Of a stretch of DNA of 64,000 bases, positions 1 to 64,000 are shown one piece after another. The translations under genes were made by a program, and so were the position numbers. The stretch comes from Candidatus Oxydemutatoraceae bacterium (GTDB lineage Bacteria; Pseudomonadota; Gammaproteobacteria; Poriferisulfidales; Oxydemutatoraceae), in contig CBDCOZ010000002.1 in the NCBI GenBank assembly GCA_965220085.1, positions 1 through 64,000 of the forward strand, written 5' to 3'. Numbering within the stretch: the stretch's first letter is position 1; each line of letters opens with the position of its first letter. The notes beneath the pieces were generated by a model. That model saw only the letters and a list, made by a program, of their open reading frames with translations, made no database searches and was not told the origin of the DNA.

Positions 1-1668
1 AATGTCGCGGCGATTGACTCGGTTACCGGGGCGATTGCCTGCCACGACAGCCTCCGAAACACCGAATTCGGCGTCCGGCCGGGCGGGCGCTATGCGCACC
101 ATCACTTCGGCGCAACCCTGCAATACCTCCCGCAACGGACGGAGGCAAACAAGGATGCCTGCTTTGTGTCGCATTGTCCGGACGGGAAAGAGCCGTCCGG
201 ATTCAATATGAACGGCGAAACCGAATGCAAGACTCTGCCGGTGACGGTTCGCGCCATAGCGATGCCGGCAGAGGGCGGGAGCGCGACCATTATGGGCGCG
301 ACCACCGCCTCGGTAGCTCTCAACACCACCGCAACCATCGTCGCCACTCCGGCAAGGGGATGGTATGTCGAGCGATGGGAGGGCGACGACGGCGCCTGCG
401 ACGGACAAACCGGCGGGTTTGGAAGTTCCGGAGCCGCGGACACCGACGAGAAATCTTGTTCGTTGCCCGCCGCCGCCGGACTGACTGTGACGGCGCATTT
501 TGCATCGGCGCTGTGTGTCTACAGCGACCTTCCGGAGGGACTGCAAACCGATTTGGTCTCTCAGCAAGTTGCCGCCTGCAACGCGAAAGGATGGGGCGCG
601 CGAAAACACACTGTCCTCGGAGTCACAACATGCCACTGCAACATCAAAGCGTGGGACGGACAACACGGCGACGCCGCCCGACGATCGTGTTTGGACGGCA
701 CCATTGAGCCGTTCAGAACCTCCTCCTTTTCCCCGCGTGGGTCCGCGGACTCCAACACGGTCGCCACATATCACTTCGGCGCAATGCTGCAACACCTGCC
801 GCAACGGACGGAGGAGAACCGGGACGATTGCTTTGTCGCGCGATGCGCGGACGGGGCGGAACCGTCCGGATTCAACACCGACGGCGAAACCGAATGCCTG
901 GCGGCAAGCGCGCAGGTGTGCCGGGATTTGACGCCGACGAAACACTTTGACGGCGGCGCCTGCGTGGAAAGCTGCGCGATGGCGGCGACATTGAACCCGA
1001 CAACGAATACGTGCGAATGCAACGCGCCGAATATGGGGACGGCGCAGGATTGCAACGCGCCGAGTCCGCAAGTGTGCCGGGATTTGACACCGGCAAAGTT
1101 CTTTAACGGGATGGCCTGCGTTGATTCTCCTTCGTGCGTTCCGCCGACGACATTGAACCCGACGATGAATGTGTGCGAATGCAACGCGCCCAACGAAGGA
1201 ACGGTTTCGGATTGCAGTGCGCCGAGCGCGGAAGTGTGCGCGGGATTGATGCCGGCGGAGTTCTTTGACCAGACGGCGATGGCATGCGTTGATATTCCGG
1301 TTTGCGCCGGGGCGGCGACATTGAACCCGACGACGAATGTTTGCGCATGCAATGCGCCCAACATAGGGACGGCTTCGGATTGCAGGGCGCCAAGCGCGCA
1401 AGTGTGCGGGGATTTGACGCCGGCGAAACATTTTGACGGAATCGCTTGTGTGGAAGACTGCGCGATGGCGGCGACATTGAACCCGACGACGAATGTTTGC
1501 GCATGCAATGCGCCCAACATAGGGACGGCGCAGGATTGCCGCGCACCGAGCGCGCAAGTGTGCGCGGGTTTGACGCCGGCGAAACATTTTGACGGCAGTG
1601 CCTGCGTTGATGCGCCCGCCGACATCAACCTGCGCCTGCGCATCTTCCTGGAAGGCCCGTTGCGATAA
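1..1668 (+). CDS. Cys-rich modular secreted protein, 5'-truncated by the window edge (two CxxxGW variable domains, InlB-B/Flg_new-like domain, Cys repeats, C-terminal INLRLRIFLEGPLR tag)
   Basis: Frame is open from base 1 (NVAAIDS...FGATLQYLP) into the 166..1668 ORF. Paralogous to the ORFs at 19.5 and 23.1 kb. Ends DINLRLRIFLEGPLR*. Confidence 0.8.
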   Translation, partial: NVAAIDSVTGAIACHDSLRNTEFGVRPGGRYAHHHFGATLQYLPQRTEANKDACFVSHCPDGKEPSGFNMNGETECKTLPVTVRAIAMPAEGGSATIMGATTASVALNTTATIVATPARGWYVERWEGDDGACDGQTGGFGSSGAADTDEKSCSLPAAAGLTVTAHFASALCVYSDLPEGLQTDLVSQQVAACNAKGWGARKHTVLGVTTCHCNIKAWDGQHGDAARRSCLDGTIEPFRTSSFSPRGSADSNTVATYHFGAMLQHLPQRTEENRDDCFVARCADGAEPSGFNTDGETECLAASAQVCRDLTPTKHFDGGACVESCAMAATLNPTTNTCECNAPNMGTAQDCNAPSPQVCRDLTPAKFFNGMACVDSPSCVPPTTLNPTMNVCECNAPNEGTVSDCSAPSAEVCAGLMPAEFFDQTAMACVDIPVCAGAATLNPTTNVCACNAPNIGTASDCRAPSAQVCGDLTPAKHFDGIACVEDCAMAATLNPTTNVCACNAPNIGTAQDCRAPSAQVCAGLTPAKHFDGSACVDAPADINLRLRIFLEGPLR

Positions 1669-1724
1669 CTCGCATCACTCCGCCCAAACCAACTGTGAGG
1701 ATGCCTCCTTGCGGGAGGTTTGCG

Positions 1725-2095
1725 ACATCTATAATGTAGTCATGTCTTCTAAAAGTAATCACCCTCCTTTGCGGGGGTTTGCACATTGCCCGCCGTAAGC
1801 GCTCGCAGGAGTCGGCAAGCCACGGGGGCTGACAGCAGGTAGCTTTGTAACATTTATAATGTGGTCGTGCCTTCTAAATGTAATCATGCCTCCCTGCGGG
1901 GGTTTGCACATTGCCGCCGTAAGCGCTCGCAGGAGTCGGCAAGCCACGGGGGCTGACAGCAGGTAGCTTTGTAACATTTATAATGTGGTCGTGCCTTCTA
2001 AATGTAATCATGCCTCCTTTGCGGGGGGTTTGCACATTGCCCGCCGTAAGCGCTTGCAGGAGTCGGCAAGCCACGGGGGCTGACTGGCGGGTAGC
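1725..2095. repeat. ~124-bp tandem repeat (about 3 units) downstream of the tag
   Basis: TATAATGT(A/G)GTC(A/G)TG(T/C)CTTCTAAA recurs at ~1730, ~1855 and ~1979. Units share GCAGGAGTCGGCAAGCCACGGGGGCTGAC. Confidence 0.85.
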
Positions 2096-2275
2096 CTGTG
2101 GCGACAACTCCTCCGACACGCCCCGCAGGCGCAGGTGTGCGCCCCCAAGACTCGGTTGCGCCCGCAGGCGGGTGTGCGGCATCCGGCACAATAAAATGAG
2201 GGCCATACAAAGTTCGCACCCCGCAGGCGCAGGTGTGCGTGTTGCTCGGATGCCCTTGCGGGGGCTTGTTGCATG

Positions 2276-2452
2276 CCATATTCCGATGTGTGGTATACTC
2301 GCGTCCTCGGGGCGAGCAAACATTCCTCAGGCTTGCCCCGTCCGCCGCCATTACGGTGTCTGGTATACTGGGGGCCTCGGGGTGGGCAAACTTACTCCTT
2401 AGGTTGGTTCGCCTCGTCCGTCACCATTACGGTGTTTGATATATTGGTGTCA
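2276..2452 (+). promoter_or_regulatory. Tandem TGGTATACT (extended -10-like) plus hairpin array, 2 full units and 1 terminal unit
   Basis: Units are tggtatact..cctc-GGGG(C/T)G(A/G)GC-loop-G(C/T)T(T/C)GCC(C/T)C-gtcc. Same family at 19273 and 22705. Confidence 0.55.
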
Positions 2453-2468
2453 TTATGATTGAAGTCTT

Positions 2469-4779
2469 ATGCAAGACCTGATTAAAAAGCTGATCAAAAA
2501 GTTGCCCGCGAGTTGTCTGCAAACAGAACCGATGCGCATGAAGTCTCTGCCTGCAAAACAAGGGCTTCCATCGGCACAGCAAGCGTTTCCATATGCCCCC
2601 CCCCCCCCCCCCCCCCCTGATTTTTGCTAGGGTTTGCGCGGTGATGCTCGCTTGCGCCAGTGTCTTCGCCACGAGTAGCGCCCACGCGCAAGCCAACAGC
2701 TGTGCGGCGGTCATCCACGGCACCGAATGCATGGACGCATGCCCCGCCGGATTCACCGCCACAACCCAAGACCGCGTGTGCGTTGAGACCGCGCACATCG
2801 ATGGCGCAAACAAATGCGAAGCCAAAGGATGGACAACCCGACTGACGTTTAACTTCGGTCTTTCCTTTTCCCTTTGCGACATAAAAACCGGCAACCTGAC
2901 ATCAACCAGGGACGTTTGCAGTTTTGGCGCCGGCGGCGGCGGCAGTTGCGTTTTTCGTTTCGGTCCGGATCTTAACTTTCCGCAGCGTCCGGCGGACGAC
3001 CCGGCGACGGCGGAAGACGAGAGCGACCCGCGCTATGTATACAACTGCGACACGGACGGAACCACCGGCCACCTTCCGGCGCGTTTCGTTGATGGGCGGA
3101 CGATGTGCGAATGTCCCGCCGGGGCGACAGAAAACGCAGATGGCGTGTGCACATGTCCGGCGCAAACCGTCCCGCTGGGCGAGGCTTGCCTTCCCAACAC
3201 GCCGGAAAACAGATGCAAAGCGGCGGGATGGACGGTCTCGGCCGACAACCAATGCGTCGTCCCCATCGCCTCTCCGGACGACGGTGATGCAAACGGATGC
3301 TTTTTGACCGGCAACGGCAGTCCGCAATGCGCCGATGTGTTCGGACTGGAGCTGTCGTTTCCAAGCCCGTCGACCGACTCCGCCGCGCGGTTTGTCTACG
3401 ACTGCGGTCTGGACATGATCCCGCCGCGCGCAAACACCGACGGCGCGACCGAATGCGCTCCCGACCCGCAAGCGTGCGCATTCGGCGATTTGGAATTTGT
3501 CGCACATACCAGCACACAGAGCAGGGCGCAAATTTCCATGCAGTTTGATGTCTGCGCGGAGAAAGGATGGCAGGCGAAAAAGCATCCCGATTTTGACTCC
3601 GTCTTTAGGGCTTGCTACTGCGACATAAAAGCATGGGATGTGGAACGCCATGACGCGTGCCCCGACCCCGTCCTTTCCTCCCGCTTCAGCCTTGCGGGCA
3701 ATACCGCCCTGCGCTACTACTTCGGCCCGACTCTGGAGTATCTGCCGCAATGGACGGCGGAAAACGCCGATGATTGTTTTGTGGCCTATTGTCAGGACGG
3801 GACGGAGCCGGCCGGGTTCAACACCAACGGCGCGACCGAATGCCAAACGCCCAGCGGGGAAGTTTGCGGCAGTTTGGATCCGCCGCAGGTTTACAACGGG
3901 TTTGTTTGCGTTGCGACGTGCTCGGCGGAGGCGACATTGGACGAGGCGACGAATACGTGCGAATGCAACACGGGCAATGCGGCGGACTGCCGAGTGCCAA
4001 GCACGGAGGCATGCGCGGATTTTACGCCGCCGCGGTTTTACAACGCGGGCGCGGCGCGGTGCGAACCGTTTTTAACCTGCGAACATCCGACGGAATTGCG
4101 CACGACGAGCAACACCTGCGAGTGCGTTTCTCCGTATGTCGGAACGCCTCCTGGTTGCCAGATGCCGTCGCCGGCGGTTTGCGGGGAATTGAGCGGGCCG
4201 CAGTTTTTCGACGGGACGACCTGCGTCGCCGGTAACCGATGTCCGGCGACAACGCACGCCAACACGGAGTCGCGCCGATGCGAATGCAACGATCGGGGCA
4301 AGGTTTACGACGCCGCGGCACAGGCTTGCGTTGCTGCTATTTCGTGTGCTGCGCCGGCGACATTGAGCGCGGAGACGGGCCAGTGCGCATGCGCTTCGCC
4401 CAACGAAGGGACGGCTTCGGATTGCCGCGCGCCGAGCGCGGAAGTGTGCGCGGGATTGATGCCGGCAAAGTTCTTTGATGTTGGCACGATGGCGTGCGTG
4501 GATGTTGCGCAATGCGCCGGGGCGGCGACATTGAACCCGACAGCGAATGCTTGCGCATGCGCCGCGCCCAACATAGGGACGGCTTCGGATTGCAGGGCGC
4601 CGAGCGCGGAAGTGTGCGCGGCGCAGACACCGGCAAAGTTTTTTGACGTTGGCACAACGGCTTGCGTTGATGTTGCGGAATGCGCCGCGCCGATGGTACT
4701 GGACGAGGCGACGAATACATGCGTGTCCGCCGACATCAACCTGCGCCTGCGCATCTTCCTCGAAGGCCCGTTGCGATAA
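2469..4779 (+). CDS. Cys-rich modular secreted protein with poly-C tract in its leader (likely phase-variable; main ORF 2593..4779)
   Basis: Leader MQDLIKK...PYAPPP from ATG 2469 joins the main ORF if C22 (2596-2617) is C21. Signal-peptide-like VMLACASVFATSSAHA-Q. Three CxxxGW-type domains. Ends DINLRLRIFLEGPLR*. Confidence 0.75.
2596..2617 (+). repeat. Poly-C homopolymer (C22), slipped-strand switch candidate
   Basis: Counted directly. Homologous position to the tracts at 19642 and 23119. Confidence 0.85.
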
Positions 4780-4884
4780 CCCGCACCGCTCCGCTCAAGC
4801 CGTCGGCGCGTCCCGTTTGCTTCCTTCGTCGCATGGGCTTCTTGAACAGCGGTCTGCGGTCGCGACCGACTCCGGCGCGGCAAG

Positions 4885-5036
4885 GGATAAACGGCGACGA
4901 CGCCCGACAATCGTGTTTGAGCGGCTCCTCGGAGCCGTTCAGAACCTCCTCTTTCACGCGCATGGAAGCATAAATTCCAACACGGCCGCCACATTTTACT
5001 TCGGCGCAACGCTACAACACCTGCCGTAACGGACGA
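4885..5036 (+). pseudogene. Silent fragment of the variable CxxxGW domain
   Basis: Translates NGDDARQSCLSGSSEPFRTSS/FHAHGSINSNTAATFYFGATLQHLP*RT with a frameshift and a stop. Homologous to ~665-810 and ~20865-21010. Confidence 0.7.
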
Positions 5037-5142
5037 CAGGGGGATTGCATAATTGGGGGGAAACGCGTATGATTCTCGCTTCAATGGAGACGCACGAGTG
5101 AAAACCGCGCACAACCGCCAAACAAGCAAATGGGCGGAGAAA

Positions 5143-6810
5143 ATGCTCCGTGTCCTCGCGCTCGCCAGCACACTCGCCGCCGTCGTCATCGCGCAACCCG
5201 CGCTCGCGCATACCGACGAATGCGCCGCAGGAGAAACCGCCATCGTCGGAACCGACACCTGCATCGCCGACAACCTCCTGGAATTCGGGGACTGGTGCGA
5301 AAACCAAAACGGAGTGCTAAGCGACCACCTGCGCTTTCCCACTAACGCCCCCGGAAAACGATGCTTCATCACGGGAGACGCCGTCGACGGCGCCGGCCGC
5401 GCCGACTGCGCCCCGTTTGTCTGGATCTCGAACGGAACTTATGTTCCGCCCTCCGAAGTGGTCTCGGTCCCCTTTCTAAATTGCTGGATAGCCAACGACG
5501 CAACCACTTCCGCCTGCCCCAGCGGTGGGTCATACTCCGCCGATTCGCATTCCTGCGTTTGTCCGACGGGGAAGGCGGAGTCCGACGGGGTTTGCAGATG
5601 CACGGGAGGGAAGTTGGACGAGGGCGATGCCTGCGTTGACTCATGCACGGGCGACAATTTGGAGGAGGACGGCTATTGCGTCGCATCGTGTTCGGCGAAC
5701 AATCCGCTGACGGAGAACGGCGCCTGCGTCGCCTCGTGTTCGGTGGCGGAGGAGAACGGCGCCTGCGTTTCCGAATGTTCGGCGGACAATCCGCTGCTGG
5801 AAAACGGAAACTGCGTCGCATCGTGTTCGGCGAACAATCCGCTGACGGAGAACGGCGCCTGCGTCGCCTCGTGTTCGGTGGCGGAGGAGAACGGCGCCTG
5901 CGTTTCCGAATGTTCGGCGGACAATCCGCTGCTGGAAAACGGAAACTGCGTCGCCTCGTGTTCGGCGAACAATCCGCTGACGGAGAACGGCGCCTGCGTC
6001 GCCTCGTGTTCGGTGGCGAAGGAGAACGGCGCCTGCGTTTCCGAATGTTCGGCGGACAATCCGCTAACGGAGAATGGCGCCTGCGTTTCCGAATGCACCG
6101 CACCCAACGAAGAGACGGGTTCGGATTGCAAAGCGCCGAGTACGCAGGTTTGCGCGGCTTTGACGCCGGCGAAGTTTTTTGACGTTGGCACGACGGCCTG
6201 CGTGGATTTTCGTTCCTGCGATGCGCCGATGGTATTGGACGAAGCGACGAATACGTGCACGGTGCCGAAGTTGCGGATTGCGGACACCGATACGAGGGGC
6301 GAGGCCAACACGGCGACGATAGCGGAGGACGCAACGACAGGCACAGCGATAGCGGGTGTGACGCTGGTGGCGACCGATGAGGGTGGCAATACCGTAAGCA
6401 GCGCGACCTGGAGCCTGACCGACTCGAATAATCCCGCCTTGTTCACAATAAACAGCACCAACGGCGCAATCACTTTGGCAACGAGCGGCAAGCCGGACTA
6501 CGCAACCACGCCCACCCATAGCGTAACGGTAACCGCCGCCGCCGACGGTTATGAGCGCGCCGAACTGACACTGACAATCAATGTGCTGAGCGCACAAGCT
6601 TGCGCGGCTTTGACGCCGGCGCAATTCTTTGACGAGACAGCGGCGGCCTGCGTTGACATTCCGGTTTGCGCCGCACCGGCGACATTGAACCCGACGATGA
6701 ATGTGTGCGAATGCGCCGCGCCGATGGTATTGGACGAGGAGACGAATACGTGCGTGTCCGCCAACATCAACTTGCGCCTGCGCATCTTCCTTGAAGGCCC
6801 GTTGCGATAA
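5143..6810 (+). CDS. Cys-rich secreted protein with 45-aa tandem repeats, cadherin-like domain and C-terminal tag
   Basis: Signal peptide MLRVLALASTLAAVVIAQPALA-H. 135-bp repeats at 5677-6096. Cadherin-like segment (IAEDATTGT..ATDE..FTINSTNGAITL..DY..SVTVTA). Ends NINLRLRIFLEGPLR*. Confidence 0.8.
   Translation: MLRVLALASTLAAVVIAQPALAHTDECAAGETAIVGTDTCIADNLLEFGDWCENQNGVLSDHLRFPTNAPGKRCFITGDAVDGAGRADCAPFVWISNGTYVPPSEVVSVPFLNCWIANDATTSACPSGGSYSADSHSCVCPTGKAESDGVCRCTGGKLDEGDACVDSCTGDNLEEDGYCVASCSANNPLTENGACVASCSVAEENGACVSECSADNPLLENGNCVASCSANNPLTENGACVASCSVAEENGACVSECSADNPLLENGNCVASCSANNPLTENGACVASCSVAKENGACVSECSADNPLTENGACVSECTAPNEETGSDCKAPSTQVCAALTPAKFFDVGTTACVDFRSCDAPMVLDEATNTCTVPKLRIADTDTRGEANTATIAEDATTGTAIAGVTLVATDEGGNTVSSATWSLTDSNNPALFTINSTNGAITLATSGKPDYATTPTHSVTVTAAADGYERAELTLTINVLSAQACAALTPAQFFDETAAACVDIPVCAAPATLNPTMNVCECAAPMVLDEETNTCVSANINLRLRIFLEGPLR
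6114..6252 (+). repeat. 139-bp direct repeat, copy 1 (copy 2 at 9133-9271)
   Basis: Visual alignment gives about 5 mismatches. Confidence 0.85.
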
Positions 6811-6934
6811 CCCGCACCACTCCGCTCTGGCGCCGGGCGCGAACACAGACACGCCGAGGAACTTGGCGAAGTCGGTGACGGCGAAGTGAGCGAAACCGTT
6901 TCCCGTCTGGCGCACTTTTGATTTTGCCGGCCTG

Positions 6935-6943
6935 TGATATAAT
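6935..6943 (+). promoter_or_regulatory. Extended -10 promoter (TGATATAAT), probable leaderless MTase mRNA
   Basis: Perfect TGnTATAAT ending 6 nt before ATG 6950. No SD sequence. Confidence 0.55.
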
Positions 6944-6949
6944 GCGGCC

Positions 6950-7984
6950 ATGACAACACGGCGCCCCCAGAAAAACGCCTCCATTCTGTCCCTGTTTTCC
7001 GGCTGCGGAGGACTGGACTTGGGCTTCATGGGCGGCTTTCGCTTTCTCGGCAAAACCTACCCCCGCCTGCCCTTTCAAGTGGTCTGGGCGAACGACATTG
7101 AGCCGACGGCATGCGAGACCTATCGGGCGAATCTCGGCGGGGACATTGTCTGCGGCGACGTCCACGACCACCTTGCCGACATTCCGTCCGCGGACGTGGT
7201 GATTGGCGGCTTCCCCTGTCAGGATGTCTCCATCAACGGCAAGGGGCTGGGCGCGGACGGCGAGCGCACCACGCTTTACGGGGCGATGATTCAAGCCGTC
7301 CGCAAGGCGAGGCCCCGCGCGTTTGTGGCGGAAAATGTGCGCGGACTGCTGATGACGCGGCACGACGGACTGCGAAAGGCCATCATCGCCGGATTCGCCG
7401 ACTTGGGATACCGGCTGGATGTTGACTTGTATCTCGCCGCCGACTACGGCGTCCCGCAGATGCGCGAGCGGGTTTTCATTGTCGGCACCAGAAAGGACGG
7501 GAGGCCGTTTGCGCCGCCCTCGGCGCCGCTTTCCCGCGGCAACTGGATTACCGCCCGCGCCGCGCTGGAGGATTTGGAGGGCGCGGAGGAGGGCGCCGTT
7601 GCCAACCACATTTGGAGCAGGGCGAAGCGCGGCGCGGAGCAGGGAAACCGGACGCTGAAAGCCGACCGCCCCGCCGCCACCATCCGCGCCGAATGCCACG
7701 GACACATTCAGTTTCATTACGCCCTGGACCGCCGCATTTCCATGCGCGAGGCGGCCCGGTGCCAGTCCTTCCCCGACCATTTCGCCTTCAAGGGCGGCAT
7801 CCGGCAGATTGAGCGGCAGATTGGCAACGCCGTGCCGCCGGTGATGGGCTGGCACATGGCCAAGTCGGTGCTTGCCGCGCTGGCATGGCCCGCGAAGAAT
7901 TTGAGGCCTTTCTGGACGAGGAGCAAAGCGCCTCGGCCGGGATGTTCGCGACAGCCGCAAATACCACGAGGCGGGGGCCTTTGA
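6950..7984 (+). CDS. dcm: DNA (cytosine-5)-methyltransferase
   Basis: Motifs FSGCGG (I), GGFPCQ (IV), ENV (VI), QxRxR (VIII), REAARCQSFP (IX) and QIGNAVPP (X). Confidence 0.95.
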   Translation: MTTRRPQKNASILSLFSGCGGLDLGFMGGFRFLGKTYPRLPFQVVWANDIEPTACETYRANLGGDIVCGDVHDHLADIPSADVVIGGFPCQDVSINGKGLGADGERTTLYGAMIQAVRKARPRAFVAENVRGLLMTRHDGLRKAIIAGFADLGYRLDVDLYLAADYGVPQMRERVFIVGTRKDGRPFAPPSAPLSRGNWITARAALEDLEGAEEGAVANHIWSRAKRGAEQGNRTLKADRPAATIRAECHGHIQFHYALDRRISMREAARCQSFPDHFAFKGGIRQIERQIGNAVPPVMGWHMAKSVLAALAWPAKNLRPFWTRSKAPRPGCSRQPQIPRGGGL

Positions 7985-8807
7985 AAATCATGTCCTGCGG
8001 GTGATGCAGGAGGTCGCCCACCGGCGCGGACTGCGAATCAATCCGACCAACCACCCCCACGCCTTCCCCGACATCAAGGCCGACGGATTCGGAGTGGAGG
8101 TCAAAAGCACCCGTCAGGACAATTGGAGCGCGCCGGCGAACAGCATTCTGGAGTCCATGCGCGACGAGGACGCCGTCCACCATGTCCGCATCTCGCACGC
8201 CCCGCGCTTTGTCGTCGGCATGGACACGCCGCAAGGCGGCTCCCTGTTCGACAAAATCGGCGTGACATACGAGGAGTTTGCGCGGAAAACCCCGTCGGAA
8301 AAAATGGAGGAGGTGCGGAAATACGCCCGCAGCCGCCTACAGCCGGGGGAGCGGCTGTGGTGGCTGGAGGAGCATCACGCGGTTGACTTGGAAATCCGCC
8401 GCTTTCAGGAATTGGACGACGCGAAAAAGCGGCAAGTTCGCGCCGAAGCCGCCGCGCTTTGCCCCGAAATTGTGGGGCCCGCCCGACAACAAAACAAATA
8501 CGACGGGGCCCTCAAATTCCTTGTCGCGTATCACGGCGTCTTGGCGGCCCGCGACATGTTCACGGCGGGAAGTGTCGGCGCGCCGGACGGACATCGGGGC
8601 GGGGGATATATGCAAAACAGTTTGACGGACATTCAGGCGGAGATGATAACGGCGTTTCAGGAACTGGACGGCAAACTCTTTGAGGAATACTGGCCGCGCG
8701 GGACGGACATCCCCGACAACGCGGAGGGGCGAAAGCGCCAATGGCTCGCCCTCGCCGACGAGATGGCGCAAGGGGAATGGACCCCGTCCGACATCCTGTT
8801 TCGCTAA
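7885..8807 (+). pseudogene. Putative type II restriction endonuclease (PD-(D/E)xK), frameshifted near 7920
   Basis: FPDI...FGVEVK motif in ORF 8001..8807. Its frame extends upstream (KRLGRDVRDSRKYHEAGAFENH), while the plausible start MAREEFEAFLDE at 7885 is in another frame. Adjacent to the MTase. Confidence 0.6.
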
Positions 8808-8856
8808 CCCCCCGCGCCCCCGACAAATTCGGGCCGGATTGGGACTGCGGCGCGCC

Positions 8857-9015
8857 CTACGCAAAATACGCAATCGCCCCAATCACCGCCGACGCCGCGC
8901 ACATCGCCAAACCCAAAAAGCGCAACTGTCCCGGCGCCATCTCGCTCATCTGCGCCATCCGACGCCGAAAGAAATCCGGCCACAACAGCGGAACTGCCCC
9001 CTGCTTCATGGACAT
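8857..9015 (-). pseudogene. DUF2065/YjeT-like small membrane protein fragment
   Basis: Hand translation MSMKQGAVPLLWPDFFRRRMAQMSEMAPGQLRFLGLAMCAASAVIGAIAYFA* resembles the C-terminal part of DUF2065. Confidence 0.45.
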
Positions 9016-9109
9016 AATACGGTCCCCTTTCATCCCAGACTTCGGTGAATTGGAGACAGCCCTGAGCAGGCGCGATTTTCAGGTATTGGAATGGATGCAA
9101 GGCCAATAC

Positions 9110-9334
9110 GCATGCCATGCGCCAAACATCGTGACGGGTGCGGATTGCAAAGCGCCGAGTACGCAGGTTTGCGCGGCTTTGACGCCGGCGCGGTTTTTTG
9201 ACGTTGGCACGACGGCCTGCGTGGATTTTCGTTCCTGCGATGCGCCGATGGTATTGACCGAAGCGACGAATGCATGCGTGTCCGCCGACATCAACTTGCG
9301 CCTGCGCATCTTCCCGGAGGGGTCGTTGCAATAA
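9110..9334 (+). pseudogene. Orphan C-terminal relic of the Cys-rich family with degenerate tag (INLRLRIFPEGSLQ)
   Basis: Near-identical to 6114-6252, then a tag with 3 non-synonymous changes. No signal peptide. Confidence 0.75.
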
Positions 9335-9725
9335 CCGGCATCACTCCAAGCCAACCATGATGACGCCTTGCGCGGGCTTTGCGACACTTATAATGTGGCC
9401 GTGTCTTCTAAAAGCGATCACTCCTGCCGGAGTTTGCTACCGTCCGAATTGCGAATTGCGCGGTGATGGCGATTACGCCTCCTTGCGCAGGCTTGCGCAA
9501 ACGTGCCGACACGAATACGCCCGCGAAGGGAGTGCGCACGGCTACGCAGGCTTGCGCAAACGCGCCGACAGGGACGCACCCGCAAGAGAGTGTTATGCTA
9601 CAATCCGATTATTGTGGCAGGGCGGACAATGCGCCCCCACAAAGGAATGTTCGTTAGCGCGAGCCAGTGAGTGCGAGCGCTCCCCCCGCGAGAGGAGAGG
9701 GTGGACAGAGGCAAGAAAGATATAA

Positions 9726-12700
9726 TGATGAACATGTGTGACATCGGCGCCAAGGGCGCGAAGCAAAATTTTTCGGCTGACGCAGTGCGAATGGCAGTGA
9801 CGATAGCACTCGTTACCGTCGCGGCTTTCGCAGTCAACTTTTCAGTCGTCCCCACCGCCGCCGCGCATCCGAACCACAACTGCCCCGCCGGACAAGAACG
9901 CCCGAACTGGGACGGCGCGCCATGCGTCCAAGAGTGGGGCCTGCCAACGCTGGAATGGTGCCGCGCTAGCGGCCTGACCGTCCGGCGAATGACCGCCGAC
10001 TACGACGGGGGGCATCAGTATCGCTCCAGATCCGACAAGCACCCCAACTCAGTTCAACTGCACCGCAACTTTTCCGAAAGTTACCAGCACACCTGCTATT
10101 GGAAAACGGAAAGGCACACCAGCGTCCCCTTCATCAGCTCATCGGATCAGGAACGCTGCTCCAACAGTGGCTACCGGATCTATGTGCAACAGCGGACGAA
10201 CAACAACTTCATCGGCGCAGACAACTTTGACTTCTTCTGCATGCCGTCGAAAACCAATCAGAACAGCGCCGGTTCAAACTTTGACTTTAATGGCGCCCGC
10301 CGCGGCCCGCATTGCGTCCCCGGCGAGGAGACATACCGCACTGACGCGCATGTATGCGCCAAATTGCCGGCGGTGCCAATCAACCTTTCCGTCCGCGTTG
10401 TGTCGCCAGGCAATGTGGAAATCTCCTGGGGCATCCCAAACGACGATCGGGTTTTTGCGGACTATTACATGGTGGAGCGCAAGCAAGACAAGGATCCGCG
10501 GGAGACGGTTACCACCACCTTTATCCCGAGTGCGCCAGACGCGCGCACGACGACGGTGACGATGGAGGTTCCGGCGCATCCGAGATTTCAGGACAACAGC
10601 ACTGCTCGCAACACCGGCATTCATGCCTTTCGCGTTCGTTCCGGGACGAATGACAGCAGTTTTCTCCTTAACGATGGCGGCGCAGAGTCGGACTACTCCG
10701 CTGCGGTCGAAGTGAACACGCACGACTATTTGGAGGCGTGCGTCGGGGCGGGATGGAGCGCCGACCGGGACGCCCGAACCTGCCTCATTCCGTGGCAAAG
10801 GGCCAGCGACGGCGCGACCGGGGAGTTCTGCAGGGTCAGCAGAAACGACGCGGGCGAGGGTCCGACTTGCCTGGATATTTTTAAGGTCGGACAGTTTGAC
10901 GGCGATTACTCCTTTCCGGCGAAAAGCGACTACGCGGCGAATGACCGCATCGTTTACAATTGTCCGCACGCGCGCAGCGACAACCTGTTGCAATGCACCT
11001 GCCCCGCAAACTCCGACCTCCTGCAAAAAGATAGCGGCGGATACGAATGCCGTGCGCGCGTGAATTGCGACCGCCAAAACCGCGCGCAAACCGACCCCTA
11101 CACCTGCGGCGACTGCCTTGCCGGGCACGACGATGTGGGCGGCGTTTGCCGCGAGCGCCTGAACTGCGCCGACCAGAATCGCGAGCAGACCGACCCCTAC
11201 ACATGCGGCGCGTGCGTTTCCGGACACCGCGAGTTTCGCGGCGGCGCGGTTTGCCGTCCCGACCAACGCCTCTCCGTTCAAGATGTCGACGCCCATTGTC
11301 CGGACGGCGAAGCGTTGAATGCCGCCGGCGGCGCCGTCGTCGGGCGCGTCTGCAGGGAAAGTTCGGCGGAGGACTGGTGCTATGTTTTGGACTACGAACA
11401 AGCGGGAGCGGACGGCGCCTTGTCCTCCTTTCACATCGGCGGCGACACGGCGGTCAATCTTCCGACGAACCCAATGTCGTGCGACAACGCGTATCCGCTT
11501 TGCGGCGGCGAAAACTACGGGCGGGCGAATCCCTTCGCGGGTTGCGAGTGTTTTGACGGCTTCACCCAATCCAACCCCGCCAACCCGGACAATATATGTG
11601 AAAAGGACTGCGGCGCTTTGAACCGGGATGCGGCAACGGGACTTTTGAATTGCGGCGCATGCTCCGCCGGTTATGCGGAGGATGTTGACGGGAGCGGGAT
11701 TTGCCACGCGGTTGTGGATTGCGCGACAGAGCAAAACCGCCTGCAACGAAACGCCTACCAATGCGCCGGATGCAAGACAGGCTATGTGGAAGATGACGCC
11801 GGAACTTGCCGCGAAAAAATCACCTGCCCCACCGGACGCATTCAGCTGAACGCTTATGAATGCGGCGAATGCCTGGCGGGTTTTGCGCCGGACGAGTCGG
11901 ACACTTGCCAACCGACTGTGAATTGCGCGGCGCAAAACAAGTTGGAAGTCAATCCTTACACTTGCGGCGCTTGCGAAAGCGGGTTGCCGGACGATGACGG
12001 GAATTGCCCGGACACGCCGCGGGCGGATTTGTGCGAGGCATCCAAGGGAAGCGACAGAGAAAAGGGAAAGATTATGCAATTTGCGGTTTCGCTCAACAGC
12101 GGCGAATGCATTCCGGTGCAACGTTGCACCATTCAGACCCTCCATAACAACGACCCGTGGGAGTGTTATGTTTGGAGCGACACTGGGCGGTCGGAGGTTT
12201 TTTCAACTGCAACGGTCGCCTCTGTTCATTCCGACATTTCCGCCGAGGGCGAATGCGAAGGGACAGGGGAAGGACTGACGGGAGGCCCGGACGACCGGAC
12301 ATGCCAAATCAGGTGGGGCGCGGATACGCGCAACTTTTGCGAAAGCGACATGCTACGCGACCCGAACAACATATTTTCCGAATGTGCGAACGACTATGCG
12401 CAGGGCTCGTGCGAGGAGGCCGGCGGGGAGTGGAAGCGGACCAGCCACAGCATCGACCCGCTTCGTAGCGAGCGGGCGGACACATGCATTCTCAACGGCG
12501 CCGGGTGCTATTTGAACGCGGGCAGCAACTTTGATCCGGACGCTCTCGTCCTTTACGATTTCGAACATGAGCATCATTCCGACGACCCGAACGAGATGCA
12601 AGTGGAGTATCCGGCTCCGTTGACCGGGCCGTGCGAAGACGCCTATCCGAACACCTGCCAGCTTTCCACCGCGGGCAACGCATTTCTGGGTTGCGCGCCC

Positions 12701-14425
12701 GTCTCCCGTCCGGGTGCGCCGCGGGTCTCGGTCGAGATGTCGGCTTTGGGGCGGGCGGAGTTGGAGTGGGAAGCGTCCGAAGTTGCGGCGGCTTCCTCTG
12801 CCACTGTGCGGATTAGCAGCTATTCCATTTTGCGGCGGGAGACGGGCGGCGAAGCGGTTGTGGTCGGGGCGACAACGGCGACGACTTACACCGACGCAGA
12901 CGCGCCGCAGGAGAAGAAGGTGCAATATCAAATTCGCACCGAATATGCGGAGACATCGACAGCGACGGAGAGACTCACATTGACTTCGTTTTTCTCGGAG
13001 GCGGTGCGCATTCCCGGTTGCGCGGATGCCGGCCATTCGGAGGTTGCGCGGCCAAACGAGGATCCGCTTTGTGTGCCGGATGAAGCGCATACGCAGGCGC
13101 AAGCGTGCACGGATGCGGGATGGCGCGTTCTCTATCGCAAGCCGCTGTCGCCAAACGGTCATGTGCGTTGCAACATCGGCGTGCGCGATGCGCAAAGCGG
13201 CAGCGAAAGCCACTGCGGAATTCTGGGGAACAATCCGACGATGTGCTCGGAATTGTTCGGCTCGCCGCCGGTTTTTCCGACTTACGCGGGGTCTGTGCGG
13301 CAGTATGTCGTGAACTGCGCCGAGGACCGGTTGCCGGACCCGGCTTATGAGTCGCAAAATTCGCCGCGGCAAGAGTGCGTTTGTGCAGAGGGGTATTTTG
13401 AAGATGGCGGGCAATGCAATACGTGCGGGTCGATCGGGCGCAAGGGGGTTTCGGGGCAGCCGGGGGTTTGCGCAGAGGGTGCGGACAGTTGCACGGCGAG
13501 GGCGACATTTAATACGGAGACGAATGTTTGCGACTGCACCGGAAGCGCGGGTTGTCTGGCGCCGAGTGAAGATGTTTGCGCGGGATTGACGCCTGAGAGG
13601 TTTTTTGACGGGGCGGAGTGTGTTGATGTTGCTTCCTGTACCGCGCCGGCGATGTTGAACAGGGTGACGAATGTGTGCGAATGCAATGCGCCAAACGTGG
13701 GGGGGACAGCTTCGGATTGCAGGGCGCCCAGCGAACAGGTCTGCGATGGTTTGACCCCGGCGAAGTTCTTTGACGGGACAGCCTGCGTTGATTTTACTTC
13801 CTGCGCCGCACCGATGATATTGGACGAAACAACGAATGTTTGTAAGACGCCGAGTACGGATACTTGCGCGGGGTTGACACCTGCGAAGTTCTTTGACGAG
13901 GAAGAGACGGAGTGCGTTGATTTTGTTTCCTGTACCGCGCCGATGATATTTGACGAAACAACGAATGTTTGTAAGACGCCGAGTACGGATACTTGCGCGG
14001 GGTTGACACCTGCGAAGTTCTTTGACGAGGAAGAGACGGAGTGCGTTGATTTTGTTTCCTGTACCGCGCCGATGATATTTGACGAAACAACGAATGTTTG
14101 TAAGACGCCGAGTACGGATACTTGCGCGGGGTTGACACCTGCGAAGTTCTTTGATGTCGGCGAGGCGGAGTGCGTGGATCTTGTTTCCTGCACCCCGCCG
14201 ATGGTACCGGACATGGCAACGAATACGTGCGCGGCGCCGAGCGAGCAAGTTTGCGCGGCGCAGACGCCGCCGAAGTTCTTTGACGAGTCAACGACGACCT
14301 GCATCGATTTTGTTTCGTGCGACGACGCGTCAATGACGTTAGACCGAGCGACGAATGCCTGCGTTGAGGGGCCCGACAACATCAACCTGCGTCTGCGCAT
14401 CTTTCTGGAAGGCCCGTTGCGATAG
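9726..14425 (+). CDS. Large Cys-rich secreted protein with two FN3-like domains, several Cys-repeat types and C-terminal tag
   Basis: Signal-like MAVTIALVTVAAFAVNFSVVPTAAA-H. FN3-like segments PINLSVRVVSPGNVEISW..YYMVER and PRVSVEM..LEWE..YSILRR..TYTD. CxxQNRxQ..Y.CGxC repeats. 126-bp near-exact repeats at ~13790-14160. Ends NINLRLRIFLEGPLR*. Start uncertain (9671/9726/9791). Confidence 0.8.
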
Positions 14426-14709
14426 CGGCCTCCCAAGCCCCGCCGCTCTCCCTTCGCCAGAATGCTTTGCGCTTCAAACTCAGGTTAAAGCGCCTTTGAA
14501 ACATCACTCTCCCCCAGTGGGAGGCACATCAAAAGGGCGGGCCGGTGCGGCACCTGCGATGAAGCATGACCAGCGGGGACGGTTATGCCACTGGCGTAGG
14601 TGACGGGCGGCGCATCACCCGCGATGAGGCATGACCCGGAAGCGGGAGCAAAGCACCAAAGGCAGATCCGGCGTAGCCGCCGGTTTATCCCAAGCGGCGG
14701 GTTGCGGGC

Positions 14710-16155
14710 TCAGGGGGCGCGAGGGCCGTGCAGCACCATCATCTTTTCTATTTGCATGTCGTTTATGCTGTGCTCCATGCCGCCTATGCCGAGACCGGAG
14801 CGGCGCAACCCGGCGAATGGCATCTGATCCTGGCGGAAGGCGGTGTGGTCGTTGATCATCACGGCGGAGGCATCCAGTTGGTGATAGATGGCGATGGCGC
14901 GGTCTATGTCTTGGGCGAAGACCGCGGCTTGAAAGGCAAACTCCGGGCTGTTGGCCTGGGCTATGGCATCGTCCAGCCGCTCGTAGCCATACAGGCAGAG
15001 CACCGGGCCAAACACTTCGCGGCGGCTGACATCGGCATCCGGCGGCGGGTCCGCCAGCAGGGTCGGAGCGTAGCAGTTGTTATCCAACTTGCGGCCGCCG
15101 CAGGCCAGATGCGCGCCGCCATCCGCCGCCCGCATCACCCATTGATGCACGCGCTCCTGCTCTTTGGGGCTGATCAGCGGCCCCACTTCGGTCGCCGCAT
15201 CCAGCGGGTCACCCACGCGCAGGGCATTGGCGCCGGCGGCCAGACGCTCGGCCAACTCGTCGCACAGGGTGCGCGGCGCAAAGACCCGTTGCACCGACAC
15301 GCAGACCTGCCCGGCATGGTAGTAGCCGCCCTTCAGCAGGGCCGGAATCAGGCGTTCCACATCGGCGGATTCGTCCGCTATCACCGGGGCTATGCCGCCG
15401 TGCTCCAGAGCACAGCGCACACCCGGCGCCAGGCGCGAGCGCAACATCCAGCCCACAGCGGCGCTGCCGATAAAACTGAGAAATCCCAGACGCGCATCGG
15501 CGGCCATCTTGCCAATCAGTTCCAGACTCTCCGGCAGCAACGCTTGGCACCAGGCCGGCGGCAACCCGGCTTGGCGCAAAATGCCCGCGAACTCAAAGCA
15601 GGATAGCGGCGTGCCGGGCGCCGGTTTGACGATGACCGGGCAACCGGCGGCAACGGCGGCGCCCGCTTGATGCACGATGAGGTTGAGCGGATGGTTGAAC
15701 GCGCTTATCGCCAGCACCGGGCCTATGGGTTCCCTCTGGGTAAAGGCCATGCGGCTGAGATCGGAGTTGGGTTCGCGCATGGGGATGACCTGTCCGGCAT
15801 GCTGGCTGATGGCCTCGGCGCACAACTCCACGCCTTCTATGGCGCGGCCCGCCTCCACGGCGGAATCGCCCCAGGGCTTGCCGCCCTCGCTGGCGGCGGT
15901 GCGTATCAGTTCATCGCGCCGGTCGCGCATGATGGCGGCGGCGTTGCGCAGAATCTCGCAACGGCGGGACACTGGCAGCCATTGCCGCCGGTCACGGAAC
16001 AACGCATAGGCGGTGGTCAGGGCTTGCTCTGCGGCGGCCTCATCGGCCAGAGCGACAGTGCCCAGCAGGCGGTCGTCAAACGGCGAGCGCACCTCGCGCT
16101 TTTTGCCGGACGGCGCGGGCGCTGGCTCTATAAGCGATTCATAATGTACTGTCAT
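14710..16155 (-). CDS. Aldehyde dehydrogenase family protein
   Basis: FNHP, KPA, FIGS, LEHGG, AGQVCVS and EVFGP motifs. Confidence 0.92.
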   Translation of the reverse strand: MTVHYESLIEPAPAPSGKKREVRSPFDDRLLGTVALADEAAAEQALTTAYALFRDRRQWLPVSRRCEILRNAAAIMRDRRDELIRTAASEGGKPWGDSAVEAGRAIEGVELCAEAISQHAGQVIPMREPNSDLSRMAFTQREPIGPVLAISAFNHPLNLIVHQAGAAVAAGCPVIVKPAPGTPLSCFEFAGILRQAGLPPAWCQALLPESLELIGKMAADARLGFLSFIGSAAVGWMLRSRLAPGVRCALEHGGIAPVIADESADVERLIPALLKGGYYHAGQVCVSVQRVFAPRTLCDELAERLAAGANALRVGDPLDAATEVGPLISPKEQERVHQWVMRAADGGAHLACGGRKLDNNCYAPTLLADPPPDADVSRREVFGPVLCLYGYERLDDAIAQANSPEFAFQAAVFAQDIDRAIAIYHQLDASAVMINDHTAFRQDQMPFAGLRRSGLGIGGMEHSINDMQIEKMMVLHGPRAP

Positions 16156-16189
16156 GACTTGCGACCTTCAAACAATCTAGCATACAAAG

Positions 16190-17512
16190 CGTAAGCACTC
16201 AGATGGCGCATGTCAACTCGCCCAGCCGCCGGCTCAGCTTCATGTTCTCGCGATAGTCTGTCGGCACCACCGCCAGACTCGGCCCGGCGGTGGCAAACGC
16301 CTGTCGCAGGCCGTCCGCCAACTCGCCGCTGTTTGTTATGCGCAACCCCTGCCAGCCAAAGGCCGCCGCCAGCTGCATCCAATCCGGATTGCCAAAACTC
16401 AGCGGCGCAGCGTAAGCGCTCAGATGGCGCATGTCAACTCGCCCAGCCGTCGGCTCAGCTTCATGTTCTCGCGATAGTCTGTCGGCACCACCGCCAGACT
16501 CGGCCCGGCGGTGGCAAACGCCTGTCGCAGGCCGTCCGCCAACTCGCCGCTGTTTGTTATGCGCAACCCCTGCCAGCCAAAGGCCGCGGCCAGTTGCATC
16601 CAGTCCGGATTGCCAAAACTCAGCGGCGCAGCGTAAGCGCTCAGATGGCGCATGTCAATTCGCCCAGCCGTCGGCTCAGCTTCATGTTCTCGCGATAGTC
16701 TGTCGGCACCACCATCAGGCTCGGCCCGGCGGTGGCAAACGCCTGTCGCAGGCCGTCGGCCAACTCGCCGCTGTTTGTTATGCGCAACCCCTGCCAGCCA
16801 AAGGCCGCGGCCAGTTGCATCCAGTCCGGATTGCCAAAACTCAGCGGCGCAGCGTAAGCGCTCAGATGGCGCATGTCAATTCGCCCAGCCGTCGGCTCAG
16901 CTTCATGTTCTCGCGATAGTCTATCGGCACCACCATCAGGCTCGGCCCGGCGGTGGCAAACGCCTGTCGCAGGCCATCGGCCAACTCGCCGCTGTTTGTT
17001 ATGCGCAACCCCTGCCAGCCAAAGGCCGCCGCCAGTTGCATCCAGTCCGGATTGCCAAAACTCAGCGGCGCAGCGTAAGCGCTCAGATGGCGCATGTCAA
17101 TTCGCCCAGCCGTCGGCTCAGCTTCATGTTCTCGCGATAGTCTGTCGGCACCACCATCAGGCTCGGCCCGGCGGTGGCAAACGCCTGTCGCAGGCCGTCG
17201 GCCAACTCGCCGCTGTTTGTTATGCGCAACCCCTGCCAGCCAAAGGCCGCGGCCAGTTGCATCCAGTCCGGATTGCCAAAACTCAGCGGCGCAGCGTAAG
17301 CGCTCAGATGGCGCATGTCAATTCGCCCAGCCGTCGGCTCAGCTTCATGTTCTCGCGATAGTCTATCGGCACCACCATCAGGCTCGGCCCGGCGGTGGCA
17401 AACGCCTGTCGCAGGCCGTCGGCCAACTCGCCGCTGTTTGTTATGCGCAACCCCTGCCAGCCAAAGGCCGCGGCCAGTTGCATCCAGTCCGGATTGCCAA
17501 AACTCAGCGGCG
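16190..17512 (-). repeat. 221-bp tandem repeat x6 consisting of the ALS 3' end
   Basis: The stop-codon context recurs at 16199, 16420, 16641, 16862, 17083 and 17304. Units differ by a few SNPs. Confidence 0.95.
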
Positions 17513-18953
17513 TGTGGCGGCCAAACTGTTGCTGTTGCTTCCAGGCTATCAGGCCGTAGGCGTGATCCTCCCAGACCATGCAGACGATGTCGCTGCCCAG
17601 CCGTTTGGCGGTCTCCATCTCCTGCGCATTCATCAGGAATCCGGCATCGCCGGCAATGGCCAACACCTTGCGCTCTGGGCGCACCAGGCTGGCGGCGATG
17701 GCCCCGGGCAGGGCAAAGCCCATGGAGCAAAAGCCGTTGGGAATCAGGCAGGTGTTGGGCTCGTGGCACTGGTAGTGACGCGCCACCCACATTTTGTGCG
17801 CGCCCACATCGGACAGCAATATGTCCTGCGGCCCCATCACCCGGCGCACATCCCACAGCACTTTCTGGGGCCTTATGCTGCCCTCGTCGGTGTCGTCTTT
17901 GTGCGCCGCCAGTTCCTCGCCCATCTGGCGGCGGGTGGCGGCCTGCTGTCTGGTGTCGGGGCAAAGCGGCTGTTTGGCCACGCGCTCATTGAGCATCCAC
18001 AGGCTGTGCGCCAGGTCGCCCACCACCTCCAGCTGCGGATGATAGTGCTCGTCCACCTCGGCCGGCAGAAAATCCAGATGCACTATCGCCTTGTCGCGAT
18101 TCGGGTTCCAGGTGCGCGGATGGTATTCCACCATGTCAAAGCCGATGGAGATGATCAGGTCGGCGGCATCCACCGCGCAGGTGACATAGTCCTTGCTGCC
18201 AAGCCCGATGGTGTACAGGCAGTAATCGGCATCCATGTCCACCGCGCCCTTGGCCATGAAGGTGTTCACCACGCCTATGCCGGTGGCCTCGCAAAACAGG
18301 CGCAGTTGCTTGCTGGCGCGCCGCCGGATGCAGCCGTTTCCGGCCAGTATCAGCGGCCTCTTGGCCTTGCGGATGCGCTCAAAGGCCTGGTTCATGATCT
18401 TGTCATCGGCCACCGGACGGCGGAAGTGCTGCACCGGCAGCGGCGCTTTGTCGCTCGGCTTCTTGGCGATGTCCTCGGCCAACTCAATGTGCACCGCCCC
18501 CGGTTTCTCAGTGCGCGCCAGACGCACGGCCTTGCGCACCACCTCCGGTATGCTGTCCGGATGGTATATGGATGTCGCCCACTTGGTGACCGGACGGAAC
18601 ATGGACACCACATCCATCACCTGATGCGATTCCTTGTGCAGGCGCGTGGATGCCCCCTGACCGGTCAGCACCAGTATGGGCGCGCGATCCATATTGGCAT
18701 CGCCGACACCGGTCAGCAGGTTGGTAGCGCCCGGCCCCAGAGTGCCCAGACAGCCGGCCGGCTCGCCGGTCAGGCGACCGTATATCTCGGCCATAAAGGC
18801 CGCGCCCTGCTCGTGGCGGGTCAGGATAAACTCTATCTTGTCGGACGCATCCAGCGACATCATAAAGTCGGCGTTCTCCTCCCCCGGCACACCGAATATG
18901 TAGCGGATGTTTTCCTCTTCCAGACACTTGACAAACAGATCTGATGCTTTCAC
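17304..18953 (-). CDS. Acetolactate synthase large-subunit family (ThDP-dependent)
   Basis: FGVPGEEN, TRHEQGAAFMA, TLGPGATN, SMGFALP and GDAGF motifs. Confidence 0.92.
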   Translation of the reverse strand: MKASDLFVKCLEEENIRYIFGVPGEENADFMMSLDASDKIEFILTRHEQGAAFMAEIYGRLTGEPAGCLGTLGPGATNLLTGVGDANMDRAPILVLTGQGASTRLHKESHQVMDVVSMFRPVTKWATSIYHPDSIPEVVRKAVRLARTEKPGAVHIELAEDIAKKPSDKAPLPVQHFRRPVADDKIMNQAFERIRKAKRPLILAGNGCIRRRASKQLRLFCEATGIGVVNTFMAKGAVDMDADYCLYTIGLGSKDYVTCAVDAADLIISIGFDMVEYHPRTWNPNRDKAIVHLDFLPAEVDEHYHPQLEVVGDLAHSLWMLNERVAKQPLCPDTRQQAATRRQMGEELAAHKDDTDEGSIRPQKVLWDVRRVMGPQDILLSDVGAHKMWVARHYQCHEPNTCLIPNGFCSMGFALPGAIAASLVRPERKVLAIAGDAGFLMNAQEMETAKRLGSDIVCMVWEDHAYGLIAWKQQQQFGRHTPLSFGNPDWMQLAAAFGWQGLRITNSGELADGLRQAFATAGPSLMVVPIDYRENMKLSRRLGELTCAI

Positions 18954-19269
18954 GGGCGTATCCTCCTGCGCGATGGACTGCCATCATAACCGCAAACCCT
19001 CCGCTTGACAATGCCCCGGATGGTGTCCGGACATAGCGGACACGTGGGGCGATAGAAACCTTGGCCACCGCAGCCGATGGGTTGCTATTGCAGCGTGTTG
19101 TGTTGAAGCCGGGAATCCGGAATGCTTCCGGCATTATGCATGACAACTCGTGGTGATGTCAGGAGTCCGGAATGTTTCCGGCATCGTGCATCACACCGCG
19201 AGCGCTCCTCGCGCGCCATCCCCTCAGTGCGTGCTCGGGCGCTTTTGTGAAGACTCCCTGCGCGCCGCC

Positions 19270-19502
19270 GCCATTCCAATGTCTGGTATACTGTGTCCTC
19301 GGGGTGAGCACTCCGGGCTCACCCCGTCCGTCATCGTTCCAGTGTCTGGTATGCTAGTGTCCTCGGGGCGGGCAAATGTTGCTCCTTGTGGCTCGCCCCG
19401 TCTGTCATCGTTCCAATGTCTGGTATACTAGTGTCCTCGGGGCGGGTAAACGTTACTCCTTGTGGCTCGCCCCGTCTGCCACCATTGCGGTGTTTGATAT
19501 GC
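19270..19502 (+). promoter_or_regulatory. Tandem extended -10 plus hairpin array (3 units and a terminal unit)
   Basis: ttccaatgtctggtatact..gtcctc followed by GGGG..CCCC stems. Confidence 0.55.
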
Positions 19503-19526
19503 CAGAGTTATTATGATCGAAGTCTT

Positions 19527-21940
19527 ATGCAAAACCTGATTAAAAAATTGCCTGCAAGTTGCCTGCAAACAGAACCGATGCGCATGAAGTCTCTGCCTGC
19601 AGAACGAGCGCTTCCATCGGCGAAGCAAGCGCTTCCATATGCCCCCCCCCCCCCCCCTTAATTTTTGCTAGAGTTTGTGCCTCATTAAAACATTGTTTGC
19701 GTGCATTGTGCGCGGCGATGCTCGCTTGCGCTGGTGTCTTTGCCGCGAACACCGCACACGCACAAAGCGAACAATCCAACTGCACATTCAGCGAGGTCGC
19801 CTCTTCCGTCCACTCCTCCGCGCGCGAGCAGGTCTCCCGAATGTTCGACGCCTGCGCGGAAAAGGGATGGGCCATCTTCAAATCCCCCGCCTTTGACATC
19901 GTGCAAGAGTGCTACTGCAATGTCAAGGCGCGGGACGCGTCCCAGCCGGAGCATAATGACTGCCGGAGTTATATTCCCTCCTCCCGGCTGATTTCCAACG
20001 CGGGCAAGCGGCAACTGCACCATTACTTCGGCGCGACCCTGCAGTATCTTCCGGAGCGGACGGAGGAAAACAAGGACGCCTGCTTTGTGGCGCATTGTCC
20101 GGATGGGAAGGAGCCGTCGGGGTTTAATATGAACGGCGAAACCGAATGCGCAACGCCCTCAACGGCGGTGACGGTTCGCGCCATAGCGATGCCGGCAGAG
20201 GGCGGGAGCGCTGCCATTATGGGCGCGACCACCGCCTCGGTGATTCTCAACACCACCGCAACCATCGTCGCCACTCCGGCGGAGGGATGGTATGTCGATC
20301 GGTGGGAAGGCGACGGCGGCGCTTGCGACGGTCAAACCGGCAGGCTCGAAGGTTTCAGGGGCGTGGACACAGACGAGAAATCTTGTTCGCTGCCCGCCGG
20401 CGCCGGACTGACTGTGACGGCGCATTTTGCGTTGGCGCGGGTGACGGTTCGCGCCATAGCGATGCCGGCGGAAGGCGGGAGCGCTGCCATTATGGGCGCG
20501 ACCACCGCCTCGGTGATTCTCAACACCACCGCAACCATCGTCGCCACTCCGGCGGAGGGGTGGTATGTTGACCGATGGGAGGGGGACGGCGGGGCCTGCG
20601 CCGGACAAGTTGGCGGGTTTGGAAGTTCCGGAGCGGCGGACACGGATGAAAAATCCTGCTCGCTGGCCGCGAGCGCCGGACTGACTGTGACGGCGCATTT
20701 CGCATCGGCGCTTTGTGTCTACGACGAGCTTCCGGCGGGACTGCAAACCGTTGCTGTCGACCAACAGATTGACGCGTGCAACGCGAAAGGATGGGGGGCG
20801 CGCAAACACATTGTCGGCGGAAGCACATTGTGCCACTGCAACATCAAGGCGTGGGACGGGAGGCGCGGCGACCCGGCCCGGCAATCGTGTTTGGACGGCT
20901 CCCTCCCGCCGCATCGAACCTCCGAGTTTTCCGCGCGTGGAGACACAGATGCCAACACGGCCGCGACATATTACTTCGGCGCGACCCTGCAACATCTTCC
21001 GGAGCGGACGGAGGGAAACAAGGACGATTGTTTTGTGGCGCGATGTCCGGGGGCGACGGAACCGTCCGGATTCAACACCGGAGGCGAAACCGAATGCCGA
21101 GCGCCAAGCGGGGCGGTTTGCGGGGGTTTGACTCCGGCGAAACATTTTGACGGCGTTGTCTGCGTGGAAAGTTGCGCAACGGGGGCGACATTGAATGCGG
21201 CGACGAATGTTTGCGAATGCGACACGGGAAATTCGGACGATTGTTTAACGCCGAGCGAGGAGGTTTGCGCGGCGCTGACTCCGCCGAAGTTTTTTGACGG
21301 GTCGGATTGCGTTGATTTTGCGACTTGCGCGGGGCTGTTGACTTTGAATCGGCAACGTAACGGGTGCGAGTGCCGCACGCCGAATAGGGGAACGCCTTCA
21401 AACTGTCTTGCGCCGAATCCGGTTGTTTGCGCCGCGCCGGCGGTTCGGCATCCGACGGCGAATGTTTGCCAATGCAATGCGCCGAATGTGGGGACAGGTG
21501 CGGATTGCAAAGCGCCCAGCGAGACGGTTTGCGGGGATTTGATGCCGGCGCAATTCTTTGACGAGACGATGTGCATTGATTTTGTTTCGTGTGATGCGCC
21601 GATGGTGTTGGACACAGCGATGAATATGTGCGCGGCACCGAGCGAGGAAGTGTGCGCGGATTTGATGCCGGCGAAATTCTTTGACGAGACGATGTGCGTT
21701 GATTTTGTTTCCTGCGATGCGCCGATGGTATTGAATACGGCGACGAATATGTGCGCGACACCGAGCAAGGAAGGGTGCGCGAGTTTGACGCCGGCGAAAT
21801 TCTTTGACGAGACGATGTGCGTTGATTTTGTTTCCTGCGATGCGCCGATGGTGTTGGACACAGCGATGAATACGTGCGTTGAGGCGTCCGACAACATCAA
21901 CTTGCGTCTGCGCATCTTTCTTGAAGGCCCGTTGCGATAA
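19527..21940 (+). CDS. Cys-rich modular secreted protein, poly-C leader (likely phase-variable; main ORF in track 19559..21940)
   Basis: Leader MQNLIKKLPAS...PYAPPPPP from ATG 19527 joins the main frame if C16 (19642-19657) is C17 or C14. Signal MLACAGVFAANTAHA-Q. Two CxxxGW domains and two InlB-B-like domains. Ends in the tag. Confidence 0.78.
19642..19657 (+). repeat. Poly-C homopolymer (C16)
   Basis: Counted directly. Confidence 0.85.
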
Positions 21941-21989
21941 CCCGCATCACTCCGCCCAAGCCAACTGTGATCACGCCTTCTTGTGCGGG

Positions 21990-22212
21990 CATTGCAATCG
22001 CTTTGCCACCGATTGCGCACATTTTCACTGAGCGCTCCCCTTTGCAAGCGGCGGCGCTTCGGCAATGTCGGCGGCAACGGTTACTCCTTGCGCAGGCTTT
22101 GCGATTGCTTTGCCGCCGATTGCGCACATTTTCACTGAGCGCACCCCCTTTGCAGGCGGCGACGCTTCGGGCAGTGTTGTCGGCAACGATTACTCCTTGC
22201 GCAGGCTTTGCA
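21990..22212. repeat. ~108-bp imperfect tandem duplication
   Basis: gctttgcc(a/g)ccgattgcgcacattttcactgagcgc occurs twice. Confidence 0.8.
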
Positions 22213-22695
22213 CATTTATAATGTGTCATGTCTTCTAAAAGCGATTATGCCTCTTTTGCCCAACTATGATTACGCCTCCCTGCGGGCTTTGCGCATTGCT
22301 CGCCGTAAACACTCTTGCCTCGCAGGAGTCGGCAAGCCACGGGGGGCAACCGGCAGGCAGCTTGGCAACACTTATGAATGTGTCATGTCTTCTAAAAGTA
22401 ATCACCCCTCCTTTGCGGGGGCTTTGCGCATTGCCCGCCGTAAACACTCTTGCCTCGCAGGAGTCGGCAAGCCACGGGGGGCGACCGGCAGGCAGCTTGG
22501 CAACACTTATGAATGTGTCATGTCTTCTAAAAGTAATCACCCCTCCTTTGCGGGGGCTTTGCGCATTGCCCGCCGTAAACACTCTTGCCTCGCAGGAGTC
22601 GGCAAGCCACGGGGGGCGACCGGCAGGCAGCTTGGCAACACTTATGAATGTGTCATGTCTTCTAAAAGCGATTACGCTTCCTTTGCGGGGGCTTG
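22213..22695. repeat. 135-155-bp tandem repeat array (about 4 units)
   Basis: AATGTGTCATGTCTTCTAAAAG at ~22220, 22377, 22512 and 22647. Confidence 0.9.
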
Positions 22696-22702
22696 TTGTG
22701 CG

Positions 22703-23012
22703 CCGCCGTTCCAATATCTGGTATACTGTGCCCTCGGGGCGAGCAGACATTCCTCAGGCTTGCCCCATCCGCCACCATTCCAATGTCTGGTATACTGTGT
22801 CCTCGGGGTGAGCACTCCGGGCTCACCCCGTCCGTCACCATTCCAGTGTCTGGTATGCTAGTGTCCTCGGGGCGGGTAAATGTTGCTCCTTGTGGCTCGC
22901 CCCGTCTGTCACCGTTCCAATGTCTGGTATAATGGTGTCCTCGAGGCGGGCAAACTTGTTTCTCGGCCCGCCTCGTCCGTCACCATTGTGGTGTTTGATA
23001 TGCCGGTGTCAT
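22703..23012 (+). promoter_or_regulatory. Tandem extended -10 plus covarying hairpin array (4 units and a terminal unit)
   Basis: Stems ggggcgagc/gcttgcccc, ggggtgagc/gctcacccc, ggggcgggt/gctcgcccc and gaggcgggc/gcccgcctc. One unit has a perfect TGGTATAAT. Confidence 0.6.
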
Positions 23013-23027
23013 TATGATTGAAGTCTC

Positions 23028-25161
23028 ATGCAAAACCTGATTAAAAATTGTCTGCAAGCAGAACCGATGCGCATCACATATCCGCTCGCAAACAAGCGGT
23101 TCCGTGTGTATCATATAGCCCCCCCCCCCCCCCCTAATTTTTGCCAGAGTTTGCGCGGTGCTGTTTGAGAAGCACCTTTGGTCGTCGCTTGTCAGTGGCT
23201 TAATTCGTAACTGGACTTGCGCGGTGCTGTTTGTTTGTGTCTTCGCCACAAACACCGCACACGCACAAGCCGACCAATCCAACTGCGCGCTCAGCGACGC
23301 CGTCACCGAGTTTCCCTCCTCCGCGCACGCGCAAATTTCCCAGCAGTTTAACGCTTGCGCGAACAACGACTGGGCTGTGCTGAAGCATCCCGGCTTCGGC
23401 TTCGGGGCGAACCTTGACCGCTGCTACTGCAACATCAAGGTGCGGGACGCGACTTTGCATTCCGCCAACTGTAGCCACCCCTCTCAAACTTCCGTATTCA
23501 GCGTCACCGAAAGTATCGGCAACCTCCGCTATCACTTCGGCGCAACATTGCAACACCTGCCGCGGCGGACGGAGGAAAACAAGGACGCCTGCTTTGTGTC
23601 GCACTGTCCGGACGGGGAAGAGCCGTCCGGATTTAATACGAATGGCGCAACCGAATGCGCAACGCCCTCAACGCCGGTGACGGTTCGCGCCATAGCGATG
23701 CCGGCGGAGGGCGGGAGCGCTGCCATTATGGGCGCGACCACCGCCTCGGTAATTCTCAACACCACCGCGACCATCGTCGCCACTCCGGCGAAGGGATGGT
23801 ATGTCGATCGGTGGGAAGGCGACGGCGGCGCTTGCGCCGAACAAACCGGCAGGCTCGGAGGTTTCAGGGGCGTGGACACAGACGAGAAATCTTGTTCGCT
23901 GCCCGCCAGCGCCGGGCTGACTGTGACGGCGCATTTTGCGTTGGCGCGGGTGACGGTTCGCGCCATAGCGATGCCGGCGGAAGGCGGGAGCGCTGCCATT
24001 ATGGGCGCGACCACCGCCTCGGTAATTCTCAACACCACCGCGACCATCGTCGCCACTCCGGCGGAGGGATGGTATGTCGATCGGTGGGAGGGCGAAGGCA
24101 ACGCATGCGCCGGACAAACCGGCGGGTTTGGAAGTTCCGAAGTCGCGGACACGGACGAGAAATCTTGTTCGTTGCCCGCCAGCGCCGGACTGACTGTGAC
24201 GGCGCATTTCGCATCGGCGCTTTGTGTCTACGACGAGCTTCCGGCGGGACTGCAAACCGTTGCTGTCGACCAACAGATTAACGCGTGCAACGCGAAAGGA
24301 TGGAGCGCGCGCAAACACATTGTCAGCGGAGTCACATTATGCCACTGCAACATCAAGGCGTGGGACGGGGGGAACGGCGACCCCGCCCGACAGTCGTGTC
24401 TGAACGGCTTATGGCCGCCGCACCAAACCTCGGGCTTTCACGCGCGCGGAGACACGAACTCCAATTTGTTTGCCCCATTTTACTTTGGCGCAACCCTGCA
24501 ACACCTTCCGCAACGGACGGAGGAAAACCAGAATGATTGTTTTACAGCGCGATGCGCGGGCGGGGCGGAACCGTCGGGATTCAACACCGACGGCGAAACC
24601 GAATGCCAGGCGGCAAGTGCGCAGGTGTGCGGGGATTTGACGCCGACGAAACACTTTGACGGCGGCGCCTGCGTGGAAAGCTGCGCGATGGCGGCGACAT
24701 TGAACCCGACAACGAATACGTGCGAATGCAACGCGCCGAACGTGGGGACGGCGCAGGATTGCAGAACCGCCACGCCGGCGAACTGCGAACGTTTGCAAGG
24801 GACTCAATTTTTCGACGGGACGACTTGCGTTCAAACTTGTCCGGGGGCCTCGGTCGGAAACACGCAGACGCATGAGTGCGAATGTCTTGCGTCGAATACG
24901 GGGACAGTTTCGGACTGTCGCGCGCCGGACGGGGGGACGGAGCCGGTTGTTTGCGCGGGGGTAGCGGTTCGGAATCCGACGGCGAATGTTTGCGAATGCA
25001 AATTGCCGAATGTGGGGACGGGTTCGGATTGCAAGGCGCCGAGCGCGGAAGTTTGCGCGGATTTGACACCGCCGAAGTTCTTTAACAGGATGGCCTGCGT
25101 CGATGCGCCCGACGACATCAACTTGCGTCTGCGCATCTTTCTTGAAGGCCCGTTGCGATAA
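23028..25161 (+). CDS. Cys-rich modular secreted protein, poly-C leader (likely phase-variable; main ORF 23158..25161)
   Basis: Leader MQNLIKNCLQAEPMR...IAPPPP from ATG 23028 joins the main frame if C16 (23119-23134) is C15 or C18. Signal AVLFVCVFATNTAHA-Q. Same architecture as 19527. Ends in the tag. Confidence 0.78.
23119..23134 (+). repeat. Poly-C homopolymer (C16)
   Basis: Counted directly. Confidence 0.85.
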
Positions 25162-25189
25162 CCGACATCACGCCGCCCAAGCTCACTGT

Positions 25190-26212
25190 GAGGATGCCTC
25201 CTTTGCGGGGGCTTCTTGCACACCGCCCGCCGTAAGCGCTCCCGCCTTGCAGGAGAATTGGCAAGCCACGGGGGGCGACCGGCAGGCAGCCCGGCGACAT
25301 TTATAATGTGTCATGTCTTCTAAAAGCAATCACCCTCCTTTGCCAACTGTAATCACTCCTTCTTTGCGGCTTTGCGCATCGCCCGCCGTAAACACTCTCG
25401 CCTCGCAGGAGAGTCGGCAAGCCACGGGGGCTGATCGGCAGGCAGCCCGGCGACATTTATAATGTGTCATGTCTTCTAAAAGTAATCACCCTCCTTTGCC
25501 AACTATGATCACTCCTTCTTTGCGGCTTTGCGCATCGCCCGCCGTAAGCGCTCCCGCCTTGCAGGAGAATTGGCAAGCCAAGGGGGGCAACCGGCAGGCA
25601 GCCCGGCGACATTTATAATGTGTCATGTCTTCTAAAAGCAATCACCCTCCTTTGCCAACTGTAATCACTCCTTCTTTGCGGCTTTGCGCATCGCCCGCCG
25701 CAAGCGCTCCCGCCTTGCAGGAGTCGGCAAGCCACGGGGGCTGATCGGCAGGCAGCCCGGCGACATTTATAATGTGTCATGTCTTCTAAAAGCAATCACC
25801 CTCCTTTGCCAACTGTAATCACTCCTTCTTTGCGGCTTTGCGCATCGCCCGCCGCAAGCGCTCCCGCCTTGCAGGAGAATTGGCAAGCCAAGGGGGGCGA
25901 CCGGCAGGCAGCCCGGCGACATTTATAATGTGTCATGTCTTCTAAAAGCAATCACCCTCCTTTGCCAACTGTAATCACTCCTTCTTTGCGGCTTTGCGCA
26001 TCGCCCGCCGCAAGCGCTCCCGCCTTGCAGGAGAATCGGCAAGCCACGGGGGCTGATCGGCAGGTAGCCCGGCGACATTTATAATGTGTCATGTCTTCTA
26101 AAAGCGATTACACCTCCTTTGTGAAGGCTTTGCACATTGCCCGCCGTAAGATCTCTCGCCTTGCAGGAGTCGGCAAGCCACGGGGGGCGATCGGCAAGCA
26201 GCCCGGCGACAG
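25190..26212. repeat. ~156-bp tandem repeat array (6-7 units)
   Basis: TTATAATGTGTCATGTCTTCTAAAAG at 25301, 25457, 25613, 25767, 25923 and 26079. Confidence 0.95.
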
Positions 26213-26495
26213 CTACTCCGACACTCTCCCTCTGGCACCCCGCAGGTACGGGTGTGAGGGCAATTAACTGAGTCGCTCCTTTCATGAAGCAACGCCATCC
26301 GCGCAGGCACAGGTGTGAGGCGGCGCGATGGGGAGCGGGCGCAATATGATACGCGCCACCCCGCAGGCGCGGCAGTAAGGCCCCGACCGCATACAACGAA
26401 CAACTCTTTCCAGCGCCATCCCCGCAGGCGCGGCGGCGAGGATGATGATTGGCGCGGGCTCGCCGCAAGGGAGTGTCGTTCGCGTGTGGGCGGAG

Positions 26496-27575
26496 TCAGC
26501 GGCTTTCGTTTAGGGTGGCTTTGACGTCGGCGGGCTTCACCGTGTCGCTGACGACGGCGCTGCCGAGCGCGTTCAGCAACACAAACCGTTGCTTGGCAGC
26601 GGTGTTCTTTTTGTCCAGACGCATCGCGTCCATCAGCTGTTTGGTCGTCGCTTCCTTGGGCACCGCATGCGGCAGTTCCGCTTTCTTGACCAGATCGGCG
26701 ACCGTCACCATGTCCTCTTCCGACAACTTGTCGCACTTGTGTGACAGGCGCGCCGCCAGCACCATGCCGCAACCGACCGCTTCGCCGTGTAGCCAGGCGC
26801 CGTAGCCCAGAACCTTTTCCAATGCGTGACCGAAGGTGTGGCCGAAGTTGAGGATGGCGCGATAGCCCGATGTCTCGCGCTCGTCCTTGCCGACGACCTC
26901 GGCTTTGAGTTCGCACGAACGATATATCATCCGCGTCAAGGCGTCTTCGCTGCGCTGTTGTATCAAGTCCATGTTCTGCCACACCCAAAAGAAAAAGTTC
27001 ATGTCCAGAATCGCCCCGTACTTGATGACTTCGGCAAGGGCGGCGGCAAAGTGTCGCTCCGGCAATGTCTTGATCGTATCCAAGTCGGCGATGACACATT
27101 GCGGCTGATAGAACGCGCCGATCATGTTTTTGCCGAGCGGGTGATTGACCGCCGTCTTGCCGCCGACGGCGGAGTCCACCTGCGCCAACAGCGTCGTCGG
27201 CAACTGCACAAAAGGCACGCCGCGCAAATAGGTCGCGGCGACAAAGCCGGCCATGTCGCCGACCACCCCGCCGCCCAGAACGATGAGCAGGGTGTCGCGG
27301 GAGATGCCGCGTTCCAGCAGGGCGGTATAAATTGTCTCGCAGGTTTGAAGCGTCTTGCTCCGCTCTCCGTTCGCGAAGACGATGACATCACCGGCGGCCG
27401 CTCCCGCCGCCTTGCGCACGCGCTTGAGGTAGTGACCGGCGACAACATCGTCGCTGATGACGATGCGGCGCGCGCCCGGATAAGGCGCTAACAATTTATC
27501 CAACTCGTCAAACAAGCCGCCGCCGATATGAATCGGATAACTGCTTTTCCCACATTTAACTTTTAGAGTTTCCAT
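26496..27575 (-). CDS. aroB: 3-dehydroquinate synthase
   Basis: GGGVVGD, PTTLLAQVDSAVGGKTAVN and LNFGHTFGHA motifs. Confidence 0.97.
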   Translation of the reverse strand: METLKVKCGKSSYPIHIGGGLFDELDKLLAPYPGARRIVISDDVVAGHYLKRVRKAAGAAAGDVIVFANGERSKTLQTCETIYTALLERGISRDTLLIVLGGGVVGDMAGFVAATYLRGVPFVQLPTTLLAQVDSAVGGKTAVNHPLGKNMIGAFYQPQCVIADLDTIKTLPERHFAAALAEVIKYGAILDMNFFFWVWQNMDLIQQRSEDALTRMIYRSCELKAEVVGKDERETSGYRAILNFGHTFGHALEKVLGYGAWLHGEAVGCGMVLAARLSHKCDKLSEEDMVTVADLVKKAELPHAVPKEATTKQLMDAMRLDKKNTAAKQRFVLLNALGSAVVSDTVKPADVKATLNESR

Positions 27576-28084
27576 TATTTATCCTCAAGTAAGCGCACAA
27601 TTTTTTCAACCGCTTCATCTGCTGTGCCATTGTTGTCAACTTCAAAGACAGCCGCTTCGCGGTAGAGCGGCGTTCGTGCGCGGTCTAATTCCTTTATTTT
27701 CTCTTTTATGCTTCCATCATCAAGCAAGGGGCGTCCGCGCCCGTCGCCGATGCGCTCGCGGCGCGACTCCCGCGCCACCCTCAGATAGACCGCAATGCCG
27801 GTTTTCATCAACGCGCGACTGCCCGCATCCAGCGGTGCGCCGCCGCCGGTCGCAATAACCGTCGCCCGCTCTGCGGCAATCCGCCGCAACGCCGCGGCCT
27901 CGCGGGCGCGAAACCCGCTTTCTCCCTCGCGCGCGAAAATCGTTCCGATATCACACCCCGCGGCGTCGGCTATCAAACTGTCAAGGTCATAAAAGCGGCG
28001 GCCCAAACGGTCGGCCAGCTTTTTGCCTACCGTTGTCTTGCCCGATGCCATCGGCCCGATTAAAAAAACATTACGCTGTTTCAT
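27575..28084 (-). CDS. aroK: Shikimate kinase
   Basis: GPMASGKTT, GESGFR, ATGGG and RPLL motifs. Upstream of aroB. Confidence 0.96.
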   Translation of the reverse strand: MKQRNVFLIGPMASGKTTVGKKLADRLGRRFYDLDSLIADAAGCDIGTIFAREGESGFRAREAAALRRIAAERATVIATGGGAPLDAGSRALMKTGIAVYLRVARESRRERIGDGRGRPLLDDGSIKEKIKELDRARTPLYREAAVFEVDNNGTADEAVEKIVRLLEDK

Positions 28085-28126
28085 TCAGTGCTAGAATCTA
28101 GTTTTTACCATACCGCAAATTGCGTC

Positions 28127-30502
28127 TTGAAAACCCGTTACAAAGTCTTGCTCTTGCTCTTCGCTGCGCCCATAGTAGCCTTATTCGGCATTTATATCTA
28201 TGTCGGGCAGAGTTTGCCGTCCATCCCGGAGATACGCCAAGTGCAAGTGCAAGCGCCGCTTCGGGTCTATTCAAGAGACGAAAAGCTTATCGCATCTTTC
28301 GGCGACAAGCAGCGCGTGCCGATTCTCTACGAACAGATTCCGCGGGATATGTTAAACGCATTTCTCGCCGCCGAGGACGATCGCTTCTTTGAACACGTGG
28401 GGGTGGATTACGAAGGGCTGGTGCGCGCCGCCATCAATTTGATACAAACCGGCGAGCGCACGCAAGGCGGCAGCACCATCACGATGCAACTCGCGCGCAA
28501 TCTGTTTCTGACCAAGCAGAGAACCTTTGAAAGAAAGTTCAAGGAAATATTTACGGCGCTGATGCTGGAGCGGGTATTCACAAAAGAGGAGATCTTCAGC
28601 CTCTACCTCAATAAAATATTCTTCGGCAAGCGCGCCTATGGCGTGGCCGCCGCCGCCGAAATCTATTACGGCAGGACGGTTGACGAGCTCAACCTGCCGC
28701 AGATTGCCATGCTTGCGGGGTTGCCCAAAGCGCCGTCGTCTTATAACCCGCTCGCCAATCCGGACAAAGCATTGGAGCGGCGCGGCTATGTGCTCGGGCG
28801 AATGCTTGAACTCAATATGATAGACCAAGCGCAACACGATGCGGCCGATAACGCGCCCATCAGCGCCGAGCGACACGCGCTCAAGGTGGAACTGCAAGCA
28901 CCTTATGTCGCGGAGATGGTGCGCGCGCAGATAGTGGAGGAATACGGCCCCGAGGCATACACCAGCAGCTTTGAGGTCTACACGACTATCGACAGCTTGT
29001 TGCAGGAAAGCGCCGGACAGAGCCTGCGCGAGGGGCTGTTGAAATACGACAGACGCCACGGCTGGCGCGGAACAAAGGAGCGACTCGACCCGCTCGCCGC
29101 GGACTTTGATGCGCGGGCGCGAGAAACGCTCGCCGCCATGCCCCGCATCGGCGAGCTCGTCCCGGGAGTGGTCACCCGCGCGAGCGCGACAACGCTCGAT
29201 GTCACACTGAAGGACGGCGCGCAAACGCATCTCGGCCCTTCGGCGTGGCGATGGGCGCGCAAACGTATCGATGAGGACCGGCAGGACGCGCGTCCGGAAT
29301 TCGCAACGACGGTGGCCTCAACCGGCAGTGTCGTCTATGTAAACGCCGGCGCACAACCGCCGCGCCTGGCACAGCTGCCCGATGTCGCGGGCGCATTGGT
29401 CGCGCTGGATACGAACACCGGCGCTATCCTCGCGCTAAACGGCGGCTTTGACTTCAGCCTCAGCAAGTTCAATCGCGCCACGCAAGCCAACCGGCAACCG
29501 GGCTCAAACTTCAAACCCTTCATTTACTCCGCCGCGTTCGCCGAGGGCTACACCCCGGCATCCATCGTCATTGACTCGCCGGTCGTGTTTGCCAATTCGC
29601 ACTTTGACTGGCGCCCGGAAAATTACAGCGGCAAATTTTTCGGGCCGACCAGATTGCGCGATGCGCTGAAACGCTCGCGCAACTTGATCTCTATCAAACT
29701 GGTTGACGACATCGGCATAAAAGAAACGCTCGACTACATCCGCCGCTTCGGTTTTGAGCGCCGAGACCACCCGCACAATATGACGCTCGCGCTCGGCTCG
29801 GGCACGGTCAGGCCGCTTGATATGGCGCGCGCCTACGCCGTGTTTGCGAACGGCGGCTTCTTGCTTGAGCCGCAACTGATCGAGCGCATCGAAAGGAGCG
29901 GGGAGGTCCTGTTTGAGAAGCGAGCGCTGCGACTGTGCAACGAGGACTGCGACGGTATGGATGACAGCGGCGATATGGGTGACAGCAGTGATATAGATGC
30001 CAGCGGACAATTCGCGCACCGCGCAATCCCGGCCGACATCGCTTATCAGATGACGAGCATGATGAAAGATGTCATCCGCGAAGGCACCGGTCGCCGCGCG
30101 CGCGCGTTGCGCCGCAGCGACATTGCCGGCAAGACCGGAACGACCAACGACCAGCGCGATGCCTGGTTCTCCGGCTTCAATCGCGACATCGTGGCCACCG
30201 TCTGGGTCGGCTTTGACGACCACCGCCCGCTCGGCGCCCACGAAACCGGTTCCAAAGCCGCGTTGCCGATATGGATTGACTTCATGCGCACCGCGCTGGA
30301 CGGGCGCGCCGAACGCGGATACTTCAAGCCGTCCAACATCATCAGCGCGCTCATCGACCGCGACAGCGGCTTGCTCGCGCACCCGAGCGACAGCGACGGC
30401 ATCAGCGAAACGTTCCGCGCGGAGTTCCTGCCGAAAGAGATAGCGCCCGAGAAAGGCGACGACAATACCGTGCCGGAACCGGTCGAGAAAAAACTCTTTT
30501 AA
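28127..30502 (+). CDS. mrcA: Penicillin-binding protein 1A
   Basis: EDDRFFEH, GGSTITMQ, RQPGSNFKP, SRN and KTGTT motifs. Start at 28088 or 28127. Confidence 0.95.
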   Translation: MKTRYKVLLLLFAAPIVALFGIYIYVGQSLPSIPEIRQVQVQAPLRVYSRDEKLIASFGDKQRVPILYEQIPRDMLNAFLAAEDDRFFEHVGVDYEGLVRAAINLIQTGERTQGGSTITMQLARNLFLTKQRTFERKFKEIFTALMLERVFTKEEIFSLYLNKIFFGKRAYGVAAAAEIYYGRTVDELNLPQIAMLAGLPKAPSSYNPLANPDKALERRGYVLGRMLELNMIDQAQHDAADNAPISAERHALKVELQAPYVAEMVRAQIVEEYGPEAYTSSFEVYTTIDSLLQESAGQSLREGLLKYDRRHGWRGTKERLDPLAADFDARARETLAAMPRIGELVPGVVTRASATTLDVTLKDGAQTHLGPSAWRWARKRIDEDRQDARPEFATTVASTGSVVYVNAGAQPPRLAQLPDVAGALVALDTNTGAILALNGGFDFSLSKFNRATQANRQPGSNFKPFIYSAAFAEGYTPASIVIDSPVVFANSHFDWRPENYSGKFFGPTRLRDALKRSRNLISIKLVDDIGIKETLDYIRRFGFERRDHPHNMTLALGSGTVRPLDMARAYAVFANGGFLLEPQLIERIERSGEVLFEKRALRLCNEDCDGMDDSGDMGDSSDIDASGQFAHRAIPADIAYQMTSMMKDVIREGTGRRARALRRSDIAGKTGTTNDQRDAWFSGFNRDIVATVWVGFDDHRPLGAHETGSKAALPIWIDFMRTALDGRAERGYFKPSNIISALIDRDSGLLAHPSDSDGISETFRAEFLPKEIAPEKGDDNTVPEPVEKKLF

Positions 30503-30507
30503 TGGGG

Positions 30508-30830
30508 GACACTCTCCCCGCACAGGCAGAGTATAAATTAGCGCCGCAAGCACTCTCCCCTTGCGGGAGAGTCGCAGAGCCCAAGCCGCAGGCGAAGGGC
30601 GATGCGGTGAGGGGGAAGGGAACTCGTGCAAGCCAGAAGCTCGCCCCCTCTCCGGCAACCTGCGGGCTTCGCCCTTGGTTTGCCGACTCCCACAAGGGGG
30701 GAGTGTTAGTTAACACCGTGTAACACTTTCCCCTTGTGGGCGGAGTATAAATTAGCGCTACAAGCACTCTCCTCGCACAAGCGGAGTATAAGTTAGCGCC
30801 GTAAACACTCTCCCCTCGCGGCGGAGTGTT
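30508..30830. repeat. REP/MITE-like palindromic element cluster
   Basis: Repeated cactctcccc(tt)g..ggagagt palindromes. ~60 bp nearly identical to 36308-36372. Confidence 0.65.
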
Positions 30831-30888
30831 AGAATGTGTCGGAACACGAGAACAAAATGGCAGAAACACACCCGCCACTTAAACGTTC

Positions 30889-31806
30889 ATGAAGTTACTG
30901 ACATGCGAGTACGAAGGCAAAGCGCATCTGGGGGCGCTTTGCGATGACACCGCCGTATACCTGCCGGCCTTGGACGCGCGATGGCGCGCGCGCAACTTGC
31001 CGACCGATATGTTGGCGCTGATAGACGCCGGCGCGCCGGCGCTGGATGTCTTGCGCGCGCATGTAGCGCCGGGGGGCGCCGTTGCCGGCGGCGCGATGTA
31101 TGTGGCAATGAACGCCGTGCGCTTGCTCGCGCCGATTCCGCGTCCGCGCCAAAATGTGCTGTGCCTGGGCTGGAATTATCAAGACCATGTCACCGAGTCC
31201 GCAACAGTCAAAGGCGACATCAAACAAACCGAAAAGCCCGACGCGCTGATCGTGTTCACTAAGTCGCCGCTGTGCGTGTGCGGCCCTTACGACGACATCC
31301 CTTACGACCCCGAAATATCCAAACGGCTGGATTGGGAGGCGGAGTTGGCCGTGGTCATCGGGCGGGCGGGGCACAAGGTCGCGCCCGCCGAGGCGCTCGA
31401 TTATATATTCGGGTACACGGCGGTCAATGACATCTCGGCGCGCGAATTGCAGAAGCGCCACCGCCAGTTTTATCTCGGCAAAAGCGTGCCCAAGTCCTGC
31501 CCTATGGGACCTTATATTGTCACGCCCGATGAGGTAGGCGACGCGCAGAGCTTGCGCTTGCGCAGCCGTGTCAATGGCGTGACCAAGCAGGATGCGAGTA
31601 CCGCCGATCAGATTTTTGACATCAAAGAAACCATCGCAACCATTTCCAAAAGTCCGGCGATCGCAGCCGGCGATATCATCGCAACGGGCACGCCCGCGGG
31701 TGTCGGCTTCGCGCGCAAGCCGCCCGAGTATCTGCGGCCGGGCGATGTGGCGGAGTGCGAAGTGGAAAAGATCGGCGTCTTGCGCAACCGCATTGTGAAC
31801 GCGTAA
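30889..31806 (+). CDS. Fumarylacetoacetate hydrolase family protein
   Basis: GWNY..H, FTK, DWEAEL, NDISAR, GKS..CPMGP and GDIIATGTPAGVG motifs. Confidence 0.92.
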   Translation: MKLLTCEYEGKAHLGALCDDTAVYLPALDARWRARNLPTDMLALIDAGAPALDVLRAHVAPGGAVAGGAMYVAMNAVRLLAPIPRPRQNVLCLGWNYQDHVTESATVKGDIKQTEKPDALIVFTKSPLCVCGPYDDIPYDPEISKRLDWEAELAVVIGRAGHKVAPAEALDYIFGYTAVNDISARELQKRHRQFYLGKSVPKSCPMGPYIVTPDEVGDAQSLRLRSRVNGVTKQDASTADQIFDIKETIATISKSPAIAAGDIIATGTPAGVGFARKPPEYLRPGDVAECEVEKIGVLRNRIVNA

Positions 31807-32238
31807 GATACGCCGACGAACGCCGCATCAACCCGTCAAGCTGTCAGCTTATATCGTTGGTCGCCCGCGCCTGCGTCCAAACCGACGAACGCCGCATCAA
31901 TCCGTCAAGCTGTCAGGAAACGACGCCAACGCGGGTACCGCACTCAAGGCCGGGTGTGGCGAAATAACAACACTACATCGCAAGTTAGAAGGTAAATAAA
32001 TGAATAATTTGCTGTTTTGTGCATTTTATCGTCGGCACGAAAACCAACGGCAATCAATTAAGTTAATGAATTTCTGGGGAAAATTCAAAAAGGGCAAGAA
32101 ACCGATTTATAACATATATTGCGGAGTTTTGCAATAACTTTGTAATGTGGTGTATGCTTGGGGAACTGTGAAAAACCAGACCTCATTAACAGAGGTCGGT
32201 TTCTCAAATTGAATCTGTTGATTAATGGAGTTAGTAAT

Positions 32239-33453
32239 ATGAAAAAACTAATTGTAAACGCAAGGTACTTCTTTGCGCCGATACTGATTCTGGTATCGAT
32301 GTTTGGAGTCATGCTAGGAGGTCTTTACAGTTGGATTGGTGTCGCGCTGTTGTTTGCCGGTATCTTTATTGATACGGCGATGAAGTTTCAAACGCGCGGC
32401 GCGGTTAGCAACGATGGTGAGACTCTGGGTATTCCGTGGTTGCAAAACTCGGTCATGTACGTCATGTTGCCGGTGTTTGCGCTTCTTCAAATCGTACTGG
32501 CGTATCGCATATTCCAATATGTTCAGCCCGACGCGGTCATGGCTGCCACAGCGCCATGGTTTGAGTGGATGCCGGCACTGGCGATGTTGCCGGCCCATCA
32601 AATAGGGGCGCTGAGCGGCCTGGATCTGATTGGGGCGACGCTCTCAACCGGTATCTTTGCCGGCATCGGTATCATCTACGGTCACGAGCTGAGCCATACC
32701 AAAGGTTTTGCTTTCGTGATTTCCCGTCTGATGATGGGGCTGTCTGGCTCGAGCCATTTCTGCTACGCGCATGTGTATAACCATCACCTTGAGTTGGCTT
32801 CGGAGGATGACCCCGCAACCGCTCCGCGTGGTCGTAATATCTACGCCCACCTTCCGATGAGTTATATCGGCCAGTCCAAATTCCTGCTTGACATGGAAAC
32901 CGAGCGTCTGAAAAGACTGGATGCTCCGTTCCTGTCGTGGCAGAACCGCTGGATTCGCGGGTTCATGATGAGCCTGCCCTCAATCCTGCTGTTCTTTGTT
33001 GCCGGCGGATGGATCGGCATCGGTTGCTTGGCCATCGTCTGGGTCATTTCCAACTTTGAACTTGAGGCGCTGAACTTCCTCGAGCACTATGGTTTGATTC
33101 GCGAAACCGGTCAGCCGATTGACTATCGCCATTCGTGGGACAACGCAACCGCGTTCACCAGCTGGTTCTTCATTGAAATCGGTCGTCAGGCCGACCATCA
33201 CGACAGAGGCGAAACCCACTTCTGGGAGTTGGACCAAGTGGATGCGCCGAACACGGGTTGGGGTTACTTCACCCTGTTCGCCATGGCGTTGGTTCCGCCG
33301 GTGTGGGATATGTATATGCGCAAAAAGCTCGCTGTTTGGGATGCCGAATATGCAAGCGAAGGCGAGAAGAAACTTGCCAAGCGCATCAATGACCAAGAAA
33401 ATTATCACGGCGTTGCTATGCAGGGAGACTCTCTCTCGGTCATGGCATCGTAA
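32239..33453 (+). CDS. AlkB/XylM-family membrane di-iron monooxygenase
   Basis: His boxes HELSH, HVYNHH, NFLEHYG and DHHD. TM helices. SD GGAG before ATG 32239. Confidence 0.88.
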   Translation: MKKLIVNARYFFAPILILVSMFGVMLGGLYSWIGVALLFAGIFIDTAMKFQTRGAVSNDGETLGIPWLQNSVMYVMLPVFALLQIVLAYRIFQYVQPDAVMAATAPWFEWMPALAMLPAHQIGALSGLDLIGATLSTGIFAGIGIIYGHELSHTKGFAFVISRLMMGLSGSSHFCYAHVYNHHLELASEDDPATAPRGRNIYAHLPMSYIGQSKFLLDMETERLKRLDAPFLSWQNRWIRGFMMSLPSILLFFVAGGWIGIGCLAIVWVISNFELEALNFLEHYGLIRETGQPIDYRHSWDNATAFTSWFFIEIGRQADHHDRGETHFWELDQVDAPNTGWGYFTLFAMALVPPVWDMYMRKKLAVWDAEYASEGEKKLAKRINDQENYHGVAMQGDSLSVMAS

Positions 33454-33474
33454 GCTGGTATTAACACAGTAAGA

Positions 33475-33507
33475 GCCCTGCCTGAGCTTCTCAGGCAGGG
33501 CATTTTC
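33475..33507 (+). terminator. Hairpin/terminator after the monooxygenase
   Basis: gccctgcctgag-cttc-tcaggcagggc followed by atttt. Confidence 0.55.
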
Positions 33508-33570
33508 TATAAACAACGAATTCAATAAACTAATTTATTAATCACTAAATAATCAAGAGGGGAAAAAACA

Positions 33571-34218
33571 ATGGCTATAGGTGATCGTTTAAGAAGTGCA
33601 GTAACTCTCTGGGGCGCCCCGGATTGTGTGAACACTGCAAAGTGCCTGATGACAGCGGGCGAAAAAGGCATGTCTGTTAAGACAGCGATGTTTGATCCGA
33701 GTTCATCGGAAATTCAGAGCATGTCGCCGCTGGGCGTCGGACCTGTTCTGCGCCACGTCGACTTCGTCGTGACGGGGCATACCGCAATCATGTCGTATAT
33801 GGATGACAAGGGCTTTGGTCCTTCGCTCGTCCCGAGAAACGGCGTTCTGCGCGCAACCATGTATGAATGGTGCGTCAATGCGATAATCGTCTTGCAACCG
33901 AAGATGGACGACAGCGGGACAGTTGACAAGTGCGTAGCCGCGCTTGATAAGCAACTGCAAAGCACAAACCCGTCCCATCGCGGTTCGTTTATTTGCGGCG
34001 ACTTTACTCTCGCCGACATCCACTGGGCGGCCTGTGCGAATATGTTAGACATCAAAGGCATGGGCAATGTGCTCGAAAGAAGCAGCGCCGTCGCCGAGTG
34101 GTGGAGCAAGGTAAAGACCCATCCGAGCACCAGCAAGGAGAAACTGGAACCTTATACCTGCATGCCGACCAAAGCCGATGTCGATAGCAACACGCTAAGA
34201 GATTTGGACGTTAAGTAG
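33571..34218 (+). CDS. Glutathione S-transferase family protein
   Basis: SPLGVGPVL, AIMSYMDD and FICGDFTLADI (GST C-terminal motif). Confidence 0.8.
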   Translation: MAIGDRLRSAVTLWGAPDCVNTAKCLMTAGEKGMSVKTAMFDPSSSEIQSMSPLGVGPVLRHVDFVVTGHTAIMSYMDDKGFGPSLVPRNGVLRATMYEWCVNAIIVLQPKMDDSGTVDKCVAALDKQLQSTNPSHRGSFICGDFTLADIHWAACANMLDIKGMGNVLERSSAVAEWWSKVKTHPSTSKEKLEPYTCMPTKADVDSNTLRDLDVK

Positions 34219-34230
34219 AGGAGCGTAACA

Positions 34231-34473
34231 GTGGGTATTCTAAAAGCAATAATAGCGATGGTCATCTGGTCTGTCGGGGTGGGCTATGGCCTGCACGCAC
34301 TGGGCGTCCAACACTATGTTCCGGGCGGGGCAATGTGGGATCAGACCCCGTTGGGCACGGCTTTGCTGTGGTCGCTGGGAACTGCGCTCGCACTTTTAAT
34401 CGCCTTGATGGTGAACGTTGTCCTGTTTTCCAAGATTGCGGGCAACGACGCTTGGAGGTGGTTTAAAAACTGA
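34231..34473 (+). CDS. Small two-helix membrane protein
   Basis: SD GAGGAG, two hydrophobic segments, operonic position. Confidence 0.65.
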   Translation: MGILKAIIAMVIWSVGVGYGLHALGVQHYVPGGAMWDQTPLGTALLWSLGTALALLIALMVNVVLFSKIAGNDAWRWFKN

Positions 34474-34538
34474 TTTTAGACAGCGCCCGACTCCGATGAA
34501 CGGGGTCGGGTGCCGTCTGAACTACGGAGGGTTATTCT

Positions 34539-35888
34539 ATGAAAATTAAAAGGGAGATTTATTCCATGAAAACTAAAATGATATCAATGGCCGGGAAACT
34601 GGCGGGCTTACTGGCAATGTCGGTAGTCACGATGTCTGTCGCAGTCGCCGGGCCGTATGGCTACGACCTGCACAACGTGCTGTCGCCTCGGGCGGCGGGT
34701 ATGGCGGGTACCAGTATTGCCGGCGATCACAGCGGTCCGGTTGAGGCAGTGTTTGGCAATCCGGCTAACCTCGCGGACTTTCAGGGCGGCACAAACTTTA
34801 CATTTGGCGCGACACTCTACTATCCGGAAGCGATTGCAAAGCATACGCAAGGCAACAATCCGATTTTAGGCGGCGCCGTGCCCAACTACAGAACGCGCTC
34901 ACAAGCCGAAGCCTATGCGGTGCCGCAGATTGCGGTCACTCAGGACTTGACCGGAATCGGTATTCCGGTCGTCTTAGGCATGGGCTTGAGCGCGGTCTCG
35001 GGTATCGGCGTGGACTATCGCCAAAATGACCAGACGCTCGGTGCAGGCGCGGAGTTTATTTCGCTCGGCATTAACACCGGCGTCGGTTACGAGGTCAATC
35101 CGCAACTGGATATCGGCGCGGCTATCACCGTCACTTATGCGATGATCGAAGCCGGTCTTGCCGGCACCAGTGCGCAGAGCCACGACTACGGCATTCGCGC
35201 GACCGGCGGCGTTGACTATGCGATAACACCGCAGACCAGTGTCGGCCTTTATGCGCAGACCGAACAACGTCACAGCTGGAGCGACGCCATTTTGCTGTCG
35301 CCTGATGCGACTATCGCGAATGCAAGCTACTCCAAACTTGAGATCGAACAGCCGAGAAATGTCGCGGTGGGTATTGCACACGAGTTCAACTCCGATATGC
35401 GCGTGATGGCCGATGTAATCTACAAAGACTGGAGCGAAGCCGAGTTCTGGGGCCGTCTCTATCACGACCAGACTGCGGTCTCGCTCGGCGCGGAGATGGA
35501 CAGAGGCCCGCTGACCTTCCGTGTCGGTTACGGTTATGCCAATGACCCGACCAGAGGTCGCGTTGACGGCGACCCGCTTGAGGGCAATACGGGCGTGTGT
35601 ACGGGCGCTCCCGGCATCGGGACGTGCCTGCCTTTGACAGGCGCGGGCGGTCAGCAAACATGGCGCTACATTCAGGCGCTGGAAGCGCCGGTGATTTATC
35701 GTCATCGTGTGACCGCCGGCATGACCTGGGATGGCTTCTTGGCTCCGTTCCTGACATTGGACGCGCACATCGCGCACCAAATCAAAGAAACCAGAGACTA
35801 TGACTATGCGCATGCGGGTTCGGATGATATCACCCGTCTTGATGTGCGTTCATACCACGCCGGTTTCGCATTGACTTGGGGCTTCTAA
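34539..35888 (+). CDS. FadL/TodX-like outer-membrane hydrophobic-substrate channel
   Basis: Signal peptide, AAGMAG..AVFGNPA motif, amphipathic beta strands, C-terminal Phe. Confidence 0.8.
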   Translation: MKIKREIYSMKTKMISMAGKLAGLLAMSVVTMSVAVAGPYGYDLHNVLSPRAAGMAGTSIAGDHSGPVEAVFGNPANLADFQGGTNFTFGATLYYPEAIAKHTQGNNPILGGAVPNYRTRSQAEAYAVPQIAVTQDLTGIGIPVVLGMGLSAVSGIGVDYRQNDQTLGAGAEFISLGINTGVGYEVNPQLDIGAAITVTYAMIEAGLAGTSAQSHDYGIRATGGVDYAITPQTSVGLYAQTEQRHSWSDAILLSPDATIANASYSKLEIEQPRNVAVGIAHEFNSDMRVMADVIYKDWSEAEFWGRLYHDQTAVSLGAEMDRGPLTFRVGYGYANDPTRGRVDGDPLEGNTGVCTGAPGIGTCLPLTGAGGQQTWRYIQALEAPVIYRHRVTAGMTWDGFLAPFLTLDAHIAHQIKETRDYDYAHAGSDDITRLDVRSYHAGFALTWGF

Positions 35889-35916
35889 GAATCCGAAACA
35901 CTAAGGAGGGAAGAAA

Positions 35917-36189
35917 ATGCCTAAATATGTAATTGAAAGAGAAATACCGGGAGCGGGCAACCTGTCGTCCGATGAGTTTCAGGGCATCGCACAAAAATCG
36001 TGCGGTATCTTGAAAGACATGGGGCCGAGCATCCAGTGGGTTGAAAGCCAAGTCACTGATGACAAGGTCTACTGCACCTACATCGCGCCGAATGCGGCGG
36101 CGATCAAGGAACACGCCGAGAAAGGCGGTTTCCCGGCAAACAAAATCTCGGAAATAAGACGGACAATTGATCCGACAACTTCTGAGTAA
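35917..36189 (+). CDS. DUF4242 family small protein
   Basis: MPKYVIEREIPGAG...QWVES.VTDDKVYC.Y.AP...EHA..GGFPAN signature. SD AGGAGG. Confidence 0.85.
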   Translation: MPKYVIEREIPGAGNLSSDEFQGIAQKSCGILKDMGPSIQWVESQVTDDKVYCTYIAPNAAAIKEHAEKGGFPANKISEIRRTIDPTTSE

Positions 36190-36295
36190 ATAGACATCTT
36201 CAATCGGGATACGAAAGTGTCCCGAGAGATGATTGAATATAGACACCGCTGCGGGAGCAATCCCCGGCGGTGTTTTTTTATCCGCCTCATACAAG

Positions 36296-36585
36296 CCGGA
36301 ACCTTTCCCCCCTCTCCGGCAACCTGCGGGCTTCGCCCTTGGTTTGCCGACTCCCCCGCAAGGGGGGAGTGTGAGTTGGCATCGTGCAGCACTTTCCCCT
36401 TGTGGGAGAGTCAGCGAGCAGAATCACAACTCGCATTGAGCCCGGCGACATACGTCAAAACACTTTCCCCTTGTGGGCGGAGTGTGAGTTGGCATCGTGC
36501 AGCACTTTCCCCTTGTGGGAGAGTCAGCGAGCTTCGCTCGCTGGTGAGGGGGATAAACGACACGCCCCTCTTATGGGAGAGCATT
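36296..36585. repeat. REP/MITE-like palindromic element cluster
   Basis: Repeated cactttccccttgtgggagagt. Shares sequence with 30645-30705. Confidence 0.65.
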
Positions 36586-36659
36586 GCTTGCACAGCTATC
36601 GCATTACTGCCCGCAAGGCTGGCACGAGTACCGGAAACCTTTGTCTTAACACAAAATAA

Positions 36660-38963
<2,304 letters not shown>

Positions 38964-38990
38964 GCCGACAACGAGAAAACACCCCTCGTG

Positions 38991-39021
38991 AAAAAGCCCC
39001 TCCCCGTGAGGGGCTTTTTTT
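38991..39021 (+). terminator. Rho-independent (bidirectional) terminator
   Basis: aaaaagcccctc-cccgt-gaggggctttttt. Confidence 0.85.
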
Positions 39022-39256
39022 GTGCCTTGTTTCGCCCCGCCATGCTTGCAAAAGTTGGGTTGCGATACCGCTCGTCGTATCGGATGCGGCCGTTTGTCTG
39101 ATAGATCAAGATCAGCTTCCACTTATGTGCTAGAGTGCTCCCGCTCTAGCAAATGGAAGCAATGACATGAAATTACCACATGGAATAACATATAAGATAG
39201 AGGAGAGTCTCAGGCTCCCCTGGGGTCTGTTATACTTTAACAAACCACTCTGGCGG

Positions 39257-40183
39257 ATGAAGTTTGATTCTAAAAATGTAGCGTTTGCTCGTCATGAGAC
39301 TTTCGCCTTGCGCTACGGTTGGATTCCAAAAGGTTTCGCAGCCGCGGCACAGTACCCGCAAAAAAAAGTGTTTGAGTCCGAAGATGCGACAGCTCACCTT
39401 GGCGTCGGCAAGAACATGGTCCTCGCTATTCGCTACTGGCTTAGGGCTTGTCAGATAATAGAGGAAGATAGTTATCAGCCGACACAAATAGGCAAGCTGG
39501 TCTTCTCTGAAAAAGGGTACGACCCTTACCTTGAGGACGATGCGACCATTTGGCTGATTCACTGGCTGTTGGCAACCTCTCCCCGCATAGCAACGACATG
39601 GTACTGGTTCTTTAACTGCTTCCACCGTCCTCATTTCACTGCCGAAGAGTTACAGCAGGCTCTGGAAAGCTTTATCAACGAAAAAGTCAAAGCCGGAAAA
39701 AGACCCGCGAAGAGCTCAATCAAAAGCGATGTGATGTTGCTTGTTCGGATGTACTCGCAACCCAAACAGCGGAAAGGCGTTATCGCCGAGGAATCTTTGG
39801 ACTCACCGCTAAGTATCTTGAAACTTATGACCCAATCATCCGTATCAAAGACCTATCAGTCCGGCCCGGAACTGCGCGCTGATTTGCCCCTTGCAATCTT
39901 TGGCTTCGCAGTAGCATCTGTTTTGCGGGATCGCGGCGTGCAGTCCTTGCCGGTCAAAGATTTGATGTACAGCCAAGATGACTATCCGGCGGCCGGTTCT
40001 GTTTTCCGCCTTACAGAAGACGGCTTCATTACAAAATTGGAGAAACTTGCAGATGCAACATCTTTCTTTGATGTGCGGGAAACCGCGGGAATTCATCAAG
40101 TGTATATGAAAGAAGCGCTTGACAGCCCTTATGACTTACTCAAACAACACTACCGTCCGCCGCGGCGTAAGAAAGCAGCATGA
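39257..40183 (+). CDS. sspB: DUF4007 family protein, SspB-like
   Basis: FARHETFALRYGW, LGVGKNMV.AIRYWL and DPYLED..TIWLIHWLL motifs. Confidence 0.8.
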   Translation: MKFDSKNVAFARHETFALRYGWIPKGFAAAAQYPQKKVFESEDATAHLGVGKNMVLAIRYWLRACQIIEEDSYQPTQIGKLVFSEKGYDPYLEDDATIWLIHWLLATSPRIATTWYWFFNCFHRPHFTAEELQQALESFINEKVKAGKRPAKSSIKSDVMLLVRMYSQPKQRKGVIAEESLDSPLSILKLMTQSSVSKTYQSGPELRADLPLAIFGFAVASVLRDRGVQSLPVKDLMYSQDDYPAAGSVFRLTEDGFITKLEKLADATSFFDVRETAGIHQVYMKEALDSPYDLLKQHYRPPRRKKAA

Positions 40184-43100
40184 GTATCGCAGATAAAATC
40201 GCGATTAATACCCGCTACACACGCTCTATCAACCTTGAGCGTGATGCCGGCTCGTCTGAGTTAACGGAATCTTATGTCATCACTTCAAGCCCCTTGCGGG
40301 CGCTGGAGCAGATGGCAACAACCTTCCACGAAGAACAGGCGCCGCGCGCTTGGTCGCTAGTCGGGCCCTACGGCGCCGGCAAATCCGCCTTCTCAGTATT
40401 CCTAACGCAGTTGCTCTCGCCTCAGTTAAATCCGGCGAGCGGTGTTGCTGAGAAGATGCTCAGAGCAGAGCAGTCCGCCTTGGCCGCAAAGTACAAAAAA
40501 CAAAAGCAAGACGGATATTTTGAAATCTTGCTGACAGGCTCTCCGGAGCCACTGAGCAAAAGTTTATTGCAGGCAGTCCTAACTTCTGCGCAGGCATACT
40601 GGCCTAAGAAAAAACCCGAAGCTTGGCTCAAGCAACTCCGCTCTGACCTCGATAAAAAGAGAGTGTCGGTGTCAAAAGTCATGGATCACATAAAGACCCT
40701 GCAAAACAAACTGGCACGCAAACATTGCGGCGGCGTCCTGATTGTTATTGATGAACTCGGTAAATTTCTTGAGTATGAGGCAAGACACGAAGGAAACGAT
40801 ATTTACCTGTTGCAAGCCTTAGCTGAGCATGCGTGTCGCGGAGGCAAGCCAAACCTAGCCCTTGTGGTTTTGCTTCATCAATCGCTTGATCGTTACGCCG
40901 CCCACCTTAAAGAGAGTGACCGCAATGAGTGGATTAAAGTCCAAGGCCGCTTTGAAGAAATTCCTTTTATTGATTCGGCAGAGCAGAGTGTCAAAGTGAT
41001 AGGCAGGGCACTACAACAGAAACTTAGTCCGGCTGAGAGAAAGAAATTAAAGACAGAAAAAATCGTTGATGCTCTGCTAAAAGAAGAAGCGTTACCACGA
41101 TCCCTAGGCCGGCAAAATGCGGTAGAGCTATTTGGAAGTTGCTACCCGTTGCACCCGGTCAGCGCAATTTTACTTCCCCTGCTTTGCCAAAAGATTGCGC
41201 AGAACGAGCGCAGCCTTTTTAGCTACCTTGGGAGTTCTGAGGAAAACGGCTTTCTAAAAGTGCTGGAACATCTTGAGAAGGTTGGTGACTATGTCTTGCC
41301 CGACCATATCTATGACTACTTCATCGCAAATCAGTCGATAGCTTCCGGCGACCATATCACGCGCAGGCGTTGGGCAGAAGTAGCAAGCGCAATTGATCGG
41401 CTAGGGGATGCCCCACCTGAAGAAGTCACTCTCACGAAAGTCATCGGCATACTCAACATCATCGGGGCTAAAGGTAATCTTAAGCCATCTAAAAAGGTAT
41501 TGCAGTCTTGTGGTTTGCCTAATCTCAATAAGTCGATTAATGCCCTGACGGAGAAATCAATTATCAGCTATCGCCGCTTCGGTAAAGAGTATCGTGTCTG
41601 GCAAGGCAGCGATTTCGACATTGATGATGCATTGCAAGAAGCAGAAGGGCAATTGATGCACCTGTCAGTAGCGGAGGAATTAAACAACCGGGGTTATCAA
41701 CCTATCATCGCAAGGCAATACTCCATCCAGAAAGGAACACTGCGCTATTTTGTGCCGGCATTTATTGACGCAGAATCTTACCTGTCAACAGAGACCGAAG
41801 CCTCACAGGAACGAATATTGTTCTATCTGGCTCGCAATGAAGACGACAAAGTTACCTTTAAGAAAACGGTGAAGAAACATTTCGGTGATCGCGACATCGT
41901 TGTTTTGTGTCCGCGCGGGGAACACATTACCACTACGGTCGTACACACGGCAGCCTTGAAAAAGATTATCAGCTCAAACCAAGAACTTCACAACGACCCT
42001 GTCGCAAAAAAAGAGATTGAGGATAGGTTAATCATTGCAGAGAATGCCGAGACCGAAGCTTTGGACAAAGTGCTGGCCGACTTTGAACTGAATGAATGGT
42101 ATAACGCAGGTAAAAAGATTAGCATTGAAAGCAGGCGACATTTGCAGAAGGCTCTCTCTTCTTTGTTAGGCCGCATATATACCTCCGCACCAGTCATACA
42201 TAATGAGCTGATCAATACCAATTACCCTTCCTCGCAAGCGACCGCCGCGCGGACTAAACTTCTTTTAGCAATGCTTGAGTCACCAGAGAAACAAAACCTT
42301 GGAATTGATAAGTACCCTCCGGAAAAAGCAATTTACCAAGCGGTGTTTCAAAAGAGCAAGCTACACAAGAAAGACACGAAGGGGAATTATGGTTTTGTTG
42401 AACCTCCGAAAGGGAAGCAAGACACAGCAAACATTCAGCCGGTCTGGCAACGCATAAACCAATTTCTGGATAGCACGGAAGAGCAAGCAAAATCATTCGC
42501 TAATCTCAACCAAGAGTTGAGGTCTCCTCCTTATGGAGTGAAAGCGGGTCTGCTCCCTCTGCTCTATATAGCCGCCTACATCATCTATCAAAGAGAGTTA
42601 GCCTTCTATTGTGAGGGGCGTTATGTGCCGATTCTTACAGAGAAAGATATTACCCACTTCTTGAAGCGCCCCGATGAGTACACTGTCCAGAGGTTCAGGA
42701 TAGAAGGGATTAATGCTTCAATATTGGAGCAGTATCAAAAGGCTCTCTTTAAGAAACCGAGCAAACGAACAGTCATTGAGCTAATTCAACCCCTTGCTAC
42801 TTTTATTCAAGGCCTGCCGCAATTCGTACAAAAGACCAAGATGACGAGCTTGCTAACAAAGGATGCAATGAAAGTGCGCGATGCTCTAAACTCAGCAGCC
42901 TCTCCCGAAGAGCTTTTGTTCAAACAGTTACCTAAGGCATTAGGAATAAGTTCCCAAGGCAAGGCGGAGGGGCTTGCCGACAAGCTTACGGAGGCCTTGC
43001 GCAGTCTCAAATACGCCTACCCCACCCTGTTAAAGAATCAGAGAGAATTACTTTGTAATGCGTTTGGTCTTACTCCTGAGAAAAGTCTTCCTGATATACG

Positions 43101-43530
43101 AAGCCACTTCGCTTGGTTTAATGAATTAACAAAGTACACGATTGAAAAGGACGGGCTCAAAGCTTTTATCAACCGTCTATCGGAAAAAGAGGTTGACGAT
43201 GACCAGTGGTTGGAAAATGTTTTGAGCTTCCTCGGCCAACTGCCAACGAAGCAATGGACAGATGAAACTATTTCTGTTGCAGAATTTAAGTTAGCCGATT
43301 ATGCGAAGCGGTCACTTGAGTTGCAACGCTTATATATTTCTTATGTTGAACAAGGAAACAAAAATCCCGCATCTATAGAAGCCGCAAAACAAGAGTTGCA
43401 ACGAATGCTACGGAAACACACTTTGTCCGAAGTGCTTATGGCTATTGCCCAAATCCTTGATGAAAGACAAGAACCTACAAACCCTTTACAATTAGCTGTG
43501 AACAAAGAAACAGGAACGACTAATGAGTGA
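40180..43530 (+). CDS. sspC: Large P-loop ATPase, SspC-like
   Basis: RSINLERD, Walker A GPYGAGKS, Walker B IVIDELGKFLE, YPLHP and QNERSLF. ATGA overlap with sspB. Confidence 0.78.
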   Translation: MSIADKIAINTRYTRSINLERDAGSSELTESYVITSSPLRALEQMATTFHEEQAPRAWSLVGPYGAGKSAFSVFLTQLLSPQLNPASGVAEKMLRAEQSALAAKYKKQKQDGYFEILLTGSPEPLSKSLLQAVLTSAQAYWPKKKPEAWLKQLRSDLDKKRVSVSKVMDHIKTLQNKLARKHCGGVLIVIDELGKFLEYEARHEGNDIYLLQALAEHACRGGKPNLALVVLLHQSLDRYAAHLKESDRNEWIKVQGRFEEIPFIDSAEQSVKVIGRALQQKLSPAERKKLKTEKIVDALLKEEALPRSLGRQNAVELFGSCYPLHPVSAILLPLLCQKIAQNERSLFSYLGSSEENGFLKVLEHLEKVGDYVLPDHIYDYFIANQSIASGDHITRRRWAEVASAIDRLGDAPPEEVTLTKVIGILNIIGAKGNLKPSKKVLQSCGLPNLNKSINALTEKSIISYRRFGKEYRVWQGSDFDIDDALQEAEGQLMHLSVAEELNNRGYQPIIARQYSIQKGTLRYFVPAFIDAESYLSTETEASQERILFYLARNEDDKVTFKKTVKKHFGDRDIVVLCPRGEHITTTVVHTAALKKIISSNQELHNDPVAKKEIEDRLIIAENAETEALDKVLADFELNEWYNAGKKISIESRRHLQKALSSLLGRIYTSAPVIHNELINTNYPSSQATAARTKLLLAMLESPEKQNLGIDKYPPEKAIYQAVFQKSKLHKKDTKGNYGFVEPPKGKQDTANIQPVWQRINQFLDSTEEQAKSFANLNQELRSPPYGVKAGLLPLLYIAAYIIYQRELAFYCEGRYVPILTEKDITHFLKRPDEYTVQRFRIEGINASILEQYQKALFKKPSKRTVIELIQPLATFIQGLPQFVQKTKMTSLLTKDAMKVRDALNSAASPEELLFKQLPKALGISSQGKAEGLADKLTEALRSLKYAYPTLLKNQRELLCNAFGLTPEKSLPDIRSHFAWFNELTKYTIEKDGLKAFINRLSEKEVDDDQWLENVLSFLGQLPTKQWTDETISVAEFKLADYAKRSLELQRLYISYVEQGNKNPASIEAAKQELQRMLRKHTLSEVLMAIAQILDERQEPTNPLQLAVNKETGTTNE

Positions 43531-44389
43531 GTCCAAAAACTTTTATTCAGATTTGCCGCAAGACCAAGTCCGCCATGTCCTAGGCTTGTCCGGGGGGAAA
43601 GACAGCGCTGCGCTCGCTGTTTACATTCGCGACAAGTATCCCGAAACACACGCGCGCATCGAGTACTTCTTCTCAGACACCGGCGCGGAACTTCAAGAGG
43701 TCTACGATTTCTTGGATAAGCTTGAGTCTTATCTGGGCAAGCCGATCGTGCGCCTTGGGAGCGGTCAAGACTTTGAGCATTGGCTGAAGCACCACGATGA
43801 ATACCTGCCGTCACCACAACAACGGTGGTGCACACAGGCAATGAAAATCAAACCATTTGAGAAGTTTGTCGGCGATGACCCGGTGATTAGTTATGTCGGG
43901 ATTAGGGCCGACGAGAACCGCGAGGGATATATAAGTCGCAAGGACAACATCAGGGCGGTTTTCCCATTTGTTGAGGATGGTATCGTCCGGGATGATGTAT
44001 TCCAAATGCTGGAAGACTCCGTCGGCATTCCTGAGTACTACAAGTGGCGTTCACGCTCCGGCTGCTATTTCTGTTTTTTCCAACGGCAAGACGAATGGCT
44101 CGGGCTTAAGCGCAACCACCCGGAGCTTTTTGAGAAAGCCAAAGCCTTTGAACAACGCCAGCGGAAAAAATATTCATGGAAGGATGGCGAGACCGACATT
44201 CAAGGGCATGGCTATACATGGAGCTCACAAGGAACGCTTGACGAGATCATCGCAAAGGCTGAAGAAAGAGAAAAGAAGCGACTGACCGCTGGCCAACCAG
44301 TCACTGTCCACAAACGCTGGCAAGATGCTTTGCGTGAAGAGGACGATGATGACCCCGAAGACCAAGCCTGCCTAATCTGCAGTTTATAA
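43523..44389 (+). CDS. sspD: PAPS reductase family protein, SspD-like
   Basis: SGGKDS, RWCT..MKIKPFE, GIRADE, RSGCYFCFFQ and terminal CLIC motifs. Confidence 0.82.
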   Translation: MSESKNFYSDLPQDQVRHVLGLSGGKDSAALAVYIRDKYPETHARIEYFFSDTGAELQEVYDFLDKLESYLGKPIVRLGSGQDFEHWLKHHDEYLPSPQQRWCTQAMKIKPFEKFVGDDPVISYVGIRADENREGYISRKDNIRAVFPFVEDGIVRDDVFQMLEDSVGIPEYYKWRSRSGCYFCFFQRQDEWLGLKRNHPELFEKAKAFEQRQRKKYSWKDGETDIQGHGYTWSSQGTLDEIIAKAEEREKKRLTAGQPVTVHKRWQDALREEDDDDPEDQACLICSL

Positions 44390-44416
44390 AAAGATCAAAG
44401 TGTATTGAGACAAGAA

Positions 44417-45643
44417 ATGAAAGTGATTCATAAAACATGGGATATAGAAGCAGCTGTCAGGCGTGAAGGGAACATAAACCCTAGCCCCCAGTTCCAGAGA
44501 ACTCCGGTTTGGAGCGAAAAGAAAAACAAGTTACTACTCGACTCCATATTAAGATGTTACGACATTCCTAAAATCTATTTGAGGAAGGTTGAGGAAGGTG
44601 AATATGAATATGAAGTTGTGGATGGGCAACAGCGGTTGCGAGCCATCTGGAACTTTTTCAAAGACAAGTACGAATTAGGTGAAGAATCTGCAGATTTATT
44701 TGAGGGTTCTATTGCAGGAAAGAAGTATTCTGAGCTGAGCATTGAAGTAAAAGAGAAATTAGCACTATATGAGTTGTCTTTTACTATCGTCGAGGGTGCA
44801 TCGGAAGTTGAAATTAAAGATCTTTTTATGAGGATGCAGGAAGGGGTTCCCCTAAACCCTGCAGAAAAAAGAAATGCGATGTTGGGGGAAATGAGAAATT
44901 TTATTGCTGATTTAACATCGCATGAAGTCTTTACAATAATCCCTCTGGCAGATAAGAGGTATTCTTATGCTGATTGGATAGCCCACGTTGTTTGCTTGGA
45001 ATTAGCTAAAGGCCCTACAGATGTAAAAGCACCTGACTTGAAGAAAATGTATGAGGATGAAAAACGTTTCAAGAACGACTCTGGGAAAGCAAAAAAGGTG
45101 AAAAAAGTATTGGGGTATATGAAAAGGTGCTTTGATGAACAAGTGCCAGAACTAAATATAAAGTGGGGGTTTGTAGACCTTTACCTTCTAATCTCAATCT
45201 TAATGGAAGGCTATGTGATGCAAGACAAAAACTCAGCGTTTGGCGACTTCTACACGGGGTTTGAGCAGGGTAGAAGAGAGGTGGAAGATGAAGCCGACCT
45301 TCTTAACGGTAATTATTGGGAGAAAGATTTATACAACTATATTCAGGCTTTCAAAATAAGCGGTGGCATCCGAAAAAACATAGAAACTAGGAATAAAGTC
45401 TATACGAATAAATTTTTTAAGGACAATGAAGAGTTAGTCGCTAAAGACAATAAAAGAAGCTTTGACGAAAATCAGAAAACAGTTATTTGGCGTAGAGATG
45501 GAGGCAAGTGCAAACAGTGCGGAAAGAGTGTGGAGTATGAAGATATGCATGCTGATCATATAAAGCGTCACGCCGATGGGGGTAGTACAACCATTAAAAA
45601 TGGGCAGACTTTGTGTGCTCGCTGTAATCAGAGAAAAGGATGA
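44417..45643 (+). CDS. DUF262 plus C-terminal HNH endonuclease (GmrSD/SspE-related)
   Basis: FQR..VW and DGQQRL, plus CKQC..HADHI...GG.T...NGQTLCARCN. Confidence 0.85.
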   Translation: MKVIHKTWDIEAAVRREGNINPSPQFQRTPVWSEKKNKLLLDSILRCYDIPKIYLRKVEEGEYEYEVVDGQQRLRAIWNFFKDKYELGEESADLFEGSIAGKKYSELSIEVKEKLALYELSFTIVEGASEVEIKDLFMRMQEGVPLNPAEKRNAMLGEMRNFIADLTSHEVFTIIPLADKRYSYADWIAHVVCLELAKGPTDVKAPDLKKMYEDEKRFKNDSGKAKKVKKVLGYMKRCFDEQVPELNIKWGFVDLYLLISILMEGYVMQDKNSAFGDFYTGFEQGRREVEDEADLLNGNYWEKDLYNYIQAFKISGGIRKNIETRNKVYTNKFFKDNEELVAKDNKRSFDENQKTVIWRRDGGKCKQCGKSVEYEDMHADHIKRHADGGSTTIKNGQTLCARCNQRKG

Positions 45644-45803
45644 GAAATAGTTACAACCTCCAGATACTTATTTAGGGATTAACGTAACCTGACTAACAGG
45701 ACGGTTAATTTAGTAACAGTGATAGATTAGCGATTTAACTCAGTCCTAAGCTAAGAAGTAATCTGGCTTTAATCAAGTCACTAGGATATATTGTTATGCA
45801 GCT

Positions 45804-48230
45804 ATGAAAGAAGAACTATCAAAACTATTTGAAAAGCTTTATTGGGCCGAAACTGAAAATGATGTTGATACCATCATTTCAGATAACCCTGAAATCTTCC
45901 ATGAAGAAAACTGGGAGCCCTACGGTGGTAGCAAAAACAATTACTCCTTTATTGATAACCAGCAATCTAAACCTGTAGCTTCCTTAATCGAAAAACTTAC
46001 TAATTCCATTGACGCAATTTTAATGAGGCGTTGCCTTGAGGAAGGTATAGATCCAAAATCAAAAGATGCCCCACAATCTATTGATGAAGCCATACAGAAA
46101 TTTTTTCCTGATAATGAGCATTGGGATTTGTCCCACCGGCGTGATGAACAAGCAGAAAATATTCAAGTTATCGCACATGGCCCCAGAAACGAAACTTCCT
46201 TGGTTATTTATGATTATGGGGAAGGTCAAGAGCCTGAGATGCTTCCCGAAACATTATTGTCGCTGGGCAAGGGCAATAAGCAGAAAATCCACTTTGTGCA
46301 GGGGAAATACAATATGGGTGGCTCCGGCGCAATCATTTTTTGTGGAGATAAACGGTACCAACTTATTGCTTCAAAGAGGTATACAGGAGATAAGCCGTTC
46401 GGGTTTACCCTCGTTCGCCCGCACCCGCTAAATAAAAAAGAGGAGTCCGAATACAAAAGCACTTGGTATGAGTACCTAACAGTTGATGGTGAAATTCCTA
46501 GCTTTCCAATAACAGAACTTGACCTTGGGCTTAGGGGAAGGAAATTCACAACAGGGACAATCATCAAGTTGTATTCCTACCAGTTGCCTACAGGCTCTAA
46601 GTCAGTTATATCTCGTGATTTAAATTTGAGTCTAAATGAACATCTATTTGAACCTGCCCTTCCCATATTTACAATAGATAACAACAAACGTTACCCTAAA
46701 GATCAAAACCCCGAACGCTCTCTTTACGGACTAAAGAGACGCTTAGACGATAGCTCTGGCAAATACATAGAAGAAACCTTCTCTGAGGAAGTGTCAGATT
46801 GGGGTGGTTTCAAGATAAGTTGCTACATTTTCAAATTTCAAGTTGAGGGTAAAAATGCTAAAGAAAGCAGAGGAACCATACGCAGAGAATTTTTTAAGAA
46901 CAATATGTCGGTTCTATTCTCGATGAATGGTCAAGTACATGGTCATTTCACCCGTGAATTTATAACAAGGGCTCTCAAGTTTAATTTGCTACAAAACCAC
47001 CTGCTGATCCATGTGGACTGTACAAGCCTCAACTCAAATATTCGCAATAGGCTGTTCATGGCATCTAGAGACAGACTTGCCGAAGGCAAAGAAACACAAG
47101 AGTTAAGGGCCAAGATTACAGAAGTACTAAAAAACAGTCGGTTAAAGGAAATACACCATGAATATCGATCAAAACTAATTAGTGGCGATGGAGAAGAGAC
47201 AAAAAAGATTCTTACTGATTTTAGCGAGAATCTTCCCCTGACTCCTGAATTAACAAAACTGCTAAAACAAACACTTAATATCCAAGCCAAAGATAAATCT
47301 AGGAATAAGAGTGGTGCAGGGAAAAAGTCAAGGTCAAAAAAAGAGCCTGCTCCCTTCAACGGCGAACGTTATCCGGCAAAGTTCAAGATTCAGGCAAAAC
47401 AACAAGAAGATGAGCTCCCTCTGATACAAATCCCGAAAGGAAAAGAACGGACAATCCAATTTGAAACTGATGTTGAAGATAGTTATTTTGATCGCGACGA
47501 TGACCCGGGGGAATTCAAATTAGCCTTTTTAGGTTATCGTTCAAACGGAGGTGGCGGAGGTGGGCTTCCTCAGCCAACAGAAATTACAGACTTGTTATCC
47601 GTGTCTAAAGCAAGTCCGAGCAAAGGTATCATCAGACTACATACCAAAGCCCGCAAGGATATTCCGGTAGGCACCTCAATAAAGGTTCAGGCGACCCTTA
47701 CTAACCCTGGGGAACAAGATGGAGACTTTGAAGAGACTTTCTTCGTTAAAGTCATAGATAGCCAGAAACAAGACAAGAAGCCTAAAGAAGCCAGTGAACC
47801 AAATATTGGGCTCCCAGCCCTTGTGGAAGTAGTAGAAAAGGAAGGAGAAAATTCAAATGCTAGAACATGGGATGAGTTAGAGGGATCCGGTATATCGTTT
47901 GATGCTGACACAATTATGTATCCTCTTGTTGAGGAGGATAAATTGACCCATATCTACATTAATATGGATAGTCATGTTCTACATCGTTTCAACCAGAAAC
48001 AAAGTAATTCGGACCAAGTGTCAATTGCACGTAAACACTATCTCACCTCGGTCTACTTCCATACTTTGTTCTTATATACAACTAGCAAGAAATTGAAGTT
48101 TGATGTAAAAAATGAAAGTGGCGACAGTGTAGATTTAAGTGAATATCTTGTAGGGCTTTTTAATGAAAGTTATGCAAGCTTCTTGGTCAACTTTAGAATT
48201 TCCCAGCTTTTGGAAAGCATTGAAGATTAG
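45804..48230 (+). CDS. GHKL (HATPase_c/MORC-like) ATPase domain protein
   Basis: EKLTNSIDA, DYGEG, GKYNMGG and GTII Bergerat-fold boxes. Confidence 0.7.
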   Translation: MKEELSKLFEKLYWAETENDVDTIISDNPEIFHEENWEPYGGSKNNYSFIDNQQSKPVASLIEKLTNSIDAILMRRCLEEGIDPKSKDAPQSIDEAIQKFFPDNEHWDLSHRRDEQAENIQVIAHGPRNETSLVIYDYGEGQEPEMLPETLLSLGKGNKQKIHFVQGKYNMGGSGAIIFCGDKRYQLIASKRYTGDKPFGFTLVRPHPLNKKEESEYKSTWYEYLTVDGEIPSFPITELDLGLRGRKFTTGTIIKLYSYQLPTGSKSVISRDLNLSLNEHLFEPALPIFTIDNNKRYPKDQNPERSLYGLKRRLDDSSGKYIEETFSEEVSDWGGFKISCYIFKFQVEGKNAKESRGTIRREFFKNNMSVLFSMNGQVHGHFTREFITRALKFNLLQNHLLIHVDCTSLNSNIRNRLFMASRDRLAEGKETQELRAKITEVLKNSRLKEIHHEYRSKLISGDGEETKKILTDFSENLPLTPELTKLLKQTLNIQAKDKSRNKSGAGKKSRSKKEPAPFNGERYPAKFKIQAKQQEDELPLIQIPKGKERTIQFETDVEDSYFDRDDDPGEFKLAFLGYRSNGGGGGGLPQPTEITDLLSVSKASPSKGIIRLHTKARKDIPVGTSIKVQATLTNPGEQDGDFEETFFVKVIDSQKQDKKPKEASEPNIGLPALVEVVEKEGENSNARTWDELEGSGISFDADTIMYPLVEEDKLTHIYINMDSHVLHRFNQKQSNSDQVSIARKHYLTSVYFHTLFLYTTSKKLKFDVKNESGDSVDLSEYLVGLFNESYASFLVNFRISQLLESIED

Positions 48231-48727
48231 GCGTTGGTTTGTTGCTTCTTGCTTTCCGCCTGTTCAATAAGCTCAGAAAAATGCTCCTTTATTAGGTCAT
48301 TAGATATTGCTGAAGGAGTACCTTTTTCTTCCTTTGTTATCGCCCACGGCGTTCCTTCGGCATGGGTAAGTGCCGACAGTTGGAGTCCCCTGAGATGCTT
48401 GTAACCTTTATAGACTTGCCCGATTAAACCTTCTTCGTCACTACCAAGCCTTGCTGAGTCCGCAGGCGTTGATACGGCATCAAGCGGAACCGGCTTGTGC
48501 CGATAACTCTTAACCCTCTCGTACAACTCCGCAACGACCGGCCCGTACGGCCAGGCGACGACATCTTCCTTGATAAGTTCCCGACCATAAAGTCCCAACA
48601 TCCATCCGTGGCACAGATAGACAAGTTTCAGGATCTGCATCGGGCGAAGCATCTTATCATCTTGATTGGCAATCTCAATTAACCGGTGTGCGATTCTTAT
48701 TGAGCTATGCTTAGTTGAGTTGTTCAT
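48227..48727 (-). CDS. Panacea (DUF4065/SocA-like) antitoxin domain protein
   Basis: M.ILKLVYL.HG, AWPYGPVV.ELY, LSALTH..GTPW and ISNDLIKEHF. SD GGAGG. Confidence 0.85.
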   Translation of the reverse strand: MNNSTKHSSIRIAHRLIEIANQDDKMLRPMQILKLVYLCHGWMLGLYGRELIKEDVVAWPYGPVVAELYERVKSYRHKPVPLDAVSTPADSARLGSDEEGLIGQVYKGYKHLRGLQLSALTHAEGTPWAITKEEKGTPSAISNDLIKEHFSELIEQAESKKQQTNA

Positions 48728-48977
48728 GGTTTCCCTCCTTCAGAGTGAGGCGGAAGTGTACTGATAAAAAGATCTCTGTCAATACCCCTGACTCTATATA
48801 TAACTATACACTATCGCTACAGTGCGGCCTGCGGCGCGGGTTTGCAGGCCTGCACTTCTTTGATCATGCCCAGAATCCGGCGCTGATGCTTTATGAACCG
48901 CATTGCATAAGTTTGACAAAGAGAGCATAAAAACATTATCCTAAACCAGAATCGAAACAGGCTATACTAAAACTGCT

Positions 48978-50300
48978 ATGTATATAACAAAAATTACTCT
49001 TAAGAATGTCCGGTGCTTCAAGGAGGTCGAAATGGACCTCAGCGGCAACGGTTCCTTGGGCATGTCCGCACTGATTACGGGCAATAATGGAGTGGGGAAA
49101 TCTTCCATCCTGCGCGCAATTGCCATGGGCTTGTGCGACCGCGGCAGCGCCGATGCTTTGTTAAGAGAGTTAGAGGGAAATTATGTAAGAAAAGGAACCG
49201 AAGAGAAAGGCGGCAAGAAAGAAGCAAAAGTTAAAATCGGGCTAAAGAACAATCGCAATAAGTGGAGCACGGAAACAACCTTTACAGAAGAAAAGGAATC
49301 TGTCATTGAAGCAATCACGCAGGTGGTTAAGAAGAATGGCAAAAAAATATCAAAAGAGGCGCCTTTGTGGAAAGAGTTGTTTTTAATAGCTTACGGGGCG
49401 GGCTTGCGAACACAAGGGACAGCCAAGTACTCAAATTACTTTGCGCCCGATGCGGTTTATTCTTTGTTTAAGTATGACACTCCTCCGCAGGATCCGGAGC
49501 TTGCATGGAGACGGTTACGTGCAGCCGAAGCACAATCCCGGAACGGAACGGGCAGAACAGACAAGCTCGTCAAAGGCTTGCTAAAACATATTCTTGACTT
49601 AGAAGAGGACTCGGAAATAACGCTAGATCCGGATGGCATTTATATGAGGCAACACGGGGAAACGAAACCTCTGGATTCTGTCGGCGATGGTCATAAGTCT
49701 CTCGTCACACTGACCCTTGATATTTTATTATGGTATTTGCTTAAAATTAATGATAGCGAGACGGAGGGAGAAAAACGTCGTTGGAAACCCTTGCCTCTGG
49801 ACAAAGACAGCATTTTAAATGCCAAAGGAATCGTTATTATCGATGAAGTTGAACAGCACCTGCACCCCAAACTACAGCGTGAAATTCTAGGGCGACTCAA
49901 TGAGAAGTTTCCAAAAATTCAATTTATTATCGCAACACATTCGCCCTTATGTGTTACCGGAACAGCTGATGTTAGTGATGGGTACAAAATATTTAGCGTG
50001 GCTTACGACGAAGATGATGAAACTACAGAAATTAATTCTGAGCCTGTTCCCCAAGGGCTATTTGCGCACCAAGTGTTGCTCGACTATTTTGGTTTGCCAA
50101 CCACGTTGAGTGCTTCTTTAGGGGAGAAATATGAAAGGATGAATGAACTGTTTTTAAAAAATAAGCGCAACTCTAAAGAAGACAAAGAATATAAAAGACT
50201 CAAAAAGGAAATTAATGAGATTTCCCCAACATTGGGAGAGAGCATGAAAGAGCGTGAACTAAATAAACGTCTTGATGCTCGTATTAAGAAAATATTGTAG
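48978..50300 (+). CDS. ABC/AAA_21-type ATPase, PtuA-like
   Basis: GNNGVGKS, signature-like VGDG, IIDEVEQHLHPKLQ and ATHSP. Confidence 0.85.
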   Translation: MYITKITLKNVRCFKEVEMDLSGNGSLGMSALITGNNGVGKSSILRAIAMGLCDRGSADALLRELEGNYVRKGTEEKGGKKEAKVKIGLKNNRNKWSTETTFTEEKESVIEAITQVVKKNGKKISKEAPLWKELFLIAYGAGLRTQGTAKYSNYFAPDAVYSLFKYDTPPQDPELAWRRLRAAEAQSRNGTGRTDKLVKGLLKHILDLEEDSEITLDPDGIYMRQHGETKPLDSVGDGHKSLVTLTLDILLWYLLKINDSETEGEKRRWKPLPLDKDSILNAKGIVIIDEVEQHLHPKLQREILGRLNEKFPKIQFIIATHSPLCVTGTADVSDGYKIFSVAYDEDDETTEINSEPVPQGLFAHQVLLDYFGLPTTLSASLGEKYERMNELFLKNKRNSKEDKEYKRLKKEINEISPTLGESMKERELNKRLDARIKKIL

Positions 50301-50311
50301 CAAGAGAAACA

Positions 50312-50910
50312 GTGATAAAGGTTGATAAGAAAAATTGCCCCCCTAAACTTCGGGAGACATTAGAGGAATACCAAAAGAAGGAACTAACCAAAAGACCAAA
50401 AAAGTTTAAAAATCGTTGGGGAAAAGCTAAAAAAGTAAAGATGAAAAGAAGCGCGCCAGAGGCAAACGCTCTTCTATAAAAAGAGAAGAACCTCTTTTGT
50501 TAAATCCCGCTATTGATGATGGGGAAAAATATTTTGATTATGAATGGGATGATGAAATTTTCACTGTGAAAATTAAACCTAAAACAGACATCGGCAGGGC
50601 AAAAAAGGATAGGGCAGAAAAGACAATAGACATCTTGGGGTTAAACCGTGGCGCACATCCCAGAGAAAGTGGCAACGATAAAGACCATCTTCTTGCAGAA
50701 AGAGGAAACATTTTAAAAGCAGTTTCAGTACTCTGTCGTTTGATAATAAAAAACAAAATAAATGGTGGCAATGATTTGAATCTGCTTAAAGAAGACTTAG
50801 AGGAACTTAAAGACATGGCATCACCAAAAAGCGAATTCTCAGGTTTTGTAAGATTTTTTCTTAAACTTAAGCATCCTGATTTATACGAAAAGCATGTTGA
50901 ATCAGGATAG
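50312..50910 (+). pseudogene. PtuB-like partner with the HNH core deleted or frameshifted
   Basis: GTG 50312 gives MIKVDKKNCPPKL... ending at 50479. A second frame gives EEPLLLNP..DD...TIDILGLNR...LLAER. No CxxC/HNH segment between them. Confidence 0.55.
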
Positions 50911-52060
50911 AATCAAGTCAATCAAACGCCTTCCCGCATTCATATACGACGAAGTTGAAATCACAAAAGCCTGCCAAAGGCTGAATCGTCTTTTTAGCCG
51001 GATAGGAGTTTCTCAATTATTCCCGCTTAAATGCCACAGCGTCTATGGCTCTTTGAACATCATTGCCAAACATGTTGATGGCTTTGCCGTCAGTTCTTTG
51101 TTTGAAGCGCAACTGGCAAGAGACATTCTTGATACGGCGCAAAAGGTTCACCTCACCAGCCCGAGCCTGCAAGACCAAGAGACAGAAACTTTGTTATCGT
51201 TGTGCGATAGCGTATCTTTTAACTCTCTCTCTCAGTGGGAGCGCTGTAAGAAAAGCGTTCTCGGAAAAATACAGTGCGGCCTGCGGATTAATCCGCAGTT
51301 GTCTTTTATAAAGGATGACCGATACAACCCGTGCAGACCCAATTCCCGATTAGGCATCCCTCTGCAACATCTCAAGCGACTCTTTGAGTCAAACCCCAAA
51401 TTATTCGAGAACATAGAAGGGCTGCATTTCCATACGAACTGTGACTCGCAAGACTTAACCCCCCTGTTAAAAACCATTCAACGCCTTGATAAACACATTC
51501 CGGGATTGCTGGAACAAAGCCGGCACATTAATCTTGGGGGAGGATACCTGCTTGAAGAGAATGATGATACCGCTCCCCTTTGTGAAGGCGTACGACTGTT
51601 GCAGGATAAACACAATCTCAAGGTGATCATTGAGCCCGGCGCCGGGCTGGTTCAAGACAAATGTTATCTCGTTGCCCAAGTGACAGACATTTTTGATTCG
51701 GAAAGCGAAAAAGTAGCCATCCTAAATACCACGGTGAATCATATGCCGGAGGTTTTTGAATACCAATTTAGCCCTGACATCGCAGGGAGCGCGGGCAAGG
51801 CCGGACGCCACACATATATATTGGGAGGGGCTACCTGTCTGGCGGGTGATGTGTTCGGAATGTACGCTTTTGACACCCCTTTGGCTATCGGATCACGCGT
51901 AATTTTTACTGGCGTTGGGGCTTATACTCTTGTAAAATCACACATGTTTAACGGCATCAATCTGCCCGCAATTTACGCCCTCACAGCAGAAGCGGAACTT
52001 AAATTCAAAAAGGGTTATGGTTATGACGATTTCAAAAACAGATGCGGGGGGAAGCGCTAA
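50894..52060 (+). CDS. Carboxynorspermidine decarboxylase-like group IV PLP enzyme
   Basis: PLK, YNPCRPNSRLG, GLHFH, NLGGG, IEPG, TCLAGDVFG and YTLVK..MFNG motifs. Confidence 0.8.
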   Translation: MLNQDRIKSIKRLPAFIYDEVEITKACQRLNRLFSRIGVSQLFPLKCHSVYGSLNIIAKHVDGFAVSSLFEAQLARDILDTAQKVHLTSPSLQDQETETLLSLCDSVSFNSLSQWERCKKSVLGKIQCGLRINPQLSFIKDDRYNPCRPNSRLGIPLQHLKRLFESNPKLFENIEGLHFHTNCDSQDLTPLLKTIQRLDKHIPGLLEQSRHINLGGGYLLEENDDTAPLCEGVRLLQDKHNLKVIIEPGAGLVQDKCYLVAQVTDIFDSESEKVAILNTTVNHMPEVFEYQFSPDIAGSAGKAGRHTYILGGATCLAGDVFGMYAFDTPLAIGSRVIFTGVGAYTLVKSHMFNGINLPAIYALTAEAELKFKKGYGYDDFKNRCGGKR

Positions 52061-52062
52061 AA

Positions 52063-53454
52063 ATGAAAATCTTTGAACAACAACTGCGGCTGCCCAAAGA
52101 GGCGGACGACCGCTTAATCGGTTATTTTGCCAGAGCGGTGCGCGAGTCGCTGCCCTCTCATCAACACCCGATTAGGTTTGCCGTCACTCAGTCCCGCGAT
52201 GCCTTCTATGACATAGAGTTGGGGGTTTTGGAATCCGCAGAGCATTCCGTTGATTCTATATTTTCATTTAAGAAGCGCGCCACAGAAAACACGAGCGCTT
52301 TCAATGCGGCTATGTTGGTGCCCACCGGGATCGGTTCTGCGATCGGCGGTCATGCCGGCGATGCGGCTCCGGTTTCCAGGCTCTTGGCTTCTTGCTGCGA
52401 CAATCTCATCACGCATCCCAATGTCGTGAATGCTTCGGACATCAATGAAATGTCCGACAACACGCTGTATGCGGAGGGCAGCGTTATCTGCCGTTTGCTG
52501 ATGGGAACCATCGGGTTGCAAAAGGTTCGCTCCAATCGCATGCTGGCAATCATAGAAAAGCATCCCAGCGATGACCTGTTTGTCAATGCCGCCATCAATG
52601 CCATCAATGCCGCGCGCGCATCCGCCGGGCTGCATTGCGAAGACATTATCATACTGGACCCCGCCATGAGTCTCATCGCGGAATACGCCCCGTCCGGCAG
52701 AGCGACCGGCAGGGTTGAGGGAATGGAGCATCTCCTTTCTCATCTGGAAAAGCGCAACGAACGGTATGACAACATCGCCATCTCTTCCATCATTAAAATA
52801 CCGGATAGCAAACTGCACTCAGAATATTTTAGAAGCGGCGGCGATATGGTAAACCCTTGGGGAGGCGTCGAAGCCATCTTTACGCACGCTATCGCCGCGG
52901 TGTTTAACAAGCAAGCCGCCCATTCCCCGATGATAGAAAATCAACTGGTGTCCAACATGGATGTCGGTATCGTCGATGCGCGGCAAGCGGCGGAAGCCGT
53001 GTCGTTTACGTACATGCAATGTATCCTCAAAGGGTTGCAACGCGCGCCAAAGATCGTAACCGACGAGCAAGCGATGCGGTATCCGGATGTGGTTACGGCC
53101 AGAGACATATCTTGTTTGGTCATGCCGGACAACTGCATAGGGCTGCCTGCTTTGGCCGCATTGGAGCAAGGCATTCCGGTCATTGCGGTCAGAGACAACA
53201 AAAATATCATGCAAAACGATTTGAAGACGTTGCCATGGGCGAAGGGTCAACTCTACATGGCGGAAAACTATTTGGAAGCGGCGGGCATTATGACGGCTTT
53301 GAAAAATGGGATGCCCATCAGCGCTCTCAAACGCCCGCTTAAAAATGCGCAAATACTTGACCGGGCAGAAGAGCTCGCAACAAAAAGCATCAGCAGTGGC
53401 GACCCTAAAAAGGGGAGCGCGGACATCAAACCCTCTTCCGCGCGAAGCAAGTAA
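52063..53454 (+). CDS. DUF3326 family protein
   Basis: VPTGIG.AIGG.AGDA, LITHPNVVNA, PWGGVEA, AHSP, AAEAVS and ENYLEAAG motifs. Confidence 0.8.
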   Translation: MKIFEQQLRLPKEADDRLIGYFARAVRESLPSHQHPIRFAVTQSRDAFYDIELGVLESAEHSVDSIFSFKKRATENTSAFNAAMLVPTGIGSAIGGHAGDAAPVSRLLASCCDNLITHPNVVNASDINEMSDNTLYAEGSVICRLLMGTIGLQKVRSNRMLAIIEKHPSDDLFVNAAINAINAARASAGLHCEDIIILDPAMSLIAEYAPSGRATGRVEGMEHLLSHLEKRNERYDNIAISSIIKIPDSKLHSEYFRSGGDMVNPWGGVEAIFTHAIAAVFNKQAAHSPMIENQLVSNMDVGIVDARQAAEAVSFTYMQCILKGLQRAPKIVTDEQAMRYPDVVTARDISCLVMPDNCIGLPALAALEQGIPVIAVRDNKNIMQNDLKTLPWAKGQLYMAENYLEAAGIMTALKNGMPISALKRPLKNAQILDRAEELATKSISSGDPKKGSADIKPSSARSK

Positions 53455-53891
53455 CGGCTCCTGTCTGACAACACTCCGCCAATCACAAAGCGTTCAACAC
53501 GCATGTAACTCGCCTTCGTTTTAAGGGGGCTTCGTTCCGCCTTTGCGGCGAGTTCAGGACCGCGCGTCCGGAGTATTAGATGTTACTGAGCGGACACCTC
53601 CGTGATTCTCACTCGCAGGCTCCCGGCAACGACACATGAATTACGTTGCGCGCGCTATCATCCTCTCCCACACTCGCATGCGCACCGCACACTACTTATT
53701 AAGTGGCAGGCGACGCGGGTTTGTTGGCATGCGCTTCGTCAATCATCGCGGCGAGGTTGTTCTCGCTCGCATGCGCACCGCACACCACGCATTATTAATG
53801 CGGCAGGCGTCGCGGGTTTGTTGGCATGCGCTTCGTCAATCATCGCGGCGAGGTTGTTCTCGCTCGCATGCGCATCGCACACCACGCATTA

Positions 53892-56410
<2,519 letters not shown>

Positions 56411-56519
56411 TCAGACATCAACTCTCAGGCATTAAGATAATACACGATGGGCATCCCCTCTTCATCTTGCCACATGCGAAGGGAACATTTTTGGCAGAAC
56501 CGACAGACGGGGCGACGCG

Positions 56520-56963
56520 CTATTCGCCCGCCAATTTTTGCTTGATCCGGCGGCTCACGTCCGCCATGTCAATCCGCCCTTTGGCATGGGCCTTGACCCA
56601 CCCGATCGCCTTGCCCATATCCTTCGTCTCGGCGGCGCCGGTTTGCGCAAACGCCTGCTCGATCAGGGCGGCGACTTCCTCCGCGCCGAGTGCGGCGGGC
56701 AGGTGGCTCAAGATCACTTCGTGCTCGTATTTCTCCTGCGCAAACAAATCATCGCGCTTGGCCTTCTTGAAGTGCTTCATGGATTCCTGTCGCTGCTTCG
56801 CCATCTTCTCAAGCACCGCAAACGCCCCGTCTTCGGTGAGCTCCTTTTGCGAGTCTATCTCCTTGCGCTTGAGTTCGGATATCATCAGCCGCAAGATGCC
56901 GACGCGGTTTTTGTCACCGGCCTTGAGCGCGGTTTTGACCTCATCCATCAAGCGGGATTTCAT
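56520..56963 (-). CDS. yqeY: GatB/YqeY domain protein
   Basis: KQRQES...R.DL...E..E and DMGK motifs. Downstream of rpsU. Confidence 0.9.
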   Translation of the reverse strand: MKSRLMDEVKTALKAGDKNRVGILRLMISELKRKEIDSQKELTEDGAFAVLEKMAKQRQESMKHFKKAKRDDLFAQEKYEHEVILSHLPAALGAEEVAALIEQAFAQTGAAETKDMGKAIGWVKAHAKGRIDMADVSRRIKQKLAGE

Positions 56964-56969
56964 CGGGCG

Positions 56970-57191
56970 TTATCGGCCGCGTCTGACACTCTTCGCGCGG
57001 TTCTGGAGGTGTGCGTACCGCCGTTGCCGCTTCTTGGCGAGCAACAGTTTGCGCTTGCGAATCGTGGTGGGCTTTTCGTAGTATTCGCGCTTGCGAATTT
57101 CGGGCACAACGCCAGCCTTCTCGCAGGCGCGACGGAAACGCCGCAAGGCGATGTCAAATGGTTCGTGTTCTTTTACTGCTATGCTTGGCAC
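56970..57191 (-). CDS. rpsU: 30S ribosomal protein S21
   Basis: [18 protein letters not shown]...REYYEKPT. Confidence 0.97.
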
Positions 57192-57237
57192 GGCGAATTC
57201 CTAATATGTCGGTTGGTCCAGATAAAAACAAAAGGCT

Positions 57238-57265
57238 ATTATACAAACCCGACGCTTTGTTGCAA
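57238..57265 (-). promoter_or_regulatory. sigma70 promoter of rpsU
   Basis: TTGCAA-16-TATAAT on the minus strand. Confidence 0.6.
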
Positions 57266-57519
57266 CCTTTTTTATGGCGCCATGACATAGCGGACAGACG
57301 GGGCAACCGCTGTGGGGCGCTGGTGCGGCGACCATAGCGATGGTGCGTGTCGGGACAAGACGGCGCGCGCTGTGCTCTGCCGCCGCAGGGAGAAGGCAAG
57401 CGTCGGGGGGCGCAAAGAATGCGACAGATACAACGGCATGAATAATGCCAGAAGCATTCTGGATTTCTGGCATCATACAGGAGAAAAACAAAGCGGCGCA
57501 GCTGGTTTATAATGACTCC

Positions 57520-59372
57520 ATGCGAAAAGCCATAAAACCCATCCTTGTCTATTGTTTAAACCTCGCTGGTCGGGAGCTCAAATCGAAACGGCATATCAAG
57601 CAAATCAGACGACTCCTGCAACTCATAGCAGGCCAAACCCATACTCAAAAAATACAGCAAGCGATTGCAGACAGTAAGTATGTTCAGAAGATACGCCAAG
57701 CGATAGAACAGCAACAGTGGGACGCCGCCTGTGCGCTATGGACCAAAGTACACCGCGGCGAGCCGACAAAACTGACGGGTTCTGCCGAAGGGGAAAAGGC
57801 TCTGGCGCACTGCCGGCGTGAGAACGATACGGCCAAGCGATTGCTGAAGCAGGCCGAGGAACACGGGAAGCTCGATTACAACGCTTGCAAGGAAGGGGCA
57901 ATGATTATTGCCAATCATGCCATCACTCCGGTATTGCAAGAGCGACTGTTCCATGAATTAGCCCGCGCACTGATGGAGTCCGCCGCAGAAAACCGTGTGT
58001 TGTATCACGCGCTGTTTTTAGACCACGGCAAAGTGAACCTGTCTCAGAAACCCCACAAACGCGCTCCCTTCCGCTCGCAGTTGCGACAAATCTGGCTTGA
58101 GATGCCGCAGGACGATGACAATGTATTCTGGTTTGGGCTGGCCATGGGTTTTGTTGACGAAGAACCGACCGCATCGCAGGTTGAGAGCTTATTGCTGCTG
58201 GAACTTGCCAGGCTCGGGTGGCTGTTTTGTAATCATCCGTTTCATGCCAAAACCATAGCCTCCTTTCGCGCGTATGCGCGCGCGGCGACCGCGAACCCCG
58301 CCATGCTGAACACATTGCCCGAAGCAAGCCGCAACAAGCTGGGGATTGTGCTCGCGGGCATCGACTATGGTTTGCTGAACAAACTGCGCCATGTGTTGTT
58401 GCCGATGACCAAACAAGCCGTAACCCGCGGCAACGCCGTGCGCCCGAAGCGCAAACTGCGCATCGCGGTGTGCATCTCAGGCCAGTTGCGCGGCTACCGA
58501 CAGGTATTTGCGAGTTGGCATCACTTGGGGCTGGAACGTCACGATGCGGATTATTTCGTCCATGTCTGGCGGCGGATTGGCCGCAAGATTCCCCTGATAC
58601 CCAGCAAGGGTCATCTTCAACGGCTCTTTACGGACGCTTTTTGCGATGCGTATGCCGACGCCCTGAGACAGCACGGGGCGCGGGATTTAGAGCGCGCTTA
58701 CCCCGGATTCTTTCGTTTTTTCACCGCCGGCGGCGACTGTGTCACGCAAGCGGAATTACAACGCTTCTATCGCACCGATGCGGTGGTCGCAGAGGACGAT
58801 GCGGCGGCGCCGTTTTGCGAATTAATAACCCGAAAAAGATGTATTACAAAACGGAACAAGCGTATCGGCTGGCGCTGGAAAGCGGCAAAGACTATGACCT
58901 CATCCTCCGCATGCGCCCTGACAAAGAGGCATTGCCGCCGCGCGCGGCGATTGACTGGGGGAAAGTCTGCGAAGACTGCGAGCGTGATGCGATCATTTTT
59001 GCCGACGGGCCTCTGTACTTGGTCGGCAATCTGTCGCTGCCGGATCAGGTTGCCTGCGGCACCGCACACGGGATGGCGGCATACTCGACCGCCTTTTCCA
59101 AGACCGAGTCGGGGCAAGGCTTGATTGCCGAATACGTAAATCCGCGCTTTCAACAGCATCGGAACTTTGCCTATGCATTGCTGGAAGAAGGGTTTGGCGC
59201 CAGATCACTGTCGGAGGCGGGGGTGAGGTGGGGCGCTCTGCAGGACCCCGCGCGGCTGAGCGTTGCCGCAGTCAAAGCGTTGTTGCAACAAGACATCGGC
59301 AAGCGCAACAGCCACGAGTTGGATGCGATCTTTCTCGCCGCACTGGAAAAAGACCTCGCCGCCGAGGGCTAA
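57520..59372 (+). pseudogene. Frameshifted putative glycosyltransferase/surface-polysaccharide enzyme
   Basis: RIAVCISGQLR..DYFVHVW in the first frame continues after ~58820 in another frame as MYYK..YDLILRMRPD..DQVACG. Function is inferred. Confidence 0.55.
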
Positions 59373-59456
59373 CGCTCTGCGGCGGGCAACCTCGCGGATG
59401 CTCCCGCACGGGGGAGCGCATCGGTCGGCGCGAGCGCTTGTTGCAAGCGGAGCGTA

Positions 59457-60251
59457 TCAGTCGGTGCGCGGCGGGGCGAACGTGGCGACGACGGGGGTGT
59501 GGTCCGAGGGCTTATCCCAGCCCCTCGGTTCGCGATCCACCGCGCTTGTGATGCAGGTCTCGGCGAGCGGCGCGCTGGCCAATATCAAGTCTATGCGCAA
59601 GCCGTGATTCTTATTGAAACCGCCGCCGCGGTAATCCCACCAACTGAAGGTCTCGTCGGGGCGGTGCTGAAACAAGCGGAAGGTATCGACCAAGCCGAGT
59701 TGCAATAACTCGGCATATGCCGCCCGTTCTTTGTCGCTGCACAACAGCGCCCCTTCCCATTTGGCCGGATCGCACACATCCGCATCGGTCGGCGCGACAT
59801 TGAAGTCGCCCAAGACGATGCAGTTCGGATGGCGCGCCAGTTCGTCTTGCAAAAACGCGGCAAGGCCTTTGAGCCACTTCAGTTTGTATGCGTATTTTTC
59901 CGACCCCACTTCGGAACCGTTGACGACATACACATTTATAATGCGGATGCCGCCGACGGTGGCGGCGATGACGCGCTTGTCATCGCCGCTGTCCGGGAAG
60001 GCCGGTTGGCGCAGGACATCCTCCGGCTTGCCGAGTGCGAAAATGGCCACACCGTTGTACGCTTTCTGCCCGCAAAAGACGACGTTGTATCCGAGTTTCT
60101 CAAACGCTTGGGTGTCAAAGTTTGCATCTTCGGTTTTGGTCTCCTGCGCCGCCAGCACATCCGGTTTTGATTTGGCAAGCCAGTCCGACACATGCGCGCG
60201 TCGCGCCTGCAGAGAATTGACATTCCAGGACGCGATCTTCAGCGGAGACAC
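59457..60251 (-). CDS. xth: Exodeoxyribonuclease III
   Basis: SWNVNS, QETK, YNGVA, GDFN, FSWWDYR, GLRID and SDHTPV motifs. Confidence 0.95.
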   Translation of the reverse strand: MSPLKIASWNVNSLQARRAHVSDWLAKSKPDVLAAQETKTEDANFDTQAFEKLGYNVVFCGQKAYNGVAIFALGKPEDVLRQPAFPDSGDDKRVIAATVGGIRIINVYVVNGSEVGSEKYAYKLKWLKGLAAFLQDELARHPNCIVLGDFNVAPTDADVCDPAKWEGALLCSDKERAAYAELLQLGLVDTFRLFQHRPDETFSWWDYRGGGFNKNHGLRIDLILASAPLAETCITSAVDREPRGWDKPSDHTPVVATFAPPRTD

Positions 60252-60257
60252 CGGCGG

Positions 60258-62678
<2,421 letters not shown>

Positions 62679-62754
62679 TTAGCGCACTAAGTGGTCTAGT
62701 GTACCATAAACGGTTATCAAAGTCGCCTCTTTTTTTGTATCTTTTTTTGCGGCA

Positions 62755-63000
62755 TTATGTTCCATCTTTGCAGTGTCTCCAAATGCGCCGAGAGGAGCGA
62801 TGCCAATATGACCGGCGGCTGCCTTTTTCTATGCGGCATTGTGCTCCATCCTTCCGGTGTCTCCGAAGGCGTCGGGAGGAGCGTTGCCAATATGACGGGC
62901 CGCCTTTTTCTGTGTGGTTTTGCTTTCCATCCTTCCAGTATCTCCGAAGGCGTCGGGAAGGCGTGGTGCCAATATGACCGATGGTCGCCTTTTTCTGATA
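62755..63000. repeat. ~82-bp imperfect tandem repeat x3
   Basis: tccatc.tt.c.gt.tctcc.aa.gcg.cg..gag...tgccaatatgac..gcctttttct recurs three times. Confidence 0.8.
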
Positions 63001-63074
63001 TGCGGGCGGAAAACTATATAATGCCCTGATAATACAATAAGATAGGCGGCTTCCTGCCACGTCCGGCATCTGGC

Positions 63075-63260
63075 TCTGGGTCACCTCGCTATCTGGCGAC
63101 AGAGAACTGGCGGCAAAGCATGCCTCGTCTGGCGCCTGGGCTAGGATCACCCTTGGCTCACTCTTGGGCCACCTCGCTATCTGGCGGCAGAGAACTGGCG
63201 GCAAAGCATGCCTCGTCCGGCGCCTGGGCTAGAATCCCCCTTGGCTCACTCATGGGTTAC
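63075..63260. repeat. 88-bp tandem repeat x2 downstream of recF
   Basis: cacctcgctatctggcg.cagagaactggcggcaaagcatgcctcgtc occurs twice. Confidence 0.85.
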
Positions 63261-63267
63261 TTTGGGA

Positions 63268-64000
63268 TCACCTTGGGGTCACCCCGCTGTGTTTCACATG
63301 AAACACCCGATGAGAGCGCCACTCCTCAAGCGGAATATCATGGTTGATGCTGGTGAGAACCACCTGTTGCCCAAGCGCCTTGAGTTCGCCCATCGCCCAC
63401 GCCAGATATTCCGAATCCAACTCGGAGGTAAGGTCATCCACCAGCACAACGCAGTCGCGGCTGAACTCAGCGGTGAAATGCTTGATCTGGGCGAGGATGA
63501 GTGCCAGCGCCAGCACTTTCTCCTGCCCTCTGGAAACAACCCTTTTCGCCGAGCTCCCGTCCCAGTCAATAACGATGTCGGCGCGATGCGGGCCGAATCG
63601 CGTAGTCGCCCTTTGTTGATCCCCCTCCAGGCTTTCCTCCAAGACCGCCGACAGATCGCGCCCGTCCGCCCAGCCGCGGAAATACCGAACGCCGACCTCG
63701 CCTTTAGGCTTCGCCAACGCCAGGAGGGCTTGAATAGTGCGGGCTAACGAGGAAAAGTATTCCCGCCTTGCCACATCAATATCCCGCCCCAGTGCCCCCA
63801 TTTGCTCGCTCCAGTGCTTCATGTCCGGCGCGGCAGGGTTCGTCTTTAGCAACGCATTGCGGTTTGCCAAGCACTTTTGGTACTTGCTCCATATGCCAAA
63901 GAAGTCATGTTTCACATGAAACACCCCCCAGTCCAGATAGCGGCGGCGACCGGATGCGCTGCCGTGAATCAGCGCATGGCTCTCCGGATGGAAAGACCGC
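63268..64000 (-). CDS. recF: DNA replication/repair protein RecF (5' part outside the window)
   Basis: RRRYLDWGVFHV, RNALLK, GPHRAD, SRGQEK and LVDDLTSELD. Upstream of gyrB. Confidence 0.95.
   Translation of the reverse strand, partial: RSFHPESHALIHGSASGRRRYLDWGVFHVKHDFFGIWSKYQKCLANRNALLKTNPAAPDMKHWSEQMGALGRDIDVARREYFSSLARTIQALLALAKPKGEVGVRYFRGWADGRDLSAVLEESLEGDQQRATTRFGPHRADIVIDWDGSSAKRVVSRGQEKVLALALILAQIKHFTAEFSRDCVVLVDDLTSELDSEYLAWAMGELKALGQQVVLTSINHDIPLEEWRSHRVFHVKHSGVTPR
63290..63305. promoter_or_regulatory. parS centromere site
   Basis: TGTTTCACATGAAACA, a 15/16 match to TGTTTCACGTGAAACA. Confidence 0.8.
63908..63923. promoter_or_regulatory. parS centromere site
   Basis: TGTTTCACATGAAACA, identical to the 63290 copy. 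Confidence 0.8.

Follow-up and report, generated by a model that had tools for sequence, protein, structure and literature searches.

The many-to-one sorting signals LPXTG, PEP-CTERM, GlyGly-CTERM and the type IX C-terminal domain are ancient and widespread, and each has a dedicated enzyme. The last of these folds as a domain of some 70-100 residues. GlyGly-CTERM is built of three parts, a Gly/Ser motif, a TM helix and a basic cluster, and is strictly C-terminal. In excerpts of the papers that deal with it (VesB of Vibrio cholerae; PMC6219818, PMC3237569 and PMC13393428) it is a short terminal signal on many differently built exported proteins and is tied to type II secretion and to retention at the surface. 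The V. cholerae serine protease requires both GlyGly-CTERM and rhombosortase, according to the excerpt of PMC6219818, and in that of PMC13393428 it is a surface-retained type II effector.

The 14-residue tag described here resembles GlyGly-CTERM in the first of these respects and probably in the second, but has none of its three parts: there is no Gly/Ser motif, no hydrophobic helix and no basic cluster, Arg stands at every second position, the tag is also used N-terminally and its range is one species. Open frames ending x-[LIV]-x-LRLR[LIV]FLEGPLR-stop number 216 in the 2.49-Mb genome, 187 of them at least 120 aa long, and tagged frames make up about 19% of its bases. A degenerate DNA pattern of the tag has 211 matches in this genome while the reversed control has 0, and so chance is ruled out. 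The C-terminal 6-mer LEGPLR occurs 188 times compared with 7 for the top 6-mer of a relative, G006, whose C-termini have no over-represented peptide. The final residue is Arg in all 216 copies, and a residue table of these has the final seven invariant. In the last seven codons of the 188 long copies there are 438 synonymous and 2 non-synonymous differences, whereas for single-base changes at random the expectation is 76 non-synonymous in 108; for the last 12 codons the codon differences are 741 and 62, with exchanges among L, I and V at position -8 accounting for 54 of the 62. The flanks of the same copies are 31-32% identical, i.e. unrelated, all three stop codons follow the tag, and intact tags are always in frame and at the termini of long frames. 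Amino acid changes are almost confined to truncated relics (open frames of 15-216 aa carry 13 of the 14 degenerate copies). What is selected is the peptide, as the original prediction had it, and not the DNA.

No tag was found in the other genomes, metagenomes and protein libraries searched. In a profile search of 1.84 billion proteins the only matches were to this organism's own proteins, and this lent no support to the likeness to an xKVFLEGP strand of Bacteroidota that had originally been suggested. The motif is confined to one species, but not to recently duplicated paralogues, and a single-species range is unusual for a signal with dedicated machinery. When the literature full text was searched for FLEGPLR and related tag strings the sole match was an unrelated duck proteomics paper. 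A DNA profile of the tag gave only insignificant matches (E 0.06 or worse) among the loci of 29 relatives. One that recurs overlies a barrel strand, PRLRISLRHDGG. Derivation of the tag from such a strand is an idea and not a finding because the matches in relatives are insignificant.

Within the window (the whole 64-kb stretch of DNA that was analysed) the six tags and the relic are where they had been placed, except that the ranges given for them started one codon too far upstream (Table 1). The synonymous and stop-codon differences reported among these six copies are real, as are the tags themselves, which belong to the far larger genome-wide family. The six proteins all belong to one Cys-rich class, as mosaic paralogues with long segments in common; the claim that the cargo differs holds instead for the rest of the genome, where, outside the window, truly unrelated tagged cargo is encoded. 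Of the domains named for the window proteins, Pfam recovered Cadherin below the cut-off and a weak Flg_new_2/InlB-B, but no FN3 at E<=0.01. The relic shares 75% identity with the last 75 aa encoded by the 728-aa gene.

Table 1. Tagged genes, tag copies and C tracts in the window
Feature	Coordinates	Strand	Details
Six in-frame INLRLRIFLEGPLR-stop tails	ends at 1668, 4779, 6810, 14425, 21940, 25161
Cys-rich tagged gene	1..1668	+	5' end cut by window edge; tag and stop 1624-1668; weak Flg_new_2 match
Cys-rich tagged gene, 728 aa	2593..4779	+	tag and stop 4735-4779
Leader of 728-aa gene			C22 tract 2596-2617 after ATG, read as poly-Pro, then signal-peptide-like stretch
Cys-rich tagged gene, 585 aa from first start codon	5053..6810	+	weak cadherin match; tag and stop 6766-6810
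Truncated relic, same Cys-rich family	8741..9334	+	degenerate tag INLRLRIFPEGSLQ-stop at 9290-9334; 216-aa open frame
Cys-rich tagged gene, 1584 aa	9671..14425	+	tag and stop (TAG) 14381-14425
Cys-rich tagged gene, 793-aa open frame	19559..21940	+	C16 tract 19642-19657; tag and stop 21896-21940
C16 tract, then Cys-rich tagged gene, 667 aa	23119..25161	+	tract 23119-23134; gene 23158-25161; tag and stop 25117-25161

Genome-wide, the sequences preceding the tag fall into 12 classes, with at least 8 unrelated module types by our count. Among them are cadherin/He_PIG-like domains, two Cys-rich types, PPC repeats, S8 subtilases with Calx-beta, and giants, the longest of 15,193 aa. Of the tagged proteins, 47 have a Cys content of 5-8%, compared with 0.2-0.4% in the autotransporter passengers of relatives, and the number of Cys residues is even in 126 of 187; judged from sequence, both features fit export of folded, disulfide-bonded proteins. 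The leaders were called as Sec-type signal peptides by eye and with a crude hydrophobicity rule. Three proteins carry the motif N-terminally, directly after the signal peptide and followed by a GGS linker, and in both the C- and the N-terminal versions the motif unit stops exactly at PLR. In two tagged subtilases the N-terminal leader is possibly an uncleaved membrane anchor, which would be a misfit with release through the secretin.

Between 81 and 84 of the 187 tagged genes have a 5' tract of C8-C28 after a conserved leader ATG, and homopolymer tracts of at least 9 nt comprise 90 of C or G compared with 1 of A and 1 of T. By tract state, 21 are in frame, 51 are out of frame and 12 are without an ATG; of the window genes, the 728-aa gene has its leader ATG in frame in this assembly, i.e. 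ON, and the 793-aa frame has it out of frame, i.e. OFF. A long 5' coding homopolymer whose length sets the frame, as in contingency loci, is a feature of these genes, and suggests phase variation of the tagged repertoire.

In the sister family, large or giant frames end in autotransporter barrels in 16 of 16 genomes, and the barrel proteins examined in one of these, G034, have the poly-Pro leader of the tagged cargo and a weak domain-level similarity to it. An intact barrel was not found in the genome with the tag, where PF03797 has no match over the cut-off and tblastn with the barrels of relatives yields weak remnants alone. The second device replaced is seen in an N-tagged S1-like protease that is 71% identical over 481 aa to an untagged paralogue ending in a Gly-rich, hydrophobic and basic, GlyGly-CTERM-like tail, with tag and tail interchangeable between the two. 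Because it takes the place of both the barrels and this anchor, the tag acts like a portable signal for sorting or anchoring, in keeping with what had been predicted. GlyGly-like tails are present on two proteins other than the tagged ones, and the genome encodes a rhombosortase (TIGR03902, 93.7 bits with a cut-off of 84; C3:475041-475553). It serves these two tails; its reading of the tag is without support.

The autotransporter (type Va) beta-domain occupies the same place as the tag, the C-terminus of large adhesin-like proteins with extended leaders, and the alternation of residues in the tag resembles a single membrane beta-strand of such a domain. In contrast to it, the tag has 14 residues rather than about 300, without the PF03797 barrel of ~250-300 aa, and ends in Arg and not in the aromatic residue of a BAM beta-signal, and its cargo is largely Cys-rich, unlike autotransporter passengers. 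That there is neither a TM helix nor a terminal aromatic residue had been observed at the outset. The type IX C-terminal domain of Bacteroidota is, like the tag, a C-terminal signal common to scores of unrelated surface proteins per genome, but the tag is 14 aa and no NCBIfam model matched the tagged proteins examined. The 216 copies have no LPXTG motif for sortase and no hydrophobic run of more than one residue, and the architecture of PEP-CTERM/exosortase signals is absent, with no NCBIfam match for 8 tagged sequences at E<=10. A type I signal does not agree with the Sec-type leaders or with the N-terminal position of the motif in 3 proteins.

Donor-strand complementation, as in chaperone-usher and type V pili, and cohesin-dockerin pairing also have a short terminal add-on that plugs interchangeable subunits to a common partner. 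No incomplete-fold acceptor for a donor strand, the role originally proposed for the tag, was identified, and in the models the beta-sandwiches next to the tag are complete and leave the tail free; moreover the non-hydrophobic face of donor strands is not known to be invariant, as it is in the tag. In the two AlphaFold2 models concerned the adjoining domain folds (pLDDT 83 and 73-91) and the tag is modelled with low confidence as lacking secondary structure, so that on modelling it would be a free, flexible tail. PPC domains were considered as a receptor in cis and rejected, as the N-terminal tag has no defined place in the AlphaFold2 model (pLDDT below 50). Foldseek had no match at E<=0.001 for the class-0 domain, and returned only weak cadherin/Ig-like rows. 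LPS-binding amphipathic beta-strands of the Limulus anti-LPS factor type alternate basic and hydrophobic residues as the tag does with Arg and Leu, but they form hairpins within folded proteins or antimicrobial peptides and have no counterpart of its invariant FLEGPLR half. Both faces of the putative strand are conserved, R, R, F and E on one side and L/I/V on the other; loose binding to LPS would explain this less well than would a tight site on a protein or the wall of a barrel.

For export, the genome has a complete gspC-D-A-B-E-F...J-K-L operon for type II secretion, and GspL is present in 18 of 18 family relatives. We know of no giant proteins of 6,000-15,000 aa as type II cargo. TpsB and CsgG were not found in the genome, Omp85 is single copy and TolC is present. 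Comparison with the loci of 12 relatives revealed no extra domain specific to the type II proteins of this genome, whose components equal in size those of relatives without the tag, and the nearest genus sampled has conserved counterparts of every envelope candidate checked; on these grounds nothing co-occurs with the tag. An acidic outer-membrane protein with alternating acidic and hydrophobic strands, P0057, was entertained as partner and dropped, since 13 of 18 tagless family relatives also have it and it is therefore not tag-specific. Of the 2,021 frames compared with G006, 797 are without a match, among which 92 untagged frames are at least 150 aa long and signal-peptide-like; no evident receptor is among the 92, nor was a receptor or processing enzyme for the tag identified among the candidates checked.

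Our tentative reading is that [LIV]-x-LRLR[LIV]FLEGPLR serves as a portable tag for envelope sorting and retains a Sec/type II-exported, putatively phase-variable repertoire on the surface. Signal peptides would carry the tagged proteins, many of them Cys-rich, over the inner membrane to fold in the periplasm, exit would probably be through the family's conserved type II system, and the free, flexible tag would then dock, most likely as an extended amphipathic beta-strand, on a shared conserved envelope component, e.g. an outer-membrane protein or the LPS core, so giving the proteins their presumed surface location. With equal reserve it can be put that, in a single symbiont lineage, a TM-less 14-residue peptide usable at either terminus has replaced barrels and GlyGly-CTERM on ~200 genes that account for a fifth of the genome, and docks to a conserved component of the envelope in a manner unlike that of described sorting systems. 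That the tag is instead an export recruiter, a linear signal for translocation across the outer membrane that GspC, GspD or the tip of the pseudopilus would recognise, is unlikely but deserves consideration: type II is the sole general route found for Sec-exported folded proteins, the Cys-rich cargo agrees with folded export, and secretion of VesB requires the PDZ domain of EpsC, in the words of the title of PMC12369372. Against it, the type II proteins have no extra domain relative to those of tagless relatives, the N-terminal motif offers no free carboxylate, and what the tag substitutes for, the barrel and the GlyGly-CTERM-like tail, are anchors rather than secretion signals. Recognition and cleavage by a sorting enzyme, with subsequent covalent attachment to lipid, LPS or a glycan as with sortase, PorU or rhombosortase, would account for seven invariant terminal residues and for a unit that ends exactly at PLR at both termini, and many secreted S1-like proteases are specific to this genome; yet no sortase-like or novel candidate enzyme was found to co-occur, cleavage of an N-terminal tag would free the cargo, and there is no TM segment to keep the substrate at a membrane enzyme, which makes it quite improbable.

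A self-complementary beta-zipper, cross-linking tagged proteins into a coat or matrix by antiparallel pairing centred on -8, is more improbable again. It would pair R-11 with E-5 and R-9 with F-7, a scheme derived solely from reading the residue pattern, and would fit the conservation of both faces and, as no separate receptor is needed, the absence of co-occurring genes, but no tool gave positive evidence for it and a coat would still require attachment to the cell. Species specificity could also point to the host, with the tag as a common epitope or receptor ligand on all variable surface proteins of the symbiont, but it is bacterial anchoring devices that the tag replaces, and we give this less credence still. 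Conservation at the DNA or RNA level, as a mobile repeat, recombination site or 3' regulatory element with the peptide incidental, is hardly credible. The first 6-14 nt past the stop are semi-conserved (CGCGAR, 60-80%), the 3' half of the tag participates in tandem tail arrays, and certain downstream elements are common to several cargo classes; however, the 438 to 2 ratio already contradicts it, as do the use of all three stops between flanks near-random in identity and the in-frame position of every intact copy at the end of a long frame.

By contrast with the ancient signals, the tag is young, limited to one species and without a visible partner, yet purifying selection on it is extreme across a fifth of the genome. 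Should it be an anchor, as preferred here, a reduced genome can swap some 200 barrels of ~300 aa each for a 14-aa peptide, which would define a surface coat that the symbiont varies by poly-C slippage, and anchoring chemistry would be switchable across whole surface repertoires. It would also be a very small natural display tag, a universal 'plug' for surface display. The tagged proteins have tryptic peptides in common, LFLEGPLR, IFLEGPLR and VFLEGPLR, and these are a ready proteomic handle.

Six-frame translation of the 64,000-nt window yields exactly six frames that terminate in INLRLRIFLEGPLR-stop and, together with a DNA alignment of all seven tag sites, places the six tags and the relic where the original prediction had put them. 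The copies differ synonymously and include both TAA and TAG stops, as had also been claimed. The seventh site is regarded as a relic because its frame matches the neighboring family over the C-terminal 75 residues only. The description of the six genes as differently built stands for their mosaic arrangement, but they are a single sequence class with long segments in common; unrelated cargo is located elsewhere in the genome.

Features of the window and of other contigs of the same genome (C1, C3)
Feature	Position	Details
Intact tags, ends of stops	window 1668, 4779, 6810, 14425, 21940, 25161	six-frame translation
Relic, end of stop	window 9334	reads INLRLRIFPEGSLQ-stop on a 216-aa open frame
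Poly-C tracts	window 2596-2617, 19642-19657, 23119-23134	16-22 nt, at the 5′ ends of three tagged genes
Downstream element	window 1669-1900, 9335-9566, 21941-22172, 25162-25393	~70-100 nt 3′ of four of seven tags; CACTCCGCCCAAGCCAACTGTGA...TATAATGT...TCTAAAAG.AATCAC, tandemly repeated in part
C-5 cytosine DNA methylase and neighbor	window 6950-8807	PF00145, E 3e-63; adjoining 268-aa frame without Pfam match
162-aa frames	window 16210-17361	starts every 221 bp (16210, 16431, 16652, 16873, 17094)
Defence-type gene run	window 39167-50300	DUF4007; 1116-aa frame without Pfam match; PAPS-reductase-like; GmrSD_N + HNH; 808-aa frame; AAA_21/AbiEii-like ATPase
Tandem tail arrays	C3:513720-514188, 908934-909438, 648598-648886, 1659748-1660524	unit ~56-168 bp, up to ~15 copies
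Rhombosortase	C3:475041-475553	above curated cut-off
Secreted S1-like protease paralogues	C3:189880-337636	at least 10, 276-351 aa, without match in the nearest genus sampled (G006); most end ...NRYCSDSN
Islands with N-terminally tagged proteins	C3:1160929-1173515 (L043); C1:23868-39449 (L042)	also a PPC lipoprotein-like gene and TraT-like lipoproteins

Within the whole assembly (2,492,841 bp, 99% complete, the window being C2:1-64000), 216 frames terminate in F[LIVM]EG[PAS][LIVM][RK]-stop, with 187 of them at least 120 aa long and the longest 15,193 aa. Their total of 160,285 aa, about 19% of genome bases, is an upper bound, since lengths were taken from the first start codon and true starts may be further downstream. 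Of the frames of at least 100 aa, 188 have LEGPLR as their last six residues, against 13 occurrences for the runner-up 6-mer. Among the last seven positions F, E, G, L and R are invariant (216/216), L at -6 is present in 215 and P in 214; further upstream R-11, L-10 and R-9 hardly vary, -8 takes L, I or V, and -13 is mostly R (160/216). All three stop codons are in use (TAG 137, TAA 51 and TGA 28).

What is maintained is the peptide, under strong peptide-level selection, and the finding is real and large. The last 7 codons of the 188 long-frame copies hold 438 synonymous vs 2 non-synonymous differences, and the last 12 codons 741 vs 62, with 54 of the 62 being L/I/V swaps at -8; as a baseline, 76 non-synonymous outcomes are expected among 108 possible single-base changes. 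Compared pairwise, the copies average 0.80 nucleotide identity over the tag, vs 0.31 over the preceding and 0.32 over the following 42 nt, and the earlier proposal that selection acts on the peptide is thereby borne out. A peptide-independent nhmmer search with a profile of the 45-nt unit turns up 280 places: besides the 216 intact copies these are some 20 degenerate copies and, in tandem tail arrays, partial ones. Of 14 degenerate copies, one, with a G to D change, is on a 532-aa frame; the remaining 13 sit on open frames of 15-216 aa. Directly after the stop six bases are semi-conserved (CGCGAR), and some longer downstream elements are common to different cargo classes, so recombination has probably spread the tag along with its 3′ flank. 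The repeat unit of the tail arrays on C3 is the 3′ half of the tag with its stop and downstream bases, and the arrays yield strings of mini-frames ending ...LEGPLR or ...LEGRLR.

The 90 residues preceding the tag sort into 12 sequence classes, among them cadherin/He_PIG-like sandwiches (79), a ‘GKYIRVCASFKDQ’ type (42), a ‘YVFNCGAGM...GATEC’ type (36), the Cys-rich window type (11), giants (11), PPC-repeat proteins (2) and six singletons, two of which are S8 subtilases with Calx-beta domains. By our own count they appear to represent at least eight unrelated module types. In three proteins, two with PPC repeats and one an S1-like protease, the motif is N-terminal, the order being signal peptide, NPMTVPQDVLTIAQA, a few residues, L[RK]LRLRVFLEGPLR and GGS, so that a free carboxylate and a C-terminal position are both dispensable for it. 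On two islands such N-tagged proteins have paralogues with GlyGly-CTERM-like tails as neighbors.

Homopolymers in the genome comprise 90 C or G tracts of 9-28 nt vs one A and one T tract. In 81-84 of the 187 tagged genes a tract follows a conserved short leader (ATGAAxCGACAAxTTTTTAATAC) and precedes the signal peptide. The leader ATG in this assembly is in frame in 21 cases, out of frame in 51 and without an ATG found in 12, individual on/off states being unreliable because homopolymer lengths in assemblies are error-prone. The tracts are arranged as in slipped-strand phase variation, and the repertoire looks phase-variable.

A pattern search in related genomes had been proposed with the original prediction, and there the tag did not recur: the degenerate pattern has 211 matches in its own genome vs none in 60 relatives, 18 of them of the same family. 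The same pattern and a relaxed one have no match in 185,579 species genomes or in a metagenome collection, from both of which the tag's own genome may be left out, and the relaxed pattern has none in 400 other genomes of the class. With a profile of 14 tails, 1.84 billion representatives give 55 matches at E<=0.001, all of them matching frames of this genome at 99.4% identity or more. No C-terminal peptide is over-represented in G006. At 29-40% identity, homologues of the window Cys-rich protein from other assemblies carry a different Cys-rich module at the end in place of the tag. Those designated P0063-P0070 have a conserved C-terminal module, FPCRGLFKHLRSCN.EFNR.ALNPFFCG, in common, and some have a CCPPPPP leader at the start; poly-C switches on Cys-rich cargo thus extend beyond this genome.

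A query with class-0, a pre-tag cargo class, gave only weak domain matches, in large frames of the sister family f2 that have a typical autotransporter barrel at the end (...LQLQGRW) and poly-Pro leaders as in the tagged genes. The barrel is present in 16/16 f2 genomes, at 1-13 copies per genome and terminating frames as long as 12,365 aa, vs 0/18 own-family genomes and no intact copy in the tag's own genome. In the f2 giant autotransporters (G034, G024, G022 and G019; for example loci L063-L068) it is barely recognized by Pfam PF03797. All 18 family members and the tag's own genome have GspL of the type II system, vs 0/16 f2 genomes. The tag's own genome also encodes a paralogue of the N-tagged S1-like protease, with 71% identity over 481 aa, that has an ordinary signal peptide and a C-terminus of Gly-run, hydrophobic stretch and basic tail; the PPC protein adjoining this paralogue has the same type of tail. 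Besides the rhombosortase of this genome, there is a rhombosortase homologue in G006, which has about five such tails. Judged by the f2 barrels and the tail of the protease paralogue, the tag stands in for two known surface-anchoring devices, the autotransporter barrel and a GlyGly-CTERM-like anchor. It fits no known signal family, differing from each one compared in a defining feature.

The best-supported reading, held tentatively, is of a portable surface-retention tag on Sec/type II-exported proteins of a phase-variable-looking repertoire. The genome has one Omp85, one TolC, a complete gsp operon and a pilus-type secretin cluster; TpsB, CsgG and an autotransporter barrel over cut-off were not found in it. 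Cys content is 5-8% in 47 tagged proteins vs 0.2-0.4% in f2 passengers, and Cys count is even in 126 of the 187, which is consistent with proteins that fold in the periplasm and are exported folded, as is done by type II systems. The first-ranked rival, an unlikely one, is that the tag is itself a type II targeting signal; the sizes of the type II proteins are the same as in relatives, with nothing tag-specific.

In AlphaFold2 models the tag is a low-confidence coil both after the last class-0 domain, a beta-sandwich with pLDDT 83, and before a PPC domain, so it looks like a free tail awaiting a partner. Read as a strand, it has one face of L, L, L/I/V and L, where aliphatic swaps are tolerated, and another of R, R, F and E, which is invariant; a loose electrostatic contact accounts for this pattern less well than does a strand seated in a specific site or a barrel wall. 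That the tag is the site for an unrecognised sorting enzyme is improbable and ranks second among the rivals, followed by the doubtful idea of a self-zipper and, after it, by a host-directed epitope, for which we see little likelihood. Among 92 exported untagged frames specific to this genome are protease and coiled-coil families and no evident acceptor. Last in rank, and very hard to credit, is a DNA-level element, contradicted by the 438-to-2 count in the last 7 codons.

Candidates considered as tag-specific partners were rejected: the acidic outer-membrane barrel P0057 is present across the family, and every envelope protein checked has a G006 homologue.

The methylase and the adjoining 268-aa frame, which have a tagged gene on one side and the relic on the other, are possibly a restriction-modification pair that was inserted into the cluster. 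The 221-bp spacing of the 162-aa frames indicates that about five units of 221 bp are arrayed in tandem here.

Follow-up and report, generated by a model that had tools for sequence, protein, structure and literature searches.

Do the long cytosine runs at the 5' ends of three paralogous genes of an uncultured gammaproteobacterium act as ON/OFF switches of expression? In the window (the whole stretch of DNA analyzed, 64,000 nucleotides), 21 matches to C12 merge into three tracts of C22, C16 and C16, compared with no C12 match in 100 dinucleotide shuffles. Re-reading the sequence reproduced the tract positions and lengths given in the original prediction, which had proposed a stochastic switch with a poly-Pro spacer. 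The translations of all three copies likewise showed the predicted LIFARVCA and signal peptide after each tract, with a hydrophobic stretch ending in AHA-Q. In each gene, a repeat capable of slippage is located early in the coding sequence, behind the candidate start codons and ahead of the signal-peptide core (Table 1).

The leader MQ(D/N)LIK begins at a distal ATG at 2469, 19527 and 23028, and its frame is open as far as the tract. The spacing from this ATG to the tract is 127, 115 and 91 nt in copies 1, 2 and 3, respectively, each equal to 1 mod 3. At the assembled lengths the distal frame crosses the tract and runs into a stop codon: TAG at 2628-2630 in copy 1 (53 codons), TAA at 19659-19661 in copy 2 (44 codons) and TGA at 23166-23168 in copy 3 (46 codons). 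Recalculation yielded the same tract lengths as originally claimed for joining the distal leader to the long body frame, namely C21, C17 and C15, or these lengths ±3. By this in silico frame arithmetic, the gain or loss of one or two C decides in each window gene whether the product is full-length or truncated.

Table 1. Positions of the features of the three tract-bearing genes in the window.
Feature	Copy	Position	Strand	Basis or remark
Two upstream repeat units of ~70 nt (TGgTATACT, then hairpin CCTCGGGG..CGCC(T/C)CG)	1	2290..2440	+	Direct reading; motif matches at 2305, 2360, 2375
Conserved A/T-rich block directly 5' of distal ATG (GGTGTTTGATAT..ATTATGAT.GAAGT.T)	1	2430..2468	+	Alignment A1, most columns invariant
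Distal leader ORF (MQDLIKKLIKKLPAS..AFPY)	1	2469..2595	+	One base off the body phase at C22
Proximal ATG, touching the tract	1	2593..2595	+	Matches the body frame at C22
Poly-C tract 1, C22	1	2596..2617	+	
Signal peptide: n-region (LIFAR) and hydrophobic core, AHA before QA	1	2618..2688	+	Translation; predicted cleavage site (AXA rule)
Mature Cys-rich protein 1, C-terminus INLRLRIFLEGPLR then stop	1	2689..4779	+	
Array of 74-nt upstream repeat units	2	19274..19478	+	Promoter-like CTGTCA-16-TATACT with TG at 19402-19429, last unit
A/T-rich block equivalent	2	19488-19526		
Distal leader ORF	2	19527..19641	+	Contains proximal ATG 19639-19641 in other frame
Poly-C tract 2, C16	2	19642..19657	+	Minor C17 form in run X1 contigs
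n-region with in-frame 33-nt insertion, then signal-peptide core	2	19658..19762	+	
Mature protein 2: two InlB B-repeat-like units, Cys-rich repeats, C-terminal tag	2	19763..21940	+	
Array of 69-74-nt upstream repeat units	3	22701..22990	+	Promoter-like CTGTCA-16-TATAAT with TG at 22906-22933
A/T-rich block equivalent	3	22989-23027		
Distal leader ORF, shorter	3	23028..23118	+	GTG replaces proximal ATG, leader frame
Poly-C tract 3, C16	3	23119..23134	+	Equal length in gap-free run X1 contig
n-region with in-frame 60-nt duplication, then signal-peptide core	3	23135..23265	+	
Mature protein 3, C-terminal tag	3	23266..25161	+	

The second candidate start codon is an ATG that touches the tract. As predicted, this ATG (2593) is in frame with C22 in copy 1, where it opens a 728-aa ORF; its equivalent in copy 2 (19639) yields an ORF of 10 codons only, and TAG occupies the place in copy 3. 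The statement that all copies are out of frame holds for the distal MQ(D/N)LIK codon but not for the tract-touching ATG, which matches the body frame in copy 1 and in a fourth copy (C22 each). This fourth copy (C3:1960005) shares the leader and is 93% identical over 321 nt; a fifth paralog has neither a tract nor the long leader, and both lie outside the window on another contig. In four copies the long leader stays open and its phase is conserved. The tract-touching ATG is kept in four of the five paralogs, and the tract-less one has it as its nearest in-frame start. Purifying selection on the leader peptide is not clear, with 3 synonymous and 5 non-synonymous codon differences between copies 1 and 4. 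A good Shine-Dalgarno site was absent at either candidate start in the three window genes, and we regard the two codons as about equally likely starts. Having two start codons in different frames before the tract, this subfamily might form a three-state switch, in which one phase would give a ~50-residue leader protein, the second a Met-polyPro start and the third nothing. Together with ~80 sister switches on one C-terminally tagged family of about 200 genes, such an arrangement would generate surface coats combinatorially, on a scale unusual for a 2.5-Mb genome, a joint reading that we consider unlikely.

The segment behind the tracts has a Sec-type layout, with a charged n-region, a core and an AXA-type site (..LIFAR / VCAVMLACASVFA / TSSAHA-QA and equivalents, as read from the translations). 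The post-tract insertions of copies 2 and 3 are in frame and free of stop codons, which argues that the segment directly behind the tract belongs to the coding sequence. The InlB B-repeat domain (PF18998) was matched in two of the three window proteins; the label 'adhesin' would be drawn from such repeat content, and the tagged proteins may be surface-exposed or adhesive. No Pfam match was found in eight in-frame N-termini at E values up to 10. The extended signal peptide region ESPR (PF13018) was rejected as the identity of the extension because neither these N-termini nor P0001-P0003 matched its profile.

A search of the 2.49-Mb genome placed the window genes in a much larger set. The run-length spectrum of C/G runs is bimodal, with 434 runs at 6 nt, 10 at 8 nt and a second mode of 81 runs at 13-28 nt; A/T runs longer than 9 nt are absent from the genome. 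Tracts are concentrated in genes for secreted proteins: 83 of the 90 C/G runs of at least 9 nt lie behind the start codon and ahead of the signal peptide in genes with the end tag ..RLRLFLEGPLR, each run being followed by a long tag-ending ORF on the C-reading strand. At ~60 tract loci, an ATG with an AGGAG-like site is found 7-15 codons upstream of the tract (MN(K/R)Q.FNT). The tag family comprises about 186-225 genes and about 82 tract loci with several leader types, so that the description as three paralogs is right for the window and too narrow for the genome. With the nearest ATG taken as a heuristic start, 79 loci could be scored; at the assembled lengths, 22 of them are in frame and 57 are not. 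In either state, the downstream ORFs are intact for 161-4215 codons (83 loci), a pattern to be expected only of genes that are at least occasionally expressed. Of five paralog pairs whose flanks share at least 85% identity, three differ in tract length, by 2, 3 and 6 nt. Both mismatch repair genes, MutS and MutL, are intact; there is thus no special mutator background, which counts against the switch, as do the lack of a good Shine-Dalgarno site in the window genes and the unclear selection on the leader peptide. Also intact, and in favour of the switch, is EF-P, which aids the translation of poly-Pro. Distant homologues in other metagenomes share this layout: MQRCC-Pn-RKFEIKFALRRIG precedes a hydrophobic core, and their in-frame Pro runs measure 2-8; some of them carry interrupted, locked versions of the tract. 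In other genera of the order, the tracts are located in non-coding repeats.

Upstream of the leader, the A/T-rich block motif is restricted to the four leader-bearing copies, as judged by motif search. A simple consensus scan, which weak or non-sigma-70 promoters could escape, found no sigma-70 pair in the upstream repeats of copy 1 and no sigma-70-like hexamer pair across any of the three tracts, the nearest promoter-like sites being ~210 nt upstream. On this consensus scan a homopolymer switch in a promoter spacer was rejected; all three tracts lie outside any hexamer pair that it detected, including the nearest ones at 19402-19429 and 22906-22933.

The tracts are probably best explained by translational slipped-strand phase variation, with poly-Pro in the signal-peptide n-region and the three window genes as contingency loci. 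A poly-C run at the 5' end of the coding sequence, behind the start codon and ahead of the Sec-type n-region, would be altered by one or a few bases through replication slippage, and its length would put the start codon in or out of frame with a secreted, Cys-rich, C-terminally tagged body of 675-760 aa. The in-frame product would consist of Met or the leader, Pro(5-8), LIFAR and a hydrophobic core ending in AHA before Q, and other run lengths would give only a peptide of 44-53 codons. Given about 82 switches on one tagged family, we propose that the set of family members on display would be random in each cell. The anatomy, the frame arithmetic, the regularity in 83 of 90 runs and the intact downstream ORFs are direct observations and agree with the stochastic switch and poly-Pro spacer originally predicted; real length switching, also part of that prediction, is hinted at by the C16/C17 mixture at tract 2.

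This mixture was seen in contigs of run X1, in which tract 2 is mainly C16 (depth about 17) with a minor, one-longer C17 form (depth 5.14) and contigs break exactly at 19642, the tract start, while tract 3, spanned gap-free, is C16 only. Length flipping within the population is thus only hinted at by these data, as Logan contigs lose rare variants and probably derive from the assembly's own reads. Homopolymers of 16-28 nt are prone to error on every platform, so that individual ON/OFF states are unreliable, and the tracts could in principle each have a single fixed in-frame length and never switch, the out-of-frame calls being length errors. The in-frame fraction of 22 out of 79 is indeed near the one third predicted by random length error, and tract 3 has one length in the contigs. 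However, the Logan contigs, from a second assembler, likewise show C16 at both tract 2 and tract 3, indicating that these lengths are not an assembler quirk; a mixed tract 2 beside a clean tract 3 of equal length in the same run is not predicted by uniform platform error; tract lengths diverge by as much as 6 nt between paralogs whose flanks are nearly identical; and error leaves 81 runs of 13-28 nt at one gene position unexplained. We consider this explanation very unlikely. Least credible of all is a decaying family, in which a host-associated genome would be shrinking and the tracts would be leftovers of mutation in its pseudogenes: the 57 out-of-frame loci, the gene relics and decayed tags nearby and the numerous tandem duplications would suit it, but not downstream frames open for hundreds to thousands of codons at 83 loci, nor a tract position that is constant and always on the C-reading strand.

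Other readings accept the tracts and move their effect elsewhere. The tract might be non-coding, as a promoter spacer or leader RNA, with translation starting downstream at a GTG or ATG before ..LACA... One gene caller's annotation of copy 1 (P0004) begins with MLACASVF, good ribosome-binding sites are missing at both upstream ATGs, some other loci have an ATG behind the tract (MFNKVFAA at C3:1297719 and 1302027; MRKGSKR at C3:1083197), and the location in non-coding repeats in other genera of the order would fit. We nevertheless hold this to be highly improbable: no -35/-10 pair spans the tracts, the leader RNA folds no more stably than shuffles (z -0.12 and -1.33), initiation at MLACA would deprive the signal peptide of its charged n-region, an ATG before LACA is missing in copy 3, the 33-nt and 60-nt insertions between tract and core preserve the frame, and a Shine-Dalgarno site with ATG lies upstream of the tract at most loci. 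Decoding could also be leaky, RNA polymerase slipping on the 16-28-nt C run to give mixed mRNAs and a damper or rheostat, helped by poly-Pro stalling, rather than a heritable switch. A fully homopolymeric RNA:DNA hybrid favours such slippage, and the tracts far exceed the 8-13 nt typical of known switches in the source excerpts available. Genome-wide measurements, as given in the available part of the source, instead place transcription insertions chiefly in A and T runs (PMC5574713). We judge leaky decoding alone to be quite unlikely; it is compatible with switching at the DNA level and could be superimposed on it.

If the tracts do flip by slipped-strand phase variation, they would be among the largest known homopolymer switch sets, with about 82 on a single tagged secreted family, and a lineage with no cultured members would carry such surface variation. 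The bacterium is uncultured and probably animal-associated, and so many flipping switches would imply strong pressure for surface variation, exerted by host immunity, by phages or by niche sampling. Gene callers gave the sister genes P0004, P0005 and P0006 three different N-termini and will report most family members as truncated or without signal peptides. The link between an N-terminal switch and a C-terminal tag offers a handle on the tag, whose reader would, if the tracts flip, meet a stochastically changing clientele.

On our best reading, the mechanism would be one already known from Neisseria opa, pilC and nalP and from Gardnerella nanH3, the scale here being unusual. In Bordetella fim, also a poly-C run at surface-structure genes, the run lies in the promoter spacer and tunes transcription, whereas the tracts described here have coding flanks and no promoter-like pair across them. 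Like ESPR, which precedes the classical signal peptide of large surface proteins (autotransporters and two-partner-secretion proteins), the leader is an N-terminal extension in front of a signal peptide; unlike ESPR, it is short, is followed by poly-Pro and has no Pfam match. The opa repeat is found within the signal-peptide coding region. In the consulted part of the source, each opa paralog has its own genic tract and switches independently, giving combinatorial 'phasotypes' (PMC5953494). The family resembles Opa in being a multi-copy surface or secreted family with one genic tract per paralog, but the opa unit is a pentamer (CTTCT) rather than a homopolymer, opa occurs in 4-12 copies per genome compared with about 82 tract loci here, and Opa proteins are unrelated beta-barrels without a shared C-terminal tag.

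Closer in repeat type are pilC, nalP and mspA, in which a homopolymer in the reading frame of a secreted or surface protein has one productive phase, as it has here in silico. In the excerpts available, the pilC tract has 9-20 G (PMC5953494), nalP is on at 7, 10 or 13 C (confirmed by immunoblot) and mspA at 6, 9 or 12 C (PMC3723659). These are single genes with shorter tracts, whereas the tracts here measure 13-28 nt and stand uniformly before the signal-peptide core. According to the available part of its description, Gardnerella nanH3 has a poly-C tract of 8-14 nt at ~100 nt from the start of the ORF, adjacent to the part coding for the signal peptide; clone libraries contained mixed lengths within colonies, full protein results only at 9 or 12 C, and alternative starts confused its annotation (bioRxiv 10.1101/2020.09.16.300947), as they do here. 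The nanH3 tract, in one gene of a Gram-positive species, follows the signal peptide, while those described here precede the hydrophobic core throughout a family. In number, the set is comparable to the homopolymer 'phasomes' of Campylobacter and Helicobacter and to N. meningitidis, small genomes with dozens of poly-G/C contingency loci (29 tract-associated coding regions in H. canadensis and 115 predicted phase-variable genes in N. meningitidis, in the source portions consulted). The loci of those phasomes span many functional classes; here, with mismatch repair intact, 83 of 90 tracts serve one tagged family.

A search of the window for C12 returned 21 overlapping matches, which resolve into three tracts, and no match in 100 shuffles; the poly-C feature is real and non-random. 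In each of the three paralogs concerned (copies 1, 2 and 3) the frame that opens at the distal ATG, the start of the conserved MQ(D/N)LIK leader, is free of stops up to the tract, and the distance from this ATG to the tract is 1 mod 3. As assembled, the leader frames cross the tracts and then run into a stop codon. The long frames behind the tracts, here called bodies, encode 719–760 residues that start with (L)IFARVCA.. and continue into a hydrophobic stretch with AHA-Q at its end. Fusion of leader to body requires C21, C17 and C15 (±3) in copies 1, 2 and 3, respectively. The proximal ATG, which touches the tract, is in frame with C22 in copy 1 and opens an ORF of 728 aa; its equivalent in copy 2 yields 10 codons, and copy 3 has a GTG in its place, in the frame of the leader. 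The tracts, the three starts and the signal peptide after LIFARVCA were read in the window DNA as the original prediction had claimed, and frame arithmetic on the three copies bore out both the fusion lengths and the described behavior of the ATG beside the tract. The claim that all three copies are out of frame holds for the distal start and fails for the proximal one, from which copy 1 is in frame. Similarly, the count of three paralogs is correct for the window and too narrow for the genome, in which we found a copy 4 with the leader on contig C3 and 82 tagged genes with a tract.

Coordinates of the poly-C tracts and associated features (window positions unless prefixed with C3, another contig of the same genome)
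Feature	Position	Detail
Tract 1	2596-2617	C22
Tract 2	19642-19657	C16
Tract 3	23119-23134	C16
Distal ATG, copy 1	2469	127 nt to tract
Distal ATG, copy 2	19527	115 nt to tract
Distal ATG, copy 3	23028	91 nt to tract
Proximal ATG, copy 1	2593	
Leader-frame stop, copy 1	2628-2630	TAG
Leader-frame stop, copy 2	19659-19661	TAA
Leader-frame stop, copy 3	23166-23168	TGA
C-terminal tag	1644, 4755, 6786, 14401, 21916, 25137	
Copy 4	C3:1960005	same leader, C22
Fifth sister, start	C3:1581175	
Second long-leader class	C3:168307, 1239442, 1241571, 1244757, 1296542, 1297719, 1302027, 1304848	
Arrays of 69-74-nt units	2290-2440, 19274-19478, 22701-22990, C3:1581000-1581100, C3:1959700-1959800	
Tandem spacers after tagged genes	1725-2084, 22284-22694, 25216-26121	
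221-nt tandem array	16188-17512	
Aldehyde dehydrogenase gene	14710-16155	minus strand
Gene relics	4772-5050, 9251-9335	
C-5 cytosine DNA methyltransferase	6950-7984	
Low-G+C island	40000-52000	

The genome measures 2.49 Mb in three contigs (55.8% G+C; the window covers the initial 64 kb of contig C2), and its GyrB is only 56–62% identical to those of diverse Gammaproteobacteria. We counted 90 C/G runs of at least 9 nt and read each on the strand on which it is poly-C. Run lengths are bimodal: the count drops from 434 at 6 nt to 10 at 8 nt, and a second mode holds 81 runs of 13–28 nt; the longest A/T run is at most 9 nt. Behind 83 of the 90 tracts lies a long open frame, of 161 to 4215 codons, with ..(L/I)RLR(L/I/V)FLEGPLR at its end. 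This C-terminal tag, read as ..RLR(L/I/V)FLEGPLR plus stop, stands at the end of 225 frames in all; 186 of them have at least 150 codons, and 82 of these 186 carry a tract at the 5' end. A few proteins have the tag motif internally, followed by GGSS... The tag contains no hydrophobic helix and gave no Pfam or NCBIfam match.

Most loci have an ATG with an AGGAG-like site 7–15 codons before the tract (MN(K/R)Q.FNT). Among the loci in frame as assembled, eight read M....FNT-T-P(5-8)-..HWRATLTRLSLWSL.LPALFAVCAQAQA-Q, N-termini that we predict to be signal peptides with a long n-region. A heuristic that takes the nearest ATG within 75 nt, Shine-Dalgarno-like sites being preferred, placed 22 of 79 scorable loci in frame and 57 out of frame; eleven loci lack an ATG within this distance. 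Tagged genes without a tract start with AGGAG-8 nt-ATG and the sequence MFASIHSLKICAAMMLAC.., and the tract therefore takes the place of a few n-region codons. We also observed a second long-leader class of eight loci on C3, with the layout AGAGG-8 nt-ATG, 39–60 codons (M..NMTPNSF..IQ.FCG.LKT..FNAAQ..), poly-C tract and signal peptide; two of the eight have an additional ATG after the tract (MFNKVFAA), and one (P0079) is in frame as assembled.

Several observations place the tract within the coding region. The insertions that follow it in copy 2 (33 nt) and copy 3 (60 nt) relative to copy 1 keep the frame and add no stop. One gene caller instead starts translation downstream of the tract, at MLACA.. 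(protein version P0004). The signal peptide would then lack a charged n-region, and copy 3 offers no ATG for such a start. A switch in promoter spacing was rejected, since in a simple consensus scan no sigma-70-type hexamer pair spans any of the three window tracts. The sole promoter-like sites, CTGTCA-16-TATA(C/A)T with an upstream TG, are located in the last unit of a 69–74-nt repeat array ∼95 nt upstream of the distal ATG; therefore both candidate starts would be on the transcript. Pairing of a G-run with the poly-C in RNA was dropped, folds of the 5' UTR plus leader of copies 1 and 2 being no better than those of shuffles, and loss of mismatch repair as a cause was discarded because MutS and MutL are intact. 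The bodies of out-of-frame members are intact for hundreds of codons, which argues that these members would be expressed at times, as is typical of a reversible switch and not of decaying genes. Translational slipped-strand phase variation is the best explanation of the poly-C system; the switch over tagged genes proposed from the window gains support from these intact bodies and from the genome-wide position of the tracts before tag-ending frames.

Tract lengths were compared with sequencing run X1 (Logan contigs; depth of about 14–17 for the organism), which gave C16 at tracts 2 and 3, with the caveat that contigs hide rare variants and that this run may be the source of the assembly itself. 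Tract 3 is spanned by a gap-free contig (depth 14.3). At tract 2 one contig starts exactly at the first C, and a separate contig with a depth of 5.14 has one extra C. Such a difference between two tracts of equal length in one run fits real heterogeneity better than a platform error that acts uniformly. The Hi-C run X2 contributed only 19 reads, mostly poly-C fragments, which carried no length information. Five pairs of tract loci with flanks at least 85% identical differ in length by 6, 3, 2, 0 and 0 nt. Actual switching of tract length, albeit putative, is likely.

The proximal and the distal ATG are about equally likely as the start codon. With the proximal one, copies 1 and 4 would be ON as assembled and the other two OFF. 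The proximal ATG is kept as TTTCC(A/G)(T/C)ATG in four of five paralogs, C22 is in frame with it in copies 1 and 4, and the n-region that it would specify matches those of tract-less genes in length. Moreover, in the fifth paralog, where only an 18-nt C/T-rich remnant of the tract is left and the MQ(D/N)LIK leader is absent, it is the in-frame start of a 796-codon tagged ORF (MPPSFPCIFARVCA..). If translation begins at the distal ATG, all four copies are OFF as assembled. Here the leader frame stays open and in phase in the four copies, every indel in it being a multiple of 12 nt, and the A/T-rich block before the distal ATG is the best-conserved part of the region. Copy 3 has only this ATG, the minor C17 at tract 2 is the length that fuses distal leader and body, and the eight long-leader loci on C3, one of them in frame, have a proper AGAGG-8 nt-ATG. 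However, neither ATG of the window copies has a good Shine-Dalgarno site, and the distal leaders of copies 1 and 4 differ by 3 synonymous versus 5 non-synonymous codons. That both starts work, making the tract a three-state switch, we regard as unlikely.

The arrays of 69–74-nt units occur only upstream of the five subfamily members. Each unit combines an extended -10-like TGgTATA(C/A)T with a G+C-rich hairpin (CCTCGGGGCGGG..CTCGCCCCG); the arrays might serve as repeated promoters or represent a REP-like element. The intergenic spacers that follow tagged genes consist of tandem units (124, 135 and 156/310 nt) with 92–97% identity. Adjoining the aldehyde dehydrogenase gene, a 221-nt unit present in six tandem copies at 98% identity gives rise to a ladder of overlapping 162-codon ORFs. 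Two gene relics were seen. The spacer behind gene 1 holds a fragment ..YFGATLQHLP plus stop; a decayed tag, INLRLRIFPEGSLQ plus stop, precedes the 1584-codon tagged gene. The methyltransferase (PF00145, E 3e-63) lies among tagged genes. The low-G+C island (0.41–0.48 vs about 0.60) encodes a DUF4007 protein, an AAA_21/AAA_15 ATPase and ORFs of 1116 and 808 aa without a Pfam match, and appears to be a defence or mobile island that the genome acquired.

The protein family is rare: a search of 1.84 billion proteins gave 141 representatives at E ≤ 0.001. Window protein P0005 had no match at E ≤ 1e-10 in 52 other genomes of the order, no DNA related to P0002 was found in the searched genome contig collection, and the conserved leader pattern had no match in metagenome contigs. 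The motif TAATACTR followed by C12 occurs at 35 metagenome loci, none of which is related to the genome beyond motif and tract; the longest other match covers 133 nt at 73% and falls on an unrelated site. Among distant homologues in other metagenomes, several share the layout seen here and read MQRCC-P(2-8)-RKFEIKFALRRIG and then a hydrophobic core, their Pro runs being in frame, of varied length and in some cases interrupted, or 'locked'. In distant metagenome homologues (P0010, P0022, P0026, P0096, P0104 and P0119) the stretch before the prolines is annotated in two different frames, ..AFNAVCAMQRCC-Pn and ..AFLTRFVVC.AA-Pn; given that both annotations share the conserved start MN(T/P)LR(Q/R).., the leader DNA seems to be open in two frames. 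Relatives in the order have poly-C runs in other contexts. In a genome from another family (G022, loci L093-L109), 15 of 17 fetched poly-C/G runs (21–26 nt) belong to one dispersed repeat, ..GGCCAGAACGGTCAGGAAACGGAGGCTATG-Cn-TATGCGGGAAGACGACG.., and are not at gene starts of the tagged family. Because of these different contexts we set the relatives' runs aside as evidence for the switch system; across the order, long poly-C runs appear to be a shared trait that is put to different uses.

By analogy, the mechanism would be that of classical contingency loci. In Neisseria (PMC5953494, PMC3723659), opa has CTTCT repeats in multiple copies, pilC a G tract of 9–20, and nalP and mspA poly-C tracts with protein from one length phase only. 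Gardnerella nanH3 (10.1101/2020.09.16.300947) carries a poly-C of 8–14 beside the part coding for the signal peptide, with mixed lengths in colonies and alternative starts that confuse annotation. Reported phasome sizes are 29 tract-associated coding regions for H. canadensis and a predicted 115 genes for N. meningitidis, sets similar in size to that of the present genome. Derivation from ESPR, including ancestry of the short leader MN(K/R)Q.FNT, was rejected for want of Pfam support. On runs of this length, slippage during transcription could contribute some leaky expression; PMC5574713 places transcriptome-wide insertions mainly in A/T runs. A literature search returned nothing on the organism or on a comparable poly-C phasome of a symbiont. 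Compared with known contingency loci, the present tracts are 13–28 nt long, uniformly placed before the signal-peptide core and concentrated on one lineage-specific family that shares a C-terminal tag, in a genome with intact MutS and MutL. The mechanism itself is already known from other bacteria; the present set stands out by its scale and by its candidate dual-start geometry.

Follow-up and report, generated by a model that had tools for sequence, protein, structure and literature searches.

Introduction

Phase-variable families of surface genes tend to be portrayed as sets of on/off switches. Serial promoters are familiar from tandem promoters such as rrn P1/P2, from promoter tandem repeats and from intergenic VNTRs, where repeat number can vary by recombination or slippage. 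Short palindromes of the REP/BIME type (RAYT) and the Correia elements of Neisseria are present as hundreds of dispersed copies, often as inverted pairs, and depend on a transposase; Correia elements can, in addition, carry promoters and form RNA hairpins. Listeria LhrC1-5 and S. aureus RNAIII are RNAs whose CU-rich loops mask ribosome-binding sites, and the LhrC genes are multicopy, partly in tandem, and target the mRNAs of surface proteins. The leaders of E. coli ompA and papA are, reportedly from work of the Belasco laboratory, 5'-terminal stem-loops that stabilise the mRNA.

More generally, 5' secondary structures are described as stabilising bacterial mRNAs, RNase E and RppH both needing single-stranded 5' ends (PMC3997798). 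For the H. influenzae adhesin genes hmw1A and hmw2A, the published account describes a repeat tract in the 5' UTR whose long hairpin is cut by RNase III and sets the level of adhesin, repeat number being linked to expression (PMC12721329). In heterocystous cyanobacteria, the NsiR1 array comprises 12 copies in Anabaena, each described with a promoter of its own (PMC4030482).

Here we consider arrays of short units, each a promoter-like box followed by a hairpin, that stand before poly-C genes in the genome of an uncultured host-associated bacterium (2.49 Mb in three contigs, 55.7% G+C, 99% complete). Three of the arrays (A1, A2 and A3) lie in the window, by which we mean the whole 64,000-nt stretch that was analysed (C2:1-64000), and two (A4 and A5) lie outside it. 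In our view the arrays are somewhat more likely than not to be promoters in tandem, stacked before a poly-C switch, with every transcript beginning at a 5' hairpin whose role is probably to protect the mRNA.

Measured against 5' stabilisers, tandem promoters and VNTRs, the hmw hairpin and small-RNA arrays, the arrangement differs as a variant and is not a new kind of system. As in the ompA and papA leaders, a stable hairpin lies at, or a few nucleotides from, the predicted 5' end, and an RNase E homologue is present; unlike in those leaders, promoter and hairpin are repeated one to four times, the start is a predicted one, and an RppH equivalog was not found in the genome. With hmw the arrays share a phase-variable adhesin-type gene and upstream repeats acting through RNA structure, an action that is here predicted, as is any effect of cassette number. 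However, hmw has 7-bp simple repeats and one long hairpin, whereas the units considered here are 63-74 bp long, each with its own box and 10-bp hairpin, and on/off switching falls to a poly-C tract in the coding start, apart from the units. NsiR1 likewise consists of short head-to-tail units beside a gene, each with a promoter (putative here, the motif being found in 11 of 12 units) and a structured RNA; NsiR1 gives a discrete 60-nt RNA, whereas the present units lack a terminator and would be read on into a protein gene, and the two are of different promoter type and unrelated in sequence. Relative to tandem promoters and VNTRs at large, what sets the arrays apart is that they combine at most five boxes at a period of 63-74 bp with an RNA hairpin for each, in a cassette common to phase-variable paralogs. 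They resemble REP/BIME and Correia elements in being short GC-rich palindromes in intergenic DNA, but number 13 copies in five arrays, all in direct orientation, with no Y1 transposase in the genome. Finally, they resemble LhrC and RNAIII in offering several hairpins with CU-rich, anti-Shine-Dalgarno-like loops, but have no terminator, and pairing is a prediction.

Results and Discussion

Tandem units precede one subfamily of poly-C genes

We count 12 full units in the genome, each 63-74 bp long, as well as a partial one. They form five arrays, all head-to-tail and on the sense strand, with two units in A1, three in A2, four in A3, one in A4 and two in A5, so that unit number differs between paralogs (1, 2, 2, 3, 4; Table 1). 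This is the layout that a sequence-only reading of the region had described (four units at 22703-23012, two and three elsewhere, and degenerate terminal units), and re-reading the sequence confirms it. When the window was searched for the 19-nt core TTCCAATGTCTGGTATACT with up to three mismatches, nine matches were found, all on the plus strand, compared to none in 100 dinucleotide shuffles.

Table 1. Positions of arrays, boxes, hairpins and downstream genes (window coordinates unless a contig is named)
Feature	Position	Strand	Details
Array A1, two cassettes	2271..2424	+	units from 2281
A1 boxes	2291-2299, 2361-2369	+	
A1 hairpins	2308-2340, 2378-2416	+	
A1 terminal box P', uORF, leader and poly-C	2425..2617	+	TGATATATT at 2437-2445
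Gene 1 leader features		+	uORF ATG 2455; start ATG 2593; poly-C 2596-2617 (22 C), in frame = ON
Surface-protein gene 1	2593..4779	+	5' cassette and LEGPLR tail in common; different mature N-terminus
Array A2, three cassettes	19264..19484	+	units from 19274
A2 boxes	19284-19292, 19347-19355, 19421-19429	+	
A2 hairpins	19300-19326, 19364-19400, 19438-19474	+	
A2 terminal box P', uORF, leader and poly-C	19485..19657	+	TGATATGCC at 19495-19503
Gene 2 leader features		+	uORF ATG 19513; poly-C 19642-19657 (16 C); ATG at 19639 out of frame with mature protein
Surface-protein gene 2, portion past poly-C tract	19658..21940	+	
Array A3, four cassettes	22699..22985	+	
A3 full units	22709-22777, 22778-22840, 22841-22914, 22915-22985	+	69, 63, 74 and 71 bp
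A3 extended -10 boxes	22719-22727, 22788-22796, 22851-22859, 22925-22933	+	third box TGGTATGCT; fourth box TGGTATAAT
A3 predicted RNA hairpins	22735-22767, 22804-22830, 22868-22904, 22942-22975	+	
A3 terminal degenerate box P', without hairpin	22986..23013	+	TGATATGCC at 22996-23004; degenerate fifth box TTGTGGTGTTTGATATGCC begins 22986 and continues into ATGATTGAAGTC
Gene 3 leader	23014..23134	+	uORF MIEVSCKT* (ATG 23014), leader ORF, poly-C 23119-23134 (16 C)
Surface-protein gene 3, Cys-rich	23158..25161	+	Flg_new_2 domain; tail ...RLRIFLEGPLR
Array A4, one unit and a box without hairpin	C3:1581001		
Array A5, two units	C3:1959691		

The order of elements is the same throughout. First comes a -35-like CYGTCA, which belongs to the tail (GTC(C/T)GTCA) of the unit before; it is followed by a 16-nt spacer that contains the conserved TTCCAATGTC, an extended -10 (TGGTATACT, with the variants TGGTATGCT, seen twice, and TGGTATAAT, seen once), 7-8 nt reading (A)GTGTCCT, and a stem-loop in which CGGGGYGRGY pairs with RCYYRCCCCG across a loop of 7-19 nt. 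The stem had originally been counted as 9 bp; it is real, and 10 bp long once the closing C:G pair is included. The terminal boxes (P') read TGATATATT in A1 and A5 and TGATATGCC in A2 and A3 and are without a hairpin. In the second unit of A5 (A5u2; units are numbered in this way below), three T-to-C changes have reduced the box to CCGGCACACT, while all ten stem pairs are kept. On inspection of the sequence we also rejected two other interpretations of the unit: a sigma-54 promoter (there is no GC at -12) and a mini-ORF on the minus strand (there is no consistent start codon).

The genes downstream of the arrays all belong to a single subfamily, which encodes Cys-rich secreted or surface proteins with the C-terminal tail ...RLRIFLEGPLR. 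The subfamily is part of a very large family whose genes begin with a long poly-C run: the genome has 90 runs of at least nine C or G, nearly all of them a few codons inside a gene. Genes of the subfamily have their start ATG directly next to the tract, with no Shine-Dalgarno (SD) sequence before it, and a conserved uORF of eight codons, MIEVLCKT*, is found within 10 nt after the terminal box. The tracts differ in state, being in frame behind A1 and A5 (22 C each), out of frame behind A2 (16 C) and interrupted behind A4 (CCTCCTTCCTTCCCC), where the gene is locked on; behind A3, the ATG that abuts the tract in paralogs reads ATA, so that the start is damaged. Since the genes of A1 and A5 differ in their mature N-termini from those of A2, A3 and A4, array, leader and signal peptide behave as a shared 5' cassette.

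The box matches promoter-like boxes across the poly-C family

Boxes of this type are not confined to the arrays. TGGTATANT has 84 copies in the genome, mostly in the form TGGTATAGT with CTTGCAA some 18 nt upstream, located 160-550 nt before poly-C tracts. By its sequence, this combination of a good -35 (TTGCAA) and an extended -10 before other poly-C genes is a textbook promoter arrangement. Such a box is present no more than 700 nt upstream of 44 of the 90 homopolymer tracts, with at least two boxes at 12 of the 90. In the clear doublets at other poly-C genes the boxes are 59-84 bp apart, and doubled promoters therefore look like a habit of the whole family.

Within the arrays, the extended -10 (TGn before a TATAAT-like hexamer) is found in 11 of 12 units. 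A consensus scan of the region returned five promoter-like sites where 1.2 were expected, and two internal units qualify as full promoters (CTGTCA, 16 nt, TATAAT or TATACT, upstream TG). These two are the only units to pass the threshold of the scan: the -35 of internal units, CTGTCA or CCGTCA at 16 nt, matches at four or three of six positions and is weak, and the first unit of each array has no -35. Conservation is graded along the unit. Across the 12 units, which fall into about five classes, are mutually related and come from one genome, the mean pairwise difference is 0.09-0.11 in the extended -10, 0.10-0.19 in TTCCAATGTC, 0.17-0.20 in the stems, 0.20-0.43 in the tails and 0.56-0.67 in the loops, making the extended -10 the least diverged segment. 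The suggestion of tandem promoters with a structured 5' leader, made from the sequence alone, thus holds up at the sequence level, in that the extended -10 matches the box of other poly-C genes and varies less than any other part of the unit, the hairpin has the features of a sense-strand RNA structure (see below), and unit number differs between paralogs.

Position provides a further argument. The gene upstream of A2 is divergent and no co-directional gene reads into the array, so that the promoter for A2 must be in, or next to, the array itself. At 63-74 bp, a unit is about as long as the DNA that RNA polymerase covers in its open complex, and neighbouring boxes could therefore be occupied by polymerase simultaneously.

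Might there be just one working promoter (the first, the terminal or one farther upstream), with the internal units constituting a repeated module of the transcribed 5' UTR? The hairpins would then act in the leader, for example in processing or protection, and internal boxes would be kept by gene conversion or by a role at the RNA level. A5u2, where ten stem pairs persist beside a decayed -10, would be expected in this scenario, as would the weak internal -35 elements, and the fact that units are shared and shuffled between arrays fits conversion. There is also a precedent in H. influenzae, where the repeat hairpin of the hmw 5' UTR is described as being processed by RNase III and governing expression (PMC12721329). 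What makes us think this scenario unlikely is that the extended -10 has changed less than any other segment, also when classes of units with only 57-79% identity are compared, and that the distance from box to hairpin is fixed at 7-8 nt, as an element close to a transcription start would need. In addition, stems of 10 bp are short for RNase III.

Pairing in the stem points to selection on RNA

Twelve units with a stem of 10 bp give 120 stem cells, of which 119 hold a standard pair; when the pairing register is slid, pairing falls to 39-53%. Three of the ten pairs have changed on both sides (G:C to A:U, C:G to U:A and A:U to G:C, four cells in all), and for each of the three a G·U intermediate is seen in other units. 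The compensatory changes that the sequence-only reading had noticed are therefore real, albeit restricted to three thinly sampled pairs and backed by modest controls: the observed value was reached in 57 of 500 shuffles for pairs, in 8 of 500 for cells and in 6 of 500 for the covariation score.

The strongest signal is strand asymmetry. Read as sense-strand RNA, the stems contain 18 G·U cells against a single A·C, corresponding to approximately nine events versus one when counted by unit class. A bias towards C-to-T mutation does not explain this excess, since polymorphic columns outside the stems are balanced (nine C/T, seven A/G). In 11 of 12 units the sense-strand RNA is more stable than the antisense, by a mean of 4.3 kcal/mol, and energies computed for RNA range from -16 to -21 kcal/mol compared to -2.5 to -12.9 with DNA parameters. 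Folded singly, nine hairpins reach -18.7 to -21.9 kcal/mol with z-scores between -1.9 and -4.35; folding of whole leaders yields z-scores of -5.4 for A3 and -1.6 for A2. The whole-leader fold of A3 pairs arms that belong to different units, which we take to be an artefact of the similarity between stems. Taken as a pattern of substitutions, the asymmetry points to a structure selected as RNA read in the direction of the gene and not as a DNA hairpin.

The hairpin is also placed where a 5'-terminal element would be. The stem starts 7-8 nt after the -10, leaving 1-2 unpaired nucleotides if transcription is assumed to start at the usual seventh nucleotide. With +1 assumed in this manner, we compared the folding energy of the first 45 transcribed nucleotides across all 116 TGGTAT[AG]NT sites found genome-wide. 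The 11 lowest values all belong to the 11 array boxes and range from -18.8 to -22.0 kcal/mol, against a median of -6.7 kcal/mol.

Strong stems (-16 to -22 kcal/mol) might alternatively serve as terminators or insulators, against read-through from an upstream paralog or to separate promoters from one another, and A1, A3 and A5 do lie downstream of co-directional paralogs. Yet no stem is followed by a U-run, the tail reading GUCCGUCACCAUUCC / GTCCGTCACCATTCC, and a terminator scan called none of the unit hairpins terminator-like, even though canonical terminators of hairpin plus T-run exist in this genome. One clear example lies at 33475, in the stretch from 28000 to 47900, where canonical terminators as a class are not enriched (32 found, 26.2 expected). 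A2, moreover, has an array in the absence of a co-directional gene upstream. We therefore regard termination or insulation as very improbable. The same tails bear on the proposal, part of the sequence-only reading, that each unit makes a short hairpin RNA: we find no U-run, second hairpin or other terminator between a stem and the next box, and the proposal is not supported.

The units are not a dispersed repeat

Tandem imperfect palindromes with variable centres also invite interpretation at the level of DNA. They might be REP/BIME hairpins on which a RAYT/HUH enzyme acts or recombination sites of the attC type, or the array as a whole might resemble CRISPR or be a series of operators. When the whole genome was searched with a covariance model made from the 12 full units, all 13 matches fell in the five arrays, in direct orientation, and a pattern for the hairpin alone has no match in the genome beyond these arrays; the promoter-hairpin unit is thus not a dispersed repeat. 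Instead of being scattered, copies are confined to arrays before genes of the poly-C subfamily, in keeping with the association first proposed. A search for a Y1 transposase (PF01797) gave no match in the 99%-complete genome, while the control search was positive in 6 of 14 reference genomes. The lack of this enzyme and of copies beyond the five arrays, the direct orientation and the 18 G·U pairs together lead us to reject single-stranded DNA substrates of an HUH/RAYT enzyme, the other mechanism that had been floated from the sequence alone. G·U pairs are mismatches in DNA, where the hairpin can be as weak as -2.5 kcal/mol, and loops of 7-19 nt would shift the spacing of half-sites. With RNA-type, strand-asymmetric pairing excluding cruciform, single-stranded DNA and operator readings, we give next to no credence to DNA-level elements of any of these kinds.

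A CRISPR array, with identical repeats and unique spacers of about 26-40 nt, was rejected as a candidate: the variable parts are 7-19 nt long and homologous to each other. The sequence-only reading had also judged the arrays not to be CRISPR, and rightly so, the loops being diverged homologues of one another that are shared between arrays. The reuse of loops it described is borne out by A3u2 and A2u1 (95% identical), by A3u3 and A2u2 (95% identical) and by A3u1, which is 78-79% identical to A1u1 and A5u1.

Relatives of the arrays were sought in other genomes. BLAST of the arrays against 61 genomes returned the five loci of the genome itself and poly-C runs in two others, and nothing else, and the covariance model (R1) identified no true homologue over 19 genomes of the family. 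Two weak matches to this model, in genome G010 (24 and 20 bits), are coding-like sequence without box or hairpin and were discarded. Scans of metagenome and genome contig collections for the exact pattern gave 0 matches (records of the genome itself are possibly excluded there), and a search of the same two collections guided by the protein of the downstream gene gave 347 and 84 pattern matches, among which tblastn found no relative. In Rfam, the window has no match at the gathering score, nor does the stretch 22200-23200 when E values as high as 1 are admitted. The ATG-poly-C-TAATTT start, in contrast, is common to relatives in other genera and families. The arrays thus seem to have been added, in this lineage, to a gene architecture that is older than they are.

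CU-rich loops resemble the 16S rRNA tail

CUCC or CCUC is present in 10 of the 12 loops. In three classes of units (c, d and e, defined below), the loop sequence is UUACUCCUU or UUGCUCCUU and is complementary to AAGGAGUAA. Of 61 copies of AGGAGTAA genome-wide, some are found upstream of poly-C tracts, and 21 of the 90 tracts have one. The 16S rRNA of the organism ends in ...GGATTACCTCCTTAAAG, and dropping a single C from this tail gives the A1u2 loop, CUUACUCCUUAGG (loop UUACUCCUUA, 16S 3' tail UUACCUCCUUA). We compared predicted pairing of these loops with 58 start regions of the family to pairing with 613 generic SD-bearing starts and find it to be stronger with the former (Mann-Whitney p between 2e-8 and 7e-5), keeping in mind that the motif was noticed before it was tested and that these p-values are inflated, family start regions being interrelated. 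As a control, the 16S tail itself has no preference for family start regions.

It is conceivable, on the strength of this modelled pairing, that the hairpins are regulatory RNAs or decoys whose loops mimic the anti-SD and so dampen the poly-C paralogs that depend on an SD, while the subfamily, having no SD before its own ATG, would escape. Perfect complementarity between loops and the AAGGAGUAA ribosome-binding site, which is used by many of the approximately 85 other poly-C genes, would fit this idea, as would the CU-rich loops, their likeness to the 16S tail and the better predicted pairing with family starts. If it were true, there would be a hierarchy among phase-variable surface proteins, with a dose set by the number of cassettes. 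We nonetheless consider it a long shot. Four loop classes, including A3u4 and A5u2, exhibit no pairing preference, there is no terminator to free a discrete small RNA, and any CU-rich loop pairs with an SD. The loop might also be a relic that has no role today.

Proposed promoter cassettes with protective hairpins

How, then, might the arrays work? In the reading we prefer, tandem promoters with 5' hairpins, each unit would be a complete sigma-70-type promoter cassette directed at the downstream gene, with the tail of the previous unit providing a weak -35 (CYGTCA). A transcript from a given box would begin with its own hairpin, preceded by about 0-2 unpaired nucleotides. If transcription started at a box farther upstream, the 5' leader would include the hairpins of later units as well. 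As sense-strand RNA, the hairpin would most likely shield the 5' end of the mRNA from RNase E decay that depends on that end, and the number of cassettes may set transcript output, over and above the on/off switch of the poly-C tract. We infer the firing of the boxes, the start positions, the stabilising role and the dosage effect from sequence patterns of the kind described above.

An RNase E/G homologue is present, the domain being recognised at E 3.6e-97 in a frame of 786 aa. An RppH equivalog was not found in the genome, which has two Nudix ORFs, one NudB-like and one unassigned, neither reaching an RppH model. The state of the genes argues against the reading we prefer, in that the array of four units precedes a gene with an ATA start and the array of three precedes a gene that is out of frame. 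A5u2, having lost its box and kept its stem, shows that the units are redundant and that a hairpin is retained without a recognisable promoter of its own.

If tandem promoters with 5' hairpins are the correct interpretation, one subfamily would have, before its switch, a further layer of control that is heritable and might be graded. Its element would be a cassette of promoter and RNA hairpin that can be repeated, and that may be added, removed or swapped between paralogs by recombination. Should the boxes fire and output scale with cassette number, the arrays would be a natural counterpart of what engineers do when they stack promoters with 5' hairpins for higher expression, and would illustrate one way in which a surface repertoire is adjusted in an uncultured, host-associated bacterium. 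If the likeness between loops and 16S tail were functional as well, cross-talk between members of the family would be added.

Array history and copy number

The units can be assigned to classes a (A1u1, A5u1, A3u1), b (A2u1, A3u2), c (A2u2, A3u3, A2u3), d (A1u2, A5u2, A3u4) and e (A4u1). Accordingly, A3 reads a-b-c-d, A2 b-c-c', A1 and A5 both a-d, and A4 e. Such compositions would need several gains or losses of whole cassettes after gene duplication. Identity between classes is just 57-79%, from which we conclude that the copies are old.

The proposed course of events is that arrays arose by tandem duplication and were then maintained by selection. Tandem duplication is a habit of this genome, with 36 tandem-repeat rows reported by TRF in the window alone, which offers a mechanism of origin and, at the same time, a neutral explanation: one ancestral promoter with its hairpin might have been copied at a high rate, leaving extras that have no function. 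The decay of A5u2 and the presence of the largest array before a gene with a damaged start would follow naturally from neutrality and show that not every cassette is needed. However, although the copies are old, a usable -10 is kept in 11 of 12 units and the stem in 12 of 12, the latter by way of G·U intermediates and compensated pairs, and divergence is far greater in the loops (0.56-0.67) than in the box (approximately 0.1). This selective conservation of box and stem argues that the cassettes are probably not mere debris, and we find functionless leftovers quite improbable as a general account. If the cassettes did prove inert, the arrays would still document a duplication habit that shapes regulatory DNA.

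Short-read contigs over 18800-23500, from four runs of one study, end inside the repeats, and no array is bridged by any of them. One of these contigs (X1, covering 22639-22911) differs from the window at three places, in each case towards the A2 versions of the same units.

Promoter doublets at poly-C genes

In the poly-C family the generic promoter consists of CTTGCAA, about 18 nt, TGGTATAGT and GCGACA. It is doubled at many genes across the genome with a spacing of 59-84 bp (examples in the table), and at least two boxes lie no more than 700 nt upstream of 12 of the 90 homopolymer tracts counted genome-wide. The GC hairpin is absent from these generic doublets. Two further genomes of this order, one from a different family and one from a different genus, share the gene-start architecture (ATAGATG, 25 C, TAATTTCTGC), at L002 and L003, and neither start has promoter-hairpin units upstream.

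Locations of promoter doublets, leader regions, matching gene starts and post-stop repeats (bare coordinates, window, forward strand; C3, contig of the source genome G000)
Feature	Location	Detail
Promoter doublet	C3:125586/125647
Promoter doublet	C3:157695/157756
Promoter doublet	C3:626105/626164
Promoter doublet	C3:1676777/1676844
A4 locus (L007)	C3:1581071-1581200	one full cassette and a second box without hairpin
Leader and tract region	2455-2620
Leader and tract region	19513-19660
Leader and tract region	23014-23137
Leader and tract region	C3:1959864-1960030
Matching start architecture	L002 (genome G019) 1480-1530
Matching start architecture	L003 (genome G006) 1490-1520
Post-stop tandem array	1725-2084	124-bp unit, 2.9 copies
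Post-stop tandem array	22284-22694	135-bp unit, 3.0 copies
Post-stop tandem array	25216-26121	156-bp unit, 5.8 copies

Leaders and reading frames through the poly-C tract

In the leader and tract regions listed above, two of the three reading frames that cross the poly-C tract contain an ATG: one frame has a short start, MPPP..., adjoining the tract, and the other opens a leader, MQ(D/N)LIKKL..., about 50 aa long. Because two frames are equipped in this way, two tract phases could yield protein, with differing N-termini. Immediately 3' of the terminal box (the degenerate -10-type box without a hairpin that closes an array) there is also an upstream ORF of eight codons, MIEVLCKT*, which is conserved in four loci.

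At the fifth locus, behind array A4, the leader is unlike the others and the poly-C tract is interrupted (CCTCCTTCCTTCCCC); this gene is therefore a paralog fixed in frame, that is, phase-locked. In the region 23116-23160, gene 3, the surface-protein gene behind the largest array, A3, carries ATA instead of a start ATG and a TAG immediately 5' of the poly-C tract; its signal-peptide region also has an insertion of about 60 nt between copies of a duplicated TTGCGCGGTGCTGTTTG. It may be a decaying copy, or else its start may be the GTG at 23158.

Tandem repeats and sequence variation around the arrays

Directly 3' of the stop codon of each surface gene in the window lies a tandem-repeat array. 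Its units contain a word resembling TATAAT, together with small GC hairpins of the forms CCCC..GGGG and CTTGCC..GGCAAG. At arrays A1 and A3 the first promoter cassette adjoins the final copy of the preceding post-stop array. Elsewhere in the window (16188-17512), six near-identical copies (98%) of a 221-bp tandem repeat, located at the 3' ends of an aldehyde dehydrogenase gene and a TPP-enzyme gene, form a chain of 162-aa ORFs.

In sequencing run X1, a single 273-nt contig covers A3 units 1-3 (22639-22911) and mismatches the window at 22838, 22840 and 22877, all three towards the A2 versions of those units. This contig could come from a population allele produced by recombination, or be a chimera of short-read assembly.

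The hairpin loop of the second A1 unit (2388-2406) contains, minus one C, the run GGATTACCTCCTTAAAG that forms the 3' end of the 16S rRNA (C3, minus strand, near 198538). Within the surface-gene island, flanked by Cys-rich repeat genes, an ORF at 6950-7984 encodes a C-5 cytosine DNA methylase (E 3e-63).
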